In this document: in pieces, positions 1 through 38,583 of the stretch
Position numbering within the stretch: position 1 is the first letter of the stretch
Layout: each line of letters begins with the position of its first letter
NCBI GenBank assembly: GCA_964521375.1
Contig: CAZFRK010000001.1
Location: 1 to 38,583, forward strand
Length of the DNA: 38,583 nucleotides
Source: an uncultured Rhodobacterales bacterium
GTDB lineage: Bacteria > Pseudomonadota > Alphaproteobacteria > Rhodospirillales > Rhodospirillaceae
Reading direction: 5' to 3'
Made by a program: the position numbers and the translations under genes
Notes under the pieces: model-generated
What the model saw: only the letters and a program-made list of their open reading frames with translations
Told to the model about the DNA's origin: nothing
The model's database searches: none

Positions 1-1026
1 GGAGAACTTGATGCCGCCGTCGGCGATCATCGGAACGCCGGACGCCTTGGTGACGGCGCGCACGTCCATGATGGCCGACAGCTGCGGCACGCCGACACCG
101 GCGACGATGCGGGTGGTGCAGATGGACCCCGGGCCGATACCCACCTTCACGGCGTCGGCCCCGGCGTCGATCAGGGCGCGGGCGGCGTCGGCGGTGGCGA
201 TGTTGCCGGCGATGACCTGGGCTTCGTTGGACATCCGCTTGATTTCGGCCACGGCGTCGATGACGCCCTTGGAATGGCCGTGCGCCGTATCGACGACGAT
301 CACGTCGACACCGGCGGCGAGCAGGGCCTCGGCGCGCTTCATGCCGTCGACGCCGGGACCGGAGGCGGCGGCGACGCGCAGGCGACCCTGCTGGTCCTTG
401 CAGGCGTTGGGATAGTTCTGCGCCTTTTCGATGTCCTTCACCGTGATCAGGCCGATACAGCGGTAGTCGTCGTCGACCACCAGCAGCTTCTCGATGCGGT
501 GCTTATGCAGGAGCATGCGGGCTTCCTGCTGGCTGACGCCTTCGCGCACGGTGACCAGGTCGCCGGTGGTCATGAAGGTCGAGACCGGCTTGGCCATGTC
601 GTTGGCGAAGCGCACGTCGCGGTTGGTCAGGATGCCGACCAGCTTCTGGCTGCCGCGGTCGACCACCGGAATGCCCGAGATCTTATGGTCGGCCATCATG
701 CTCAGCGCGTCGGCCAGCGGCTGCTCGGGATGGATGGTCAGCGGGTTGACCACCATGCCCGACTCATAGCGTTTCACGCGGCGGACTTCCTCGGCCTGCT
801 CCTCGATGGAGAGGTTCTTGTGGATGACGCCGATGCCGCCGTTCTGGGCCATGGCGATGGCCATGCCGCTTTCCGTCACCGTGTCCATGGCCGACGACAC
901 CAGCGGAATCCCCAGCTCGATGGTCTTGGTCAGGCGGGTCGTTGTCTGGGCCTGCGCGGGCAGGACTTCGGACGCCGCCGGAACCAGCAGGACGTCGTCG
1001 AACGTAAGAGCTTCAGGGATAACCAT
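1..1026 (-). CDS. guaB: IMP dehydrogenase, N-terminal ~342 codons (3' end runs off the window)
   Basis: Absent from the ORF track because no stop lies inside the window. Hand translation of the reverse strand from ATG 1026..1024 gives [23 protein letters not shown]...[14 protein letters not shown]...IGVIHKN, a CBS pair region, VVDTAHGHS and [24 protein letters not shown]...[11 protein letters not shown]. These are canonical IMPDH blocks including the catalytic Cys loop. Confidence 0.95.
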
Positions 1027-1230
1027 GGGGTCCGCACCTCCAGAAGGGCATTTTCGCACGGCGCGGCACAGGCCCGCCGAGGCTGTCGGAAAGGTGCGCG
1101 CCATCATACACAGAAAAGGGTCCATGCCAAGCAACAGGAAAGTGGCCCGGACCTCCCCCGCCGCATGGCAGTCATGCACACCCTCCGACGCCGTCGCCCG
1201 GATGGCTTTCGCCCCGCCGCCCCCGGCCCG

Positions 1231-1306
1231 CTCCCCCGGTTTTTCCCCGTTCCCCTGGTTTTTGCCCGTTCCCCTGGTTTTTGCCCCTTCCCCTGGTTTT
1301 TGAAGG
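1231..1306. repeat. Four head-to-tail 19-bp tandem repeats in the guaB-arfB divergent intergenic region
   Basis: Units read directly: CTCCCCCGGTTTTTCCCCG / TTCCCCTGGTTTTTGCCCG / TTCCCCTGGTTTTTGCCCC / TTCCCCTGGTTTTTGAAGG. The array ends 11 nt before the arfB ATG. Confidence 0.85.
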
Positions 1307-1317
1307 CGCGCCGCGGT

Positions 1318-1740
<423 letters not shown>

Positions 1741-1786
1741 GTCGACGCCCCCCGGACGAGACGACGGCGAGGCGGCGGCGGCGGTT

Positions 1787-3019
1787 TCAGGACGCTTGGC
1801 AGGCCGGTTCACGGGCTTCTCGGCGTTCCTGGCGCCCCATCAGCATCAGCAGCACCACGCCCGCCGCCATCACCCCGGCGGCGACCACCAGACTGCCCCG
1901 GTAGCCGCCGCTCAGGGTGGCCATCATGCCCGCCAGGGCGGGGGCGACGATCTGCGCCACGCCGTAGCTGAGGGTCAGGCGGGCCATGGCCTTGGCCGGG
2001 TTGAGCGGGAAGCAGCGCCCGATCAGCGACAGGGTCAGGCTGACGATGCCGACGAAGGTGACGCCGTAAAGGGCGCCGCTGAGCAGGTTGGCGACCGTGT
2101 CGCCGCTGAGCGCGGGCAGCAGGATCGACAGGATTTGCAGCACATAGGCCAGGATCAGGGCGCGCGTCATGCCAAAGGCGCCGGCCACCCGGTCCCACAG
2201 GAAGCAGGACGGAATGGCGGCCAGGCCGATGACCACCCACACCATGTTGCCCTTGCCCGCCAGCAGCGGCAGGGATTCGACGATGGCGACGATGAAGGTG
2301 GCGCTGATGACATAGCCGAACCCGGCGCAGAAATAGGCCCCCACCAGCAGGCCCATCCAGGCGCGGCCCGGCGGCGCCGGAGCCTTCAGGGCGGCCTGGG
2401 CGTGGGCCTTGCCCGGCGACGGCATCCACAGCCAGGCGGGCACCAAGAGGACGACGCCCAGCGCGCCCAGCGCCAGCCATTGCCCGTCCCACGGCAGGGC
2501 GCCCAGGGTCGCCGCCACGGCGACGCCGGACACCACCACGCCGAGGCCGATCCCGGCGAAGTGCAGCCCCAGCTCGGGCCGTCGTCCGTGACGGATCAGC
2601 CAGTTGAGGATGAGGCCCGAGGCCAGCAGCAGGCCCGCCGTGCTGGACACTCCCCCGGCGAAGCGCAGGATCGCCCACAGCACCACGTTCTGGGTCAGGC
2701 CCATGGCCGCCGTGGTGACGACGGCGATGATCAGCCCCAGCCGATAGAGCTGGTGCTTGCGGTGCAGGTCGCTGATCGACGAGGCGATCAAGGCCCCGGC
2801 CATGTAGCCCGCGTAGTTGATGGTCGCCAACCACCCTCCCGCCAGGGCGCTCAGCCCCGCGTCCTCGCGCATCACCGGCAGCATGGGGGTATAGCCGAAG
2901 CGGGCCAGCCCGACTGTCAGCACCAGGGCGCAGATCCCGGCGGCGATCACCCGCGTCCATTGGCCCTGGGAGGGAGCGGGGGACGCGGCGGCGGACGGAT
3001 CGGCGGGCGGAGCGGTCAT
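1787..3019 (-). CDS. MFS transporter (YbfB/YjiJ-like)
   Basis: Track ORF 1787..3268, trimmed to the internal ATG at 3019 (MTAPPADP...). About 12 hydrophobic segments, 410 aa, Gly/Ala/Leu-rich throughout. Confidence 0.8.
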   Translation of the reverse strand: MTAPPADPSAAASPAPSQGQWTRVIAAGICALVLTVGLARFGYTPMLPVMREDAGLSALAGGWLATINYAGYMAGALIASSISDLHRKHQLYRLGLIIAVVTTAAMGLTQNVVLWAILRFAGGVSSTAGLLLASGLILNWLIRHGRRPELGLHFAGIGLGVVVSGVAVAATLGALPWDGQWLALGALGVVLLVPAWLWMPSPGKAHAQAALKAPAPPGRAWMGLLVGAYFCAGFGYVISATFIVAIVESLPLLAGKGNMVWVVIGLAAIPSCFLWDRVAGAFGMTRALILAYVLQILSILLPALSGDTVANLLSGALYGVTFVGIVSLTLSLIGRCFPLNPAKAMARLTLSYGVAQIVAPALAGMMATLSGGYRGSLVVAAGVMAAGVVLLMLMGRQERREAREPACQAS

Positions 3020-3167
3020 GGAACCTGTCCTGAACGGGGGATCAGTCGACAGCTTATCCTTTGCGGCTCCGGCGCGCTGTCCATAGAATGACGACTTGTA
3101 TCGACGAAATGACAGCCGCGACCGTGACCCCGCGACAGACGGGCGGTCGACGACGGGAGGCGCGACC

Positions 3168-3992
3168 ATGGCCATCGGCGGCGATTGGGTGACCATCGAC
3201 ATACCGGAGTTCGAGACGCTGGCCCGCCCGGTGGTCATCCGATCCCAGACCCTGCCCGCGCGGCACATCTTCCCGCCGCACCGCCACGCCTGGAATCAGG
3301 TGGTCTACGCCACGTCGGGCACCCTGGTGGTGACGGTGGAGGACCGCTGGTACGTCATCACGCCGGAGCAGGCCATCTGGGTACCGACGAGCGTCGACCA
3401 TACGACCGGCGCCCTGGACGGGGCGGCCTTCCGCAACCTCTATGTGGCCGACGGGTCGGATCTCGGCATGCCCGACCGCTGCACCGTCTTCACGGTGACG
3501 CCCTTCCTGCGGGCACTGATCGTCGAACTGACGGCGATGGCGGAGCGGACCGAGGAGCCCGCCTACGCCGACCGCGTCGAGGCCCTGATCCTGGACAACC
3601 TGCGGCGCCTGAAGCCGCTGGCCTTCGATCTGCCGTGGCCGCGCAGCCCCGGCCTGCGGCGCGTCTGCGAGGCCCTCTACGAGGCCCCCGACGATCCGCG
3701 CACGGCGGCGGAGTGGGGTCGGGAGATCGGCGTTTCAGCGCGCACCCTGGCGCGGCGCTTCGAAGACGAAACCGGCCTGAGTCCGCGCCTGTGGCGCCAT
3801 CGCTTGCGCTTGTTCCGGGCCCTGGAATGGCTGGGCGCCGGGCGCGGCGTCACCCAGGTCGCGCTTGACCTGGGCTATGCCTCGCCGTCGGCCTTCACCT
3901 ATATGTTCCGCGCCGAACTGGGCTGCCCGCCGAGCCAATGGCTGCGCCGCTGCGGGGCGGAGCGGCCTTCGGACAATCAGACGTCGTCGTAG
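3168..3992 (+). CDS. AraC-family transcriptional regulator with N-terminal cupin domain
   Basis: ATG 3168 is preceded by GGGAGG at 7 nt. The N-terminal cupin-like block reads HRHAWNQVVYATSGTLVV. The C-terminal double HTH reads AAEWGREIGVSARTLARRFEDETGLSP...VALDLGYASPSAFTYMFR. It is divergent from the MFS gene. Confidence 0.88.
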   Translation: MAIGGDWVTIDIPEFETLARPVVIRSQTLPARHIFPPHRHAWNQVVYATSGTLVVTVEDRWYVITPEQAIWVPTSVDHTTGALDGAAFRNLYVADGSDLGMPDRCTVFTVTPFLRALIVELTAMAERTEEPAYADRVEALILDNLRRLKPLAFDLPWPRSPGLRRVCEALYEAPDDPRTAAEWGREIGVSARTLARRFEDETGLSPRLWRHRLRLFRALEWLGAGRGVTQVALDLGYASPSAFTYMFRAELGCPPSQWLRRCGAERPSDNQTSS

Positions 3993-4762
3993 CGGTCGCG
4001 GTCGGCGGGACGGCCCTTGAAGCCCTGGGCGATGACGTAAAGCTCCGCCGATTCCTTGCGCGACGACGGCGGCTTGGCGTGCTTCACCGTGGCGCAAAGC
4101 TGCTTCATGCGGTTGAGGAGCTGGTCCTCCGTCCCGCCCTGGAACACCTTGCAGACGAAGGCACCGCCGGGGGCCAGGACGTCCTCGGCGAAGTCCCAGG
4201 CCAGTTCCAGAAGCGCCATGATGCGCAGGTGGTCGGTCTGCGGATGGCCGGTGGTCGGCGCCGCCATGTCCGACAGCACCAGATCGGCGGGACCGTCCAA
4301 TGCCTCCTTCAGCAGGCGCGGCGCCGACTCGTCGGTGAAGTCCAGCGTCAGGCAGGTGGCCCCGGCGACCACCTCCCACTCCAGGATGTCGATGCCGACG
4401 ACCGTGCCGCCGCCGGGCTGGTCGGCGCGCACCGCGTCGACGGCGATCTGCGTCCAGCCGCCGGGGGCGGCGCCCAGGTCGACGACCTTCATGCCCGGCT
4501 TCAACAGACCGAACCGCTCATCCAGCTCGATCAGCTTGAAGGCGGCGCGGGAGCGGTAGCCGCGCGCCTTGGCCTCGGCCACGTAGGGGTCGTTGAGCTG
4601 GCGTTGCAGCCAGCGCGTGGACGACTTCTTGCGTCCGCGCGCCGTCTTGACCTTGGTATGAAGCATACGGCCGGAGGGGTTGCTCAGGCCGCGGGCGCCG
4701 GTGCGCTTGCGCCCGCCCGACTTGCCCGAACCACCTCCCGAACCCCGGGTAGTGTCTGTCAC
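3977..4762 (-). CDS. rlmE: 23S rRNA (uridine-2'-O)-methyltransferase RlmE/FtsJ
   Basis: Motifs WLQRQLNDPYV, YRSRAAFKLIELD, VVDLGAAPGGW and DLVLSDMAP. GTG 4762 is preceded by AAGGAAGG and overlaps the ppx TGA by 4 nt (GTGA). An internal ATG (MLHTK) is an alternative start. Confidence 0.9.
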   Translation of the reverse strand: MTDTTRGSGGGSGKSGGRKRTGARGLSNPSGRMLHTKVKTARGRKKSSTRWLQRQLNDPYVAEAKARGYRSRAAFKLIELDERFGLLKPGMKVVDLGAAPGGWTQIAVDAVRADQPGGGTVVGIDILEWEVVAGATCLTLDFTDESAPRLLKEALDGPADLVLSDMAAPTTGHPQTDHLRIMALLELAWDFAEDVLAPGGAFVCKVFQGGTEDQLLNRMKQLCATVKHAKPPSSRKESAELYVIAQGFKGRPADRDRYDDV

Positions 4763-5922
4763 GCGGAAATTCCTTCCTTGCCCCGCCGATGGTCCTCGGT
4801 GGAGGCCATGATCGGCGGACGCGGACCCATGAGGTCGATCAGCATGCCTTCGCGCAGGCCCCGGTCGGCGATGGTCAGGTCGCCCACCGGCCACATGCGG
4901 CAAATGGCTTCCAGAATGGCGCAGCCCGCCAGGACCAGATCCGCCCGCTGCGGACCAATGCAGGGGGAGTCCGCGCGCTGGCGGTGGGTCATGGCGGCGA
5001 GGCCGCGCGACAGTTCATGCACCGTCTCGAAGCCGATCGTCAAGCCATCGACGGAAGAGCGGTCATAGCGCGTCAGTCCCAGGTGCAGGCCGCCGAGCGT
5101 CGTCACCGTGCCCGAGGTGCCCAGCATCTGCGCGCGCCCGCGGGCGATCTCGACGCCGACGCGATGGCGGGCCTCGAAGGGGCGCAGCAGGTGTTCGACA
5201 TGCTCGACCACGGTGCGATAGGTGCGCTCGCTCAGGTCGCCGCCACCGCAGTCCTCGGCCACCGTGACCACGCCCAGCGGCAGGGTGGCGAAGCCCTCGA
5301 CGCAGGGAAAGGGACTGTCGGTCAGCTTGACCCACAGAAGCTCGGTCGAGCCGCCGCCGATGTCGAAGACCAGCGCGTAGGGATGGTCGCGCGTCAGCAG
5401 GCTGGCGCATCCGGCCAGCGCCAGGCGGGCCTCCTCGTCGGCGGTGATGCACTCCAGGGCGACGCCGGTCTCGTCGCGCACGCGGTCGACGAATTCCGGC
5501 CCGTTGACGGCGCGACGGCAGGCCTCGGTGGCGACATTGCGCGACAGGGTCACGCCGCGCCGGTCCATCTTGTCGGCGCACCGCTTCAGGGCCTCGATGG
5601 TGCGGTCCTGGGCCGCCCGCGACAGGCAGCCGGTGGAGGTCAGGCCCTCGCCCAGGCGGGTGACGCGGGAAAAGCTGTCGATGACCCGGAACCCTTCGGT
5701 CTCAGGGCGGGCGATCAGCATGCGGCAGTTGTTGGTGCCCAGGTCGATGGCCGCGTAGACCGGGTCCTGGCGCGTCGGGCGATGGCCGACCGGGGCGCTT
5801 GGCCGCAGGGTTTCGGGGGCGACCGGGCCGGGCGGGTCGGCGAGCAGGGCGGTCAAGGCATACGGGGCGGCGACCGTCTCGCGGACCGTCGTCCGTTTGC
5901 TGCGACCCCGTCTCCGCGCCAT
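4759..5922 (-). CDS. ppx: Ppx/GppA-family exopolyphosphatase / pppGpp phosphohydrolase
   Basis: ASKHA phosphate loops AAIDLGTNNCRMLIA and VFDIGGGSTEL, 387 aa. Translationally coupled to rlmE. Confidence 0.88.
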   Translation of the reverse strand: MARRRGRSKRTTVRETVAAPYALTALLADPPGPVAPETLRPSAPVGHRPTRQDPVYAAIDLGTNNCRMLIARPETEGFRVIDSFSRVTRLGEGLTSTGCLSRAAQDRTIEALKRCADKMDRRGVTLSRNVATEACRRAVNGPEFVDRVRDETGVALECITADEEARLALAGCASLLTRDHPYALVFDIGGGSTELLWVKLTDSPFPCVEGFATLPLGVVTVAEDCGGGDLSERTYRTVVEHVEHLLRPFEARHRVGVEIARGRAQMLGTSGTVTTLGGLHLGLTRYDRSSVDGLTIGFETVHELSRGLAAMTHRQRADSPCIGPQRADLVLAGCAILEAICRMWPVGDLTIADRGLREGMLIDLMGPRPPIMASTEDHRRGKEGISA

Positions 5923-6147
5923 GACCTTGCCGGCCTCCGAACCGTTGCGTCCCCGGCCTCGTCGTCCCGCCGCGCGCGGGCAACCGCCGGGCGCCGGGCA
6001 AGATCAGCCAGTGTGAATATATGGTACAGGCTTCGCCCCCCGACCGCCAAGAGGGCGCCCGGCGATTTTTCGCCACCGCCATGCCCGCCGCACCACGGGG
6101 GCGGCCCGGCGCCGCGCGGCGGCCCCAAGAAAAAGAAACCAAAGGGG

Positions 6148-6175
6148 TTGCATGCCCTGGGGCGAAGTGCTAAAT
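6148..6175 (+). promoter_or_regulatory. Candidate sigma-70-type promoter for tRNA-Gln
   Basis: TTGCAT (6148..6153), then a 16-nt spacer, then CTAAAT (6170..6175), about 75 nt upstream of the tRNA. This is a pattern match only. Confidence 0.3.
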
Positions 6176-6250
6176 GAGGCGCCCTCGACGGAGACGGCCC
6201 GCGACGGCCCCGCCTCCTCCCGCCCCCGACGCGGGTCGAGATATCCCTGG

Positions 6251-6324
6251 TGGGGGATAGTTTAATGGTAGAACAGCGGACTCTGACTCCGTTAGTCGAG
6301 GTTCGAATCCTCGTCCCCCAGCCA
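6251..6324 (+). tRNA. tRNA-Gln (anticodon CTG), CCA encoded
   Basis: Hand-folded cloverleaf. The acceptor stem is TGGGGGA/TCCCCCA. The anticodon stem is GCGGA/TCCGT with loop CTCTGAC (C-U-CUG-A-C). The T arm is CGAGG-TTCGAAT-CCTCG, with discriminator G plus CCA. It closely resembles E. coli tRNA-Gln at both ends. Confidence 0.93.
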
Positions 6325-6357
6325 ACCAACGATCATCGTTGACGACGACGCCCGCGA

Positions 6358-6375
6358 GGCCCCCGACAGGGGGCC
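6358..6375 (+). terminator. GC-rich hairpin downstream of tRNA-Gln
   Basis: GGCCCCC-GACA-GGGGGCC, a 7-bp stem with no clear T-tract. It is preceded by the palindrome CAACGAT-C-ATCGTTG. Confidence 0.4.
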
Positions 6376-6381
6376 GCGCGC

Positions 6382-6386
6382 GTTCG
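6382..6386. repeat. Target-site duplication, left copy (GTTCG)
   Basis: GTTCG lies immediately before the terminal TGT at 6387. An identical pentamer follows the terminal ACA at 25678. Confidence 0.85.
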
Positions 6387-6481
6387 TGTCAGATTCAGTT
6401 ATAGATGGCCGCTACCAGTTCAAGTTGGCCAAAAACAAGCTTTAGATGGCCGGTCGAGAGGCTAAGGCGTTGAAAATGGCC
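6387..6481. repeat. Transposon end proximal to tRNA (R-like, compact): four putative TnsB-binding repeats
   Basis: The terminal site reads TGTCAGATT-CAGTT-ATAGA-TGGCC, the next CAGTT-CAAGT-TGGCC. Two degenerate sites follow: AAGCT-TTAGA-TGGCC and GCGTT-GAAAA-TGGCC. The TGGCC cores start at 6406, 6426, 6447 and 6477. Confidence 0.8.
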
Positions 6482-6544
6482 GGGAGTGGCGCGTGTCACT
6501 TTCCGGCCTTTTTATTTGACCTGGGATGCGGCAGGCACGCCCAA

Positions 6545-6560
6545 CAAGCCGCGCGGCTTG
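6545..6560 (-). terminator. Perfect 16-bp palindrome downstream of the TIR gene
   Basis: CAAGCCGCGCGGCTTG lies 68 nt after the TIR stop codon. There is no T-tract, so its function as a terminator is uncertain. Confidence 0.3.
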
Positions 6561-6627
6561 TGGGCTGTCCGGACGCCGACGGACCAGCCGCTTTGCGACG
6601 CGCGGTCGCCTCCCCCTAGAAGCAGAG

Positions 6628-7332
6628 CTAAGGAGCCACCAGCTCGGCGAGCTTGGCCGCAACCTCTTCCATCGGATTTTCTGTCGTATCCAAGCCGGTA
6701 CGCGAACCGAGCAGCGGACTGACGTCGCGGAGAGCTTCGTAGGTCGTCTCGTGCACAATGGGGACTAGCAGGTCACGCGCCAGCAGTGCCGATAGCTCTT
6801 TGTCGGCAATGCCTTCTCCTTGGAGCCGGCGCAGAAGCGCGGGGGTCACCAGCACGATGCCCACGCGAGACCTCGCCAATCCTCGGTCGATCTCGCGGAG
6901 CAACGGCGCGCCAAGGGCCACGTCCTTCTCGCTAAACCAGACCGAAACATTGAGCCACTCGAGTAGGTCGTGCAGTTCCTTGGCGACACCTTTTCGGTCG
7001 TCCCACGCATGGCAGAGAAATACGTCCCGACGGTCAGGCAGCGGCGCTCGCTTCTCGACGCTGTCTCGGACGGGCGTGAGCGCCCGGACCTCGGCTGGCG
7101 TGTATGCCACAGTTGAACCCGCAGGCGACCATCTCGGCCTTACGCTACCGCCGGACCCACCGACGCTGCTCCGACCACCCCCGCCGGTCCGCGGCAGCGA
7201 ATAGGACGGAGAGGAATAAGACCCGTAGCCGCCGTAACTGCGGTAGCCGCTATAGCCGCCTCCGCATGCGGGGCAGGCCGCGCGACCGCTCGCGGTGCGA
7301 TGGCCACGTCTTGGTGCTGTGCATCTTGCCAT
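6628..7332 (-). CDS. TIR-domain protein with Cys pair and Gly/Ser/Tyr-rich low-complexity N-terminus
   Basis: The C-terminal ~140 aa read DVFLCHAWDDRKGVAKELHDLLEWLNVSVWFSEKDVALGAPLLREIDRGLARSRVGIVLVTPALL. This follows the bacterial TIR layout: the DVF(L/I)SH-type first strand and a candidate catalytic Glu in WFSEKD. The N-terminus is MARCTAP...CPACGGGYSGYRSYGGYGSYSSPSYS...GGGGRSSVGGSGGS. Confidence 0.85.
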   Translation of the reverse strand: MARCTAPRRGHRTASGRAACPACGGGYSGYRSYGGYGSYSSPSYSLPRTGGGGRSSVGGSGGSVRPRWSPAGSTVAYTPAEVRALTPVRDSVEKRAPLPDRRDVFLCHAWDDRKGVAKELHDLLEWLNVSVWFSEKDVALGAPLLREIDRGLARSRVGIVLVTPALLRRLQGEGIADKELSALLARDLLVPIVHETTYEALRDVSPLLGSRTGLDTTENPMEEVAAKLAELVAP

Positions 7333-7550
7333 GAAACGGATGATACCGGGCGCTATTGGTCATCTCAAGTGGTAGCAGTAATTCTCCGCCCCGACCAACT
7401 GCTTCATGGGAACGGCAGCTGACTTGAGCAGGGGCGCGTGATGCTTCGGGACGGGTCGACGAGCTACGATGGATCGCCGTTGCTAACCCTGAACTGCAGA
7501 ATCTGGCCGCCGCTGAGCGTGCTGCACAGGCCGAGAGTCTACGCGGTGAC

Positions 7551-7823
7551 TTGATGGCGCTCTACCGGCAGCAGATAAAGATCGAAGCCGATTGCTCGAC
7601 TGCGGAGGAGCGTGCGAGACGGATTCGAGGGCAGGCGCGTACCGGACGACCCGCAGACATTGCTGCCGTCTGGGATGCCGAGGAGGAGATCTTGGCACTG
7701 CGGCGCCGACAGGCCGAACTGAACGAGCAAATCCGGGCAACGACGGCGGCCCTTAACTCTCTCGCGGAGGATGATGCCTTTCATGAAAGCAAAGTGGAGG
7801 CCGGCTGCGAAACGGCACCTTGA
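7551..7823 (+). CDS. Small coiled-coil protein (hypothetical)
   Basis: Heptad-like, charged sequence. The frame stays open upstream to 7428, so the start is uncertain (TTG 7551 / ATG 7554). Its TGA overlaps the TTG of the next ORF (TTGA), suggesting coupling. Confidence 0.4.
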   Translation: MMALYRQQIKIEADCSTAEERARRIRGQARTGRPADIAAVWDAEEEILALRRRQAELNEQIRATTAALNSLAEDDAFHESKVEAGCETAP

Positions 7824-8377
7824 TTGCGGAGAACACCGTGGAACCGGTTCTATTTCTTGATGTGGACGGTGTCCTCCTCCCGGGACGGGTTCATGATTCG
7901 CCATGGAATCGGGCAGCACGTGCGCTGGAGAAACCTGACGCCCCGTGGGTACGCTGGTTGACGCCGCGCGGGAGGTGCTGCGCGACGGAGCTTTGCCCAA
8001 CGGCTGTCGCCTCCTTGAATGAGGTTTTGGCGCAGACCGAGGCTCGCATGGTTCTGATCTCGACGTGGCGGGAGGAGTTCGGCGGATTAAAGACCCGCAA
8101 GATACTGACCGCCCAGGGCCTCTCTGAGCAATGGCATGCAGATTTCTGCGCACCATCGGTTGGCGCGAAAGGGGACGATATTCTGGCTTGGCTCACGACC
8201 CACTCGGAGGTGAACCGGTGGGCCGCAGTCGATGACGACCTCCTTTGGCCGCCATGGGGCGAACAACGAATAGGCCTCGCTCGAAACCACATAAGGCCAG
8301 AGTTCCACGATGGGATGTCTCCGGCCGACTGGCAGATGCTGAAAGATCGGCTGCTGACAGCCTCGGTACCGCTGTAG
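7820..8377 (+). CDS. HAD-superfamily-like small protein
   Basis: An N-terminal DxD nucleophile motif in VLFLDVDGVLLPG is followed by VLISTWR (motif II-like) and AAVDDD (motif IV-like). Start is TTG 7820 or GTG 7838. Confidence 0.6.
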   Translation: MIAENTVEPVLFLDVDGVLLPGRVHDSPWNRAARALEKPDAPWVRWLTPRGRCCATELCPTAVASLNEVLAQTEARMVLISTWREEFGGLKTRKILTAQGLSEQWHADFCAPSVGAKGDDILAWLTTHSEVNRWAAVDDDLLWPPWGEQRIGLARNHIRPEFHDGMSPADWQMLKDRLLTASVPL

Positions 8378-8394
8378 CCCAAAGCGAGGTTACG

Positions 8395-8741
8395 ATGAGC
8401 GAGTTGGAGCACAGGCTGAAGAACGACTGGCGGCGGTCCTGTCGATCAGCCTGAAGGCCAAGATTTATAGGCCGAAACCTGTTCCTGCGGAGGCCGAGGG
8501 CGCGGTCTCGGCGTGGCACTACACGATGACGGCCCCCGACTTCATCCTGACCGGCGCCTCGCTGGCCGAAAACATCGAGGGGAACGGCCGTAGGTTCTGC
8601 GGCGGGGACGGCTGGAAGATTTTGCGGAAGACCCTGGAGCCACACCGCATCGAATTCGCCTTCTCATACCACGGCGCCAGCGCCGAACGGGTCAGGAATG
8701 CCGCCGTGCGACAGGGCCTGCCGACAACGTCCCTGCAATAG
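8395..8741 (+). pseudogene. Possible frameshifted remnant of a HisKA_2/HWE-type histidine kinase
   Basis: MSELEHRLKND is followed, after restoring one missing nucleotide at ~8428, by LAAVLSISLKAK. Together these match the E-L-x-H-R-x-K-N-x-L-A-x-V-x-S H-box. The shifted frame runs straight into track ORF 8526..8741. The downstream sequence lacks clear ATPase boxes. Confidence 0.3.
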
Positions 8742-8995
8742 GTGTTAGACGCCGCTTTTGTCGATCAAGGGGGCCGCGACCTCCGCCAGCCTTGAAGCCC
8801 GGCTTGTCGTTGATCGGCCCGAGCATGACCATCTCATGAGCCTCAATGCGATGCGAGTGCCGCTCGCCGCTCATGAGCCGGTCCACGGCCCGGGGTCTCA
8901 TGGGCTCCTCAAGGCACCACCGGTTTATCCATCTGACGAGCCCCGGCAGCGATGGACCGAATTTCCATTGATCTCGGATAGACAGCCAGCTGTCT

Positions 8996-9027
8996 GGTTA
9001 TCATAACGCCGCAGATTTATGATAACC
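8996..9027. promoter_or_regulatory. Perfect 11-bp inverted repeat (operator-like) upstream of ORF 9117
   Basis: GGTTATCATAA-N10-TTATGATAACC. It is immediately preceded by the palindrome GACAGC-CA-GCTGTC (8981..8994). Confidence 0.4.
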
Positions 9028-9116
9028 GAGCACAGCCATACTGCCGAAGGTCATTGCCGCCGACGCTGGCGGCGAGATGTTACGGTAAGTACATGCATGT
9101 TCAGGGAGCCAGTGTC

Positions 9117-9437
9117 ATGAGCCGCACGGACAAGCTGGTCCTCGGGACGGTCAACGCCCCCTGGAAGCGCAGGATCGAGGCGCAAGACCTTGCAGAGGCC
9201 ATCGCCAACAAGGCAGTGCAGTCCAACCTGGTCCATGCGACCACTTTCTTCACCGAAGTGCAGCCGCATCTGATATTGGGCTTTGCTAAGGAACATGGCA
9301 TCGATGAGGAAGTTCTGAAGGACTCCTATCGTATGGTCGTGGCTCGCACCAACGAGCGAAATCCGGACCTTGAGAAGGCGCTTGAGTTTCACTCCGCTGA
9401 CGGGGAGGCCGCTGATGATCCGATGTGTAACCCCTGA
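9117..9437 (+). CDS. Hypothetical protein
   Basis: ATG 9117 with GGGAG 8 nt upstream (track ORF 9054..9437 trimmed). I recognise no motif. Confidence 0.4.
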   Translation: MSRTDKLVLGTVNAPWKRRIEAQDLAEAIANKAVQSNLVHATTFFTEVQPHLILGFAKEHGIDEEVLKDSYRMVVARTNERNPDLEKALEFHSADGEAADDPMCNP

Positions 9438-9657
9438 ACAGCAGATGGCCGCCGTTCGTGCGGTGTGCCGTCGTCGCGGCTTGGCGGGTGACGACCTCGA
9501 TACGCCGTCCAATGACGGGATGCGTCGGACGGTGAAGAAGCGCCTGCTTCTCCGGAAGCTTGAGGAGAGCCAGAGGGTTCAAGGACGCGCTCCCATTTTC
9601 CCGGCAAACTTCTGAACACCTCACCGCTTTTCACGCTTTCGTGCCGGCGGTGTCTTG

Positions 9658-10860
9658 CTACGCGCCCAAGTTGGCCGTCGGCAGATACGGCTCCGCGCCG
9701 AACGGCCGGTTGATCACAACCAGGGCTTCCGTGGCGACGAAGATGCGGTTCCGGGCATACCCCGTCCGCTCCGTCACGATCCCCGCCTCGGCCAACTGCT
9801 CCATGGCGCCGGCCGCCGACTTGAAGCTCACGTCAAGCGCCTCCGCCAGGCGGTTGACCGTCAGCACGGGGTAGTGGGGCAAAAGGCCCAGGGCGCGCAA
9901 AGAGGCGGACCCCTGCCGGAATGGCCGACGGGTCTGCCAGATCTGCGCCAGGTCGGCGAGCGCCGTGCGCGTCGCGAGAAGTTCTGCCACCGTTCCCACC
10001 ACCGCGTCGGCCATAAAGCCGACGATTGGATCCCACTCCAACCGCTGCTGGGCCGCCTTCAGGGCGTCGTGGTAGGCGCCCTTGTGGGCCTCGATGTAGG
10101 GCGAGAGGTAGAGCGGCACGGTGCCCTCCGCCGCCATCATAAGGGGCAGCAGAAGGCGGCCCACGCGGCCGTTGCCGTCGCGGAAGGGGTGGACCGCCTC
10201 GAACATCGCATGGGCCACCGCCATCCAGGTCAGAAGACCCTGGGTCATGACCTGCATCCCGTCGCACTGCATGTAGTCGATGACCTCGCCGAGGCACTTC
10301 GGCACCTGGGCGGGTGGCGGCGGATTGAAGGTGGAGTAGGCGATGCTCGCGCCGCCGCCAATCCAGACGACGCGGTCGCGGAGTCGCCCCGGAGTGTCCT
10401 TGTAGGCGTCGTCGTCCCGCATGACCTGCCGATGCAGGGCGGAGATGAGGTCCTGGGTAAAGACGGCATGCCCCCTGTCTTGGGCGACCGGGATCCACTG
10501 GTCCAACGCCAGGGCATAGTCCCGCACCTGACGCGCCGCCCCCGAGGCGCTGCCGTCCTGTGTCTCCTCGATAGTCAGGAGGTCCTCAAGATCGCATTCA
10601 ATGCCTTCGACCATGCACGATGCCGTCGCTTCCTGCCGGCGGAGGATGCCGTCAAGCGAGTGAGCGCCGGGGAAGTTTGCCTGCAAGGCCTCAGCTTTGC
10701 CGATTGCCCTGTCAGCCGCGCTGATCAAGGCGCTTTTGTCGCCCAGGGGAATGGCTTCTCTCGGCGGAGCCGGAAGCACAACGCCGTAGTGAGCGCCGTA
10801 GGGCGCCGGAAGGCGGCACAAATACCGCTGGACGGCAGCTGGTAACTCCTCGCGGCGCAT
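9658..10860 (-). CDS. Fic-family protein (class II, intramolecular inhibitory helix) with C-terminal winged-helix domain
   Basis: Fic active-site motif HPFRDGNGRVGR. An upstream SCMVEG matches the (S/T)xxxE(G/N) inhibitory motif. The C-terminal LTVNRLAEALDVSFKSAAGAMEQLAEAGIV is wHTH-like. Confidence 0.9.
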   Translation of the reverse strand: MRREELPAAVQRYLCRLPAPYGAHYGVVLPAPPREAIPLGDKSALISAADRAIGKAEALQANFPGAHSLDGILRRQEATASCMVEGIECDLEDLLTIEETQDGSASGAARQVRDYALALDQWIPVAQDRGHAVFTQDLISALHRQVMRDDDAYKDTPGRLRDRVVWIGGGASIAYSTFNPPPPAQVPKCLGEVIDYMQCDGMQVMTQGLLTWMAVAHAMFEAVHPFRDGNGRVGRLLLPLMMAAEGTVPLYLSPYIEAHKGAYHDALKAAQQRLEWDPIVGFMADAVVGTVAELLATRTALADLAQIWQTRRPFRQGSASLRALGLLPHYPVLTVNRLAEALDVSFKSAAGAMEQLAEAGIVTERTGYARNRIFVATEALVVINRPFGAEPYLPTANLGA

Positions 10861-11112
10861 TCAAAGGCTCCAACATGGGGCGTCTTTAGCATCCATATTC
10901 TCGGCTAATCGCACAACCTTAAACAGGATGCAGGTCGTGAAATCTTGGAAGGCTAACGCTTCTCTTGGAATATGTAAGAGCTCTACCGGACAGGCACCAT
11001 CTGGAGTCCCGAGCCGGGAACAGTAAATATCTGTACCCTCCGCGATCTCCTCTGTACCCGCCTTAGCGTCGTTTTTACTTGTTGATTCCCGAGTCCAGTC
11101 GAGGGAGAATCA

Positions 11113-12441
11113 TTGCCAAAACCCTCAGCGGACGCCGGTGAAATGCAGGCAAAGCCCCATCTTTGGCCGGGCCGCCCGAAGCTCCTTCCGGGAGAGAGTC
11201 TCTCTTCTTGGTTTGGGCGAGTGGCCGCCGCCAACGCCTTGACACCCGACGAGCTCTATCGGGTGGTGGTCCCGGGCGCGCACCTGCACAGTCGCGACCT
11301 CGACCGCGAGGCGTGCGAGAGCCTGATGGAAACCATGACATCCAACACCGGCCAGGAGCGGCGCGCGTTGGACGATGCGGTTCTGAGTCGGTGGCTTGGC
11401 ACCCTGTACGGGGAAGATGACGGCCGCTGTAGGCTTCCGTGGCTGCCGCCGATCGGCCGTCATAACCACGCTAAGTCGTTCGGGCAGCAGTACTGTCCGC
11501 AGTGCCTCGTGACCGAAAAGACCCCCTATTTCCGGCTCGAATGGCGGCTGTCCTTCATGACCGCCTGTCCGCGACACCTCACGCTGCTCATCGACCGCTG
11601 CCCGAAGTGCGCCGAGCCCGTCATCCCACTGCGGACACTACGTCACCAGGGCCGCCTCCTCTGCGGCAAATGCCATGGCGATCTCGCTGAGGCCGAGTCG
11701 GTCCCGGTACCCTGGAGCAGCCTGGCGCTGCAGACCCGCCTTCGCCAGGTCGCCGGCGAAGGCTGGGCGGAAGACGGCGATGGGCGCCCCGTGTTCGGCC
11801 TGGCCTATTTCGCATTAGCCCGGGCCATCTTCCGCCTCCTCTGTTCAAGCACAACGGCGCGTGCACTGCGGGCATGGGCGGCGGAGGAGGCCGACCTCGA
11901 CATTCGCGTGGAGCACATTCCCAGGGTGAAGGAGGTGGAGCGACTGACCACGTCCCGGCGCCACGACCTCCTTCAGCTGGCTTGGGTTTACCTTCGGGAC
12001 TGGCCCCATGCGCTCATCGAAGCCTGCCGTAAGAACCACATCCCGCAATGGCACTTGTCGCACCATCGCGAGGCACTTCCCTTCGCCTTTGCGGAAGCCG
12101 TCCTTCCGGCCTTGGCCGCTCCAGTTCGTCGCGTAGATGCTGCAGAACTGGAGGCGGCAAAGGAGTTCCTGGTCCGCCGGGGCTTTGTCCCGACCTACGA
12201 CGCGCTTCAGGGCCTCCTGGGCGTCAAGTTCGAGGCTAACCGGCACGTCGCCGAACCGGCCGACGAGCGAGCGTCCCACGGAACGGGGCGCTACTGGAAA
12301 CTGGATGGCGTCGATCCCGATGTTCGTCGCGCCGTACTGCACGAGGCCCACAAGAACGGAGAGAACGTTTCGGCGTGGGTTGAACGGACTCTTTGCCATG
12401 CCCTGAAAAAAACGAACGTCGTTTTCACGTCTGACGGGTAA
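11113..12441 (+). CDS. tniQ: TniQ/TnsD-family target-selection protein
   Basis: N-terminal TniQ signature WPGRPKLLPGESLSSWFGRVAAANAL. Zinc-ribbon Cys pairs CPQC...CPRH...CPKC...CGKC. TTG 11113 has GAGGGAGA upstream, and ATG 11143 is an alternative start. Confidence 0.85.
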   Translation: MPKPSADAGEMQAKPHLWPGRPKLLPGESLSSWFGRVAAANALTPDELYRVVVPGAHLHSRDLDREACESLMETMTSNTGQERRALDDAVLSRWLGTLYGEDDGRCRLPWLPPIGRHNHAKSFGQQYCPQCLVTEKTPYFRLEWRLSFMTACPRHLTLLIDRCPKCAEPVIPLRTLRHQGRLLCGKCHGDLAEAESVPVPWSSLALQTRLRQVAGEGWAEDGDGRPVFGLAYFALARAIFRLLCSSTTARALRAWAAEEADLDIRVEHIPRVKEVERLTTSRRHDLLQLAWVYLRDWPHALIEACRKNHIPQWHLSHHREALPFAFAEAVLPALAAPVRRVDAAELEAAKEFLVRRGFVPTYDALQGLLGVKFEANRHVAEPADERASHGTGRYWKLDGVDPDVRRAVLHEAHKNGENVSAWVERTLCHALKKTNVVFTSDG

Positions 12442-12477
12442 GACTCAAAGCAGAGCCAACACACGTGGGAGTCGGAC

Positions 12478-13113
12478 ATGCCAGTCCGCAAGGTCCCTCG
12501 CAACTACTGCAACGTCACCGGTCTGACCGCAATTCCCGGGCAGCGTTCCGTGCGGGTGGAATCGACTCTGGAGCGCGACTTCGTCTTGCGCACCATCTTC
12601 CACCCGAAGTTCCGCCACATCGAGGAACAGCCCCTGGTCATTCCGGTCCCGGAGACGGCCGGCAAGTACATCCCGGACTTCCTGGTGACGTGGGAGGGCC
12701 GGCGCGAGCTGATCGAGGTGAAGCCCGCAGCGAAGCTTGTCTCAGACAAGGCGCGCCTCAGGCCCCGCTTTGCCGCCGCGAGAGCCTACTGCCGATCAAG
12801 CGGCCTTTCTTTCCGCGTCGCGACGGAGGCGCACATCCGGGGGCCATACCTGGATAACGCTCGCTTCCTCATGCCCTACAGGCATCGCGAGGTCGATGAT
12901 GACCTGCGGAATCGCCTGCTGGGATCCCTGCAGGGCGGAGGGCCCTGCTCGTTGGAAGAGCTCCTTCAGCGGGCCACCGGGAGCGACCGCCTCGCTGCTC
13001 TGCCTGTCCTATGGCACCTACTCGCCAACTTCCGCGTCCGCGTCGACCTGAACGCCCCCATCGACATGAACAGCATCGCCAAGCCGGCCAGGGGGAAGCC
13101 ATGGGCCGCTTGA
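12478..13113 (+). CDS. tnsA: TnsA-like endonuclease
   Basis: Restriction-endonuclease-like E...D...K arrangement: ESTLERDF, YIPDFLV, LIEVKP. 211 aa, sits directly upstream of tnsB and overlaps it by 13 nt. Confidence 0.8.
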   Translation: MPVRKVPRNYCNVTGLTAIPGQRSVRVESTLERDFVLRTIFHPKFRHIEEQPLVIPVPETAGKYIPDFLVTWEGRRELIEVKPAAKLVSDKARLRPRFAAARAYCRSSGLSFRVATEAHIRGPYLDNARFLMPYRHREVDDDLRNRLLGSLQGGGPCSLEELLQRATGSDRLAALPVLWHLLANFRVRVDLNAPIDMNSIAKPARGKPWAA

Positions 13114-14990
13114 GCTTCCAACCCGGCGCTGTTGTCCGCTACCAAGGACGATCCTGGATCATCCAGCGAGCCGTCAGCGCCACTGAAGTTCTTCTCGAGC
13201 GGCGCTCCGACCGGCACCGGCAGACGGCGCAGGTGAGCGTGCTTCAGCCGAACAGCCCTGTGGCCGAAGAGCCTGCGGTTGTCCACGCGGCGCGCGCGGA
13301 AGCAGAGCTGGATGAAGCCAGGAGGAGGCTCCAAATTATCCAACCTCTCCTTCAGAAGGCACGGGGAAAGACGGCGCGACAGGCCGAGGTCAGTGCCCAG
13401 ACGGGAGTTCCAGAGCGGACCCTGAGGCGCTGGTTACGCGCCTACACAGCGCGTCACCGACTATCTGATCTTGCTCCGCGACGGACCATGCGAGAGATGC
13501 CGACACGCGTTCCCAGGCGCCTGGAGAAGCTGATGGCCAAGGTCATTGAGCAGCACTGCGTCGGTCCGCGCCCCCTCAGCCAGGTAGCTGCCCATCAGAT
13601 CTTACAGCGGGAGTGCCGGAAGCTGCGTATCGACGCACCCTCCATCAACACCTTCCGTGATCGGGTTCACAAGGCGCGCAAGGCCCTCCGCGAGAAGGCG
13701 CCGCCCCTTGAGCATCAACCTGTGAGAGGCCCCTTCCCCGACGCGCCTTTTCCCCTGAGCTGCATCCAGATCGACCACACGCCCGCTGACGTCTCTTTGG
13801 TCCACGAGGAGTCACGGCTCCCCATCGGCCGCCTGTGGATGACCGTGGCCATCGACGTCTACTCGCGCATGATCATGGGCTACTACCTGTCCCTCGACCC
13901 GCCCTGCACCTTCTCCGTGGCCATGTGCATAGCCCAGGCAGCCCTTTCCAAGGAGGCCCATCTCGAGCGCTTCGGCGTCGGCGGGACATGGCCCACCTGG
14001 GGCAAGGGCATCACATGGCACGCGGACAACGCCCAGGAGTTTCGCGGAAACACCATCGCGCGCTTTTGCGAGGAGCATGGGATCCACCTTCTATGGAGGC
14101 CGGCGGGGAAACCGAACTTTGGCGGCCACATTGAGCGTCTGCTCGGGACGTTCGCTGAAGACTTCAAGAAGCTCCCCGGCTCGACTCATCGTCCAGACAA
14201 GAAGGATAAGCACGACCCGGACAAGACTGCTGCGATGACGCCAAGAGACTTCGAACGCCGCCTGTTGGAGTTGATCGTCAACGACTATCACGTGAGAGAG
14301 CACTCGGCTTTGGGCTGCTCACCACTGCAGAAGTGGGAGCAGGGCATCATTGGCCACGGATCGCAAAAGGGGACGGGGCTCCCCGAGCCCGTACAGGATC
14401 CCCTTCGCTTCTGGCGCGATTTCCTTCCGTTTGAAGAGCGGACCGTCCAGCGGGAGGGCATTGTCTGGGACGGCATCACCTACTACGCCGACGCGCTCCG
14501 CCCCTGGATCCGGGCGTCGAAAGGCGGCCAGATGCAGAAGTTCGTCGTCCGTCGCGACCCCCGTGACATAAGCCGGATCCTGTTCCTGGATCCGGAGATC
14601 AACGACTACCTGGAAATTCCGTACCGCGATATCAGCCGCCCCTCGACGTCGATCTGGGACTGGCGGGCTGCAAAGGCCGCCCTGCGCCGTGAAGGACGCG
14701 CGAACATCGACGAAGACGCCATCTTCGAAGCCCAGGAGCGGATGGACGCTCTGGTTGCGCAATCGGTCAGCGAAACCAAGAAAGCACGGCGGCGCGATCA
14801 ACGCCGACGGATAGGCGCACCTCTGCCGGCAGCTATCGAGAAGGCAGCCCAGGACAAAAGTCCGGCCTCTCCTCCTGTCCCGGCCGCCAACCACCCACAA
14901 CGCCTGGCCCTGATCGTCGATAACACGCAGTCAGACGACGAATACGACATTCCCGACGACGTCTACTCAACTCGGCTGGAGGAACTGTGA
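13101..14990 (+). CDS. tnsB: TnsB-type DDE transposase (Mu/rve superfamily)
   Basis: ATG 13101 (MGRLSFQPGAVV...). N-terminal HTH regions, then a DDE core with IQIDHTPADV and WHADNAQEFR, and an acidic C-terminal tail. Confidence 0.9.
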   Translation: MGRLSFQPGAVVRYQGRSWIIQRAVSATEVLLERRSDRHRQTAQVSVLQPNSPVAEEPAVVHAARAEAELDEARRRLQIIQPLLQKARGKTARQAEVSAQTGVPERTLRRWLRAYTARHRLSDLAPRRTMREMPTRVPRRLEKLMAKVIEQHCVGPRPLSQVAAHQILQRECRKLRIDAPSINTFRDRVHKARKALREKAPPLEHQPVRGPFPDAPFPLSCIQIDHTPADVSLVHEESRLPIGRLWMTVAIDVYSRMIMGYYLSLDPPCTFSVAMCIAQAALSKEAHLERFGVGGTWPTWGKGITWHADNAQEFRGNTIARFCEEHGIHLLWRPAGKPNFGGHIERLLGTFAEDFKKLPGSTHRPDKKDKHDPDKTAAMTPRDFERRLLELIVNDYHVREHSALGCSPLQKWEQGIIGHGSQKGTGLPEPVQDPLRFWRDFLPFEERTVQREGIVWDGITYYADALRPWIRASKGGQMQKFVVRRDPRDISRILFLDPEINDYLEIPYRDISRPSTSIWDWRAAKAALRREGRANIDEDAIFEAQERMDALVAQSVSETKKARRRDQRRRIGAPLPAAIEKAAQDKSPASPPVPAANHPQRLALIVDNTQSDDEYDIPDDVYSTRLEEL

Positions 14991-15874
14991 TGCGGCAATT
15001 CGAGCTCTTCCCGCGTTCGGACTACCTCCAGTCGGGCCTTCCTGAAACGGGCGATCGGTCACGGATTTCCCAGCTGTTCCGGACCGGGTGGGTGCCCTAT
15101 CCGGTTGGGCTCAAATGCCTGGACATGCTCGACCAGCTACTCCACCGCCCTCCAAGCCATCGCCCGCCCTGTCTGATCCTTCACGGCGACAGCAACAACG
15201 GCAAGACGACCATCGCGCGGAAGTTCCGTAAGGACAAGAACCTGGACACGGTGGCCACGAGCGACCAGGCCCACATGCCGGTGCTGATGGTCGAGACACC
15301 AAGCAGTGACTTCAACATCTTCCTCAGCCTCGTTTTGCGCGCCCTGAATGCGCCGGATCCAGGTTCCAGTCGGGACCGCCGGCTCCACCAGGTGCTCAAC
15401 CAGCTGCAGGCCACCCGGGTGCGCATGCTGATCATCGACGAGATCCACAACATCCTGTGCGGCAAGACAGATCAGCGGAACGCCTTCATGAACGGGCTGA
15501 AGTTCCTCAGCAACCAGCTGGAGATCCCAATGGTCCTGATCGGCACCATTGAGGCTATGCGCGCCGTGCAAACAGACCCTCAGCTGGGGAATCGTTTCGA
15601 GCCGTGCCAGCTCCCGCGATGGAAGAGCGATGCCAGCTACGCGCAGTTCCTGGGCGCCCTCTGCGCCACCATGGGCCTGCAGGAAGGCGGCAACTGGAGG
15701 TCGCCCCGCCTGACCAGCCGCTTCCACGCGATGACCGAAGGCCTGACCGGCGAAACCTGGAGCTTGATGGCTCGTGCGGCGGAAACGGCTATTCGCCTCG
15801 GAACTGAGGTGATCGACGACGCCACCCTGGACAAGACGCACTGGGTTCTACCGAGTGAGCGCCGGAGGGGCTAG
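14990..15874 (+). CDS. tnsC: TnsC/TniB-type AAA+ ATPase
   Basis: Walker A in LHGDSNNGKTT and Walker B in MLIIDEIHN. The start overlaps the tnsB stop (GTGATG). Confidence 0.88.
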   Translation: MRQFELFPRSDYLQSGLPETGDRSRISQLFRTGWVPYPVGLKCLDMLDQLLHRPPSHRPPCLILHGDSNNGKTTIARKFRKDKNLDTVATSDQAHMPVLMVETPSSDFNIFLSLVLRALNAPDPGSSRDRRLHQVLNQLQATRVRMLIIDEIHNILCGKTDQRNAFMNGLKFLSNQLEIPMVLIGTIEAMRAVQTDPQLGNRFEPCQLPRWKSDASYAQFLGALCATMGLQEGGNWRSPRLTSRFHAMTEGLTGETWSLMARAAETAIRLGTEVIDDATLDKTHWVLPSERRRG

Positions 15875-15911
15875 GAGTGGAATCCAATTCTCTGCTGATC
15901 GCACACGCGCA

Positions 15912-16262
15912 TCATTCTCGAGGGGCCTGGAGGTCTGCGATCGCCTCCAACAACTTCGCTATAGACTTTGCCCCCTCCGGAGTCTCATCCCAGATGCGGC
16001 GCATGCCAGACTGAGCCACCTCCCATTCAGGGGGTGCGTCCTCTGTCGGGGCCTCTAGACGCGGTACGCTTACCCCTAGAACCCTGCAGACCTCCACGAC
16101 ATTGTGGCTGAAGGTCTTGAACCGACCCGTACAAATTCTGGCGACTTGGCTTGGGTGAACGTTCGATATTCGCCCAATCTCGGCCCATGACAGTCCCGAG
16201 CTTGAGCGGGCCTGCGCGATCTTTTCCCCAAGATCGGTTAATTGCTTGCGAGTAGGCTTCAT
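15912..16262 (-). CDS. XRE-family HTH transcriptional regulator
   Basis: MKPTRKQLTDLGEKIAQARSSSGLSWAEIGRISNVHPSQVARICTG is a classic XRE helix-turn-helix. It is divergent from the NADAR gene, and the start (16262 versus an upstream Met) is uncertain. Confidence 0.7.
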   Translation of the reverse strand: MKPTRKQLTDLGEKIAQARSSSGLSWAEIGRISNVHPSQVARICTGRFKTFSHNVVEVCRVLGVSVPRLEAPTEDAPPEWEVAQSGMRRIWDETPEGAKSIAKLLEAIADLQAPRE

Positions 16263-16297
16263 GCAAATTAGCATGCATAGTGACGAGCAAATTTGCA
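16262..16297. promoter_or_regulatory. Operator-like inverted repeats in the XRE/NADAR divergent region
   Basis: TGCAAAT (16262..16268) and ATTTGCA (16291..16297) are inverted. The perfect palindrome GCAAATTTGC (16287..16296) abuts the NADAR Shine-Dalgarno AAGGAGG. Confidence 0.45.
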
Positions 16298-16308
16298 AGG
16301 AGGCTTTG

Positions 16309-16791
16309 ATGGACGAAATTCGCTTCTATCGCGCGAATGAAAAGCCGTACGGCGCGTTCAGCAATCTCTACCGCCGAACGATAGTGTTTGAAGGGGAGGT
16401 GTTCGCAACAAGCGAGCATGCCTACCAAGCAGGCAAGGCGCGAAAACCCGCCGTGCGGAAATGGCTCATGGACGCACCGACCCCGGCGCTACTCGCAATG
16501 GCGGCTCATGGGCTCTACTACTGGGATGTCGCGCCCGGCTGGTCATCAACGAAATTCGACCGAATGAGGGCCGTGCTACGGGCCAAGTTCACGCAACATG
16601 AGGATTTGCGCGAACTGCTTCTCTCTACTGGCAATGCAAAGCTCATAGAGACCGCGACGGTGGATAACGATGTCAACCGCCTCTGGGGGGAAGTTAAAGG
16701 GGTCGGCAAAAATATGCTTGGCGTTCTTCTAATGGAACTCCGCGACGACTTGCGAGAAGACGCAGACAAGGCTTACATTGCCGCGGAATAG
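16309..16791 (+). CDS. NADAR-family protein (YbiA/DUF1768-like; ADP-ribose/N-glycosidic-bond hydrolase family)
   Basis: ATG 16309 is preceded by AAGGAGG at 5 nt. Motifs FYRANEKPYGAFSNLY, FATSEHAYQAGK and LWGEVKGVGKNMLG are typical of the family. Confidence 0.88.
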   Translation: MDEIRFYRANEKPYGAFSNLYRRTIVFEGEVFATSEHAYQAGKARKPAVRKWLMDAPTPALLAMAAHGLYYWDVAPGWSSTKFDRMRAVLRAKFTQHEDLRELLLSTGNAKLIETATVDNDVNRLWGEVKGVGKNMLGVLLMELRDDLREDADKAYIAAE

Positions 16792-17723
16792 CGCTCGCCG
16801 CCTTCCGACAGGAGGCTACGGACGTACTCGGCATCCCGGTGCCGGAATAATCCCCTTGCACCAGCGAACGCGCAGTTCTCTGCCGCCAGCCGTTGCCCTG
16901 CGGTCACCCCCCTTAGCAGACGTGCCGCCTTAAGCGCATGCGAGCTCAGATGGTTGGTCAGCAGCCAGTCTATGACTCCCACGCTGACCATGTCTCCCGA
17001 GCCGCACGTGTCTACGACGGCGGGCGCGCTGAACGATGGACACCAAAACACGTCCGTTGCGTCGCGCAGCTCAAGACCTGCGGCCCCATAGGTGACGATC
17101 CGCACACAATCCGTGACCTCATCGGCTAGGCGCTCGCCCAGCCGGTCGTCGGAATACTTAAGGATCGAGCATAACGAAATCGCTTCTTCGAAAAGATGAT
17201 CGTCCTCAATTTTGGACGGCTCAAAGAAGACAACAGCGCCAGAGGCGCGAGCAATCTTTAAAGCCTCCAATATCCCGTGGGAGAGACGGTCAACATAGAA
17301 GACGCTACAGTTGGTGAGGACGGGCAAGGCCTGAGCTAGCTCCAGCTCACCGATGGGATGATATCGAGGAAAATCCTCGTTTGTCTCCGGACAGACGAAG
17401 CTGAAGCTGTGCAAACCGAGACTTGGGTTGAGGGTCTGCGCGAGCACCGGAGATCGAAGACCCGGCCGACGGTAGATGTACTCCACGACCGCGCCCGCCT
17501 GGATAAACTCGTTGATGAGCCTTTCACCCTCACCGTCGTCACCCAGAGCAAGCACAGGCGCCACGTTTCGGTGCAACATCGCCAACGAGAGCAGCACATT
17601 TCCACACGAGCCGCCAAGGGCTTCGCCAGCCAGTCCGCCATCTGTGTACAAGCGGTCCAGAACCGTAAATCCTGTTCCGGAGACATCGGCCCGCCAGTTG
17701 CGAACGCATTTTGAAATGGACAT
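16773..17723 (-). CDS. PfkB/ribokinase-family sugar or nucleoside kinase
   Basis: N-terminal GG motif LGGSCGNVLLSLAML and C-terminal anion-hole/catalytic motif VVDTCGSGDMVSVG. The 3' end overlaps the convergent NADAR gene by 19 nt. Confidence 0.88.
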   Translation of the reverse strand: MSISKCVRNWRADVSGTGFTVLDRLYTDGGLAGEALGGSCGNVLLSLAMLHRNVAPVLALGDDGEGERLINEFIQAGAVVEYIYRRPGLRSPVLAQTLNPSLGLHSFSFVCPETNEDFPRYHPIGELELAQALPVLTNCSVFYVDRLSHGILEALKIARASGAVVFFEPSKIEDDHLFEEAISLCSILKYSDDRLGERLADEVTDCVRIVTYGAAGLELRDATDVFWCPSFSAPAVVDTCGSGDMVSVGVIDWLLTNHLSSHALKAARLLRGVTAGQRLAAENCAFAGARGLFRHRDAEYVRSLLSEGGERYSAAM

Positions 17724-17744
17724 ATGAGCCGGAAGATCAGTTTG

Positions 17745-19682
17745 TCAGTGGCTGTCAAGCGCCAGCAGTTCACTGTCTATGCAAACGCGCCCTTCTGGTG
17801 AGTGTACCAGAGAACGCAGCACTCTGAGAAGGGCCTCCGGGCCGGTGGGCCTGTCTCCGAAAAGCGACCAGCATCCGTCCGGCGCATCACAAACATCACC
17901 GACACTGATACCGAATGCGTGAGAGAGGAAAGCGTGATCGTTGCCGCTCCGGGAGCCGCTATCACCGAAGCAGAGGATCTCGCTTCCGGGCTTCGCAGCA
18001 ACCCGCAGCGCCTCTACAACCTTAAGCTTGCTAGACGCAGCGGGTACGACGTCATAACTGTGGCCCGAGCTCGTGATGCGAAGATCTCCGGAGGCCAAAA
18101 CAGGGCACTCCGAAAAGTCTCCGACGAACCTGTCGGGGTGCTTCAGGGCATCCATCCCAATCGTGATCTGGAGAGCTCGAACCTTGAAGTCGTGCGCCTC
18201 AAAGAGATCACGTCGAGTCCACAGCCAAGCAGCCGCGCCCTCTATTGCTGGATGTCGCTCAATGAGCTCGTGCTCAATATCCACGTCAGCTGTCCGCAGT
18301 AGGCCGCCGTTGTAGTAGCCGACCACCACGGATCCAACCATCTCCGGCGGAAGGAGACTCCGCAGTTCCTCTCCAACGGAACCACCGCGCCCTGTCGCTA
18401 TGCCGATTTCGACGCCCGCATGGTGGAGCCGAACTATCTGCTCGATGATTCGGGGCTCTGGAGGTCCGAAGCGGCAGTCCGTAGCGACGAGAGTACCGTC
18501 GTAGTCGAAGACTGCGCCGCCAATTTCAGCCTTTAAAAGCGCCTCTACGCGCTCCTGGTTGGTTGAAGAAAGAGTCTCGCAATCGGCCTCCTGACCCCCT
18601 GTGCGCGCCATTGCGGAACGCTTATGGCGTACGCTCGTGGTCAGTCGGCTGGCCACTTGGGCCAAAGATCCGGCCTCATATATTGATCGACCGAAGTCGC
18701 CAACACCAGGCTTCCCCGGATCGATTTCCAGTATAACGCCGAGCCCCTCAATGATGCCGAAGCCATCAATCAAAGCCGACGCGTTATCCAAGCGACTGCA
18801 AGAACCATGGTCCAAGGCTGCACGGCGAATCGAAGAAGGCAGAACGGCATCAATTGCTCGCCACGAAGACCGAGAATCCACCCCAGTGAGCCCCAATACG
18901 AAAGTCTCTTCGGCCCGATGGTGCAGCCAAGTGTGGCGGCCGTGCGCTAGGTTGCGGATATCTGTCGTCTGAATGGGGCACAGTGCGGCTTCCCATAGTG
19001 ACGTATCCAGCAACACAGCCAGCGGACGCAGAAGCGGATCTGCTGCTAAGATGAGCGTGTCGGTCCTTCGAATGCCGTCAAATAGCTCCCTCACTTCTTC
19101 TCGAGAAATTGGTTCTAGACACCGGGCGAGCCGCTCGGCCAATAACGACAAGAGAGCGTCCCGGCCGAGTGGTTCTCGCGAAGCCAGATCGCTCCCTAAA
19201 AGCAAGGCGGTGACTGAGGCCATCAATGAATGCGTGGCGAGATAACCGTCCTTCGCATCGGCCACGGGTACGAGATGAACCGTGCCATTTCCACGCCTGG
19301 CAATCTCTGCGGCTGCGCCTTTCTCGTTCCTGGTAACGAGGTGGAGTCGTCTGCAACCTCGGTCGAGGGCAGCCTGGGCAGCGGCTGAAATATCGGCGTT
19401 GTCTCCGCCGGCACTGAACAGCCACACCTCGCTTTCCGCAAGGCCCTGCAACTCGAGGACAGCTTGCATTGGAGTCTGGACGGATGTCGGGCCAAGGCTA
19501 AGCGTATCGCGGCAGCGCGCAAAGTACTCCGCAGCAACTAATGATCCGCCGGACCCGACCGCCAGCGCGTGCCGGCCGCCCCCCTGCCTCAGCGCCGTCG
19601 CCAAACAAGACGGGTCAAATGTCTCAAACAGGTTTAGCGTACTGGGAAGTGCGTCCAGTTTTTGGTTGAATACATTCAGCAT
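17745..19682 (-). CDS. Fusion protein: N-terminal (tandem) SIS phosphosugar-binding domains + C-terminal HAD-IIB phosphatase
   Basis: SIS-like HALAVGSGGSLVAAEYFA and VWLFSAGGDNADISAAAQAALDRGCRRLHLVT. HAD motif I GAVFDYDGTLV, motif II GIATGR and motif IV CFGDSGSRSGNDHAF (the GDxxxxxND of Cof/OtsB-type IIB). Confidence 0.8.
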   Translation of the reverse strand: MLNVFNQKLDALPSTLNLFETFDPSCLATALRQGGGRHALAVGSGGSLVAAEYFARCRDTLSLGPTSVQTPMQAVLELQGLAESEVWLFSAGGDNADISAAAQAALDRGCRRLHLVTRNEKGAAAEIARRGNGTVHLVPVADAKDGYLATHSLMASVTALLLGSDLASREPLGRDALLSLLAERLARCLEPISREEVRELFDGIRRTDTLILAADPLLRPLAVLLDTSLWEAALCPIQTTDIRNLAHGRHTWLHHRAEETFVLGLTGVDSRSSWRAIDAVLPSSIRRAALDHGSCSRLDNASALIDGFGIIEGLGVILEIDPGKPGVGDFGRSIYEAGSLAQVASRLTTSVRHKRSAMARTGGQEADCETLSSTNQERVEALLKAEIGGAVFDYDGTLVATDCRFGPPEPRIIEQIVRLHHAGVEIGIATGRGGSVGEELRSLLPPEMVGSVVVGYYNGGLLRTADVDIEHELIERHPAIEGAAAWLWTRRDLFEAHDFKVRALQITIGMDALKHPDRFVGDFSECPVLASGDLRITSSGHSYDVVPAASSKLKVVEALRVAAKPGSEILCFGDSGSRSGNDHAFLSHAFGISVGDVCDAPDGCWSLFGDRPTGPEALLRVLRSLVHSPEGRVCIDSELLALDSH

Positions 19683-20833
19683 GTACGGCCCGCCTCACTA
19701 TAGCTTTCGTACATCGGCCCCGACAAAATCAGGTGGACCATCATGTCTGGCCTATCTGGCGAGGGCGCGGGGACACCCTCAATGGCATAGCTCTCCATTT
19801 CCAGATATTGGACAGCCATACCATGCTCTATAGCTGCCATGAGCGCGCCAGCCGCCAGAACCTTGCTACCGATTGGGGAGAGCACCATGCGCGGCTCAAA
19901 GGTGCCTTCCATTGTCCGATCAAATCGGACCTTCAGGGTCGATAGCGTGCGGTAGCAGTCTAGAGGGTTCTTCTCGGACGCATATACTACGTCTCTAGGA
20001 TCAACCAGCCACTCATTGACCAGGGCAATCTCGTATTCGGATAGAAGGTCGTCAGCACGCCGAGGATTCCGCGAGGGAAACGGAAGGAGCGGGCAGATCT
20101 TGTAGCATCTGCCAATCGCGATCCCGATCTGGGCCAACGCTGACGCCCTCCCCCGCGCTAGCTGGGGGATCCAGATCTGCGCCAGGTCTTGCTCTCCATC
20201 CGCTTCGGCAGGCAGCGCAAAACCTTTCACGGCACTGGGGCGGCTCCACGGCGTCCCCACAATCCTGTCGTCCATCTCCGGGTTGGAGACAATCATGAGA
20301 TGGAAGCTTCTGTTGGCTGCGGACTCGCAGTCCTCTAACAGCATCCTTGCTGCGGGAAAACCCACGCCGATGGAAAGAGCGCTCAGGTCAAGAATAACAT
20401 CGGTGACTTCATCCGGAACCTGATATTCCGTCAAGAGCTTAACTATACGAGCCCCTCCGACCGGCGCACTGTCATCAGCAAAAATGTCTACCCGAAGGAC
20501 GGAACAATCGGGAACAATTCTCCTCAACGTCTCCTCATTTTCATCCGCCAGCGCCAGAAGATCGTCCGACGGCGCAGGTCGTTCTTCACGAATGAAAATG
20601 GCACATAGTCGGGACCCCATCACATCAGCCAGCATTTGTGCAATCCGCCTGGATCTGGGATCGAAACCGGCAGCAGCAACAAGGAGAACACGTCTTGCGG
20701 GATTTCTGAAATAGTCTCTCGCGAAATCTTCAACGTCTTCGTCAAAGTTCGTTATACAGTTCTCCCAATGACTACGCATCTTCAAGTCCCGCAACATCTC
20801 GAAGGTAGCTGACTTTTTTTGGTATGAACCCAC
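19676..20833 (-). CDS. Uncharacterised 370-385-aa protein (two Rossmann-like halves; no family recognised)
   Basis: Long ORF embedded in the operon. The stop overlaps the SIS-HAD ATG (ATGCTGA). Candidate starts are 20833, 20797 or 20779; the last gives an 8-nt overlap with the NTPase stop. Confidence 0.7.
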   Translation of the reverse strand: MGSYQKKSATFEMLRDLKMRSHWENCITNFDEDVEDFARDYFRNPARRVLLVAAAGFDPRSRRIAQMLADVMGSRLCAIFIREERPAPSDDLLALADENEETLRRIVPDCSVLRVDIFADDSAPVGGARIVKLLTEYQVPDEVTDVILDLSALSIGVGFPAARMLLEDCESAANRSFHLMIVSNPEMDDRIVGTPWSRPSAVKGFALPAEADGEQDLAQIWIPQLARGRASALAQIGIAIGRCYKICPLLPFPSRNPRRADDLLSEYEIALVNEWLVDPRDVVYASEKNPLDCYRTLSTLKVRFDRTMEGTFEPRMVLSPIGSKVLAAGALMAAIEHGMAVQYLEMESYAIEGVPAPSPDRPDMMVHLILSGPMYESYSEAGRTC

Positions 20834-22679
20834 CTCGATGGAAGGTGAGCCCGTGAACCAAGCATACCGTCCCAGTCAGCTCTACCAGAGCCCAAAGCTT
20901 TCCCCCTTGTCCGTAGTTCCGCTCAATCGTAATTGCGCCGTTCGCGATGGCATGCTTAAGAATGATCGCAAGATCGTCATCGGCCGGAAGCGAGTCCATC
21001 TCTTCCTCAAGGATGCCGATCGCATTTGCGCCATAGCCGAGAGGAGCATTCGGAAGAGTGGATTCGGCCATGCATTCTCTACCTATCGCGTCAACCATCT
21101 CTCTTACGCGCTGCGCGTAGGCGAACGGCCAGTCGTCCATTATCTCCTTTGCCTTCCTCACAAGAACGGATTGTTGCTCCCGGGCAGAGAGAGCTAGCGG
21201 TCTGTTTCGAATCGCGCGAGTTTCGATACTTGCAACCAGAGCCCCTGTAAAACGAAGGAATCGTTCTGCGTTTCCGTCGCTGGCATCGCAAATTCTGTCA
21301 ACGCCATAATGTAAAGGCCGCCCATATTCATGATAGAGATGGAGCCGCGCCCCATTTGCGACGTAAGAATCCGCCTTTAAGGGCATTGCGATATCTGCGT
21401 CCAACTCTTCGAATAGGGAGGGCGTGGAGCGGGCGACCCTGATCGCATAGCGATGGAGTAGAATGCGCGTCATCGCAAGGTGGATGTCTTTTCCCTTGTC
21501 ATAAGACTTGGACCGCCCTAAGTACTCGGCAACTATATTTTCAATCTCTCGCCGCCGCGACTTTGTAACGCCGAGACTTTCCTGCTCCTTAGAAACCTTT
21601 TCTTCGAGCTGCCTAAACTGGCTGTCTGTTAGTGACGGAGGCTTGCTCGGAAGCAAACGATCAATGTCGGTAACGTTGCCAATTACCTCCACCCGAGGAA
21701 GGTATCGCCCTGCCATATCACGCGCCACCGCTCGAAACTGCCGACGAACCGAATCCGATTTTTCGTGGTCCTGCATGCGAATGTCGATGAAGTCGCGACC
21801 AATAGAACGATTATGCGTCGGCTGACTGCCAGAGGAACGCAAAACGGCACCAGGGCTCAGCGCGTCCAACCGCATCATCAACCAGCGTCCGAACTTCATC
21901 TCTCGATGAGATAGCATTCCGAACATGGCTTCGAGTTGATCGTGGTGCAGCGCATGAATATCGTCCAGCATGACCAGAGGAACCAATTCTATCGCCTCGC
22001 CCTTCCACTCTATGCGAATCCTGCTAATGGCATCGAAAGGAGCGTAGGGCGCCGTTGCGTCTTTCGGCAAATCTTCAAGTTTCGGTGGACGGAGTCCCGC
22101 ACCCACGGAGTAGATGGCGCGCTGTACCGCGAGAGCCCTATCTCGGATACCGGCGGTCGAGAGACCGCCAATCTGCTCTAGATGAGCCTCGTAATTGGCA
22201 CGCGGAACGAACTCGATTTCCTGGATGCTGCGGGTGTTGTTAACTGTCAGGTTCCTGATCAGCCCAAGCACAGCGCGGGCCTGCACCAACCAGAACGCAA
22301 GCTTTGCTTTTACCGCCGGCTCGTACGGCAATTCCCAGAACTCGCGATACTCCGACTCCATCGGCACCCTCACGGCCGCTACATGAGGTCTGCCATCCCG
22401 AAGAAAACCCGCCCTCGCCAAATCGGCGGCCAGTGACCTATTGGTGAGATTGGTCTCGTCCCTCAAGATGATTTCCACCATCTTGAATTCGGCCAACCTG
22501 GCCAGCGTGGTCTTACCGCTGCCGGGTGAGCCAATTATGCGCACCGGCAAATCGAACACTTCGTCTTTATGTTTGCTCGTCGCGAGGAATGTCGTCAGCG
22601 GCTTGGGACTGACGATCGACAGAAAAGCCTCATCATCGCGAACATACTCAGTTGCTCGCCGAAGGAATGGATTCGCCAT
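20772..22679 (-). CDS. Large P-loop NTPase (AAA+/STAND-like) with ~400-aa uncharacterised C-terminal region
   Basis: Walker A in VRIIGSPGSGKTTLARL and Walker B in LVPLVMLDDIHAL. The ATG lies 6 nt after the upstream PRTase-like stop. Confidence 0.85.
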   Translation of the reverse strand: MANPFLRRATEYVRDDEAFLSIVSPKPLTTFLATSKHKDEVFDLPVRIIGSPGSGKTTLARLAEFKMVEIILRDETNLTNRSLAADLARAGFLRDGRPHVAAVRVPMESEYREFWELPYEPAVKAKLAFWLVQARAVLGLIRNLTVNNTRSIQEIEFVPRANYEAHLEQIGGLSTAGIRDRALAVQRAIYSVGAGLRPPKLEDLPKDATAPYAPFDAISRIRIEWKGEAIELVPLVMLDDIHALHHDQLEAMFGMLSHREMKFGRWLMMRLDALSPGAVLRSSGSQPTHNRSIGRDFIDIRMQDHEKSDSVRRQFRAVARDMAGRYLPRVEVIGNVTDIDRLLPSKPPSLTDSQFRQLEEKVSKEQESLGVTKSRRREIENIVAEYLGRSKSYDKGKDIHLAMTRILLHRYAIRVARSTPSLFEELDADIAMPLKADSYVANGARLHLYHEYGRPLHYGVDRICDASDGNAERFLRFTGALVASIETRAIRNRPLALSAREQQSVLVRKAKEIMDDWPFAYAQRVREMVDAIGRECMAESTLPNAPLGYGANAIGILEEEMDSLPADDDLAIILKHAIANGAITIERNYGQGGKLWALVELTGTVCLVHGLTFHRGGFIPKKVSYLRDVAGLEDA

Positions 22680-22685
22680 GACGTG

Positions 22686-23876
22686 TCAGCCGTGTCTATC
22701 GCGACGGAAGAACAATGAAACCATCTTTCTACCCTGATGACCACCAGTCTCCGCCCAAAGGAGCGGGATGGAATTATTAGGAGTGTTATGCTCGAGGACT
22801 ACTGGGAGAGCACAATTAGCATATCCGAACCGCATGTCGGCCTGGCCGGCCTCCCGGCAGTGCTTCTCAAGGCGTATAAATAGATCGTGATCATAATATT
22901 TCTGCGCCAGTGAAACAATGGCATCATCTTCACTGTTCGTTGGGGCTGTGGAGGTGGGTTCATCTCCAACATGTGCGACCTTTATATCATTTAGCAACAG
23001 AAGACCTTCCGTGATAATGGCGCTCCGGTAGCTCTTATCGCGCATTACCTTGTCGGCTTCCTCCACACGTTCGAGCAGCGCTTCTCGTGCTTGAGCCGTC
23101 GAAATATAATGATGTATGTGTAGATTGTAATTTTCCGACAGAGGAAACTTGTCCCCTAAAGAACGTTTAGCCTCCGCCACAATGGCTTCGAACTTCGCAA
23201 GCTTTCCTTTGGGCCTTCCCTCCGGAAATCGGATAAAAGTAGTGCCTGAAGCGGTGAAATCATCTATTAAGTATACGTCATCAAACTTAGCCCCTATTCC
23301 AAGGTCGCCCTGAATATCATCTGCCAAGCTTCTCCATTTATCATGATCAATGTTCATCATGGGAACCACCTGCTCCTGAGACAGGCGGCCTGCGTTTGCC
23401 CGGCGAAGAGCATCAATCCGGCTGCCATCGCTAAGACCAACAAAGAGGCAGCGGCGCAACCTTTTTGCGAATGCGTGAGCAACCTGAGGGGACTTCCAAA
23501 CCTCGTATGGCCTCACATCAAATTCTTCGGCGACAGATCGACGCAGATAAGGAATTACAACCTCTGGCACAAACGTCTCTATGAGCCGCTGCATCTCCAG
23601 AGCCGATACGTAAACTAGGCGAGTTTTGATGAATTCATAAGCGTGAGACCTGTCCTCTTCATCGAAGTGACGCAGCCAAGATACCAAGGTCTCTAGGAAG
23701 CGCACGCCAGCGCGAAAATCGGAATATCCGTCATATTTCATAGACGACATGAGAGTCAGCCATGAGTACTCCTTTGTGGCCTTCTCGTTGTCCCACCTCA
23801 TCACGCTGGCAATGAGGTTAAGAGCGAGGATATTTATCATGATCGACTCTTGCCCGTACGTCTTATCCCGCTGCAT
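22686..23876 (-). CDS. Phosphoribosyltransferase-like protein with long helical N-terminal domain
   Basis: PRPP-binding loop DDVYLIDDFTASGTTF. The track ORF extends to TTG 23972, but that codon is preceded by TCTCCTCCT with no SD. ATG 23876 or 23840 is the more plausible start. Confidence 0.8.
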   Translation of the reverse strand: MQRDKTYGQESIMINILALNLIASVMRWDNEKATKEYSWLTLMSSMKYDGYSDFRAGVRFLETLVSWLRHFDEEDRSHAYEFIKTRLVYVSALEMQRLIETFVPEVVIPYLRRSVAEEFDVRPYEVWKSPQVAHAFAKRLRRCLFVGLSDGSRIDALRRANAGRLSQEQVVPMMNIDHDKWRSLADDIQGDLGIGAKFDDVYLIDDFTASGTTFIRFPEGRPKGKLAKFEAIVAEAKRSLGDKFPLSENYNLHIHHYISTAQAREALLERVEEADKVMRDKSYRSAIITEGLLLLNDIKVAHVGDEPTSTAPTNSEDDAIVSLAQKYYDHDLFIRLEKHCREAGQADMRFGYANCALPVVLEHNTPNNSIPLLWAETGGHQGRKMVSLFFRRDRHG

Positions 23877-24333
23877 CTCAAAATGAGCGGCAGCGCCAAG
23901 CACAATCCTGGCACGATCGCAGGCGTTTTCAAACCTTGTAGATTGGGGCGAGTATCGGAGACGCTTCGACAAGGAGGAGAAGACGCCGCGCGGCCTGCCA
24001 ATGGGGACATGAAACTTGATATTCGCCTGGGTACGGTCGGGTTAATGGTGACAGTGGCAGCTATGCCCTCCGTCTGCGGACGGGTTCCCCGCTCCGGGGC
24101 AGTTCAGCCTCCCTGAACTCGCGATCCCAGCAACCCGCTTTAGGGGGCGCTGAGGAGGGCGACCGGAGGAATGTTCCGATGAGACGGAAGAATGCCCCCC
24201 CCTCGGCCGCTTATTTTTCGCCCTGAGCTAGCGCGTTATCATAACGATCGAAAATTTTACATAGGAAGTTTGACTACGCTAATTCGGCGCAATGCGTTTG
24301 GTCTGAAAGATTTATTTGTAAACCAGTTGGCAT

Positions 24334-24343
24334 CTGACGTCAG
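24334..24343. promoter_or_regulatory. Perfect palindrome CTGACGTCAG in the AT-rich region upstream of the cargo operon
   Basis: Read directly. It lies ~360-460 nt upstream of the candidate PRTase-like starts. Confidence 0.3.
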
Positions 24344-24488
24344 CCTTGATGAAATCATAAATGAACTGAGCAGACATAACCGTAGGAAGCGGTAGCGTCC
24401 CAGTCTTTGCCTGACGAGCAGGCGCGGCCGGAGGATGAGGACTGCGCCTGTTCCCATCAGGCGCTGCTGAATGCTGGTAGGCCATCAG

Positions 24489-25307
24489 CTAACGCGTCGG
24501 CCCAGGCGGCTCCACGAGCGGATGGCGAAGGATCTCCATCGTCTCCTTCGCCTGTGCGAGCCAGCGGCGGCATTCGCGATTATCGGCGAAGGAAACGCCA
24601 ATCACCTCTTCCTGATTGACGTCGTAGAGGGCATAGCGCGGTTTGCCATGCGAAACGCTGATGCGGAAGAGGAGCGCCGGATGGCGCGTCTCGAACCGCA
24701 CCGCCCGCGTTTCCGGCGACACCACAGGCAGATTGTCCTTGAACAGCGAGCGGAACTCGTCGTCGATCTCGCCATGAAGCGCCAGGCGCTCCGCATGGTC
24801 GTCCGGCCTTAGACCATGGAACGAGTCCAGGACGTTGGCCAGCGCCACTTCCCTGGCCATCGGGAGAAGCTCATATGCGGGAGGCGTCAGCTGCTCGGCG
24901 CCGGCATCGCCGTCCACCACGTGGTGCCTATCCGGCATCAGGATCAGGATCTTGCGGAACAACCCGGTGAGCCCGGCCAGGACCTCGCTCTCGGAGATTG
25001 GCTCCACCATCGCATAGGTGTTGGCGCGGCACGTCTGGTTCCACCGATGTCCAGCAACAGCGCGTAGCGCATCGACGCGCTCCCGGTGCCACGCGGCCCA
25101 GACGTAGGCCTTCCAGCTACCGTCCTTTTCGGGACGAAGGCGGGCTAATCCGAGCCCGTCGGCTGGGACATCCAGGTGCCGTCCCAGCTCGGAGAGGAGC
25201 TTTCGATGCTCGCCGGCCATCTGTGGCAGCGGGAGGCCCCGGCAGTAGTCTATGATTTCCTCGAATGTCTTCCTCGCCAACGGGTCCTCACTACGCCGGT
25301 GCGCCAT
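24489..25307 (-). CDS. Hypothetical protein (272 aa) next to the distal transposon end
   Basis: ATG 25307 is preceded by AGAGGGGGA. I recognise no motifs. A hairpin CAGGCGC-N18-GCGCCTG lies just downstream (24419..24450). Confidence 0.6.
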   Translation of the reverse strand: MAHRRSEDPLARKTFEEIIDYCRGLPLPQMAGEHRKLLSELGRHLDVPADGLGLARLRPEKDGSWKAYVWAAWHRERVDALRAVAGHRWNQTCRANTYAMVEPISESEVLAGLTGLFRKILILMPDRHHVVDGDAGAEQLTPPAYELLPMAREVALANVLDSFHGLRPDDHAERLALHGEIDDEFRSLFKDNLPVVSPETRAVRFETRHPALLFRISVSHGKPRYALYDVNQEEVIGVSFADNRECRRWLAQAKETMEILRHPLVEPPGPTR

Positions 25308-25555
25308 CACGTCCCCCTCTTCTGCTAACCGGTGTCCAGGTTGGAGAAGACGCTCTCGCGACGCAAGCCGCCAAACGGCACTGGCCGGTTGAGCTCCGTT
25401 CGGCTAGTTCGGATGCGGGGAGACGTTTTCTGCTCGCACTGGAATCCCGCAAGACTTCTGCAGGGGCGCATTGAGTTCCATTTACGCGAGACGGCTGCAT
25501 CGCCTGCTGGTCGATACCTACAGCCTTAAAATCCCACAGTACGTCCGCAATCTTC

Positions 25556-25678
25556 GGCCATTTTCAACTGGTGTTTTACAGGTTCCGGCCACGCTTAACT
25601 GGTGGCTTTGGCCATGACGAACTGGTGCATCAACGGCCCTGACTCCGGCTCACCGGCCATCTACATCTGAATCTGACA
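25556..25678. repeat. Transposon end distal to tRNA (L-like, more dispersed): four putative TnsB-binding repeats
   Basis: Read on the reverse strand. The terminal site is TGTCAGATT-CAGAT-GTAGA-TGGCC. The other three are CAGTT-CGTCA-TGGCC, CAGTT-AAGCG-TGGCC and CAGTT-GAAAA-TGGCC. The GGCCA cores start at 25556, 25587, 25610 and 25655. Confidence 0.8.
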
Positions 25679-25683
25679 GTTCG
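25679..25683. repeat. Target-site duplication, right copy (GTTCG)
   Basis: GTTCG lies immediately after the terminal ACA (25676..25678). Confidence 0.85.
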
Positions 25684-25880
25684 CGCGCCGGCTCGACGGC
25701 GTCTTCCGGCACGGAGACGAATCCCCCCCTCCCTTTCCAAAATGTGGAACGATAGTTGCAGGAAGGGCGACCCGACAGTCATACACCGCGCGTCAAGGGA
25801 ATCGCGGGAGAGTCGTGGCGGCCAAGGGATGCTAACATGGCAGGCAGGCGCCGTCGGGTCCGCGGGGAAGGATGAAAGGC

Positions 25881-26285
25881 ATGCACCGTCAACCTTTGGT
25901 CTTGGTGGTCGACGACGACCCGGATTTGCTTCTGCTGGTCAGCGAGGAGTTGGCCGACGGCGGCTTCCGCGTCCTTGAGGCGGAGAACGGTCGGGCCGCC
26001 CTGGCCGTGCTGGAGAGCGTCACGCCCGACGCCATCGTCTCGGACGTCATGATGCCCGACATGGACGGCGTAGACCTCTATTGGGCCGTCCAGAACCGCC
26101 CGGACCTCAGCGCCATTCCCTTCATCTTCCTCACCGCCCTGCGCCCGGGCGACGGCGACGAGCGCCTGTCCGCCTGCACCCGCGCGGTGCGCAGCCCGAA
26201 GCCGATCGACTTCGACGGACTGATCGACCTGGTCGGCTCCCTGACCGCCGACATGACCGCCGATCCGGTGCGAAACCACGCCTGA
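25881..26285 (+). CDS. Single-domain CheY-like response regulator
   Basis: LVLVVDDDPD, phospho-acceptor context AIVSDVMMPDMDG, IFLTA and SPKPID. ATG 25881 has better SD spacing than 25872. Confidence 0.85.
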   Translation: MHRQPLVLVVDDDPDLLLLVSEELADGGFRVLEAENGRAALAVLESVTPDAIVSDVMMPDMDGVDLYWAVQNRPDLSAIPFIFLTALRPGDGDERLSACTRAVRSPKPIDFDGLIDLVGSLTADMTADPVRNHA

Positions 26286-26419
26286 GATTCCCGTTGCGCG
26301 TCGCATTTTGCGATTCACGGCCCCGGCGAAGGCCGCCGACTCCGGCCCAACAGGGCATATGTCGTCTGGCACCACTATTGCTAGCTCTTCGTCATCCGGC
26401 CCTCTCAGAAGACGAACCG

Positions 26420-28549
26420 ATGACGACGCGAGCCTCAAACGCCCCCATGCCCCTGTCCCGCTGGTTCTGGCGGTCGTACCTTCGTGCCGCCGTGATTCCG
26501 CTGCTCGTCATCGAACTGACCTTCCTTCTGGTCTATTGGGCCAGCACGCAGATCACCTTCGACCGCAACGTCACGGCGATCAGCGAGATTTCGCGCGACG
26601 AACTGGCCCGGTCGGCGCTCAATCAGGCCGATACCATCGACCAGACCCTGGACGGCGTCAGCAGCCTGACCCGGCTGTTCGCCACGGAATCGGCGCGGGT
26701 GCTCGGCGGCCCGGTCCCCACCGTGCCGTCGGTCGAACGCGACCGCTACGGCAAGACCCTGACCGGCGTCGTCTATACGCGCCCCGACACCCAAGGCCCC
26801 GCCGCCTTCTTTTCCGGCGCCGTGCCGGTCGGCCCGGACCAGATGGACACGGTCTGGCGCTCGACCGCCCTGGACCCGATCATGGAGGCCGTCACCGCCT
26901 CCCACCCGCTGGTCACCCAGGTCTATCTGAACACGCGGGAAAGCTACAATCGCATCTATCCGCCCGTCGACGTCCTGGCGACCTTTGACGCGGGCATGGT
27001 GATCCCGGACTTCAATTTCTATTACGAGGCCGACGCCCGCCACAATCCGGGCCGCCGCGCGGTCTGGACCGACGCCTACGTGGACCCGGCGGGCAGCGGC
27101 TGGATGGTGTCCTCCATCGCCCCGGTCTACGTGAACGACGTCCTGGAAGGGGTGGTCGGCGTCGACCTGACCATCAAGACCATCGTCGACCGCATCCTCA
27201 ACCTGTCCCTGCCGTGGGACGGCTACGCCATGCTGATTGGTCGCGACGGCACCATCCTGGCCCTGCCCGAACGCGGAGAAGCGGATTTCGGCCTGACCGA
27301 ACTGATGGATCACTCCTACGCCTCGGCCATCCAGGGCGACACCTTCAAGCCCGAGGTCTTCAACGTCTTCAAGCGCGGCGACGCGACCGCGTTGGCGCGC
27401 GCCGTCTCGTCGGCGGACCCGGCGGTCTTCCGCCTCGACCTCGACCGTTCGCTGCTGGCCGCCGTGGCGCCGGTCGCCGGTCCGGGCTGGTCGCTGGTGG
27501 TCCTGACACCCGAGGACCAGATCCTCGGCCATGCCCGCGACCTGCGGGAGGAACTGCGCTTCGTCGGCGCCGCCATGATCGTCATCCTGCTGGTCTTCTA
27601 TGCCGGCTTCTTCGCCTTTCTCTATGTGCGGTCCCGCCAGATGAGTCGCCGCGTCGCGGCCCCCCTGCACGCCCTGGAAGCGGCTATCGAACGGATCGGC
27701 GCGCGCGACTACGACCAGTCCGTTTCCCATACGGAAGTGGCCGAGCTGAACACCCTGGTCGACGGTATCATGACCATGGCCCGGCGCCTGGGCGAGGCCG
27801 ATCGCCTGCAGACCGAGGCCAAGACCCACATGCAGGAAAGCCTGAAGCGCGAGCAGGCCCTGAACGAGCGCCAGCGCCAGTTCATCAACGTGGTCAGTCA
27901 CGAGTTCCGCACGCCTCTGGCCATCATCGACGGCTCGGCGCGCGCCCTGGAGCGGCGCTCCACCTCCATGTCCCTGGAAGACGTCACCAACCGCGCCGGG
28001 CGGCTACGTGTCGCCGTGCGCCGCCTGTGCGACGTGGTGGACAGCGGCCTGGCCTTCGCCCGGATCGAACAGGACGTGCCCGACCGCTGGGCCGCCTTCG
28101 CCCCCGACGACCTAATCCAGACGGTGATCGACGAACAACGCGACGCCTTCCCGGACCGGACGGTCGCGGTGTCCGTGGAAGCCCTGCCCGCCATGTGGGG
28201 GGACGCCGCCGGGACCAAGGTCGCCATCAGCGCCCTGCTCAACAACGCGTTGCGCTACAGCCCGGCCGACACGACGGTCTTCATCGACGCCACCTGCGCC
28301 GACGGCGCCCTGACCATCAGCGTCCGCGATCAGGGCGGCGGCATCCCCGCCGAAGACCTGCCGCGCGTCACCGAACAGTTCTACCGCGGCTCCAACAGCC
28401 TCAACACCCACGGCGCGGGGGTCGGCCTCTACATCGCCGACGTCTGCGCCCGGCTTCACGGTGGCTCGCTGATCATCGACAGCCGTCCCGGCACCGGCGC
28501 CACCTGCATCCTGACCCTGCCCTTCGGGGCGCCGGCCTCCGGTCGGTGA
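26420..28549 (+). CDS. Sensor histidine kinase with periplasmic Cache-like domain, HAMP, HisKA and HATPase_c
   Basis: ATG 26420 (MTTRASNAP...). Two TM segments flank a ~300-aa extracytoplasmic region (Cache-like DPAGSGWMVSSIAPVY). H-box VVSHEFRTPLAII, N-box LLNNALRYS and G-boxes DQGGGI...GAGVGLYI. Confidence 0.9.
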   Translation: MTTRASNAPMPLSRWFWRSYLRAAVIPLLVIELTFLLVYWASTQITFDRNVTAISEISRDELARSALNQADTIDQTLDGVSSLTRLFATESARVLGGPVPTVPSVERDRYGKTLTGVVYTRPDTQGPAAFFSGAVPVGPDQMDTVWRSTALDPIMEAVTASHPLVTQVYLNTRESYNRIYPPVDVLATFDAGMVIPDFNFYYEADARHNPGRRAVWTDAYVDPAGSGWMVSSIAPVYVNDVLEGVVGVDLTIKTIVDRILNLSLPWDGYAMLIGRDGTILALPERGEADFGLTELMDHSYASAIQGDTFKPEVFNVFKRGDATALARAVSSADPAVFRLDLDRSLLAAVAPVAGPGWSLVVLTPEDQILGHARDLREELRFVGAAMIVILLVFYAGFFAFLYVRSRQMSRRVAAPLHALEAAIERIGARDYDQSVSHTEVAELNTLVDGIMTMARRLGEADRLQTEAKTHMQESLKREQALNERQRQFINVVSHEFRTPLAIIDGSARALERRSTSMSLEDVTNRAGRLRVAVRRLCDVVDSGLAFARIEQDVPDRWAAFAPDDLIQTVIDEQRDAFPDRTVAVSVEALPAMWGDAAGTKVAISALLNNALRYSPADTTVFIDATCADGALTISVRDQGGGIPAEDLPRVTEQFYRGSNSLNTHGAGVGLYIADVCARLHGGSLIIDSRPGTGATCILTLPFGAPASGR

Positions 28550-28558
28550 CGTCTTGAA

Positions 28559-29833
28559 ATGGAGGCCTTGGACGTGTCTCCCGTGATCCTGTATGTCGAG
28601 GACGAGACGGACCTGCGCCAGGACCTTCGGGCCGACCTGGAGGCCGAGGGCTACACGGTGCACGAGGCCGCCGACGGCACCGAGGCCCTCGCCAAGATCG
28701 ACGCCCTGCGCCCCGATCTGGTCCTGTGCGACATCAAGATGCCGGGGCTGTCGGGCCACGAGGTCCTGGCCCGCGTCCGCGCCAGGCGGGACGACGCGGC
28801 CTCCACCCCCTTCGTCATGCTGACCGCCCTCCATGATCGCGGCAACCAGTTGGAGGGACGCCGTAGGGGCGCGGACGACTACGTGACCAAGCCGGTGGAC
28901 TTCGACCTGCTGTTGGCCACCATCCAGACCCGCCTGTCCAATGCCCAGCGCATGCGCGCCGTCGGCGGGCGACGGCTCGACAGGCTGGAGCGGCTGTTCG
29001 AGGAGCGGATGGCGGCGCTGAACCCCGAGTGTCCGTTAGACGGTCGCGCCGCCGCCCTTCAGGCCGCCCTGCCGGAGGCCATCGCCGACCATCGGTTCGC
29101 CTTGTACCTGCAGCCCAAGGTCAGCCTGTCGGACGGCACCGTGGTCGGCGCCGAAGCCCTGTTGCGCTGGACCCATCCCACCCTCGGCCCCGTTTCCCCG
29201 GCCCGGTTCATGCCGATCGCCGAACGGCAGGGACTGGCCCCGGCCATCGGGCGGTGGGTCCAGCACGAGGTCATGCGCCAGGCGGCGGCCCTGGCGCGGC
29301 GGGGGCTGGCGCTGCCGATCAGCTTCAACCTGTCGGCCACCGAGTTGGAGCCGGGCCTGCCGGAGCGCATGGCGGCGGCCATCGCCACCGCCGGGGCGCG
29401 GCCCGACCTCTTGCAGGTGGAGATCACCGAAAGCGCCGCCGTCAAGGACCTGCCGACCGCCATCCGGGTGGCCGACGCCGTCCATCGGCTGGGGGTCTCG
29501 GTCGCCCTCGACGATTTCGGGACCGGCTATGCCTCGCTGGCCTATGTCCGCGATTTTCCGGTCGACACCCTGAAGATCGACGGCTCCTTCATCTCCTCCC
29601 TGCCCGACAACGCGGTCGAACAGCAGATCGTCGAGACCATCCTGTCCCTCAGCCGGTCCCTGGGGTTCACCGTGGTGGCGGAAGGCGTCGAGACGACCGA
29701 GCAAGCCCGCGTCCTTGAACGCATGGGATGCACCATTATCCAGGGTTTCCTTTTCAGTCCCGCCCTACCCTTCGACGCCTTCGTGCGCTATGTTGTTGAA
29801 AGAAACCGGGTTCCGCGTCTGGCCGCCCGGTGA
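28559..29833 (+). CDS. Response regulator with EAL c-di-GMP phosphodiesterase output domain
   Basis: REC motifs ILYVEDE, LVLCDIKMPGLSG and DDYVTKP. EAL signature residues GAEALLRW, EITES, DDFGTGYASL, KIDGSF, AEGVET and QGFLFS. Confidence 0.92.
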   Translation: MEALDVSPVILYVEDETDLRQDLRADLEAEGYTVHEAADGTEALAKIDALRPDLVLCDIKMPGLSGHEVLARVRARRDDAASTPFVMLTALHDRGNQLEGRRRGADDYVTKPVDFDLLLATIQTRLSNAQRMRAVGGRRLDRLERLFEERMAALNPECPLDGRAAALQAALPEAIADHRFALYLQPKVSLSDGTVVGAEALLRWTHPTLGPVSPARFMPIAERQGLAPAIGRWVQHEVMRQAAALARRGLALPISFNLSATELEPGLPERMAAAIATAGARPDLLQVEITESAAVKDLPTAIRVADAVHRLGVSVALDDFGTGYASLAYVRDFPVDTLKIDGSFISSLPDNAVEQQIVETILSLSRSLGFTVVAEGVETTEQARVLERMGCTIIQGFLFSPALPFDAFVRYVVERNRVPRLAAR

Positions 29834-29875
29834 CGGCGACATAGGCGCTCCGGACCGTCGGCATAGGGATCGGGG

Positions 29876-31735
29876 ATGGAAGGTTCAACCAACAGGCCCT
29901 TGGCGACCGCCCAGGAGGGCGACGCGACGAGCGACGCTTGGCCGCCCTCCGTCGCGGCCTTGGCGACGCCGGTGTGGATCTATGACCTGATGGCGCACCG
30001 CATCCGCTGGGCCAACCCGGCGGCGGTGGCCTTCTGGGGCGCCGACGGTCTGGACGACCTGACCCGCCGCGAATTCTCCGCCCCGATGTCGCCCTCCATC
30101 AAGCGCCGCCTGGAAGGCTGCGCCAAGCGCCTGCGTCGGGGCGAACAGTTGCGGGAGACCTGGACCCTGTTCCCCGACGGTCGGGCGGTGACGGTGGCCT
30201 GCACGCTGACGCCCCTGCCCCAGGCCGACGGGACCATGGCCATGCAGGTAGAGGCGCATCACCTGGACGACGAGACCATCCTTCAGGATCGCCGCACGGC
30301 GGAGGCGCTGCGCCACGCCTCCAGCTTGTTCATCCTGGCCGACGCGACCGGCCATGTGGCCTCCTGCAACTCTATCGCCAACCTGCGTTTCCCCCGGCTG
30401 CTTCAAGAGCGGGAGGTCCCGGTCGCCGACCACCTGGTGACCGACCGCGCGACCCGCGACGCCCTCAAGCAGGCGATGGCGGACGGTCGCGGCTTCGTCG
30501 CGGAGATTTCCGTCGACTGCGAGGACGGACCGCGCTGGATGTCCCTGGAGGCCCGCCGGGTCCCCGACCCCCTGACCGCCGAGACGGCGACCCTGATCTT
30601 CATGACCGACATCACCGACCGCCGCCTGCTGGAGCAGGAACGGCGTCGGCACGAGGAGACCCTGCGCGCCGTGGTGGAGACCGCCCCGGTCCCGCTGGTC
30701 GTCACGCGCGCCGTGGACGGTCATATGATCTATGCCAATTCCCGTGCCGGAGACCTGTTCGGGTTCTCCTCGGAAGACCTGCCGGGGCGGGACATCAAGG
30801 GCTATTACCTCGTGGCCGACGATCGCGAGCGCATGATCGACGCCCTTGTCCGCGACGGCGCCGTGGACGACCTGCGAATGTCCCTCTGCTCGGCCCTGGG
30901 CCGTCCCTTCGCGGCCAGCGTCTCCGCCCGCCTCATCTCCTACGAGGGAGAGCCATCGATCCTGGCCGCCATCCTGGACATCGAGGAGGATACCGAGGCC
31001 CGCCGCGCCCTGCGCCAGGCCCTGGAACGGCAGACCCGCGTCAATACACTTCGGAAGCAGTTCACCTCCATGCTGGGGCACGAGTTCATGACCCCGGTCT
31101 CGGTCATCGACGGCGCCGCCCGCCGCATCACGCGATTGCTGTCGAAGGAGGCTCCGGCGGACGACATCCTGCCGTGGGCCGACCGCATCCAGGCCGCCGC
31201 CAAGCGCATCACCGAGGTGGTGTCGGAAATCCAACGGATGGCGCACGCCGACGACGGCGCCCTGGGCCTGGAGACCGAGGAGACCGACGTCGCCGCGCTG
31301 CTCGACAAGACCGTGGAGCGGCATCGCCGCATCACCGCCAAGCACGAGATCGTCCTCGCCGCCGACGGCCTGGACGGCCCCATGACCCTGGACCCCAAGG
31401 TCCTGGACATCGTCCTGTCCAACCTGCTCGGCAACGCCATCAAGTATTCGCCCGACGGCGGCACCATCCAGGTGCGGGCGGACCGCGTCGACACGGGGGT
31501 GAAGATCGCCGTGCGCGACGGCGGCATGGGCATCCCCGAAGAGGAGCAGGAGCGGATCTTCGACCGCTTCTACCGCTCCCCCCGCGTCTCGGGAATCGTC
31601 GGCACCGGCCAGGGCCTGGACATCAGCCGTCGGCTGGTGGAAATGCACGGTGGCACCCTGACCGTGGAGAGCACCCACGGTCAGGGCAGTTGCTTCACCT
31701 TCACCCTGGCCGAACCACCCGCCCATCCGGCCTGA
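29876..31735 (+). CDS. PAS-domain sensor histidine kinase (cytoplasmic)
   Basis: Repeated PAS-like segments, H-box MLGHEFMTPVSVI, N-box LLGNAIKYSP and G-boxes DGGMGIP...GTGQGLDI. Confidence 0.9.
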   Translation: MEGSTNRPLATAQEGDATSDAWPPSVAALATPVWIYDLMAHRIRWANPAAVAFWGADGLDDLTRREFSAPMSPSIKRRLEGCAKRLRRGEQLRETWTLFPDGRAVTVACTLTPLPQADGTMAMQVEAHHLDDETILQDRRTAEALRHASSLFILADATGHVASCNSIANLRFPRLLQEREVPVADHLVTDRATRDALKQAMADGRGFVAEISVDCEDGPRWMSLEARRVPDPLTAETATLIFMTDITDRRLLEQERRRHEETLRAVVETAPVPLVVTRAVDGHMIYANSRAGDLFGFSSEDLPGRDIKGYYLVADDRERMIDALVRDGAVDDLRMSLCSALGRPFAASVSARLISYEGEPSILAAILDIEEDTEARRALRQALERQTRVNTLRKQFTSMLGHEFMTPVSVIDGAARRITRLLSKEAPADDILPWADRIQAAAKRITEVVSEIQRMAHADDGALGLETEETDVAALLDKTVERHRRITAKHEIVLAADGLDGPMTLDPKVLDIVLSNLLGNAIKYSPDGGTIQVRADRVDTGVKIAVRDGGMGIPEEEQERIFDRFYRSPRVSGIVGTGQGLDISRRLVEMHGGTLTVESTHGQGSCFTFTLAEPPAHPA

Positions 31736-31927
31736 GCGGTCGCCCCCGCCGCTTGATCCGCGCCCGCCCACGGGGCGGCGGCCCCTTGACCGGAACGGGA
31801 CCGGAACACATATCCGTCGCGCACCCGCCGGGGACGCCGCTTAGCCGGGTCCCGGTCGGCGCCTGCTGCCCCGAATCCGCTTCAGGAAGGGGTTCGGGTC
31901 GTCTTCGTCCCATGGGGAGAAGTCGTC

Positions 31928-32938
31928 ATGACCGTTCCGCACGATGACCCCTACCGCGTTCTGGGGGTTTCCCGCGACGCCGATCAGGCCGCCATCCGCC
32001 GCGCCTATCGGACGCTGGCCAAGACCTATCATCCGGACATGAACCCCGGCGACACCAAGGCCGAGGACATGTTCAAGAAGATCTCGCGCGCCTACGACAT
32101 CCTCGGCGACGAGGACAAGCGCGCCCGCTTCGACCGCGGCGAGATCGGCCCCGACGGCGCCGAGCGCGCGGGGTTCGGCGCCCACGGTCCCGGCGGCGCC
32201 GGCTTCGAGGGCTTCCAGGCCGGAGGCGACGGCCCCTTCACCTTCCGCTGGAGCCGTTCGACCCACGGCGCCAATGGCGCTTCTTCAAGTCACGCCGACG
32301 GCGCCTTTTCGGACAGCGGCTTCGCCGATCTGTTCAGCGACCTTTTCGCCCATGCCGGGGCCGGTCCCCGGGGCGGCGGCTTCCAGGGCACGGCGGATCG
32401 TCCGCGCAAGGGCGCCGACAGTCGCCGCCGCCTGACCGTCTCCTTCGAGGAGGCCGCCGTCGGCGCCAAGAAGACCCTGCGCCTGGACGACGGGGCGACG
32501 GTGGCCGTCCGCGTCCCCGCCGGAATCGAGGACGGCCACGTCCTGCGCCTGAAGGGCAAGGGCCGCCCGGCGCCGCCCGGCGGACGGCGCGGCGACGCCC
32601 TGGTGGAGGTCACCGTGGCGCCCCACGCGCGATTCCGCCGTGACGGCCTGGACGTTCACGTCGAGGTCCCCGTCTCCCTGGTCGAGGCGGTCCTGGGCGG
32701 CAAGGTGACCGTGCCGACCCCCTCGGGGCCGGTGTCCATGGCGGTTCCGGCCAACACCTCGTCGGGGCGGCGGTTGCGCCTCAAGGGGCGCGGCATCCAC
32801 AAGGGTTCCCACAAAGGCGACCTCCTGGCCCGCGTGATGATCGTCCTGCCCGACCCGCCCGACGCCGCGCTGGAGGCCTTCGTGCGCGACTGGTCCGCCC
32901 AGGCGTCGGATCGGGAACCGGACGCGACGGACGCATAA
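31928..32938 (+). CDS. DnaJ-class co-chaperone without zinc finger (CbpA-like)
   Basis: J-domain DPYRVLGVSRDADQAAIRRAYRTLAKTYHPDMNP, then a Gly/Phe-rich linker and C-terminal substrate-binding beta domains (GDLLARVMIVLP). Confidence 0.88.
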   Translation: MTVPHDDPYRVLGVSRDADQAAIRRAYRTLAKTYHPDMNPGDTKAEDMFKKISRAYDILGDEDKRARFDRGEIGPDGAERAGFGAHGPGGAGFEGFQAGGDGPFTFRWSRSTHGANGASSSHADGAFSDSGFADLFSDLFAHAGAGPRGGGFQGTADRPRKGADSRRRLTVSFEEAAVGAKKTLRLDDGATVAVRVPAGIEDGHVLRLKGKGRPAPPGGRRGDALVEVTVAPHARFRRDGLDVHVEVPVSLVEAVLGGKVTVPTPSGPVSMAVPANTSSGRRLRLKGRGIHKGSHKGDLLARVMIVLPDPPDAALEAFVRDWSAQASDREPDATDA

Positions 32939-32953
32939 GGTGGAGACGCGCCG

Positions 32954-33820
32954 ATGCCGACGTTCCCCTTGACCGGCCATCCACCCGGCCCCGCCACCGG
33001 AGATCCCATGCTGAAAGCTCAGGCCTTCGGGCTGATCGTCCTGATGGCCGCCCTGATGGTCGCCATGGGCTGGTTCTGGGCCGGGGAGTGGGGCGTCGCC
33101 GCCGCCTTGACCTTGGCGGCGGCGGAAGCCTTCTTCCTGCCCATCGCCGGGCCGCGCACGGTGCTGCGCATGGCGCGCGCCCGTCCCCTGCCGTTGATGG
33201 CCGCCCCGGAGCTGCACGCCATGGCCGAGACCCTGGCGCGGCGCGCCGGTCTGGCCGAGCGCCCGGCGCTCTACGTCACCCCCAGCCCCGCCGTCGAGGC
33301 CCTGGCCGTCAGCGGCGACGCCCCCGGCGACACCCGCCATGCCGTGGCCCTGTCGATGGGCGCCCTGGACAGCCTGACCCCGCGGGAGATGGCCGGGGTC
33401 CTGGCCCATGAGACCAGCCATCTCGCCGCCGGGGACACGCGCCTGTTCCGGCTGGTCGGCGGCATGGTCGCCAGCGTCCAGGCGCTCGGCGTCGCCGGGG
33501 CGGTCTTCTGCCTGATCCTGCTGGCGGCGGGCGGGTCGGGCTACGGACCGTTCCTGGCCGCCTTCGTGGTCGCGCCGGTGATCGCCGCCGTCGCCGAGGC
33601 CGCCTTGCGGCGGCTGCGCGAATACGCCGCCGACGACGGGGCGGTCGCCTTGACGGGCGATCCCTTGGGCCTCGCCACCGCGCTCCACCGCATCCAGATC
33701 CTGCACGGCAACCCGCTGTGGCGAATGCTGCGCGGCCTGCGCAAAGCCCCGGCGCCAACCGCCCTCCGCAGCCATCCGGAGACCGAGAAGCGCATCGCCC
33801 GCCTGATGGCCCGCGTCTGA
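32954..33820 (+). CDS. M48-family (HtpX-like) membrane zinc metalloprotease
   Basis: HExxH in GVLAHETSHLAAGD, flanking TM segments and the C-terminal HPETEKRIARL motif. SD AAGGTGGAG lies 8 nt upstream. Confidence 0.85.
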   Translation: MPTFPLTGHPPGPATGDPMLKAQAFGLIVLMAALMVAMGWFWAGEWGVAAALTLAAAEAFFLPIAGPRTVLRMARARPLPLMAAPELHAMAETLARRAGLAERPALYVTPSPAVEALAVSGDAPGDTRHAVALSMGALDSLTPREMAGVLAHETSHLAAGDTRLFRLVGGMVASVQALGVAGAVFCLILLAAGGSGYGPFLAAFVVAPVIAAVAEAALRRLREYAADDGAVALTGDPLGLATALHRIQILHGNPLWRMLRGLRKAPAPTALRSHPETEKRIARLMARV

Positions 33821-33918
33821 GCCTCCGTCGGGGACGACGGCGCCCCGACAGGACGAAGCCGCCGCCCGGTCGTCCGGACGGCGGCTCTTTCAGCGTCGCG
33901 AGGCCCCGGTGGGTGTCC

Positions 33919-34722
33919 TCAGTGCGACAGCAGGACCGGCACGGTCATATGGGCCAGCAGGTCGCGGGTCACGCCGCCGCGCAGCATGTGCGGGAAGCCG
34001 TAGTGGCCGAAGGCGCCCATGACCAGCAGGTCGGCGCCCATGTCGGCGCAATGGGACAGGACGTAGTCGGCGACGCCGATATCCTTGACCTCCAGAAGTT
34101 CCCGCTCGGCGGTGATGCCATGGCAGGACAGGTGGTCGCACAGGCCCGAGCCGTCGAGCGGCTGGGTGCCCTGCGGATTCATGGCCATCACCGTGACGTG
34201 CTTGGCGTCGGCCATCAGCGGGATGGCGTCGTTGGCGGCGCGGGCGCTTTCGCGACCGCCGTTCCAGGCCACCAGGACGGTCTTGCCGACGTCGGGGAAG
34301 GTTCCGGCGTAGGGCACCACCAGGGCCGGACGCCCGGAGTTGATGACCACCTGCTCGACCAGATCGGTCGGCGCGCGACTGTCGCGGGCGTCGCGATCGG
34401 TCTGCCCCAGGACGCAGAGGTCGGCGCGCCGCGTGGCGTCGATCACCGTCTGGTTGACCTGATGGTGGTTGCCATGGACCAGGGACCGCATGATGCCCGT
34501 CACCCCGGCCGCCGACACCTTTTCGGAAAACACCTTGCGGGCGCTGTCGTAGGCGGCGGCCACCTCGCCCTCGGCGGAACGGCCCAGAAGGCCCGTGTCC
34601 ACCTCGGCGAAGACGCCGACCAGCCGGGCGCCGAACCGCTTGGCCAGCGTCACGGACAGATCCAGCCGGGCTTCGGCGCGCGGCGAGGAGTCCAGATGGA
34701 CAATCATGTTCTTGACGATCAT
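33919..34722 (-). CDS. Tandem-domain universal stress protein (UspA family)
   Basis: MIVHLDSS... and VLVAWNGGRES..., each followed by a G-x2-G-x9-G(S/T)-like tail (LLVMGAFGHYGFPHMLRGGVTRDLL). Confidence 0.88.
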   Translation of the reverse strand: MIVKNMIVHLDSSPRAEARLDLSVTLAKRFGARLVGVFAEVDTGLLGRSAEGEVAAAYDSARKVFSEKVSAAGVTGIMRSLVHGNHHQVNQTVIDATRRADLCVLGQTDRDARDSRAPTDLVEQVVINSGRPALVVPYAGTFPDVGKTVLVAWNGGRESARAANDAIPLMADAKHVTVMAMNPQGTQPLDGSGLCDHLSCHGITAERELLEVKDIGVADYVLSHCADMGADLLVMGAFGHYGFPHMLRGGVTRDLLAHMTVPVLLSH

Positions 34723-34775
34723 TGACGTGTATCTCCCCTGTTCTTTCGGTTTCTGATGACGGGTCGCGCGGGACG

Positions 34776-35618
34776 TCAGGCCGCCGCTCCATCCATCGCC
34801 GCCAGCCCCAGAACCTCCCGCGCTTCCGACGGAGAAGCCGGATGGACCCCGTAGGAGGCGCAGAGGGCCACGGCCCGCGCGACGAGTTGGGCGTTGCTCT
34901 CGGCCAGCGTATCACGGCTCAGCCGCACGTTGTCTTCCAAACCGGTGCGCAGATGGCCGCCGTTGTAGAGCGACCAGTCCATGACCGGTTCCTGGAACCG
35001 CCCGATTCCGGAAATGGTGAAGGTGGCGCGCGGGCAGATCTCGTGCAGTTCGGAAATCAGGAATTCGGCCATGGGCCGCTTGGCGGGCAGGGCCGCGCCC
35101 AGGCCCAGGACGAACAGGACATGCGCCGACCCGGCGATCAGGCCGCTGTCGGCCAGCGCCTTGGCGTTATAAAGCATGGACAGGTCGAACACCTCGATCT
35201 CGGGCTTGATGCCGAGATCCCGCATGGCGCGGGCCAGGTCCTCGATCAGGGCGGGCGGGTTCTGGTAGACGTGGGTCGGAAAGTTGACCGAGCCGGTGGC
35301 CAGGGACGCCATGTCCGGCTTCAGGTCCAGCATGGCCCGGCGGTCGTCGGCCAGCCCCACGCCCCCGGTGGAGAGCTGGACCACCATGCCCGGACAATGC
35401 TTGCGCACCCCCTCCATCACCTCGCCGTAGCGTTCGACGGCGTAGGTCGGCTTGCCCGCGTCGTCGCGGACATGGATGTGGACCACCGAGGCGCCCGCCT
35501 CGAAGGCGGCATGCGTGCTTTCGATCTGTTCCTGGGGCGTGATCGGTACCGCCGGATTGTCGCGCTTGCTGGGGCGCGACCCGGTGATGGCGCAGGTGAT
35601 GATGACGGGGCGGCTCAT
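34776..35618 (-). CDS. BKACE-family enzyme (3-keto-5-aminohexanoate cleavage enzyme-like, DUF849)
   Basis: ATG 35618 with GGAGA upstream. Family hallmark blocks PVIITCAITG, ASVVHIHVRD and RTGLEDN. Confidence 0.88.
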   Translation of the reverse strand: MSRPVIITCAITGSRPSKRDNPAVPITPQEQIESTHAAFEAGASVVHIHVRDDAGKPTYAVERYGEVMEGVRKHCPGMVVQLSTGGVGLADDRRAMLDLKPDMASLATGSVNFPTHVYQNPPALIEDLARAMRDLGIKPEIEVFDLSMLYNAKALADSGLIAGSAHVLFVLGLGAALPAKRPMAEFLISELHEICPRATFTISGIGRFQEPVMDWSLYNGGHLRTGLEDNVRLSRDTLAESNAQLVARAVALCASYGVHPASPSEAREVLGLAAMDGAAA

Positions 35619-35944
35619 GGGTGGTCTCCGCTCGGCCCGCCGCGTGACCGTCCGGGCGGGATGGCGGACGGCGACGTCGCCGCTGTCGGCCCGCGGCGCG
35701 GCGCTCCGTCTCCGGCGCACGCGGCGGTTCCCGTCGCGGCTCCGCGCGGTCCGCGTCCGGACCCCTCTTGCCCTCTTGTCACGTCGACTGCCCGTTGAAT
35801 TTCCCTTGGCCCGGAACCATTGGGTCAGGGGTCCACCGGCAAGTCAACTCCTAGCGCGCGATTCCGTCGGAATTTCAAAAGATTGCCGCAGCGTCCCCCT
35901 GGACTTGGCGGAAGGTCTCGACGGCGCCGCGACGGCTGCCTACC

Positions 35945-36313
35945 ATGCCGCCGAAAGCCATGGAACGGAGTCAGGCCATGAGTGACCAAGACATGAGTGA
36001 CGAAGAAATGAACGAGGATGTGGTCGGCGTCGCCCTGTCGGTGGAGGGAAAGGACGGCGAGGAAGAGATGATCGCCGTGCCCATCCGTCCCCCCGCCAAC
36101 GCGGAAGCGGTGATGGATCTGATCGCCGGCCTGGACGAGGTCATGGCCGAGCATGACCCGAACAACCAGGACGCCGTCATGGCCGCCCTGCTGCTGGCCA
36201 TGGGCAATGCCCTGCGTCAGGCGCCGGACTGGCCCATGAAGGCGCGGCTCGAGTCGTTCGGGCGCTTCGTCGAGGGCGTGGTCGAGGACGCCATCGCCCA
36301 GTTGGAGGAGTGA
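35945..36313 (+). CDS. Small acidic hypothetical protein
   Basis: Asp/Glu-rich N-terminus (MSDQDMSDEEMNED) with consistent third-position GC. No family recognised, and the start is uncertain. Confidence 0.5.
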   Translation: MPPKAMERSQAMSDQDMSDEEMNEDVVGVALSVEGKDGEEEMIAVPIRPPANAEAVMDLIAGLDEVMAEHDPNNQDAVMAALLLAMGNALRQAPDWPMKARLESFGRFVEGVVEDAIAQLEE

Positions 36314-36457
36314 CGGCTCCGGCGGCGCCGTCCGCCGTCCACGTCCTGCAATCCTGCTGCCCCGCCCCGCCCGCCTGGATGGCGCGCTGTCTGGCGTCGG
36401 TGCGCCGGGACGGCGGGCCATGCCTATCGGTTCCTGGACGACGGCGCCTTCTTCGCC

Positions 36458-37120
36458 ATGGCGCCGGACTGGGCCTGGGCCAAGGCGGGCGGACGGGCGC
36501 AGATGGTCGCAGACCTTGCCCGCCTGACCTGGATGCGGAAGATCGTCGCCGAGGGCGGCACGGCGGTATGGCTGGACGCCGACACCTTCGTCTTCGCGCC
36601 CCTGTCCCTGCCGGAGGCGGACTTCGCCTGCGGACGTGAGGTCTGGATCCAGCCCGGCAAGACCGGGAGACCCGTAAGACCTGGAAAACCGACAGGCGGC
36701 CTGAGCGTCCGGCGCGGGCCGCACAACGCGGCGATGATCGCCCGCCCCGGCAACCGGGTCCTCGATTTCCTGAGCCTCTGCGCCGACAGCGTCCTCCGCG
36801 GGGTGGAGGCGGGCATGGGACCGCCGCAACTGACCGGCCCGAAGCTCCTGGCCGCCTTGGACCCCCTGGCCGACTTCCCGGCCTGGGACGCCTGCGGTGC
36901 CCTGTCGCCGCTGGTGCTGGCGGATCTGGCGGCGGGCGGCGGCCCGGCCCTCGACCGCTTCCGCGCCGAAAGCCCGCCCCTGGCCGCCGCCAATCTCTGC
37001 GCCAGCCTGGCCGACGACGAGTCCGTGACGCGGCGGGCCATGGCGGCGCTGGACGCGGGCGCCCTGGCGAGAGCAAATCCCGAGCGGACGGCCTCGTCCG
37101 CGACGACGTATTTGCTATAA
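36458..37120 (+). CDS. DXD-motif glycosyltransferase-like protein, possibly the 3' part of a frameshifted gene starting at 36310
   Basis: AVWLDADTFVF is a DXD motif. The adjacent-frame ORF 36310..36639 supplies a plausible N-terminus. See the corresponding finding. Confidence 0.55.
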   Translation: MAPDWAWAKAGGRAQMVADLARLTWMRKIVAEGGTAVWLDADTFVFAPLSLPEADFACGREVWIQPGKTGRPVRPGKPTGGLSVRRGPHNAAMIARPGNRVLDFLSLCADSVLRGVEAGMGPPQLTGPKLLAALDPLADFPAWDACGALSPLVLADLAAGGGPALDRFRAESPPLAAANLCASLADDESVTRRAMAALDAGALARANPERTASSATTYLL

Positions 37121-37150
37121 AAATAAAAGGATAGAGCGGGTTGCACGACC

Positions 37151-37663
37151 CTATGGGAGCGTAACCCGCTCAATCTCCCCTCGCTGCTTGTCCTGGCTCC
37201 GCTTGACCACGCTCACCCCCAGGACGCCCAGCGCCACCGCCCAGATGGGGCTGGTGTTGACCAGGGCGGCGATGATGGCCGGGGCCTGCCCGGGGGTCGC
37301 CACCACCGCCCAGGCGCAGGCGCCCATGGTGGCCAGCCACGCCAGCGCCACGGCATAGCCGAAGGTCGGGCGCCAGCGCCGCACATAGGCGTCGTCGGTC
37401 GTCACCTCGGCGCGGAAGGTGCGGTTGATCTGCCGCAGGGCGACGGCGTCCAGGGTGCCGTTCAGGTCCGCCATGCGTTCGGTATGGCGGTTGGCCTCGG
37501 CCACCTGGGCGGGGGTGATGGCCTGGCGCCCGACGGCCTCGTCGACGGCCTTCACCGCCGCCGCCGCGCTTCGGGCGATCGGATCGTCGATGGTCTCCAA
37601 CGCGCCGCCGACCGCCTTCACCAGCAGGGGCAGCCCGATCTGGGCGAGAAGCATGGGGATCAT
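37151..37663 (-). CDS. 3TM holin of the GTA-release type
   Basis: LRQINRTFRAEVTTDDAYVRRWRPTFGY, then hydrophobic segments. This is the IN..EA....WRP..G pattern of the 'holin of 3TMs for gene-transfer release' family. Confidence 0.72.
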   Translation of the reverse strand: MIPMLLAQIGLPLLVKAVGGALETIDDPIARSAAAAVKAVDEAVGRQAITPAQVAEANRHTERMADLNGTLDAVALRQINRTFRAEVTTDDAYVRRWRPTFGYAVALAWLATMGACAWAVVATPGQAPAIIAALVNTSPIWAVALGVLGVSVVKRSQDKQRGEIERVTLP

Positions 37664-37687
37664 GGCAGGGGACTCCCGCGGGTGGCG

Positions 37688-38140
37688 TCAGGCCACGGTG
37701 GAATAGAACAGATGGCCGCCGATCTCCGCCGAGGGCACATGGCTCCAGGCCCAGGGCGGATGGACGTGCCGCGCGTGGTAGTGGGTGGCCCCGCCGGTCG
37801 GATCGTCCAGCCGTCCGGCCACCGCCCGGCGGGCGACGCGCAGGCAGGTGGCGGAGGTCCCGCTCTCCGCCGTCACCGCCAGGAGGCGGGCGCGATTGGG
37901 ATCGCCCGGGTTCCAGCAGGAGAATTGCCATGGCTTCAGGCAGACGCCGACGATGTCGTCGCCCCACCACCAGCCGCCGTGGGCCTCGGCCTTGCGCACG
38001 CGGTTGAGGATCACGGCGGCGACGGCCTCCTTGCCGCGCACCGGCTCGCCCCGCGCCTCGCCGTAGAGCGTGCGGGCCAGGACCTCCACCGGGTTGGCGC
38101 GCAAGGCGTCGGAGATGGAGCGGCGGTCGTCGTGCCTCAT
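37688..38140 (-). CDS. SleB-type cell-wall hydrolase (Hydrolase_2 family), endolysin-like
   Basis: LARTLYGEARGEP...AVAAVILNR...PWQFSCWN...THYH are family-defining blocks. The ATG overlaps the upstream stop (ATGA). Confidence 0.88.
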   Translation of the reverse strand: MRHDDRRSISDALRANPVEVLARTLYGEARGEPVRGKEAVAAVILNRVRKAEAHGGWWWGDDIVGVCLKPWQFSCWNPGDPNRARLLAVTAESGTSATCLRVARRAVAGRLDDPTGGATHYHARHVHPPWAWSHVPSAEIGGHLFYSTVA

Positions 38141-38445
38141 GCCGCCCCTCCCGCCGCGCGGGCCGTGTCCAGCTTGTGCTCGATGCGGTCCAGGTGAGCC
38201 GTCAGGCGCTTCTCCACGTCCTTCATATAGGCGATGGAGGCATAGGACTTGGCGACCTCCAGCTTATAGGCGGCCAGGGCCTCGCGCAGTTGCGCGTGGG
38301 CGTGGTCGCAGGCGCGGCGATTGGTCTCGATCTCGGCGTCGGTGTCGCGCCGCCCGCGCCAGCCCATCCAGAATAGCCCGGCCAGCGCCGGAAGCTCGAC
38401 GGCGGTCGCCCACCACATGAGATCAATGCTCCAGGTCGTCGACAT
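38137..38445 (-). CDS. N-terminally membrane-anchored coiled-coil protein (i-spanin-like topology)
   Basis: AGGAGG lies 4 nt upstream of ATG 38445. One TM segment (LMWWATAVELPALAGLFWMGW) is followed by an amphipathic helical region. First gene of the three-gene lysis cluster. Confidence 0.6.
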   Translation of the reverse strand: MSTTWSIDLMWWATAVELPALAGLFWMGWRGRRDTDAEIETNRRACDHAHAQLREALAAYKLEVAKSYASIAYMKDVEKRLTAHLDRIEHKLDTARAAGGAA

Positions 38446-38583
38446 GGGGCCTCCTTTCTGTTTTCGCTTTACATGTTACGGATTTAGTTTTACCGACGAT
38501 CACGACGGACCGTCGGCGGGAGCGAAAACCGCTCTAGCAGGCTGCGGAAAAACCCTTCCGTCCGAGGCGGCGGCATGATTCGA

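Follow-up and report, generated by a model that had tools for sequence, protein, structure and literature searches.

Structure and boundaries of the transposon

The 38.6-kb stretch of DNA analysed here (called the window below) carries a Tn7-like transposon of 19,292 bp (~19.3 kb) that occupies positions 6387-25678; we consider it very likely that this element is complete and probably still mobile, and that TniQ directs its insertion past a tRNA gene in a single orientation. A preliminary description of the window had called it a complete Tn7-like transposon, and this is borne out by the presence of TniQ, TnsA, TnsB and TniB/TnsC genes, TGT/ACA ends with repeats, and a 5-bp duplication. The left terminus at 6387 reads TGTCAGATTCAG and the right terminus at 25678 reads CTGAATCTGACA; the termini have the form 5'-TGT...ACA-3' with multiple, asymmetrically spaced internal repeats, and alignment of the two ends gives a terminal inverted repeat of 25 nt with 92% identity (6387-6411 and 25654-25678). 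A perfect target-site duplication, GTTCG, flanks the element, and both of the copies that had been reported were found (left copy, 6382..6386; right copy, 25679..25683). The GC content is 0.51-0.65 within the element and about 0.70 outside it.

The end repeats have the consensus CAGTT-N5-TGGCC, to which there are five exact matches in the window compared with 0.10 expected (none of 100 shuffles reached five), and all five lie no more than 125 bp from a terminus in inward orientation, as the proposed enrichment at the ends predicts. Each end was said to carry four such repeats; this holds if one or two mismatches are tolerated, but not for exact copies, of which there are two on the left and three on the right, the remainder being degenerate. 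The tRNA-proximal end, the equivalent of the Tn7 "right end", comprises the TGT terminus and four sites (6387..6481, plus strand; sites at 6396-6410, 6416-6430, 6437-6451 and 6467-6481) that start 10, 30, 51 and 81 from the terminus and span 95 bp. The tRNA-distal or "left end" equivalent comprises the ACA terminus and four sites (25556..25678, minus strand; sites at 25655-25669, 25610-25624, 25587-25601 and 25556-25570) that start 10, 55, 78 and 109 from the terminus and span 123 bp. Immediately inside the tRNA-proximal end, whose sequence is also present in the related loci L059 and L061 (below), is a terminator-like hairpin with a T-run (6482..6513, plus strand) that is conserved in L059 and may block read-through out of the tRNA gene.

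Transposition genes and relationship to known systems

The four transposition genes are all on the plus strand. The first, tniQ (11143..12441; 432 aa), encodes the only target selector (Pfam TniQ, 8e-24, and TniQ matches in the PDB). It is followed by tnsA (12478..13113; 211 aa; Pfam Tn7_TnsA-like_N, 3e-15, and TnsA_C, 1.5e-9; NCBIfam TnsA_like, 9e-21), whose product is an endonuclease in which the E...D...EVK motif is visible in the translation as ESTLE, PDF and EVK and is predicted to be catalytic. The DDE transposase gene tnsB (13101..14990; Pfam rve and Mu-transpos_C) is open from 13011, with the ATG at 13101 its likely start, and is a separate, unfused reading frame from tnsA; its catalytic positions DHT, DN..EF and IER align with those of its relatives in the PDB, the TnsB proteins of PseCAST (7e-35), Tn6677 (7e-32) and Tn7 (5e-11). 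The last gene, tnsC (14987..15874), encodes a short AAA+ regulator of the TniB type (295 aa; Pfam TniB, 1e-56; VchTnsC, 1e-9) with Walker A (GKTT) and Walker B (IIDE) motifs present in the VchTnsC alignment. The compact end faces the tRNA gene and the tns genes point away from this end, both as first described, with the correction that the operon starts 4.7 kb inside that end, three cargo genes lying in between.

The element resembles Tn7 in its separate TnsA and TnsB, its TnsC regulator and its TniQ-domain selector, in TGT/ACA ends with several transposase-binding repeats that are denser at the target-facing end, in its 5-bp duplication, and in one-orientation insertion past a conserved gene that is left intact (Tn7 uses TnsABC+D to insert at attTn7 downstream of glmS). 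[quoted passage not shown] The claim of a single TniQ with neither TnsE nor a CRISPR module was confirmed: only one TniQ-domain protein and no TnsE occur among the scanned reading frames of the element, we found no Cas domains and no tandem or spaced repeats, and the tRNA is the sole Rfam match in the window.

The closest solved structures for the window TnsB and TnsC are those of type I-F3 CASTs, including Tn6677 (TnsB and VchTnsC matches above), and its TniQ matches PseCAST TniQ.1 at 1.5e-9; unlike these systems, the window element has no Cascade or CRISPR array, another gene order and another TniQ C-terminus. We reject its assignment as a CAST, since neither Cas effector genes nor a CRISPR array or guide was found inside it. 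The cyanobacterial type I-B2 and I-D CASTs (PmcCAST, McCAST and CyCAST) also perform protein-guided, CRISPR-independent insertion tens of bp past a tRNA gene, and the modal offset in the family of the window element is 27-36 bp (below); however, their TnsA and TnsB are fused, a small second TniQ accompanies a large TnsD, Cas genes are present, and they use tRNA-Leu or tRNA-Val, whereas the window element is Cas-free, with separate TnsA and TnsB and a single TniQ, and lies 62 bp from a tRNA-Gln gene. Membership in this TnsAB-fusion clade was rejected on the separate TnsA and TnsB and the single 432-aa TniQ. Likeness to Tn5053/Tn402 is found in the TnsC of TniB type and in the N-terminal ~295 aa of TniQ, which are about 30% identical (E 1e-27) to TniQs annotated on enterobacterial plasmids; these we take to belong to Tn5053/Tn402-type elements, the annotation being limited to the names TniQ and TniB. 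In Tn5053 there is no TnsA, a resolvase is used and the targets are res sites on plasmids, whereas the window element has TnsA, is chromosomal and adjoins a tRNA gene. Neither a resolvase nor a tyrosine or serine integrase domain was found in its scanned reading frames, and the presence of TnsA without a resolvase domain led us to reject the Tn5053/Tn402 family as well.

Cargo genes

Cargo flanks the tns operon on both sides and includes genes of anti-phage type. Between the tRNA-proximal end and tniQ are genes for a ThsB-like TIR protein (6628..7332, minus strand; Pfam TIR_2, 1e-13; PADLOC ThsB1, 3e-120), a HAD_SAK_2 domain protein (7820..8377, plus strand; Pfam, 3e-20) and a Fic/SoFic-like protein (9658..10860, minus strand; Pfam Fic, 1e-15; PADLOC SoFic, 7.5e-68). 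Beyond tnsC are an HTH regulator (15912-16298, minus strand), a NADAR protein (16246-16791, plus strand) and a minus-strand operon of five genes (16773..23972) recognized by Pfam, PADLOC and NCBIfam matches. Its members are a PfkB kinase (16773-17723), a HAD-IIB fusion (17745-19682; NCBIfam HAD-IIB), a CARF6-like protein (19676-20833; PADLOC CARF6, 1e-106), an ORC/CDC6-like ATPase (20772-22679) and a PRTase-CE protein (22686-23972; PADLOC PRTase_III-A, 1e-13). A reading frame of 273 aa without a family match (24489..25310, minus strand), a putative gene, is the last in the element.

The position of tniQ, 4.7 kb from the end, compared with about 400 bp from the tRNA gene in most of the relatives described below, could indicate a composite in which a smaller core transposon is flanked by separately gained islands and the outer ends are foreign to the tns genes, and comparison with L059 shows mosaic cargo between the end and tniQ. 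We think this history very improbable: the regions near 10.9-11.1 kb and 15.9-16.3 kb contain neither inner TGT ends nor clusters of repeats, the exact repeats all being at the outer ends; those ends fit the end architecture of the family; and kilobases also separate the tRNA-proximal end from tniQ in L003, L006, L013, L021 and L026.

The tRNA-Gln site

The element lies downstream of an intact tRNA-Gln(CTG) gene with an encoded CCA (6251..6324, plus strand; ARAGORN; Rfam RF00005, 69.5 bits), which is presumably the determinant of the attachment site. The gap between them is exactly 62 nt, left duplication copy included, in agreement with the 62 bp first given. No second copy of the 3' 23-mer of the tRNA gene exists in the window, even with up to three mismatches, and an integrase-type tRNA-linked genomic island was rejected on this unduplicated 3' end and the lack of an integrase. 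No empty site was recovered; the nearest genomes have other genes beside tRNA-Gln or beside the flanking kinase cluster, and none is close enough.

The preliminary description placed the target in the loop of a GC hairpin. Deletion of the element and one GTTCG does restore the sequence GCGCGC-GTTC-GCGCGC, in which the duplication would fall in the loop, but when the restored site is folded the 6-bp GCGCGC stem is missing from both the minimum-energy and the centroid structure. The sole stem retained there in the centroid fold is another GC hairpin in the tRNA trailer, GGCCCCC-GACA-GGGGGCC (6358..6375, plus strand), which has no T-run behind it. It might be supposed that such local structure (GC palindrome, hairpin loop or trailer terminator), and not reading of the tRNA gene, picks the insertion point, particularly as a hairpin lies between the tRNA gene and the insertion point at all five long-offset sites (the window, L059, L062, L013 and L042). 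Against this, there is no palindrome around the insertion point at L059 and L062 or around the duplications at L003 and L051; at the three sites of the window's element type, the end of the hairpin and the element are 11, 23 and 17 nt apart, a spacing that is proportionally more variable than the distance from the tRNA gene; and in most family members the insertion is 27-36 bp past the CCA with a hairpin-free interval. Selection by local structure is accordingly quite unlikely, and the GC hairpin loop at this target is probably a coincidence that is not general to other insertion sites.

Related elements and their tRNA genes

The window element is one of a family, found mainly in Rhodospirillales, whose members have the gene order tniQ-tnsA-tnsB-tnsC and reside downstream of tRNA genes, mostly tRNA-Gln. 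TniQ relatives define 57 related loci, nearly all with this unusual gene order, and in 35 of them a same-strand tRNA gene is just upstream of tniQ. These are tRNA-Gln in 21 cases, Ser in seven, Phe in three, Met in two, and Thr and Val in one each, which strongly supports the proposed targeting of a tRNA region; the family is not confined to tRNA-Gln. A recognisable TGTC(A/G)... terminus with repeats is present in 33 of the 35 tRNA-linked loci and lies 27-36 bp past the CCA in 26 of those 33. One complete relative, L003 (16.1 kb), has a perfect 5-bp duplication, CCCGT; another member, L051 (6.9 kb), also has one, GGGCT, and is complete by one count and truncated by another.

The window type of end is found beside tRNA-Gln(CTG) in three hosts. 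In L059/L061, from a different host, a near-identical end lies 65 bp past this gene with an unrelated spacer sequence, and in L062 a 25-nt remnant of this terminus survives 69 bp past another tRNA-Gln(CTG); both cases support the view that insertion has occurred repeatedly and is directed by the tRNA. Experiments on other Tn7-like elements have shown that TnsD directs insertion to points 29-33 bp past tRNA genes, with measured offsets of 29+/-1 and 30-33 bp (PMC9881144, PMC10293859). The 62-, 65- and 69-bp offsets scatter more than the +/-1 bp that TnsD is reported to allow, and lie about 30 bp beyond the 27-36 bp usual in the family.

The shared cargo of L059/L061 and the window is 95-97% identical, against just 83-86% for the chromosomal flanks. 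To find nearly the same element in a host with a chromosomal identity of about 84% points to recent movement, and in the window the four core reading frames are all of full length and keep their catalytic or Walker motifs, the duplication is perfect and the terminal repeats are 92% identical. These features make it unlikely that the element is a fixed, immobile relic, with ends and a duplication left by an old event and with decaying tns genes. Decay does occur in relatives (L051 and L041 are truncated and L062 is a 25-nt scar; in L059 an IS is present about 150 bp past the point where the sequence in common with the window stops, at the expected position of tniQ), and the 4.7 kb of cargo between the end and the tns operon is a departure from most relatives, but we infer that the window element is still active.

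In the mechanism we favor for such an active transposon, both ends would be bound by TnsB at their CAGTT-N5-TGGCC repeats, TnsA and TnsB would excise the element at its TGT/ACA termini, and TnsB would join it to the two target strands at positions staggered by 5 bp, giving the GTTCG duplication. The single TniQ would recognise the tRNA gene and then recruit the short TniB-type TnsC, which would allow the element to insert past the tRNA gene in a single orientation, with the tniQ-proximal end toward it and the tRNA left intact.

TniQ and recognition of the target

The window TniQ has a TniQ/zinc-ribbon N-terminus, a helical middle and a C-terminal tail; its AF2 model has a pLDDT of 81, and its Foldseek matches are TniQ and TnsD structures. 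The C-terminal module, GRYWKLDGVSPEVR...GENVGxWV, is the best-conserved part of the protein and is absent from the wider TniQ family (1,277 clusters), which matches only profile positions ~5-365. In the predicted structure the tail (residues ~383-425) is a probable ribbon-helix-helix domain: its top Foldseek matches are Arc, CopG, TacA, AtaR, MatP and further ribbon-helix-helix proteins, at E values of about 1, the Pfam matches to such domains are weak (E 0.004 or weaker), and the domain model has a pLDDT of 67. This conserved module presumably binds DNA, and the tRNA gene is probably read by TniQ itself.

TniQs that are 82% identical are found at different tRNA genes, tRNA-Ser(GGA) in L005 and tRNA-Gln(CTG) in L007, and we found no clustered specificity-determining differences between these two proteins. 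It is possible, and we suggest it only tentatively, that a Tn5053-like TniQ core has acquired a C-terminal ribbon-helix-helix module that reads a feature common to many tRNA genes, rather than one tRNA, with insertion falling into two offset classes; the shared feature could be the T-arm around the palindromic TTCGAA. If true, this would explain both the 82%-identical TniQs at tRNA-Ser and tRNA-Gln and the near-identical ends at tRNA-Met and tRNA-Gln. The two main offset classes, about 30 and about 64 bp, would then be fixed by the TniQ-TnsC assembly, and an incoming element could land within a resident one, as at L025.

Significance

TnsD/TniQ-directed homing to tRNA genes is previously known, and the window element does not alter the current picture of Tn7 biology, in which such protein-guided homing and cargo rich in defence genes already have their place (PMC9881144, PMC10293859, PMC8649781, PMC11406308). 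In the literature we searched there is neither a link of Tn7 or TniQ to tRNA-Gln nor a description of this branch of the Tn7-like family. The local twists are the leading position of tniQ, the probable ribbon-helix-helix tail of TniQ, the ~62-69 bp offset and the two-sided cargo. The analysis gives exact borders to a 19-kb island of defence genes and makes a cleanly delimited and, judging from its sequence, probably active Tn7-like element part of a coherent family that numbers at least 57 loci. The element may offer a compact, four-protein, CRISPR-free tRNA-homing system, and its small modular TniQ could illuminate how target selectors gain DNA-binding modules and change attachment sites.

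Ends and core genes of the element

The Tn7-like element proper extends from 6387 to 25678 in the window (19,292 bp), and its GC content is 0.51–0.65, compared with about 0.70 in the flanks. The left junction (6382–6410) reads ...GCGCGC GTTCG / TGTCAGATTCAGTTATAGATGGCC... and the right junction (25655–25689) reads ...GGCCATCTACATCTGAATCTGACA / GTTCG CGCGCC..., where the bar marks the element border; a repeat finder gives a terminal inverted repeat of 25 nt (92% identity, 6387–6411 and 25654–25678). The preliminary description of a complete transposon with inverted ends is thus borne out by this repeat, the canonical ends, the perfect GTTCG duplication and the core genes discussed below. Exact CAGTT-N5-TGGCC matches number five in the 38.6-kb window against 0.10 expected (none of 100 shuffles got to five), and each of them is found no more than 125 bp from a terminus and is oriented inward, so the repeats are indeed concentrated at the ends relative to the rest of the window. 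That there are four at each end is true when one or two mismatches are allowed, which adds three degenerate copies, but not of exact copies. They begin 10, 30, 51 and 81 nt from the terminus in the left end (95 bp) and 10, 55, 78 and 109 nt from it in the right end (123 bp). Directly inside the fourth left-end repeat there is a terminator-like hairpin with a T-run (6482–6513), conserved in the related locus L059, which may insulate the element against read-through from the tRNA gene.

The four core genes, all recognized by Pfam, are tniQ (11143–12441, 432 aa), tnsA (12478–13113, 211 aa), tnsB (ORF opening at 13011, likely start 13101, end 14990) and tnsC (14987–15874, 295 aa, TniB type, E 1e-56). 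TnsA carries the E / D / EVK motif (as ESTLE, PDF and EVK), the DDE positions of TnsB are matched in alignment to solved TnsB proteins, and TnsC has Walker A and Walker B motifs. The nearest solved relatives of TnsB are those of type I-F3 CASTs (7e-35 and 7e-32), with Tn7 TnsB distant (5e-11), and that of TnsC is VchTnsC; TnsA alone has no PDB relative by sequence search. A second TniQ, TnsE, Cas proteins, resolvase and integrase are all absent from the sizeable ORFs of the window, CRISPR-like and tandem repeats are likewise lacking, and its Rfam matches are to tRNA only, in agreement with the earlier reading of a single TniQ that is accompanied by neither TnsE nor CRISPR. We rejected a second, inner set of ends flanking the tns operon, where the repeats and TGT ends are absent, and also an integrase-type island, since there is no integrase domain and the tRNA 3' end has no second copy anywhere in the window. 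About 85–115 bp 5' of the tniQ start, two copies of TCTGTACCC lie 21 bp apart (11030–11059); the pair is a possible operator or promoter, but the signal is weak, as two copies occurred in 3 of 100 shuffles.

Cargo genes

The tns operon is not adjacent to an end: about 4.7 kb of cargo separates the tRNA-proximal end from tniQ, and about 9.8 kb follows tnsC. The first block encodes a full-length ThsB-like TIR protein (6628–7332, minus strand; PADLOC ThsB1, 3e-120), for which no ThsA partner is recognizable in neighbouring ORFs, a HAD_SAK_2 protein and a SoFic-like Fic protein. This block is mosaic when window 7215–10932 is compared with L059 1317–3558; about 1.5 kb of the window (8359–9834) is absent from L059, which has DUF6933 and DUF3800 genes instead, and because of this swap the Fic genes of the two have different C-termini. 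Beyond tnsC lie an HTH regulator and a NADAR protein (15912–16791), and then an operon on the minus strand (16773–23972) that encodes PRTase-CE, an ORC/CDC6-like ATPase, a CARF6-like protein (PADLOC 1e-106), a 645-aa HAD-IIB fusion and a PfkB kinase. By sequence this operon and its neighbours look like a nucleotide-signalling defence system, with PADLOC matches that are partial.

Insertion beside tRNA-Gln

The tRNA-Gln(CTG) gene occupies 6251–6324, so there are 62 nt from its CCA to the element. The predicted empty site is ...GGCCGCGCGC-GTTCG-CGCGCCGGC..., with GTTCG present once. Removal of the element and one GTTCG restores GCGCGC-GTTC-GCGCGC, from which it had been proposed that insertion took place in the loop of a GC hairpin. 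We rejected this target: folding of the restored site does not favour the GCGCGC stem, the centroid keeping only the upstream GGCCCCC/GGGGGCC hairpin, and no similar palindrome is found at the insertion points of four other loci (L059, L062, L003 and L051). The palindrome is regarded as incidental in a genome of 70% GC.

From its sequence the host is a Novispirillum-like alphaproteobacterium, with a Ppx that reaches 84% identity to the Ppx of Novispirillum sp. DQ9. No exact match was obtained for any of three flank proteins. In the nearest Ppx relatives (77–84% identical) the genes after tRNA-Gln differ from those in the window, being formate-dehydrogenase genes (L058), LysR (L064) or tRNA-Met (L062), and the L063 contig stops short of the tRNA; the nearest kinase relatives (59–64% identical) keep the regulator/kinase/EAL cluster but have other genes upstream and no adjoining tRNA. 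No empty site was recovered among these two sets of relatives, whose genomes are too distant, and the perfect duplication and canonical ends remain the evidence for a simple insertion.

The same type of element is found at two further sites. Three contigs from another host (L059–L061) have nearly the same end sequence as the window element, 65 bp beyond their own tRNA-Gln(CTG), with a spacer between tRNA and element that is unrelated to that of the window. Their chromosomal flanks are 83–86% identical to the window and the shared cargo segments 95–97%; the element is thus better conserved than the surrounding chromosome, which indicates recent transfer and separate insertion. A single metagenome scan gave one further match, a 25-nt relic in L062 (456–480) that is identical to the terminus of the window element and lies 69 bp beyond a third tRNA-Gln(CTG); the remainder of the element is missing there, and tRNA-Met follows 140 bp beyond the relic. 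The three sites share no sequence but the tRNA gene, and this is the strongest evidence for targeting directed by that gene. With offsets of 62, 65 and 69 bp, insertion is less precisely placed than by TnsD, for which ±1 bp has been reported.

Relatives of the element and their tRNA genes

In a word-indexed protein collection the window TniQ has 23 homologues besides its own copy, all at most 48% identical, and a profile scan with one genome per species gave 57 related loci, mostly in Rhodospirillales (for example Azospirillum, Ferrovibrio, Magnetospirillum, Phaeospirillum and Rhodocista). Nearly all 57 have the order tniQ-tnsA-tnsB-tnsC by tblastn with the four window proteins, an order that is unusual among Tn7-like elements. 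The homologues do not always adjoin tRNA-Gln: ARAGORN finds a same-strand tRNA shortly 5' of tniQ in 35 of the 57 loci, and it is Gln in 21 of these, the others being Ser (7), Phe (3), Met (2), Thr (1) and Val (1). These tRNAs have little in common beyond the T-arm GGTTCGAATCC and CCA. In 33 of the 35 a TGTC(A/G)... terminus lies 3' of CCA, and after it come about three repeats spaced 20–22 bp apart; the distance of the terminus from CCA is 27–36 bp in 26 loci, 38–45 bp in four and 64–67 bp in three. Typically tniQ comes first among the genes of the element and lies about 400 bp from the tRNA. Two other members are complete, L003 (16,095 bp) and L051 (6,871 bp), with perfect 5-bp duplications of CCCGT and GGGCT, respectively. 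The end pattern has no matches in viral contigs.

A few loci depart from this layout. In L002 (13800–14013) and L029 (16153–16227) the tRNA-Gln gene follows the tns operon and is encoded on the other strand, and the operon therefore points toward the tRNA and not away from it; in L002 a family-type end starts 32 nt past this tRNA, implying a different internal orientation of the element. The contig with the closest TniQ (P0002, 48% identity; L071, 2879–6928) has no tRNA, and there a converging Tn5053-like tniQ-tniB-tniA follows, not tnsA-tnsB-tnsC; one transposon may have inserted into another. In L025 (9502–9600) a 32-nt end relic, TGTAGGAAACGGCACTGTTTTTTAAAAACGGG, which resembles the ends of two other members (L032 and L035), begins 32 nt after tRNA-Gln, and the end of a second element begins at +64, which suggests that an element inserted into a resident one or displaced it.

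The C-terminal region of TniQ

The AF2 model of TniQ (pLDDT 81) matches TniQ and TnsD structures overall. When 1.84 billion representative proteins were scanned, the whole TniQ profile was matched by about 30 clusters, while 1,277 clusters (E ≤ 1e-30) align to positions ~5–365 only, so the last ~60 residues are specific to this subfamily. They include the stretch of TniQ that is best conserved among all intact members, GRYWKLDGVSPEVRxAAKxAAHRxGENVGxWV. Its sequence pattern suggests a strand and then two helices, but only the two helices are confidently modelled, and neither model has a strand of at least three residues by DSSP. The isolated module (pLDDT 67) has best Foldseek matches that are almost all ribbon-helix-helix proteins, including Arc (probability 0.84, 1.1 Å over 35 residues), CopG, TacA, AtaR, MatP, AmrZ and VapB. 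Four members have weak Pfam matches to ribbon-helix-helix antitoxin families, and the C-terminal profile has no match among PDB sequences. We predict with moderate confidence that the segment is an added DNA-binding module. Such an add-on is in line with the view of target selectors as modular in PMC10293859, a paper that makes no mention of ribbon-helix-helix modules.

The choice among tRNAs does not map to obvious residues. TniQs that are 82% identical lie at tRNA-Ser(GGA) in L005 and at tRNA-Gln(CTG) in L007 (L009 and L012 belong to the same comparison), and Ser- and Gln-associated TniQs are separated at only six positions, scattered and mostly conservative, with no clustered specificity-determining residues found between the two groups. 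The ends of L056, at tRNA-Met, and L024, at tRNA-Gln, share about 82% identity.

Relationship to known Tn7-like elements

That Tn7-like elements can be guided to tRNA genes by proteins is already established (PMC9881144, PMC10293859), the TnsD proteins of PmcCAST, McCAST and CyCAST giving insertion 29–33 bp downstream of tRNA-Val or tRNA-Leu, and a review notes that different tRNA genes have repeatedly been acquired as attachment sites via TnsD and TniQ proteins (PMC11406308). Defence-rich cargo is also typical of these elements (PMC8649781). Unlike the window element, the three CASTs have a fused TnsAB, a large TnsD with a second TniQ, and Cas genes. No link between Tn7 or TniQ and tRNA-Gln appears in the literature searched. 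The preliminary description was correct in its finding, and the element is of a kind already known; it belongs to a mostly alphaproteobacterial family, with some distinctive features, that has apparently not been described before.

Follow-up and report, generated by a model that had tools for sequence, protein, structure and literature searches.

The locus described here lies in a window of 38,583 nt (the whole stretch of DNA that was analysed) from an uncultured Rhodobacterales bacterium and is one copy of a seven-gene cassette that, to judge from sequence comparisons, is widespread and moves horizontally, and that very probably serves as an anti-phage or anti-plasmid system. Its products are a PRTase-CE protein, an ORC/Cdc6-like AAA+ NTPase, a CARF6-family protein, a SIS-HAD fusion, a PfkB-family kinase, a NADAR protein and an HTH regulator (Table 1). 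The explanation that best accounts for the whole, to which we would give about an even chance, is a conflict cassette in which the AAA+ protein is the switch, PRTase-CE the effector, CARF6 the sensor and NADAR the eraser. This kind of system seems already to have been catalogued in silico, its central families being known from comparative genomics; PADLOC gives no system-level match between the cassette and any named system, as an earlier note on this DNA had expected, and no published experiments on any cassette member were found in the literature.

Table 1. Cassette genes and features of the element that carries them (positions in the window).
Feature	Position	Strand	Remarks
Tn7-like transposon	6387..25678		19,292 bp; cassette is cargo
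Terminal inverted repeats	6387-6411 and 25654-25678		TGT...ACA; 25 nt, 92% identical
Target duplication GTTCG	6382-6386 and 25679-25683		5 bp
tRNA-Gln	6251..6324		element inserted 62 bp downstream
TniQ, TnsA, TnsB, TniB/TnsC	11113..15874
Xre/cI-type HTH regulator	15912..16262	-	~116 aa from ATG 16262; divergent from NADAR
Divergent control region NADAR/HTH	16263..16308		46 nt
YbiA-like NADAR N-glycosidase (predicted)	16309..16791	+	160 aa; convergent with PfkB
PfkB-family sugar/riboside kinase	16773..17723	-	316 aa
SIS-HAD fusion	17745..19682	-	double-SIS residues ~1-330, HAD-IIB ~385-645
CARF6-family triple Rossmannoid/CARF protein (earlier 'unknown' ORF)	19676..20779	-	367 aa, standalone
385-aa ORF of CARF6 gene	19676..20833	-	367 aa from ATG 20779
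ORC/Cdc6-like AAA+ NTPase	20772..22679	-	635 aa; C-terminal half large and family-specific
PRTase-CE	22686..23843	-	385 aa from ATG 23843; mechanical ORF 22686..23972 from TTG, 428 aa

Gene organization and the carrier element

The six open reading frames, the four coupling-type junctions and the convergent overlap described in the earlier note are all present in the sequence, and its ten quoted motifs are all found in the translations. Read directly from the DNA, the PRTase and NTPase genes are separated by 6 nt (TGA, cacgtc, ATG), the NTPase gene overlaps the CARF6 ORF by 8 nt (ATGCGTAG at 20779..20772), that ORF overlaps the SIS-HAD gene by 7 nt (ATGCTGA at 19682..19676), and the SIS-HAD stop codon TGA is followed by 21 nt and the ATG of PfkB. 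The first three of these junctions suggest co-translation of the genes that they join. At the other end the stop codons of NADAR (16791) and PfkB (16773) give a convergent overlap of 19 nt, and the NADAR start, ATG 16309, has the Shine-Dalgarno sequence aaggagg. The frame and stop (22686) of the PRTase gene stand as first described, while its start is most likely ATG 23843 rather than TTG 23972, because orthologues are called at 370-388 aa and tblastn matches cover about 90% of the 428-aa frame that begins at the TTG. The extent of the unit also needed correction: its six genes, NADAR among them, hold, and the HTH gene, which had been left out, belongs to it too, making seven.

NADAR and the HTH gene diverge from a control region that contains the palindrome TTGCAAAT-N20-ATTTGCA, one arm of which abuts the NADAR Shine-Dalgarno sequence while the other overlaps the HTH start codon. 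Of the 16 orthologous loci examined, 10 have an exact palindrome of at least 7 nt and most of the others a near-exact one, with a spacer that diverges.

The carrier is a bona fide, sharply delimited Tn7-like transposon. It shares with other such elements the TnsA, TnsB, TnsC (TniB) and TniQ genes, TGT...ACA ends, repeated TnsB-type sites, a 5-bp duplication and insertion next to a tRNA gene, and differs from other Tn7-like elements with defence cargo in its gene order, tniQ-tnsA-tnsB-tnsC, and in having its tns genes flanked by cargo to the left and right; a CRISPR module is absent from the element. Its other cargo comprises ThsB (TIR) and SoFic (Fic), so that the earlier description of the cassette as Tn7-like cargo sharing its element with TIR and Fic genes is borne out, by the inverted repeats and the target duplication as well. 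The low GC content noted at the time is real, with values of 0.51-0.58 over 16-24 kb, 0.62-0.65 in the remaining element and 0.67-0.73 in the host flanks.

Distribution and genomic context

All six genes occur, with neither order nor orientation changed, in 45 of 54 species-level genomes, a recurrence in independent genomes that puts the arrangement beyond chance and marks the genes as a co-inherited unit, as had been proposed; the HTH gene is syntenic in 36 of these 45 complete cassettes. Variants from Beta-proteobacteria and Actinobacteria, at 24-41% identity, have the same gene set in shuffled order. The conserved core is SIS-HAD, PRTase-CE, NTPase and CARF6, with PfkB usual and NADAR with HTH frequent; NADAR is absent from several variants and PfkB from some, and neither is obligatory.

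The neighbours of the cassette include integrases, serine and tyrosine recombinases, T4SS genes, Tn7-like genes, Gabija-like genes, Wadjet, type I restriction-modification, toxin-antitoxin genes, AbiH, RES/PIN/HEPN genes, ShosA, CapP/JAB and a DRT reverse transcriptase. Besides transposons, cassettes are carried on conjugative elements with T4SS genes and on plasmids, many copies residing on those of Rhizobium and Agrobacterium, and in a marine metagenome the cassette adjoins the same tns module as in the window. None of the neighbourhoods examined was an LPS or salvage locus. The earlier argument against a housekeeping role is thus upheld, the cassette being found in mobile elements and defence islands.

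Properties of the encoded proteins

The earlier note had regarded the central families as uncharacterised or unknown, which does not hold for the PRTase (PRTase-CE), the NTPase (ORC-CDC6-like) or the 385-aa ORF (CARF6). The PRTase matches Pfam PRTase-CE (PF24390) at E 1e-20 (75.1 bits, cutoff 27), a domain present in all of its homologues listed, and the PADLOC model for retron PRTase_III-A at 1e-13. Its type-I PRTase PRPP-binding loop is intact, the motif [DE]DFTASGTT being invariant across 19 orthologues. 'CE' reportedly stands for conflict effector, a name said to trace to Nicastro et al. 2023. The match of the NTPase to Pfam ORC-CDC6-like (PF24389) is marginal (28.7 bits against a cutoff of 27, E 7e-7); the same profile is matched by 15 of 19 orthologues, that of B. 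gladioli at 2.8e-25 over profile positions 42-564 of 571, and Walker A (GxPGxGKT) and the DD of Walker B are invariant among them. The two Pfam accessions are consecutive. Sequence searches, by profile in the case of the PRTase, found no related solved structure for either protein.

The CARF6 protein matches CARF6--CARF_CARF_CARF (PADLOC PDLC01910) over its full length (1e-106, residues 22-376 of 385), and distant orthologues match the PADLOC CARF6 models at 1e-108 to 1e-146. Its AF2 model (pLDDT 89) has tandem Rossmannoid domains. In Foldseek, USP-like tandem domains rank first, and the cA4-binding CARF domain of Can2, in the cA4-bound structure, aligns with the C-terminal Rossmannoid domain (E 2.6e-4), TM scores being low for all matches (0.23-0.29); the predicted fold thus argues only weakly for a CARF over a generic Rossmannoid/USP fold. 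There are 691 CARF6 clusters at 50% identity, and the protein is standalone, without a fused effector, in all 150 representatives listed.

As for the SIS-HAD fusion, its HAD half stood up directly to the profile check (HAD-IIB, TIGR01484, 1e-10), while the SIS domain was missed by Pfam and then confirmed by structure prediction. In the AF2 model (pLDDT 82.6) the N-terminal half resembles NagB-II (best E 1e-11), the GlmS isomerase domain and FrlB (8glr, 5e-9), with TMt 0.73-0.78, and this modelled fold confirms a double-SIS module of the GlmS/NagB-II/FrlB class, phosphosugar isomerase/deglycase-like; JGI labels the homologues 'FrlB-like'. The C-terminal domain is of HAD-IIB type and predicted to be phosphatase/mutase-like, the motifs DxDGT, TGR, K and GDxxxxxxND being invariant among orthologues. 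The kinase matches Pfam PfkB at 1.7e-14, keeps the GG and DTxGxGD motifs in all orthologues, and has fructokinases, AIR-riboside kinase and sulfofructose kinase as its nearest solved relatives. With motifs invariant in every enzyme, those of the cassette appear to be catalytically intact.

NADAR is the best-conserved cassette gene (median identity 80% in the set of 54 species-level genomes). The protein matches Pfam NADAR at 4e-25, conserves the E-H-x-Y-Q core and scores 63 bits against the NCBIfam anti-phage NADAR model DS32_2, below the cutoff of 240. Among solved structures E. coli YbiA (2b3w, 1e-26) is the closest, against 3.5e-8 for 8bau, deposited as 'NADAR domain-containing protein', which we take to be a DarT-associated DNA-ADP-ribosyl hydrolase. 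YbiA is said, in work attributed to Frelin et al. 2015, to be an N-glycosidase acting on 5-phosphoribosylamino-pyrimidines. Hydrolysis of the YbiA type is the hydrolytic reverse of a PRTase reaction, and the cassette protein is probably an 'eraser' that removes an N-linked (phospho)ribosyl group. The divergent HTH regulator matches Pfam HTH_31 at 4e-7.

Possible mode of action

In the conflict model the AAA+ NTPase would serve as a sensor or switch powered by ATP, would probably engage DNA or protein of the invader, and would control PRTase-CE as the effector. The latter would attack the nucleotide supply, as ShosT and the retron III-A3 effector do, so that replication of invader and cell stops; to this end it would consume PRPP and/or form or cleave N-ribosyl-5-phosphate bonds. 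CARF6 may bind a small ribotide or phosphosugar and so gate the switch. The co-translated enzymes SIS-HAD and PfkB would set the level of this ligand through ketosamine/aminosugar-phosphate isomerisation or deglycation, through dephosphorylation, and by phosphorylating the primary hydroxyl of a furanose again. NADAR, acting like an antidote, would hydrolyse the N-(5-phosphoribosyl) product or ligand and thereby keep the system off or reset it. The CARF6 ligand is hypothetical, since nothing that could act as an effector is fused to the protein and the cassette encodes neither a cyclase nor another known signal synthase. Gene content, synteny, conservation of the catalytic motifs, mobility and the defence-island setting are observed, and it is we who infer the identity of the ligand and every functional role in the model. 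The working model of the earlier note, in which all roles were likewise conjectural, is compatible with the data, and its interpretation as a whole is partly supported.

All four small-molecule enzymes have retained their catalytic motifs and are inherited together with the PRTase, and PRTase, HAD, PfkB and SIS might be thought to build an unusual nucleoside or nucleotide analogue that poisons invader replication, with NTPase and CARF6 regulating synthesis and NADAR degrading the product for self-protection. Such a metabolite factory has precedents in viperin-like chain terminators and in Ter-linked clusters of PRTase and HAD, for which a nucleoside-like metabolite is predicted (PMC7824862). 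In Ophion, protection depends on conserved residues both of the PRTase OpnC and of the rSAM enzyme, and its authors suggest possible transcription-halting nucleotides. We find it doubtful, however: the cassette PRTase belongs to a 'CE' family akin to retron III-A effectors, of which the characterised one depletes PRPP and makes no drug, some variants are without PfkB, and a base-modifying enzyme is absent. The almost exclusive carriage on transposons, ICEs and plasmids would also fit a toxin-antitoxin-like module that stabilises mobile elements, in which PRTase-CE is toxic at a basal level, NADAR with the sugar enzymes is a metabolic antidote, and cells that lose the element die. Among PRTase systems, ShosTA is formally of that type, and NADAR, besides being the best-conserved gene, is predicted to have a promoter region of its own that is under HTH control and whose operator is conserved. 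This reading is nonetheless unlikely, with NADAR missing from several variants, seven genes including an AAA+ protein and a CARF sensor far exceeding the need, and defence genes neighbouring the cassette as much as mobility genes do. Addiction does not preclude a role in defence.

A metabolic reading of the PfkB and double-SIS half is possible by analogy, because it resembles the catabolic FrlD/FrlB fructosamine pair. Extended to the whole, on the model of the frl operon, it would make the cassette an accessory island for the catabolism or salvage of a glycated amine, an opine-like compound or a riboside, spread for its nutritional value on plasmids of plant-associated bacteria. The double-SIS module is indeed of the right class, the PfkB partner parallels FrlD, and many of the carriers are plasmids of Rhizobium or Agrobacterium, but no conserved transporter or catabolic regulator accompanies the cassette in any context examined, the constant link to PRTase-CE, AAA+ NTPase and CARF6 is alien to catabolism, the flanks hold integrases, T4SS and defence genes, and GC lies below that of the host, all of which leaves such an island very improbable.

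Relationship to known systems

The nearest parallels are retron III-A3 (Retron-Eco11), ShosTA and Ophion, in whose characterised members a PRTase is the toxic effector on PRPP or purine metabolism; in ShosTA it is the toxin and the DprA-like ShosA the antitoxin. The cassette has in common with them a PRTase of the PRTase-CE family with an intact PRPP loop and a defence/mobile context, and differs in its partners, an ORC/Cdc6-like AAA+ protein, CARF6, SIS-HAD, PfkB and NADAR, without rSAM or PHP. The earlier note was right that the cassette has no DprA/ShosA, retron reverse transcriptase or DarT partner: no RT domain was found in cassette proteins or neighbouring element genes, Rfam found only tRNA in the window when msr/msd RNA was sought and the DNA upstream lacks conservation, no cassette protein has a PADLOC match to ShosA, and no DarT ADP-ribosyltransferase domain occurs in cassette or element. 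As in DarT-NADAR pairs and YbiA, the cassette protein has the NADAR fold; unlike the NADAR of DarT pairs, it is much nearer to metabolite-directed YbiA than to 8bau.

The double-SIS module falls in the same class as FrlB and GlmS/NagB-II, and its PfkB partner is akin to fructokinases and AIR-riboside kinase, but here SIS is fused to HAD-IIB, in a conflict-type operon that lacks a transporter and a GntR regulator. The ADP-heptose (GmhA/HldE/GmhB) pathway was considered and rejected: SIS is of the double GlmS/NagB-II type rather than the single-SIS GmhA type, rfaE_dom_I reaches only 19 bits where 345 are required, and there is neither a nucleotidyltransferase nor an LPS neighbour.

With regard to second-messenger immunity based on CARF domains (the ancillary proteins of type III CRISPR-Cas and the SAVED/CARF proteins of CBASS), neither Cas10 nor a CD-NTase was found among cassette proteins or scanned element genes, and there is no CRISPR array. 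The cassette resembles these systems in encoding a catalogued CARF6 member together with enzymes that may make or destroy a small ligand; it differs in that its CARF protein is standalone and that the candidate ligand enzymes are of sugar-phosphate type rather than cyclases or ring nucleases.

Conservation and genomic setting of the cassette

The genes for the PRTase, the NTPase, a protein of the CARF6 family (the unknown of the earlier note), the SIS-HAD fusion, PfkB and NADAR are kept together in other genomes. A co-occurrence scan, in which each species was represented by a single genome, yielded 54 loci, and at 45 of these all six genes are present in the same order and orientation, in agreement with the earlier proposal of a unit; an Xre-type HTH gene overlooked in that proposal also belongs to it, and is found in 36 of the 45 complete cassettes. 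The nine incomplete loci comprise six cut by contig ends, one rearranged and two decayed. At the rearranged one (L013 4502..12915), a normal PRTase-NTPase-CARF6 trio lies in the middle; NADAR is found upstream of it together with a divergent PfkB (29% identity), and a divergent SIS-HAD (30% identity) downstream, all on the opposite strand. One decayed locus (L015) is without PRTase, PfkB and NADAR and retains only NTPase, CARF6 and SIS-HAD, the last of these truncated, and the other (L051) has its PRTase, CARF6 and SIS-HAD genes in fragments. NADAR is the most conserved member, with a median identity of 80% vs. 46-61% for the other genes, and the catalytic motifs are invariant across orthologues in every cassette enzyme.

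Used as queries against plasmids, the PRTase and CARF6 matched one common set of 19-20 records, with identities as low as 24-31%. These distant versions, from Rathayibacter, Paenarthrobacter, Paraburkholderia, Burkholderia gladioli, Agrobacterium, Sulfitobacter and Bradyrhizobium, keep the gene set in a different order: SIS-HAD/PRTase/NTPase/CARF6/PfkB, with or without a convergent NADAR; NADAR/SIS-HAD/PRTase/NTPase/CARF6, lacking PfkB; or a protein of ~636 aa annotated as sucrose-6-phosphate hydrolase, possibly a SIS-HAD homologue, followed by PfkB/PRTase/NTPase/CARF6. A variant on an A. tumefaciens plasmid carries a NucC/PD-(D/E)xK-like nuclease (DUF6602; L064 14406..14927) after PfkB, in the place that NADAR has in other variants, which hints at an alternative or additional effector. 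From the gene content of the distant variants, the core consists of SIS-HAD, PRTase-CE, NTPase and CARF6, with PfkB usual and NADAR frequent. The cassette is spread through Alpha-, Beta- and Gamma-proteobacteria and Actinobacteria by way of Tn7-like elements, ICEs and plasmids; a tblastn search of CARF6 against 50,697 phage records gave no match.

The earlier note had placed the cassette in a mobile and defence setting, and its neighbours elsewhere accord with this: T4SS genes of conjugative elements, serine and tyrosine recombinases, Gabija-like genes, IS and Tn3 elements, ParE/Phd, a type I R-M system with VgrG at one locus and SIR2 with an integrase at another. A survey of the 147 ORFs that flank it most closely in ~45 genomes yielded mostly T4SS coupling proteins, recombinases, relaxases, AbiH, RES, PIN, HEPN, GajB, JetA/JetD, ShosA, CapP/JAB and one DRT, with no LPS, capsule or salvage theme. 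The DNA upstream of the PRTase gene, including its small ORFs, shows no conservation between genomes, which argues that the cassette moves as a unit; these small ORFs were accordingly dropped as cassette genes.

The Tn7-like element and gene layout

A 19.3-kb Tn7-like element carries the window's cassette as cargo; its inverted ends contain repeated (A/T)ATGGCCG-type sites. In a marine metagenome contig (L071 14181..18952) the same tns module recurs, placed alike with respect to the cassette. The 205-aa ORF beside the TIR gene has no Pfam or PADLOC match and ThsA was not recognised; the two might represent a variant of Thoeris whose partner protein has escaped recognition. The 273-aa ORF near the right end of the element matches nothing in Pfam, NCBIfam or PADLOC, and is not conserved beside the cassette elsewhere.

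Features of the Tn7-like element and its cargo (window coordinates)
Feature	Position	Strand	Remarks
tRNA-Gln(CTG)	6251..6324		insertion site 62 bp downstream
Target duplication	6382-6386, 25679-25683		5-bp GTTCG
Inverted ends	6387-6411, 25654-25678		25 nt, TGT...ACA
ThsB TIR protein	6628..7332	-	full-length ThsB (Thoeris) match, 3e-120
205-aa ORF	7539..8156	-	
Fic protein	9658..10860	-	SoFic, single-gene defence system, PADLOC 7.5e-68
Transposition genes	11113..15874	+	tniQ-tnsA-tnsB-tnsC(tniB), cargo on either side
HTH gene	15912..16262	-	Xre-type
NADAR	16309..16791	+	ATG start, aaggagg upstream
PfkB	16773..17723	-	
SIS-HAD	17745..19682	-	
CARF6	19676..20779	-	
NTPase	20772..22679	-	
PRTase	22686..23843	-	ATG 23843 most likely start, 385 aa
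55-aa ORF	23842..24009	-	probably spurious
273-aa ORF	24489..25310	-	

Reading of the window sequence found the six ORFs as they had been described, with one revision at the PRTase start (see table). The close junctions reported between them are likewise present: TGA, 6 nt and ATG from PRTase to NTPase; ATGCGTAG from NTPase to CARF6; ATGCTGA from CARF6 to SIS-HAD; TGA, 21 nt and ATG from SIS-HAD to PfkB; and a 19-nt overlap between the end of NADAR and the PfkB stop. Each motif quoted earlier occurs in the translations, and the lower GC of the cassette is real (0.51-0.58, against 0.62-0.65 elsewhere in the element and 0.67-0.73 in the flanking host DNA). The TGA of the 55-aa ORF overlaps the PRTase ATG (ATGA); it was dropped as a gene, being without conservation at other loci.

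Promoter and terminator scans gave chance-level results only. The region from the Shine-Dalgarno sequence of NADAR to the start codon of the HTH gene holds a palindrome, TTGCAAAT-N18-22-ATTTGCA, which is kept at most orthologous loci despite divergence of the spacer; its position and conservation suggest that the HTH protein represses both the NADAR gene and its own.

Protein families

The PRTase matches Pfam PRTase-CE (1e-20) and also the PADLOC retron type III-A PRTase models (1e-13). The NTPase belongs to Pfam ORC-CDC6-like; the match of the window protein is marginal, but 15 of 19 orthologues match the family, and a B. gladioli orthologue matches over its full length (2.8e-25). Profile searches of both proteins against PDB sequences returned nothing useful, and hhalign of the NTPase with the element's own TniB aligned the Walker B segment only. 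The former unknown matches the PADLOC CARF6--CARF_CARF_CARF profiles over its full length (1e-106, with distant orthologues scoring up to 1e-146). Its confident AF2 model (pLDDT 89) has tandem Rossmannoid domains, which Foldseek relates to tandem USP-like domains and, more weakly, to the cA4-binding CARF domain of Can2; against viral structures there were generic Rossmann matches only. A CARF6 profile search of 1.84 billion representatives gave 691 clusters at 50% identity, and the members among the matches listed are all standalone proteins of ~360 aa.

The SIS domain proposed earlier escaped detection by Pfam but was confirmed by structure comparison: the 645-aa SIS-HAD protein has as its N-terminal half a double SIS of the GlmS-isomerase/NagB-II/FrlB class (E ~1e-11, TMt 0.73-0.78 with the structure model) and towards its C terminus a HAD-IIB domain, whose four motifs are all invariant. 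The nearest relatives of PfkB are fructokinases, AIR-riboside kinase and sulfofructose kinase. For NADAR, E. coli YbiA (1e-26) is a far nearer relative than 8bau (3.5e-8), the other NADAR of solved structure, which we take to be DarT-associated; weak matches of NADAR to PADLOC PDC-M42C and to NCBIfam DS32_2 fall far short of membership.

Possible function

Characterised defence PRTases are toxic effectors; that of Retron-Eco11 depletes PRPP, and in Ophion the conserved residues of the PRTase OpnC are essential for protection. By analogy PRTase-CE is taken as the effector, and the AAA+ NTPase, tightly coupled to it, would be its ATP-driven sensor or switch. For the remaining enzymes we infer a single chemical theme of sugar-amine and ribosyl-phosphate conjugates. 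SIS modules of the GlmS/NagB-II/FrlB type act on the phosphates of aminosugars or ketosamines by interconversion or deglycation, HAD-IIB enzymes cleave off or relocate sugar phosphates, and this PfkB subgroup phosphorylates the primary hydroxyls of furanoses, including that of a riboside. N-(5-phosphoribosyl)amino bonds are the target of hydrolysis by YbiA-type NADARs, the reverse of a PRTase reaction. On the simplest reading, SIS-HAD, PfkB and NADAR would control how much of a ribotide or phosphosugar is present, and the standalone CARF6 would read this level to gate the NTPase switch, with NADAR as eraser or antidote.

Other arrangements of these parts can be envisaged. It is conceivable, though not probable, that SIS-HAD and PfkB, possibly with PRTase-CE, make a novel immune second messenger derived from a phosphosugar or N-ribotide, which CARF6 reads and NADAR erases while the AAA+ protein couples it to the sensing of an invader. 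That the same enzymes form an antiviral metabolite factory is a comparably tentative idea, and an addiction module of the mobile elements in whose company the cassette is found seems more doubtful. A catabolic island resembling frl, despite the FrlB-class SIS module, is very unlikely; the locus does not qualify as an frl pathway. The ADP-heptose pathway was rejected, the SIS module being of the double GlmS/NagB-II/FrlB type and the locus having neither a nucleotidyltransferase nor an LPS context.

Should the cassette prove to be an immune system, sugar-phosphate enzymes (isomerase/deglycase, phosphatase, kinase) would join the known chemistry of defence and the large CARF6 family would gain its first function; were the second-messenger reading true, prokaryotic immunity would have a new signalling chemistry. 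A PRTase writer and NADAR eraser of N-ribosyl-5-phosphate bonds is a biochemical hypothesis open to test. Being compact (~8 kb), self-contained and widely mobile, the cassette is a practical target for cloning and for phage or plasmid challenge.

Relation to known systems

The locus has members of three catalogued families, PRTase-CE, ORC-CDC6-like and CARF6. The Pfam accessions of the first two are consecutive, which suggests that both were built from one described system. A full-text literature search found no paper on the cassette; Makarova et al. 2020, Burroughs et al. 2015 and Nicastro et al. 2023 (all NAR) lie outside its coverage, and the cassette may already have been described in silico. 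CE stands for conflict effector, a name that goes back to Nicastro et al. 2023. The interpretation in the earlier note is supported in part. The cassette is a candidate with unusual chemistry; the conceptual novelty claimed for it earlier was overstated. With effector and sensor families already catalogued computationally, the gap lies in experiment and not in concept.

Among named systems, retron III-A requires an RT and an ncRNA, ShosTA its ShosA partner, type III CRISPR and CBASS signalling a cyclase, and DarTG a DarT protein, and the cassette locus has none of these. The messenger envisaged above, derived from a phosphosugar or N-ribotide, would differ from the cyclic oligonucleotides and ADP-ribose derivatives of known signalling. 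The locus is a candidate PRTase-CE conflict system with a distinctive set of partners, and a strong, cloneable one.

Follow-up and report, generated by a model that had tools for sequence, protein, structure and literature searches.

We found that the SIS-SIS-HAD fusion gene and the PfkB kinase gene in the window (the whole 38,583-nt stretch of DNA analysed, from an uncultured Rhodobacterales bacterium) are inseparable from the genes for a PRTase-CE protein, an ORC/Cdc6-like ATPase and a CARF-like protein. What needs explaining is a system of five genes rather than a pathway of two. This uncharacterised, widespread system resembles an anti-phage system. In the best reading, the fusion and the kinase form the phosphosugar-processing arm of a defence-type system built around a phosphoribosyltransferase, and we favour, with a probability of roughly 55%, the hypothesis that they are obligate small-molecule enzymes of a self-contained, mobile five-gene biological-conflict system that works as proposed below. 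Since both genes are fixed in a widespread mobile operon of defence-like character, the chemistry of the system is probably based on a sugar phosphate and unrelated to cell-envelope synthesis. An earlier note on this DNA, which had compared the two genes with ADP-heptose synthesis, was partly supported; it missed the five-gene unit, and its analogy proved to be a formal one. The reading that still comes most naturally is the one it suggested, a dedicated phosphosugar that serves as a signal or a donor.

The fusion gene (17745-19682, minus strand) encodes 645 aa and, as had been proposed, joins SIS domains to a HAD-IIB domain. The double-SIS module (residues 1-345; 18648..19682, minus strand), supported by Foldseek, profile search, hhalign and conserved residues, is followed by a low-confidence linker (residues 346-385; 18528-18647, minus strand). 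The SIS part scored below the normal Pfam thresholds (best SIS_2, E=0.084); despite this, the AlphaFold model (pLDDT 81.7) and profile comparisons show that the assignment holds. Foldseek matched the model to double-SIS enzymes across about 340 residues, the top matches being NagB-II (7kqa and 8fdb; TM 0.74-0.76, E 6e-11), followed by the GlmS isomerase domain, FrlB (8glr) and FraB (9ou6). A profile built from 22 diverse N-terminal halves matched NagB-II (2.9e-7) and 2aml (1.8e-5), in the latter case with the E and HG aligned. In hhalign comparisons with single sequences the probability for GlmS was low (26%), and E231 of the fusion fell on GlmS E488.

In SIS1 the phosphate loops are GSGGS (43-47) and FSAGGDNAD (89-97); SIS2 contains Glu231 and His247. 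Residues G43, G45, G46, D97, E231, D241, R243 and H247-G-R-H250 were invariant in the homologues; Glu231 and His247, which align with catalytic positions of GlmS and 2aml, were retained across identities of 23 to 69%. The double SIS is of the GlmS/NagB-II/FrlB type, with a Glu-x15-His-Gly signature that E. coli GlmS and FrlB also have. It shares its fold with GlmS, NagB-II, FrlB and FraB (Foldseek TM 0.7-0.76), its phosphate loops are similar (GSGGS, and S-A-x-G-x-N-x-D where GlmS has S-Q-S-G-E-T-A-D), and the tail motif IDPGKPG..FGRSIY resembles the GlmS C-tail. However, sequence identity to these enzymes is just 11-20%, none of them has a HAD-IIB domain, and the fusion occurs solely in the five-gene system, never in amino-sugar or Amadori catabolic operons. 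In addition, the Lys three residues upstream of Glu231, the counterpart of GlmS Lys485, is present in most family members but replaced by Ser in the clade of the window, suggesting that the SIS chemistry may differ there.

The C-terminal HAD-IIB phosphatase or phosphomutase domain (residues 386-645 and the stop codon; 17745..18527, minus strand) was identified by Pfam Hydrolase_3 (residues 391-462, 3.8e-6) and by NCBIfam HAD-SF-IIB (41.9 bits; cut-off 41.8). When the C-terminal half was searched as a profile, every PDB match with E<=0.03 was a HAD-IIB structure, among them BT4131 (1.7e-7), PfHAD1, YidA, PMM1/2, sucrose-phosphate phosphatase and T6PP. All of motifs I-IV are retained (DYDGT 393-397, TGRG 430-433, K552 and GDSGS..GND 573-582), and the cap sits between motifs II and III. 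The PfkB-family sugar kinase (316 aa; 16773..17723, minus strand) is the last gene of the operon, with its ATG exactly 21 nt downstream of the fusion stop codon, as had been reported. It scored 54.3 bits with Pfam PfkB (PF00294; cut-off 25.8), and its motifs GGSCGN (36-41), Asp23, FEPS (167-170) and DTCGSGD (238-244) were kept in 70 homologues. All PfkB subfamily models scored far under their cut-offs, the best partial match being ribose-1-phosphate kinase (8.9e-10); the kinase matches no characterised subfamily. The catalytic residues of the HAD, SIS and PfkB parts showed no degeneration, and these enzymes, like the PRTase, appear active as predicted from their conserved motifs.

The comparison with the ADP-heptose pathway (GmhA, HldE/HldA and GmhB) stood only in that the same three classes are present, namely an SIS isomerase, a PfkB kinase and a HAD phosphatase; no orthologues were found. 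GmhA is a single-SIS enzyme, matched by the fusion profile in the PDB only at 0.025-0.6, and a GmhA-like SIS was rejected in favour of the GlmS/NagB-II/FrlB clade. GmhB belongs to a HAD class other than IIB; GmhB-type models gave no match to the fusion at E<=0.1, and this candidate was likewise rejected. Orthology of the kinase to HldE was rejected at 19.4 bits against a cut-off of 345. The operon also differs from the pathway in having neither an adenylyltransferase nor an LPS context. No nucleotidyltransferase domain was detected in any operon protein with Pfam, NCBIfam or PADLOC, in agreement with the earlier note, whose view that the genes do not serve envelope biosynthesis was likewise supported; both genes lie outside LPS and capsule loci.

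To describe the conservation of the unit, we used 83 loci chosen solely by the presence of the fusion protein, the reverse direction being checked by the plasmid survey alone. These loci included Alpha- and Gammaproteobacteria, Acidobacteriota, Planctomycetota, Bacteroidota, Actinomycetota, Chloroflexota and archaea. In tblastn searches with the window proteins, PRTase-CE, the ATPase, the CARF-like protein and PfkB were found in nearly every sufficiently long locus, in at least four gene orders, with PRTase-CE, the ATPase and the CARF-like protein always in one contiguous block. All-against-all clustering of 1376 ORFs showed that just the five families reach 71-82 loci; the next were NADAR (36), an HTH family (32) and a serine recombinase (8). 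Among 72,556 plasmids, the fusion and PRTase-CE were each found in 20 records, 19 of them shared, and the CARF-like protein in 19; the five-gene neighbourhood was present in 19 of the 20 fusion-bearing plasmids. The SIS-SIS-HAD architecture is a fixed one: clustering at 50% identity gives at least 710 clusters that have it. The operon genes abut, overlap by a few bases or follow a stop codon directly with an ATG.

The first operon gene in the window (22686..23972, minus strand) encodes the PRTase-like protein of the earlier note, identified here as PRTase-CE (Pfam PF24390, 1e-20; PADLOC PRTase_III-A, 1.3e-13). Translation probably begins at the ATG at 23840 (Met45), which gives 384 aa, and homologues align from residue 57 onward only. 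The PRPP-loop motif L.DDF.ASG (235-243) and HNTPNN (395-400) were kept in 71 homologues. The P-loop ATPase of ORC/Cdc6-like (AAA+) type (20772..22679, minus strand) matched Pfam PF24389 ORC-CDC6-like at 28.7 bits (cut-off 27), with invariant Walker A (GSPGSGKT 51-57) and Walker B-like DD (239-240); its PDB profile matches were limited to the P-loop. The CARF-like protein (19676..20833, minus strand; database gene call from Met19 at 20779, 367 aa) has two tandem Rossmann-like domains. It matched the PADLOC model CARF6--CARF_CARF_CARF (PDLC01910, 1.3e-106) and had neither a Pfam match nor a PDB sequence match, while Foldseek with its AlphaFold model (pLDDT 84.7) gave partial matches to the Can2 CARF domain and to tandem USP-like domains. 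The CARF label thus reflects the PADLOC model and a generic Rossmann-like fold.

The operon has 51-59% GC in comparison with 67-75% in its flanks, and lies beside the Tn7-like genes TniQ, TnsA, TnsB and TniB, close to a tRNA-Gln. ThsB (3e-120) and SoFic (7.5e-68) are encoded within the same low-GC stretch, a defence-island context. The operon is apparently cargo of a Tn7-like element, and the mobile, low-GC cassette described earlier was borne out. Flanks of the other loci were unrelated and often mobile or defence-rich, with TniQ/TniB, SIR2, KAP NTPase, Abi_C, ThiF/JAB, integrases and conjugation genes as neighbours. Half of the carrier plasmids are conjugative, and no match was found in 50,697 phage genomes. 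The defence role of the system is assigned by association.

PRTase domains are toxic effectors in ShosTA/PsyrTA (10.1101/2022.05.11.491447) and in retron systems (PMC11961720). With these effectors and PRTase_III-A, the present operon shares a PRTase fold, an intact PRPP loop and a mobile, defence-type setting. In contrast to ShosT/PsyrT, retron and CRISPR-associated PRTases, it has no DprA-like antitoxin, retron or CRISPR locus; PRTase-CE matched PRTase_III-A models only and no ShosT model in PADLOC, and it is encoded together with an ORC-like ATPase, a CARF-like protein and the two sugar-phosphate enzymes. As in the CARF/SAVED systems (type III CRISPR and CBASS), a CARF-family sensor-like protein accompanies nucleotide/ribose enzymes; however, no Cas10 or CD-NTase cyclase is among the five recurrent families, and no effector domain is fused to the CARF-like protein. 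The operon contains neither a classical killing domain (nuclease, pore or NADase) nor a signal-making cyclase. A literature search, with the most pertinent surveys outside its reach, found no published description of the five-gene system.

From these data we infer a possible order of steps, a class of substrate, a tie to PRTase chemistry and an anti-phage role. The ATPase and the CARF-like protein may constitute the sensing or switching part, and PRTase-CE would consume or produce a 5-phosphoribosyl compound. The kinase, isomerase and HAD domain may form a three-step line acting on one phosphorylated sugar: PfkB would phosphorylate a free sugar, a ketosamine or a sugar-1-phosphate; the GlmS/FrlB-type double SIS, with Glu231 as base and His247 for ring opening, would interconvert an aldose and a ketose, with an amine probably gained or lost in the process; and the HAD-IIB domain would remove or shift the phosphate. 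The product, a dedicated phosphosugar or aminosugar phosphate, could either feed PRTase-CE, leading to an unusual nucleotide-like signal or a toxic analogue, or be the ligand read by the CARF-like protein. Any signal would have to originate with the PRTase, kinase, SIS or HAD enzymes.

One alternative, which we regard as unlikely, is that the module clears ketosamine (Amadori) or ribosylamine adducts made by PRTase-CE on amines, so that the host is protected or reset. The PfkB kinase and double SIS would then act like E. coli FrlD and FrlB (fructoselysine 6-kinase and 6-phosphate deglycase), the nearest known kinase and double-SIS pair, with the HAD domain stripping the phosphate and NADAR acting as a second eraser for the unrearranged N-glycoside. 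The structural matches to FrlB and FraB and the signature shared with FrlB are consistent with this, as is the fact that PRTases produce N-(5-phosphoribosyl) products (PMC5512222). The NADAR gene of the window (16246..16791, plus strand; Pfam NADAR 3.8e-25, NCBIfam TIGR02464 1.1e-22) is convergent with the PfkB gene and shares 19 nt with its 3' end, and NADAR domains are known as ribosyl N-glycosidases whose substrates are phosphoribosylamino intermediates and ADP-ribose derivatives (PMC9503650). A tblastn search placed NADAR with the system in 47 of the 83 loci, and each of these is an alphaproteobacterial record or an unclassified proteobacterial one. However, it was missing from the other 36, including all non-proteobacterial ones, whereas the fusion and PfkB are universal. 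Moreover, the kinase seems unnecessary in such a scheme because PRTase products already bear a 5-phosphate, and the hhalign probability for FrlB was only 13%. Neither the operon ORFs nor the recurrent families include a transporter (FrlA), an epimerase (FrlC) or an FrlR-like gene, and, unlike in FrlD/FrlB, the HAD domain is fused and the context is a mobile conflict system.

It is quite unlikely that the enzymes arrest the infected cell by metabolic depletion, either through a futile kinase-phosphatase cycle that burns ATP or through drainage of hexosamine or pentose phosphates by a NagB-II-like deaminase and the phosphatase. Such an effector would suit an operon lacking a classical toxic domain, one that encodes an active-looking kinase and phosphatase together and whose fusion best matches GlcN6P deaminases in structure. 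However, the isomerase-phosphatase fusion suggests a directed pathway rather than a cycle, and depletion leaves no role for PRTase-CE; it is inference only, and no precedent was found among characterised defence effectors in the accessible literature.

Improbable, too, is the modification-donor idea of the earlier note, in which the three enzymes move a phosphate to the anomeric carbon and PRTase-CE couples the resulting sugar-1-phosphate to DNA, RNA or protein. The shared enzyme classes of ADP-heptose synthesis and the ribose-1-phosphate kinase matches point in this direction, and a 6-to-1 phosphate shift is plausible since HAD-IIB includes phosphomannomutases; against it, the relationship of the three to GmhA, HldE or GmhB goes no further than the superfamily, no nucleotidyltransferase or glycosyltransferase was found in the operon or its recurrent neighbours, and known PRTases require a 1-pyrophosphate donor (PMC5512222). 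That these are ordinary sugar catabolism or envelope genes merely adjoining a three-gene conflict system, as the generic RefSeq labels ("HAD hydrolase family protein", "PfkB family carbohydrate kinase" and, in some records, "sucrose-6-phosphate hydrolase") might suggest, is hardly credible given the strict co-occurrence over phyla, gene orders and 19 of 20 plasmids, the lack of recurrent transporter, LPS or capsule genes in the flanks, and the failure of every subfamily model to reach its cut-off.

NADAR (ORF cluster spanning 36 loci) is accessory to the five-gene system. A second accessory gene, for a small XRE-type HTH regulator (15912..16298, minus strand; Pfam HTH_31, 4.1e-7), is divergent from NADAR and travels with it, being found in 43 loci by tblastn and, as an ORF cluster, in 32.

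ORF calling in the window revealed five closely packed ORFs on the minus strand, running from 23972 down to 16773. They encode a PRTase-CE protein (22686-23972; Pfam PRTase-CE, 1e-20), an ORC-CDC6-like P-loop ATPase (20772-22679; 28.7 bits against a cut-off of 27), a 385-aa CARF-like protein without a Pfam match (19676-20833; PADLOC CARF6--CARF_CARF_CARF, 1.3e-106), a 645-aa fusion of a double SIS region with a HAD-IIB domain (17745-19682), and a PfkB kinase (16773-17723; Pfam PF00294, 54.3 bits against a cut-off of 25.8). The stop codon of the fusion and the ATG of the kinase are separated by 21 nt, and the GC content is 51-59% in the operon as compared with 67-75% in the window flanks. No nucleotidyltransferase domain was detected in any of the five proteins using Pfam, NCBIfam and PADLOC. 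The factual description in the earlier note, namely the ORFs, the 21-nt gap, the lack of a nucleotidyltransferase domain and the low GC, is therefore correct. The mechanical starts of two of the ORFs are probably too far upstream. The alignment of PRTase-CE with its homologues begins only at residue 57, so that Met45 at 23840 is the likely start, and in the database the gene of the CARF-like protein is called from Met19 (367 aa). An Rfam scan upstream of the operon for a riboswitch, such as a PRPP riboswitch, gave tRNA only, and a scan for promoters and terminators performed no better than on shuffled controls. An AT-richer intergenic stretch of about 500 nt (23973-24488), with no Rfam family inside, lies between the operon and an upstream 273-aa ORF (24489-25310, minus strand), which has no Pfam, NCBIfam or PADLOC match and is missing from all 83 related loci.

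We fetched 80 related loci via the fusion protein alone; three further loci were found separately. The 80 loci span Alpha- and Gammaproteobacteria, Acidobacteriota, Planctomycetota, Bacteroidota, Actinomycetota, Chloroflexota, Methanoregula and Thaumarchaeota, and tblastn detected the other four proteins together in nearly every locus of sufficient length. Unsupervised clustering of 1376 ORFs yielded exactly five families present at 71-82 loci, followed by NADAR (36 loci), a small XRE HTH protein (32 loci) and a large serine recombinase (8 loci), with nothing else above 8. Four gene orders occur. In all of them, the PRTase-CE, ATPase and CARF-like genes form an uninterrupted block in that order, around which the genes for the fusion and PfkB vary in position. 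In a closed set of 72,556 plasmids, the fusion and PRTase-CE were each found in 20 records, 19 of which are common to both, and the CARF-like protein was found in 19; 10 of the 20 records with the fusion are conjugative. A phage genome collection contained no homologue of the fusion. A search of 1.84 billion representative proteins gave at least 710 fusion clusters at 50% identity (E<=1e-30). Of the 150 clusters listed, almost all are 620-660 aa long and match end to end, indicating that the SIS-SIS-HAD fusion is a fixed architecture. These data show that the real unit consists of five genes, whose co-inheritance is obligate. In distant loci, the ATPase and the CARF-like protein are the fastest-evolving members, with 21-28% identity by tblastn as compared with 29-36% for the enzymes. 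RefSeq labels the proteins 'HAD hydrolase family protein', 'hypothetical protein' (three times) and 'PfkB family carbohydrate kinase'. Fusions of the ATPase with the CARF-like protein, suspected in three loci (L024, L027 and L072), were rejected owing to a stop codon directly before the ATG, and other long ORF outliers were artefacts of ORF extension.

The low-GC stretch of the window begins directly after a tRNA-Gln gene (6251-6324). Next come genes for the Thoeris TIR protein ThsB (6628-7332, minus strand; PADLOC, 3e-120) and the Fic-domain defence protein SoFic (9658-10860, minus strand; PADLOC, 7.5e-68). No ThsA partner was recognised beside ThsB, and the nearby ORFs at 7539-8156, 8193-8645 and 9051-9512 gave no PADLOC match. 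A Tn7-like gene set (11113-15874), composed of TniQ (11113-12441), TnsA (12478-13113), TnsB-like (13011-14990) and TniB/TnsC (14987-15874), is followed by the HTH gene, the NADAR gene and then the operon, which appears to be transposon cargo of this set. The NADAR (plus strand) and small XRE HTH (minus strand) genes, at 15912-16791, are divergent with overlapping 5' regions, and the NADAR gene shares 19 nt with the 3' end of the PfkB gene. By tblastn, NADAR was found in 47 and HTH in 43 of the 83 loci, all of them alphaproteobacterial or unclassified proteobacterial. Elsewhere, the copy on an A. tumefaciens plasmid adjoins TniQ, TniB and a transposase, that on a Rathayibacter plasmid adjoins a SIR2 protein and an integrase, and further copies adjoin KAP NTPase and Abi_C, or ThiF/JAB. 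A sample of 150 flanking ORFs included integrases, resolvases, transposases and conjugation genes, together with matches to Septu PtuA, AbiEii, Drt4, Drt6, PARIS AriA, PD-T7-3, PDC-S27 and PDC-M01A. Such surroundings mark a mobile defence-type module, by association and not as proof. PADLOC v2.0.0 (2023) matched no complete named anti-phage system; single-domain models alone were matched (PRTase_III-A, CARF6, and PDC-M42C for NADAR), with none for the ATPase, the fusion or PfkB.

Regarding the N-terminal half of the fusion, Pfam searches with three pieces of the protein at E<=10 gave SIS_2 alone (E=0.084), and the SIS call would have been missed by sequence-to-HMM comparison alone. In an AlphaFold model (pLDDT 81.7), about 340 residues superposed in Foldseek on the double-SIS enzymes NagB-II GlcN6P deaminase, GlmS isomerase domain, FrlB and FraB, with TM scores of 0.74-0.76 and a probability of 1.0 for NagB-II (7kqa/8fdb); all 50 of the matches listed were double-SIS enzymes. 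A profile of the full-length fusion found only weak HAD matches and spurious L11 matches in the PDB. Splitting into halves was successful, and a profile of 22 diverse N-terminal halves (23-69% identity) matched NagB-II (8eol, 2.9e-7) and Lmo0035 (1.8e-5). Across these 22 sequences, the GSGGS loop, D97, G146, E231, D241, R243 and H247-G-R-H250 are invariant. The catalytic Glu/His pair of this group (E488/H504 in GlmS), 16 residues apart with Gly after the His, is present as E231 and H247-G248. The resulting E-x15-HG pattern is common to E. coli GlmS, E. coli FrlB and the fusion in the window, and the profile alignment also places it on the E..HG of 2aml. In hhalign comparisons with one E. coli sequence each of GlmS and FrlB, which had low probabilities (26% and 13%) and were used for residue mapping only, E231 fell on GlmS Glu488 and the usual Lys of the family, three residues earlier, on GlmS Lys485. 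This Lys is absent in the clade of the window, which has DTSLWE with Ser228, whereas most other clades have ESKxxE. The loci with NADAR or HTH mostly carry T(S/N)xWE at this motif, with the exception of one locus (L066) that has NADAR yet keeps the Lys. Because of the fold match, the NagB-II profile match, the invariant E231/H247 and the common E-x15-HG pattern, we place the double SIS in the amino-sugar/ketosamine-phosphate clade, with NagB-II, GlmS and FrlB as closest relatives, and it looks catalytic on the basis of its residues.

The C-terminal half was recognised directly by Pfam (Hydrolase_3) and by HAD-SF-IIB (TIGR01484, 41.9 against a cut-off of 41.8). When 22 diverse C-terminal halves were combined into a profile, every PDB match with E<=0.03 was a HAD-IIB enzyme, including the sugar-phosphate phosphatase BT4131 (1.7e-7), PfHAD1, YidA, phosphomannomutases, sucrose-phosphate phosphatase, T6PP and SupH. 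HAD motifs I-IV are kept across 21 to 75 homologues, with DYDGT 393-397, T430 and K552 conserved and the motif IV core (G573, D574 and G580-N581-D582) invariant. In the AlphaFold model, the C2 cap is seen as an alpha/beta insertion that spans about residues 457-545 and separates T430 (motif II) from K552 (motif III). The domain is thus of class IIB, of the Cof/SPP/PMM type, with Cof/PMM-type enzymes as its nearest kin. Since this class holds mutases besides phosphatases, the label 'phosphatase' is not certain for the fusion.

In the PfkB kinase, the GG motif GGSCGN (36-41), the sugar-binding Asp23 and DTCGSGD (238-244), which contains the DxxGxGD catalytic Asp, are conserved in 70 homologues. 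The kinase matches none of the characterised substrate subfamilies searched (ribokinase, fructokinase, R1P kinase, FrlD and HldE), as the NCBIfam equivalog models scored 12-39 bits against cut-offs of 292-561. The best partial matches were to fructokinases and to ribose-1-phosphate kinases, the latter at 8.9e-10 and 38.5 bits (cut-off 330). The best PDB match was a fructokinase (1.3e-5), and the kinase is closest to generic PfkB. In addition, an alignment of 70 PfkB kinases showed conservation of Cys39, Cys110 and Cys284 in 80% or more of the sequences and of His105 in 95% or more. To our knowledge, PfkB kinases do not typically have these four residues, which might make up a metal or redox site.

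The CARF-like protein had no match among PDB sequences. Its AlphaFold model (pLDDT 84.7) gave generic tandem Rossmann-like matches in Foldseek and a 151-column partial match to the Can2 CARF domain. The parts of the PRTase-CE/ATPase/CARF-like triad are already catalogued, PRTase-CE and ORC-CDC6-like as consecutive Pfam accessions and CARF6 as a PADLOC model.

Judging from the conserved residues, the four enzymes have intact active sites and all look active, and the system also contains a P-loop ATPase and a tandem Rossmann-like CARF-family protein. The latter two proteins may serve in sensing and switching, while PRTase-CE would handle a 5-phosphoribosyl compound, and PfkB, the double SIS and HAD-IIB would act in series on one phosphosugar, a putative precursor or ligand of the PRTase-CE arm. 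PRTase domains swap the diphosphate of PRPP for a base or amine (PMC5512222), and serve as toxins in ShosTA/PsyrTA and in retron systems (10.1101/2022.05.11.491447; PMC11961720). NADAR domains are ribosyl N-glycosidases (PMC9503650), and their presence in alphaproteobacterial and related loci agrees with a chemistry centred on N-ribosyl-phosphate bonds.

We rank the synthesis of a signal or analogue first. In its most novel form, to which we assign a probability of about 0.2, the five genes would form a new immune pathway, gated by the ORC-like ATPase, in which a phosphosugar from the SIS, HAD and PfkB enzymes is coupled by PRTase-CE to a base, yielding a messenger or antiviral analogue. The phosphosugar would be a non-canonical pentose or hexose phosphate that may be aminated, and HAD-IIB would act as a mutase or phosphatase. 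The product would either serve as a new nucleotide-like second messenger, with the CARF-like protein as its reader, or act against the virus as a nucleotide analogue. If true, immune signalling or chemical defence would arise from sugar-phosphate metabolism, without a cyclase or nucleotidyltransferase. An eraser role of the FrlD/FrlB type ranks second. Less probable still is an effector acting by metabolic depletion. In the literature surveyed, killing relies on nucleases, pores, and NAD, ATP or dNTP depletion, and defence signalling on nucleotides produced by cyclases or TIR domains; no defence system with sugar-phosphate isomerases, sugar kinases and HAD-IIB as an obligate core was found there.

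A donor pathway resembling ADP-heptose biosynthesis ranks below these readings. The earlier note had likened the fusion and PfkB to the GmhA, HldE/HldA and GmhB steps, a likeness that failed in every comparison beyond the superfamily level. GmhA is a single SIS protein, in contrast to the double SIS of the fusion, and GmhA chains reached only E 0.025-0.6 in the PDB profile searches, as compared with 2.9e-7 for NagB-II. The kinase is not orthologous to HldE/HldA (NCBIfam TIGR02198 rfaE_dom_I, 19.4 bits against a cut-off of 345), the HAD domain is of class IIB, unlike GmhB, and neither an adenylyltransferase nor an LPS/capsule locus accompanies the genes. The further proposal of that note, that the genes do not serve envelope biosynthesis, is supported by the lack of HldE orthology and by the flanks of 82 loci, in which no LPS/capsule or other envelope gene recurs. 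The possibility of degenerate, binding-only domains, also raised there, is countered by the catalytic residues retained in SIS, HAD and PfkB. Lastly, the view that these are hitch-hiking catabolic genes is contradicted by the co-occurrence data.

Our literature searches turned up no account of the five-gene system or of what its sugar-phosphate enzymes do, and PMC9503650, PMC7159879, PMC11754643, PMC13092281 and PMC9704534 do not describe it either; an earlier comparative-genomic mention may exist. We class it as a putative conflict system centred on CARF and PRTase, whose obligate phosphosugar module is unprecedented in the literature surveyed. It could produce a new small-molecule signal or a new antiviral metabolite, or it could act as a writer/eraser pair on phosphoribosyl adducts, and its elucidation would assign a function to Pfam PRTase-CE, to ORC-CDC6-like and to a CARF-like family without a Pfam model. 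The strict conservation in bacteria and archaea, the spread by transposons and conjugative plasmids, and the four active-looking enzymes make the system a concrete place to look for new immune biochemistry, and a tractable one. On a Rhizobium tumorigenes plasmid (NZ_CP117256.1), both PRTase-CE and the CARF-like protein gave matches at two positions in a region at about 467-481 kb. The strongest match to the fusion (40% identity) is some 8 kb away from the strongest match to PRTase-CE (67.5%), which suggests that two diverged copies of the system stand side by side.

Follow-up and report, generated by a model that had tools for sequence, protein, structure and literature searches.

The minus-strand gene at 19676..20779 of the window, the term used here for the whole stretch of 38,583 nucleotides that was analysed, encodes a member of the catalogued CARF6 family, a multi-CARF architecture that carries no effector domain. 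Structure prediction shows the protein to be a stand-alone single chain of two CARF domains, and it is locked to a retron-type phosphoribosyltransferase, an ORC/Cdc6-like ATPase and several enzymes of sugar-phosphate and N-glycoside chemistry. The tandem CARF is probably the subunit that senses the ligand and thereby controls both the ATPase and the phosphoribosyltransferase-like protein PRTase-CE, a model-based reading in which we infer both the ligand and the output and to which a probability of about 60% is given. [quoted passage not shown] Full-text literature searches found neither a paper on this cassette nor an experimentally tested member of the CARF6 family.

The family assignment comes from PADLOC, in which profile PDLC01910 (‘CARF6--CARF_CARF_CARF’) matches the target protein with an E-value of 1.3e-106, aligning residues 22-376 of the 385-residue frame with positions 2-348 of the 348 in the profile. 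With this full-length match no difference between the target and the CARF6 clade is detectable, and two further PADLOC profiles, PDLC01916 (E 1.4e-80) and PDLC01924 (E 7.4e-30), also match. The ‘CARF6’ label presumably originates from the CARF census of Makarova et al. 2020. The initial annotation had placed the protein in no recognisable family, which remains true of Pfam, NCBIfam and the ESM Atlas, where there is no informative match, and of solved CARFs and PDB sequences, to which phmmer and a profile hmmsearch find no sequence-level match, but not of PADLOC. The family comprises 607 representative clusters at 50% identity, nearly all of them 350-390 amino acids long; a search by length found no longer homologues that might be fused-effector forms, which is weak evidence. 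Public records all name this protein ‘hypothetical’ despite the PADLOC profile and the confident fold, an annotation that can be corrected now.

The open reading frame list gives a 385-codon frame at 19676..20833 on the minus strand with a GTG start, and a plus-strand reading of the same interval is ruled out by stops throughout. The true start is most likely the ATG at 20779, which gives a protein of 367 amino acids, because the database homologues are 361-372 amino acids long and have their N-terminus at the equivalent of Met19; the extension up to the GTG at 20833 is probably not translated. The 385-residue protein first described hence exists as a frame, but on the minus strand and with a probable true length of 367 residues, a gene model with which the homologue start, the PADLOC CARF6 match, the AlphaFold2 (AF2) model and the match to Can1 agree. 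The overlaps reported at both ends of the frame are real, as the junction sequences reveal. Upstream, ATGCGTAG overlaps the stop of the ATPase gene at 20772-20774 and downstream the string ATGCTGA contains both the TGA of the CARF gene (19676-19678) and the ATG with which the SIS-HAD gene begins at 19682. The CARF gene is translationally coupled to the ORC/Cdc6-like ATPase gene upstream and to the SIS-SIS-HAD gene downstream.

The AF2 model of the target (pLDDT 95.1, pTM 0.93) contains the two alpha/beta halves that had been suggested from the sequence. The N-terminal CARF domain (20249..20692, minus strand; residues 30-177 in the 367-residue numbering used throughout) was also folded alone, with a pLDDT of 86.6, and the C-terminal CARF domain (19721..20185, minus strand; residues 199-353) was aligned in the whole-model structure search. 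In that search, made with VIA, the best solved match is Can1 (PDB 6SCE), with a Z-score of 14.8 and an rmsd of 3.1 A over 232 residues that span both halves, and the first 18 ranks are occupied by CARF proteins only (Z 8.6-14.8), followed by SAVED domains. When the N-terminal half is searched alone, ranks 1-14 are again all CARF proteins (Z 8.8-11.8), headed by Can2 (11.8), Card1 (10.8) and Csm6 (10.7), and generic Rossmann folds appear from Z 8.5 down. The C-terminal half, over residues 192/199..329 in the whole-model search, aligns with Can2, Csm6, Cam1, VC1899 and Cdn1 at Z 9.7-11.7 and an rmsd of 2.3-2.6 A. The Rossmann or CARF-like fold proposed in the initial annotation is thus supported by the PADLOC profile, by the Can1-led ranking and by the search with the N-terminal half; the contrary outcome named at the outset, in which an unrelated enzyme family would be matched with confidence, did not occur. 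No sequence similarity between the two halves that would indicate an internal duplication is detectable with hhalign.

A tandem-USP (HUP) identity was also considered and rejected. The top Foldseek matches, the C-terminal domains of cation-chloride cotransporters and UspE, have TM-scores of 0.22-0.26 and an rmsd of 17-20 A, and a tandem-USP-like fold appears in the VIA search at Z 7.6 with an rmsd of 14 A; judged on the model, these matches are rejected as a generic two-Rossmann resemblance. The predicted arrangement of the halves resembles instead the tandem CARF pair of Can1, a DNA nuclease of the Thermus thermophilus type III CRISPR system that is activated by cyclic oligoadenylate and likewise carries two CARFs per chain. 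Can1 differs in having nuclease domains and in acting downstream of Cas10, whereas the target has no output domain and no Cas10 scored over the family cut-off in five carrier genomes, and the two proteins share 11% sequence identity.

Conservation was assessed over 75 homologues, down to 26% identity, with loop positions taken from DSSP on the AF2 model. In the N-terminal half the beta1-alpha1 loop G38-F-D-P-R42 (20654..20668, minus strand) is 85-99% conserved, with G38 at 99%, F39 at 97% and D40 and R42 both at 92%. The second site, D127...D131-x-S133-A-L-S136-x-G138 (20366..20401, minus strand), is placed by conservation and DSSP on beta4 and the beta4-alpha4 loop; D131 is invariant, position 133 is serine or threonine in 100% of the homologues and D127 is conserved in 93%. 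Both sites had been picked out in the initial annotation. The first, RVLLVAAAGFDPRS, corresponds to beta1 and the beta1-alpha1 loop; the second, VTDVILDLSALSIGVGF, was loosely likened to a CARF-type loop and does indeed cover beta4 and the beta4-alpha4 loop with the [DN]x[ST] element, but the lysine-bearing G-[ST]-K lies in the other half. Both are nearly invariant among the homologues, loop conservation having been set beforehand as a test. The site that was missed is the beta4'-alpha4' loop of the C-terminal half, S301-P-I-G-S-K306 (19862..19879, minus strand), a CARF motif of the G-[ST]-K type, likewise located by conservation and DSSP. The family pattern of this third motif is [ST]-P-x-G-[ST]-[KR], with position 301 serine or threonine in 100% of the homologues and position 306 lysine or arginine in 99%. 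Mean identity reaches 0.57-0.81 in the four canonical loops and is 0.46 for the protein as a whole, and the alignment shows the predicted ligand-contact loops to be the best-conserved parts of the family.

The cassette around the CARF gene spans 8 kb (15912-23972) and contains a PRTase-CE gene, an ATPase gene, the CARF gene, a SIS-SIS-HAD fusion and a PfkB-family kinase gene. A NADAR gene usually accompanies these, and the closer loci also have an HTH regulator. The PRTase-CE phosphoribosyltransferase-like protein (22686..23972, minus strand) matches PF24390 (E 1e-20) and PADLOC PRTase_III-A (E 1e-13), and its translation includes a PRPP loop, VYLIDDFTASGTT, and a G-x14-PNNxxP motif; its homologues align only from residue 57 onward and its real start is probably the ATG at 23801 or that at 23840. 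The ORC/Cdc6-like P-loop ATPase (20772..22679, minus strand) is recognised by PF24389 (28.7 bits, the cut-off being 27) and has Walker A (GSPGSGKT) and Walker B (LVMLDD) motifs in its translation. On the other side of the CARF gene, the SIS-SIS-HAD(IIB) fusion (17745..19682, minus strand; 61 of the 62 loci) combines a HAD-IIB domain (TIGR01484) with an N-terminal region whose profile hits double-SIS isomerases of the GlmS/NagB-II type (E 5.5e-4). It is followed by a PfkB-family sugar or ribose-phosphate kinase (16773..17723, minus strand; PF00294, E 1.7e-14; 58 of 62 loci), whose nearest NCBIfam model, with a score below the model cut-off, is ribose-1-phosphate kinase. The NADAR N-glycosidase gene (16246..16791, plus strand; PF08719, E 3.8e-25; 57 of 62 loci) is convergent to the operon and overlaps the 3' end of PfkB. 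Divergent from it is an XRE-type HTH regulator (15912..16298, minus strand; HTH_31, E 4e-7), detected by tblastn in 48 of the 62 loci and always just past NADAR. Besides the PRTase, no classical toxic effector is found in the cassette.

The gene set is known from 62 genome loci, two further genomes and five plasmids, the 62 loci having been retrieved with the alignment of the closer homologues and the distant contexts having been taken from plasmid records and genome searches. The order PRTase-CE, ATPase, CARF is constant across the loci, and the ATPase gene directly precedes the CARF gene in 61 of the 62 loci and in all eight distant ones. Synteny is kept in the two more distant genomes and on plasmids of Actinomycetota and Betaproteobacteria, at 24-38% identity. 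Pairwise distances of the CARF protein track those of the ATPase (r 0.93) and the PRTase (r 0.89) best, values that are confounded by shared descent and adjacency. A mirror-tree split of the cassette into two modules was rejected, being mostly due to a single locus (L018) and weaker once that locus is removed.

The closest parallel to the output side is the type III-A retron, for example Retron-Eco11, whose PRTase likewise belongs to PF24390/PRTase_III-A and whose motif, G-x14-PNNxP, is nearly matched by the cassette PRTase (PMC12746101). The PRTase-CE family is the effector family of these retrons, in which activation lowers PRPP and a sensor module holds the PRTase effector (PMC12746101); by analogy, a similar hold is proposed for the cassette. 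The cassette differs from the retron in the absence of a reverse transcriptase and msDNA, in having an ORC/Cdc6-like ATPase and a tandem CARF as its control parts, and in the extra sugar-phosphate enzymes and NADAR. RtcR-type regulators (PMC4012209) likewise pair a CRISPR-independent CARF with an AAA+-type ATPase; there the two domains are fused, with sigma-54 transcription as the output, whereas the cassette encodes them as separate proteins, with an ATPase of the ORC/Cdc6 rather than the NtrC type.

On the sensor reading, the two halves would together form one asymmetric pocket, to which the N-terminal half contributes G-F-D-P-R and D-x-S and the C-terminal half S-P-x-G-S-K, and which is predicted to bind a small nucleotide-like or ribosyl-phosphate-like molecule. 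Since the CARF chain has no output domain, it would pass ligand binding on to the neighbouring ATPase and to PRTase-CE through contacts between the proteins. If it works like the retron effectors, PRTase-CE may then drain PRPP or transfer phosphoribose, by which the invader would be stopped and growth sacrificed. The ligand could be made, consumed or cleared by the PRTase, PfkB, SIS-HAD or NADAR proteins, or be derived from the invader. A ligand of either origin is more likely than a CRISPR or CBASS cyclic oligonucleotide because Cas10 and CD-NTase were undetected in carrier genomes. We also infer that a sensor joining the sugar and nucleotide enzymes to the NTPase and PRTase, as originally suggested, fits the strict co-occurrence of the genes.

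A more ambitious and distinctly tentative extension would make the cassette an immune signalling pathway complete in itself, built on a CARF ligand of a new class. Its messenger would be a non-cyclic compound of the glycosylamine type, either ribosyl or phosphoribosyl, made or processed by the PRTase, PfkB and SIS-HAD proteins, read by the tandem CARF and erased by NADAR, which in function would correspond to a ring nuclease; detection of the invader would fall to the ORC/Cdc6-like ATPase. Identification of the ligand would reveal what else CARF pockets read and could expose a new small-molecule switch for PRPP-targeting defence.

Among the alternatives to a sensor, it is unlikely that the target is an enzyme, ring-nuclease-like or another hydrolase, that destroys the signal or substrate and thereby switches the cassette off. 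Cleavage of cyclic tetra-adenylate (cA4) is known from stand-alone CARF proteins such as Crn1, the target too is without an effector domain, and the ring nucleases Sso2081 and Sso1393 are among its whole-model structural matches (Z 8.8-9.3). Many invariant or near-invariant acidic, histidine and lysine residues occupy its loop positions, and the conserved acidic residues D40, D127, D131, D170, D243, E269, D274 and E327, unlike the basic pockets for cyclic oligoadenylates, could serve catalysis or metal binding and count against the sensor reading. However, known Crn1-type ring nucleases are homodimers of one small CARF with a catalytic Ser/Lys, whereas the target is a 367-residue tandem fusion whose best structural match is the Can1 sensor pair. 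Moreover, NADAR already provides a plausible clearing activity in most cassettes, and no cyclase for a ring substrate was found in five carrier genomes.

It is rather improbable that the target senses cyclic oligonucleotides supplied in trans by type III CRISPR-Cas, CBASS or an invader, with the cassette as a free-standing ancillary effector module, although its characterised close structural relatives all bind cA3, cA4 or cA6, as their structure titles state, and both CARF pocket loops are conserved. Of the five carrier genomes two are 100% complete; none has any SMODS match for a CD-NTase, or a Csm1 or Cmr2 match for Cas10 over the family cut-off, and a search of the 62 loci and their 10-kb flanks with the window's genes revealed no cas genes. 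Neither a Cas10 in locus or genome nor a fused effector, the marks of a type III CRISPR-Cas ancillary effector, was found in these searches. The conserved residues of the putative pocket include only one arginine and one lysine beside many acids, and plasmids and transposons disseminate the cassette with no dependence on CRISPR loci. The SAVED domains of the CBASS effectors Cap4, Cap5 and CalpL are a similarly fused CARF-like pair with one asymmetric pocket that permits non-symmetric ligands, and their matches cover residues 11-332 of the target. They match the model more weakly (Z 7-8.3, rmsd 4-5.4 A), and they are fused to effectors and linked to a CD-NTase, which was not found in the carrier genomes; neither a best structural match to SAVED nor CD-NTase linkage, the marks of that class, is seen for the target.

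Makarova et al. 2014 are said to give the consensus of CARF motif II as [DN]x[ST]xxx[RK]. The N-terminal half has D131-x-S133 and no conserved basic residue at +6, the C-terminal half has G-S-K306 with leucine and proline at the D and S/T positions, and the full consensus is present in neither half, being split between them. Other tandem or SAVED-type pairs show motif II divergence of this sort as well. Such incompleteness, together with the lack of detectable sequence similarity between the halves, would suit a degenerate CARF pair that binds no ligand and merely bridges the ATPase and the PRTase, but such a structural adaptor is very unlikely given that the ligand-loop positions, with D131 invariant and G38 and K/R306 at about 99%, are the most conserved of all, which is unexpected for a decayed pocket.

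The cassette is horizontally mobile, travelling on plasmids, Tn7-like transposons and islands. Within the phylum only 5 of 401 genomes have it, and it is also present in unrelated phyla; neighbours include Tn7-like cargo with TIR and Fic genes and, beside plasmid copies, SIR2 and integrase genes. No phage relatives of the target were found in 50,697 phage records (tblastn) or in an IMG/VR scan. This patchy distribution and this neighbourhood, the absence of transporter genes alongside the cassette in annotated loci and the membership of its PRTase in the retron-effector family PRTase-CE make it most improbable that the genes form a metabolic pathway, such as Amadori-type or amino-sugar catabolism in plant-associated bacteria with the CARF pair as a sugar-phosphate-binding regulator, even though PfkB and the double-SIS GlmS/NagB-II-like domain recall kinase/deglycase pairs, of which FrlD/FrlB is one, and the hosts include many rhizobia and agrobacteria that often carry the cassette on plasmids. 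In three cassettes the NADAR proteins are 72-74% identical, whereas the CARF proteins are only 24-30% identical.

The protein encoded at 19676-20833 on the minus strand belongs to a family that PADLOC already lists as CARF6: the PADLOC-DB profile PDLC01910 'CARF6--CARF_CARF_CARF' matches it over its full length with an E-value of 1.3e-106 and two sister CARF6 profiles match with E-values of 1.4e-80 and 7.4e-30. The initial annotation had found no recognisable family, a statement that holds for Pfam and NCBIfam, for all PDB chains searched either by sequence or with a 75-sequence profile, and for the ESM Atlas, which returned only unnamed clusters, but not for PADLOC. All named homologues are annotated 'hypothetical protein'. 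An exhaustive HMMER search gathered 607 clusters at 50% identity, nearly all of 350-390 aa and 152 of them below E 1e-30. The neighbouring ATPase and PRTase carry consecutive Pfam accessions (PF24389 and PF24390), and no paper in the literature searched describes or tests the cassette formed by these genes.

The AlphaFold2 model of the CARF protein, generated from a 75-sequence alignment with identities down to 26%, has a pLDDT of 95.1 and a pTM of 0.93 and contains the two alpha/beta halves that had been anticipated, at residues 30-177 (N-half) and 199-353 (C-half) in the numbering of a 367-aa protein used throughout. When 48,161 chains were searched exhaustively with VIA-align, the highest-ranking structure was Can1 (6SCE), with a Z-score of 14.8 and an rmsd of 3.1 Å over 232 residues, the superposition covering model residues 30-329; Can1 is a nuclease whose single chain holds two CARF domains, just as the present protein has two CARF-like halves. 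Ranks 2-18 are all CARF proteins, namely Can2, Csm6, Card1, Cam1, VC1899, Cdn1, Csx1-Crn2, Csa3, Sso1393, Sso2081 and Cami1, whereas SAVED domains rank below them (Z 7-8.3). Since most single-domain matches fell on the C-half, the N-half was folded separately (pLDDT 86.6), and here ranks 1-14 are again all CARF proteins, led by Can2 (Z 11.8), Card1 (10.8) and Csm6 (10.7), with generic Rossmann folds appearing from Z 8.5. As both searches return CARF proteins on top, the two halves of the predicted structure are both CARF-like; no sequence similarity is detectable between them. The Rossmann/CARF-like fold first suggested by pattern recognition was thus the right one, and neither structure nor profile searches gave a confident match to an unrelated enzyme. 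Tandem USP and transporter C-terminal domains, returned by Foldseek for the whole model, were discounted as a loose two-Rossmann likeness (TM ~0.25, rmsd ~18 Å).

Both sequence segments highlighted initially are located in the N-half and are conserved. The first forms beta1 and the beta1-alpha1 loop, in which G38, F39, D40, P41 and R42 are conserved at 85-99%, and the second forms beta4 and its loop, in which D131 is invariant, position 133 is Ser or Thr in all sequences and D127 is conserved at 93%. A third motif, [ST]301-P-x-G-[ST]-[KR]306, had been overlooked and occupies the equivalent beta4'-alpha4' loop of the C-half, with K/R in 99% of sequences. Mean identity in the four canonical loops is 0.57-0.81 compared to 0.46 over the whole protein. 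The consensus of CARF motif II is [DN]x[ST]xxx[RK], and each half keeps only a part of it, D-x-S in the N-half and G-S-K in the C-half. The second loop, likened initially to a D-x-T-G-G-T-K type, thus carries only the D-x-S part, and the G-S-K part resides in the other half, a split that fits a single asymmetric putative pocket built by both halves. Residue 351 (19727-19729), in the strand that ends the C-half, is Ile here versus Trp in 91% of homologues.

An open frame of 385 codons with a GTG start does exist at 19676-20833, although only on the minus strand, the plus-strand reading being rejected as its translation is interrupted by many stops. Because database homologues are 361-372 aa long and their alignment begins at the position corresponding to Met19, the gene likely starts at ATG 20779, giving 367 aa. 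At this end ATGCGTAG overlaps the stop codon of the ATPase gene upstream (TAG, 20772-20774), and at the other, in ATGCTGA, the TGA is joined to the ATG (19682) of the next gene. Both overlaps can be read directly and, as had been proposed, embed the gene in an operon of coupled genes.

The operon runs PRTase-CE, ATPase, CARF, SIS-HAD and PfkB. The PRTase-CE (22686-23972, minus strand) matches PF24390 (E 1e-20) and PADLOC PRTase_III-A. Its frame, 428 aa from TTG 23972, is probably overlong, since the alignment with homologues begins only at residue 57 and those that are annotated have 368-372 aa; the true start is likely ATG 23801 (Met58) or ATG 23840 (Met45). The ORC/Cdc6-like P-loop ATPase upstream of the CARF gene matches PF24389 barely above the cut-off. 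The 645-aa SIS-HAD fusion (17745-19682, minus strand) ends in a HAD-IIB phosphatase, whilst a profile of its N-terminal 330 residues matches the double-SIS GlmS/NagB-II-like isomerase/deaminase structures 8EOL and 3HBA (E 5.5e-4). Combined with the PfkB kinase that follows, which is identified by its Pfam profile while the nearest NCBIfam model stays below cut-off, this domain recalls, by analogy, kinase/deglycase pairs acting on amino-sugar or Amadori phosphates. NADAR (16246-16791, plus strand) is convergent with the operon, and beyond it lies a divergent XRE-type HTH gene (15912-16298, minus strand; HTH_31, E 4e-7), probably the cassette regulator. Catalytic motifs are present in the translations: the PRPP loop, Walker A and B, the HAD DxDGT and the PfkB DTxGxGD.

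Gene set and order recur, wherever the contig extends far enough, at 62 loci of named genomes with CARF identities of 48-79%, where the ATPase and SIS-HAD genes are each found in 61, PRTase and PfkB in 58, NADAR in 57 and the HTH gene in 48. Five core genes are also kept in distant copies (CARF identity 24-38%) in complete genomes and plasmids of Rathayibacter, Paenarthrobacter, Burkholderia, Paraburkholderia and Bradyrhizobium. There the PRTase, ATPase and CARF genes invariably sit side by side in this order, and the positions of SIS-HAD, PfkB and NADAR vary; the fetched stretch of the Burkholderia gladioli locus gave no PfkB match. One locus, L018 (4500-13200), has a triad 66-73% identical to that of the window and SIS-HAD and PfkB genes of ~30% identity, placed on the opposite strand with one each side of the triad, as if in a natural module swap that seems to have exchanged, and not removed, the two enzyme functions. 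Across 33 loci, CARF pairwise distances track those of the ATPase (r 0.93) and PRTase (r 0.89) best, with partial correlations of ~0.44-0.45 for these two and ≤0.15 for other genes. The result is in keeping with the constant neighbourhood of the three triad genes but counts as soft evidence only, since related loci are not independent data points and recombination separates neighbouring genes less often. A two-module split in the first co-variation run was set aside as mostly produced by L018. NADAR distances are largely decoupled from CARF, and NADAR is conserved far more strongly than the remaining genes, being 72-74% identical in loci L069, L073 and L074, where CARF is 24-30% and ATPase 25-34% identical. 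The NADAR gene of Burkholderia gladioli runs in the same direction as SIS-HAD and overlaps the start of that gene, and in four other distant loci no NADAR was detected within 9 kb.

The PRTase-CE family provides the effector of type III-A retrons, and in Retron-Eco11 activation by phage helicases leads to lowered PRPP and abortive infection (PMC12746101). The retron motif is defined as G-x14-PNNxP (PMC12746101), to which the PRTase of the window is a near-match, G-x14-PNNSIP. Given this effector role, the ATPase of the triad may be an invader sensor or switch, the tandem CARF a small-molecule receptor and the PRTase the effector, such that ligand binding would control the PRTase in defence. 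The accompanying enzymes all handle ribosyl/sugar-phosphate and N-glycosidic chemistry, for which reason a ribosyl-type ligand, made or cleared by the cassette, would be the most attractive candidate, with NADAR as a possible eraser or antidote. The identity of this ligand is a potentially important question. It is doubtful that the CARF protein is instead an enzyme that degrades the ligand. Somewhat less likely again is a receptor for cyclic oligonucleotides produced in trans. Acidic residues are unusually frequent among the conserved positions (D40, D127, D131, D170, D243, E269, D274 and E327), basic ones being limited to a single Arg and a single Lys, which would argue against cA4, cA6 or another strongly anionic ring. 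Moreover, five cassette-carrying genomes, two of them 100% complete, gave no SMODS/CD-NTase match and only weak Csm1/Cmr2 matches, none above family cut-offs and some confined to a short C-terminal stretch of the profile. No effector-fused homologue was found either, although this is weak evidence, and on the showing of these five genomes the protein is no ordinary ancillary receptor of CRISPR or CBASS. An adaptor without ligand is improbable, and a metabolic regulator slightly more so.

The proposed receptor is patchily distributed, with 5 carriers of its family among 401 genomes sampled from the phylum and none in the phage collections searched. In the window the cassette travels as cargo of a Tn7-like element of low GC content (6382-25683; 53-64% versus ~70%), whose tniQ, tnsA, tnsB and tnsC genes (11113-15874, plus strand) are shared by none of the 62 loci. 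Further cargo comprises a TIR-domain gene (6628-7332) and a Fic gene (9658-10860), both on the minus strand. Two minus-strand frames within the element, 24489-25310 (273 aa) and 7539-8156 (205 aa), have no Pfam match, and the former has no counterpart among the 62 loci. A second copy of the cassette, at L069, lies near weak TniQ and TnsB matches.
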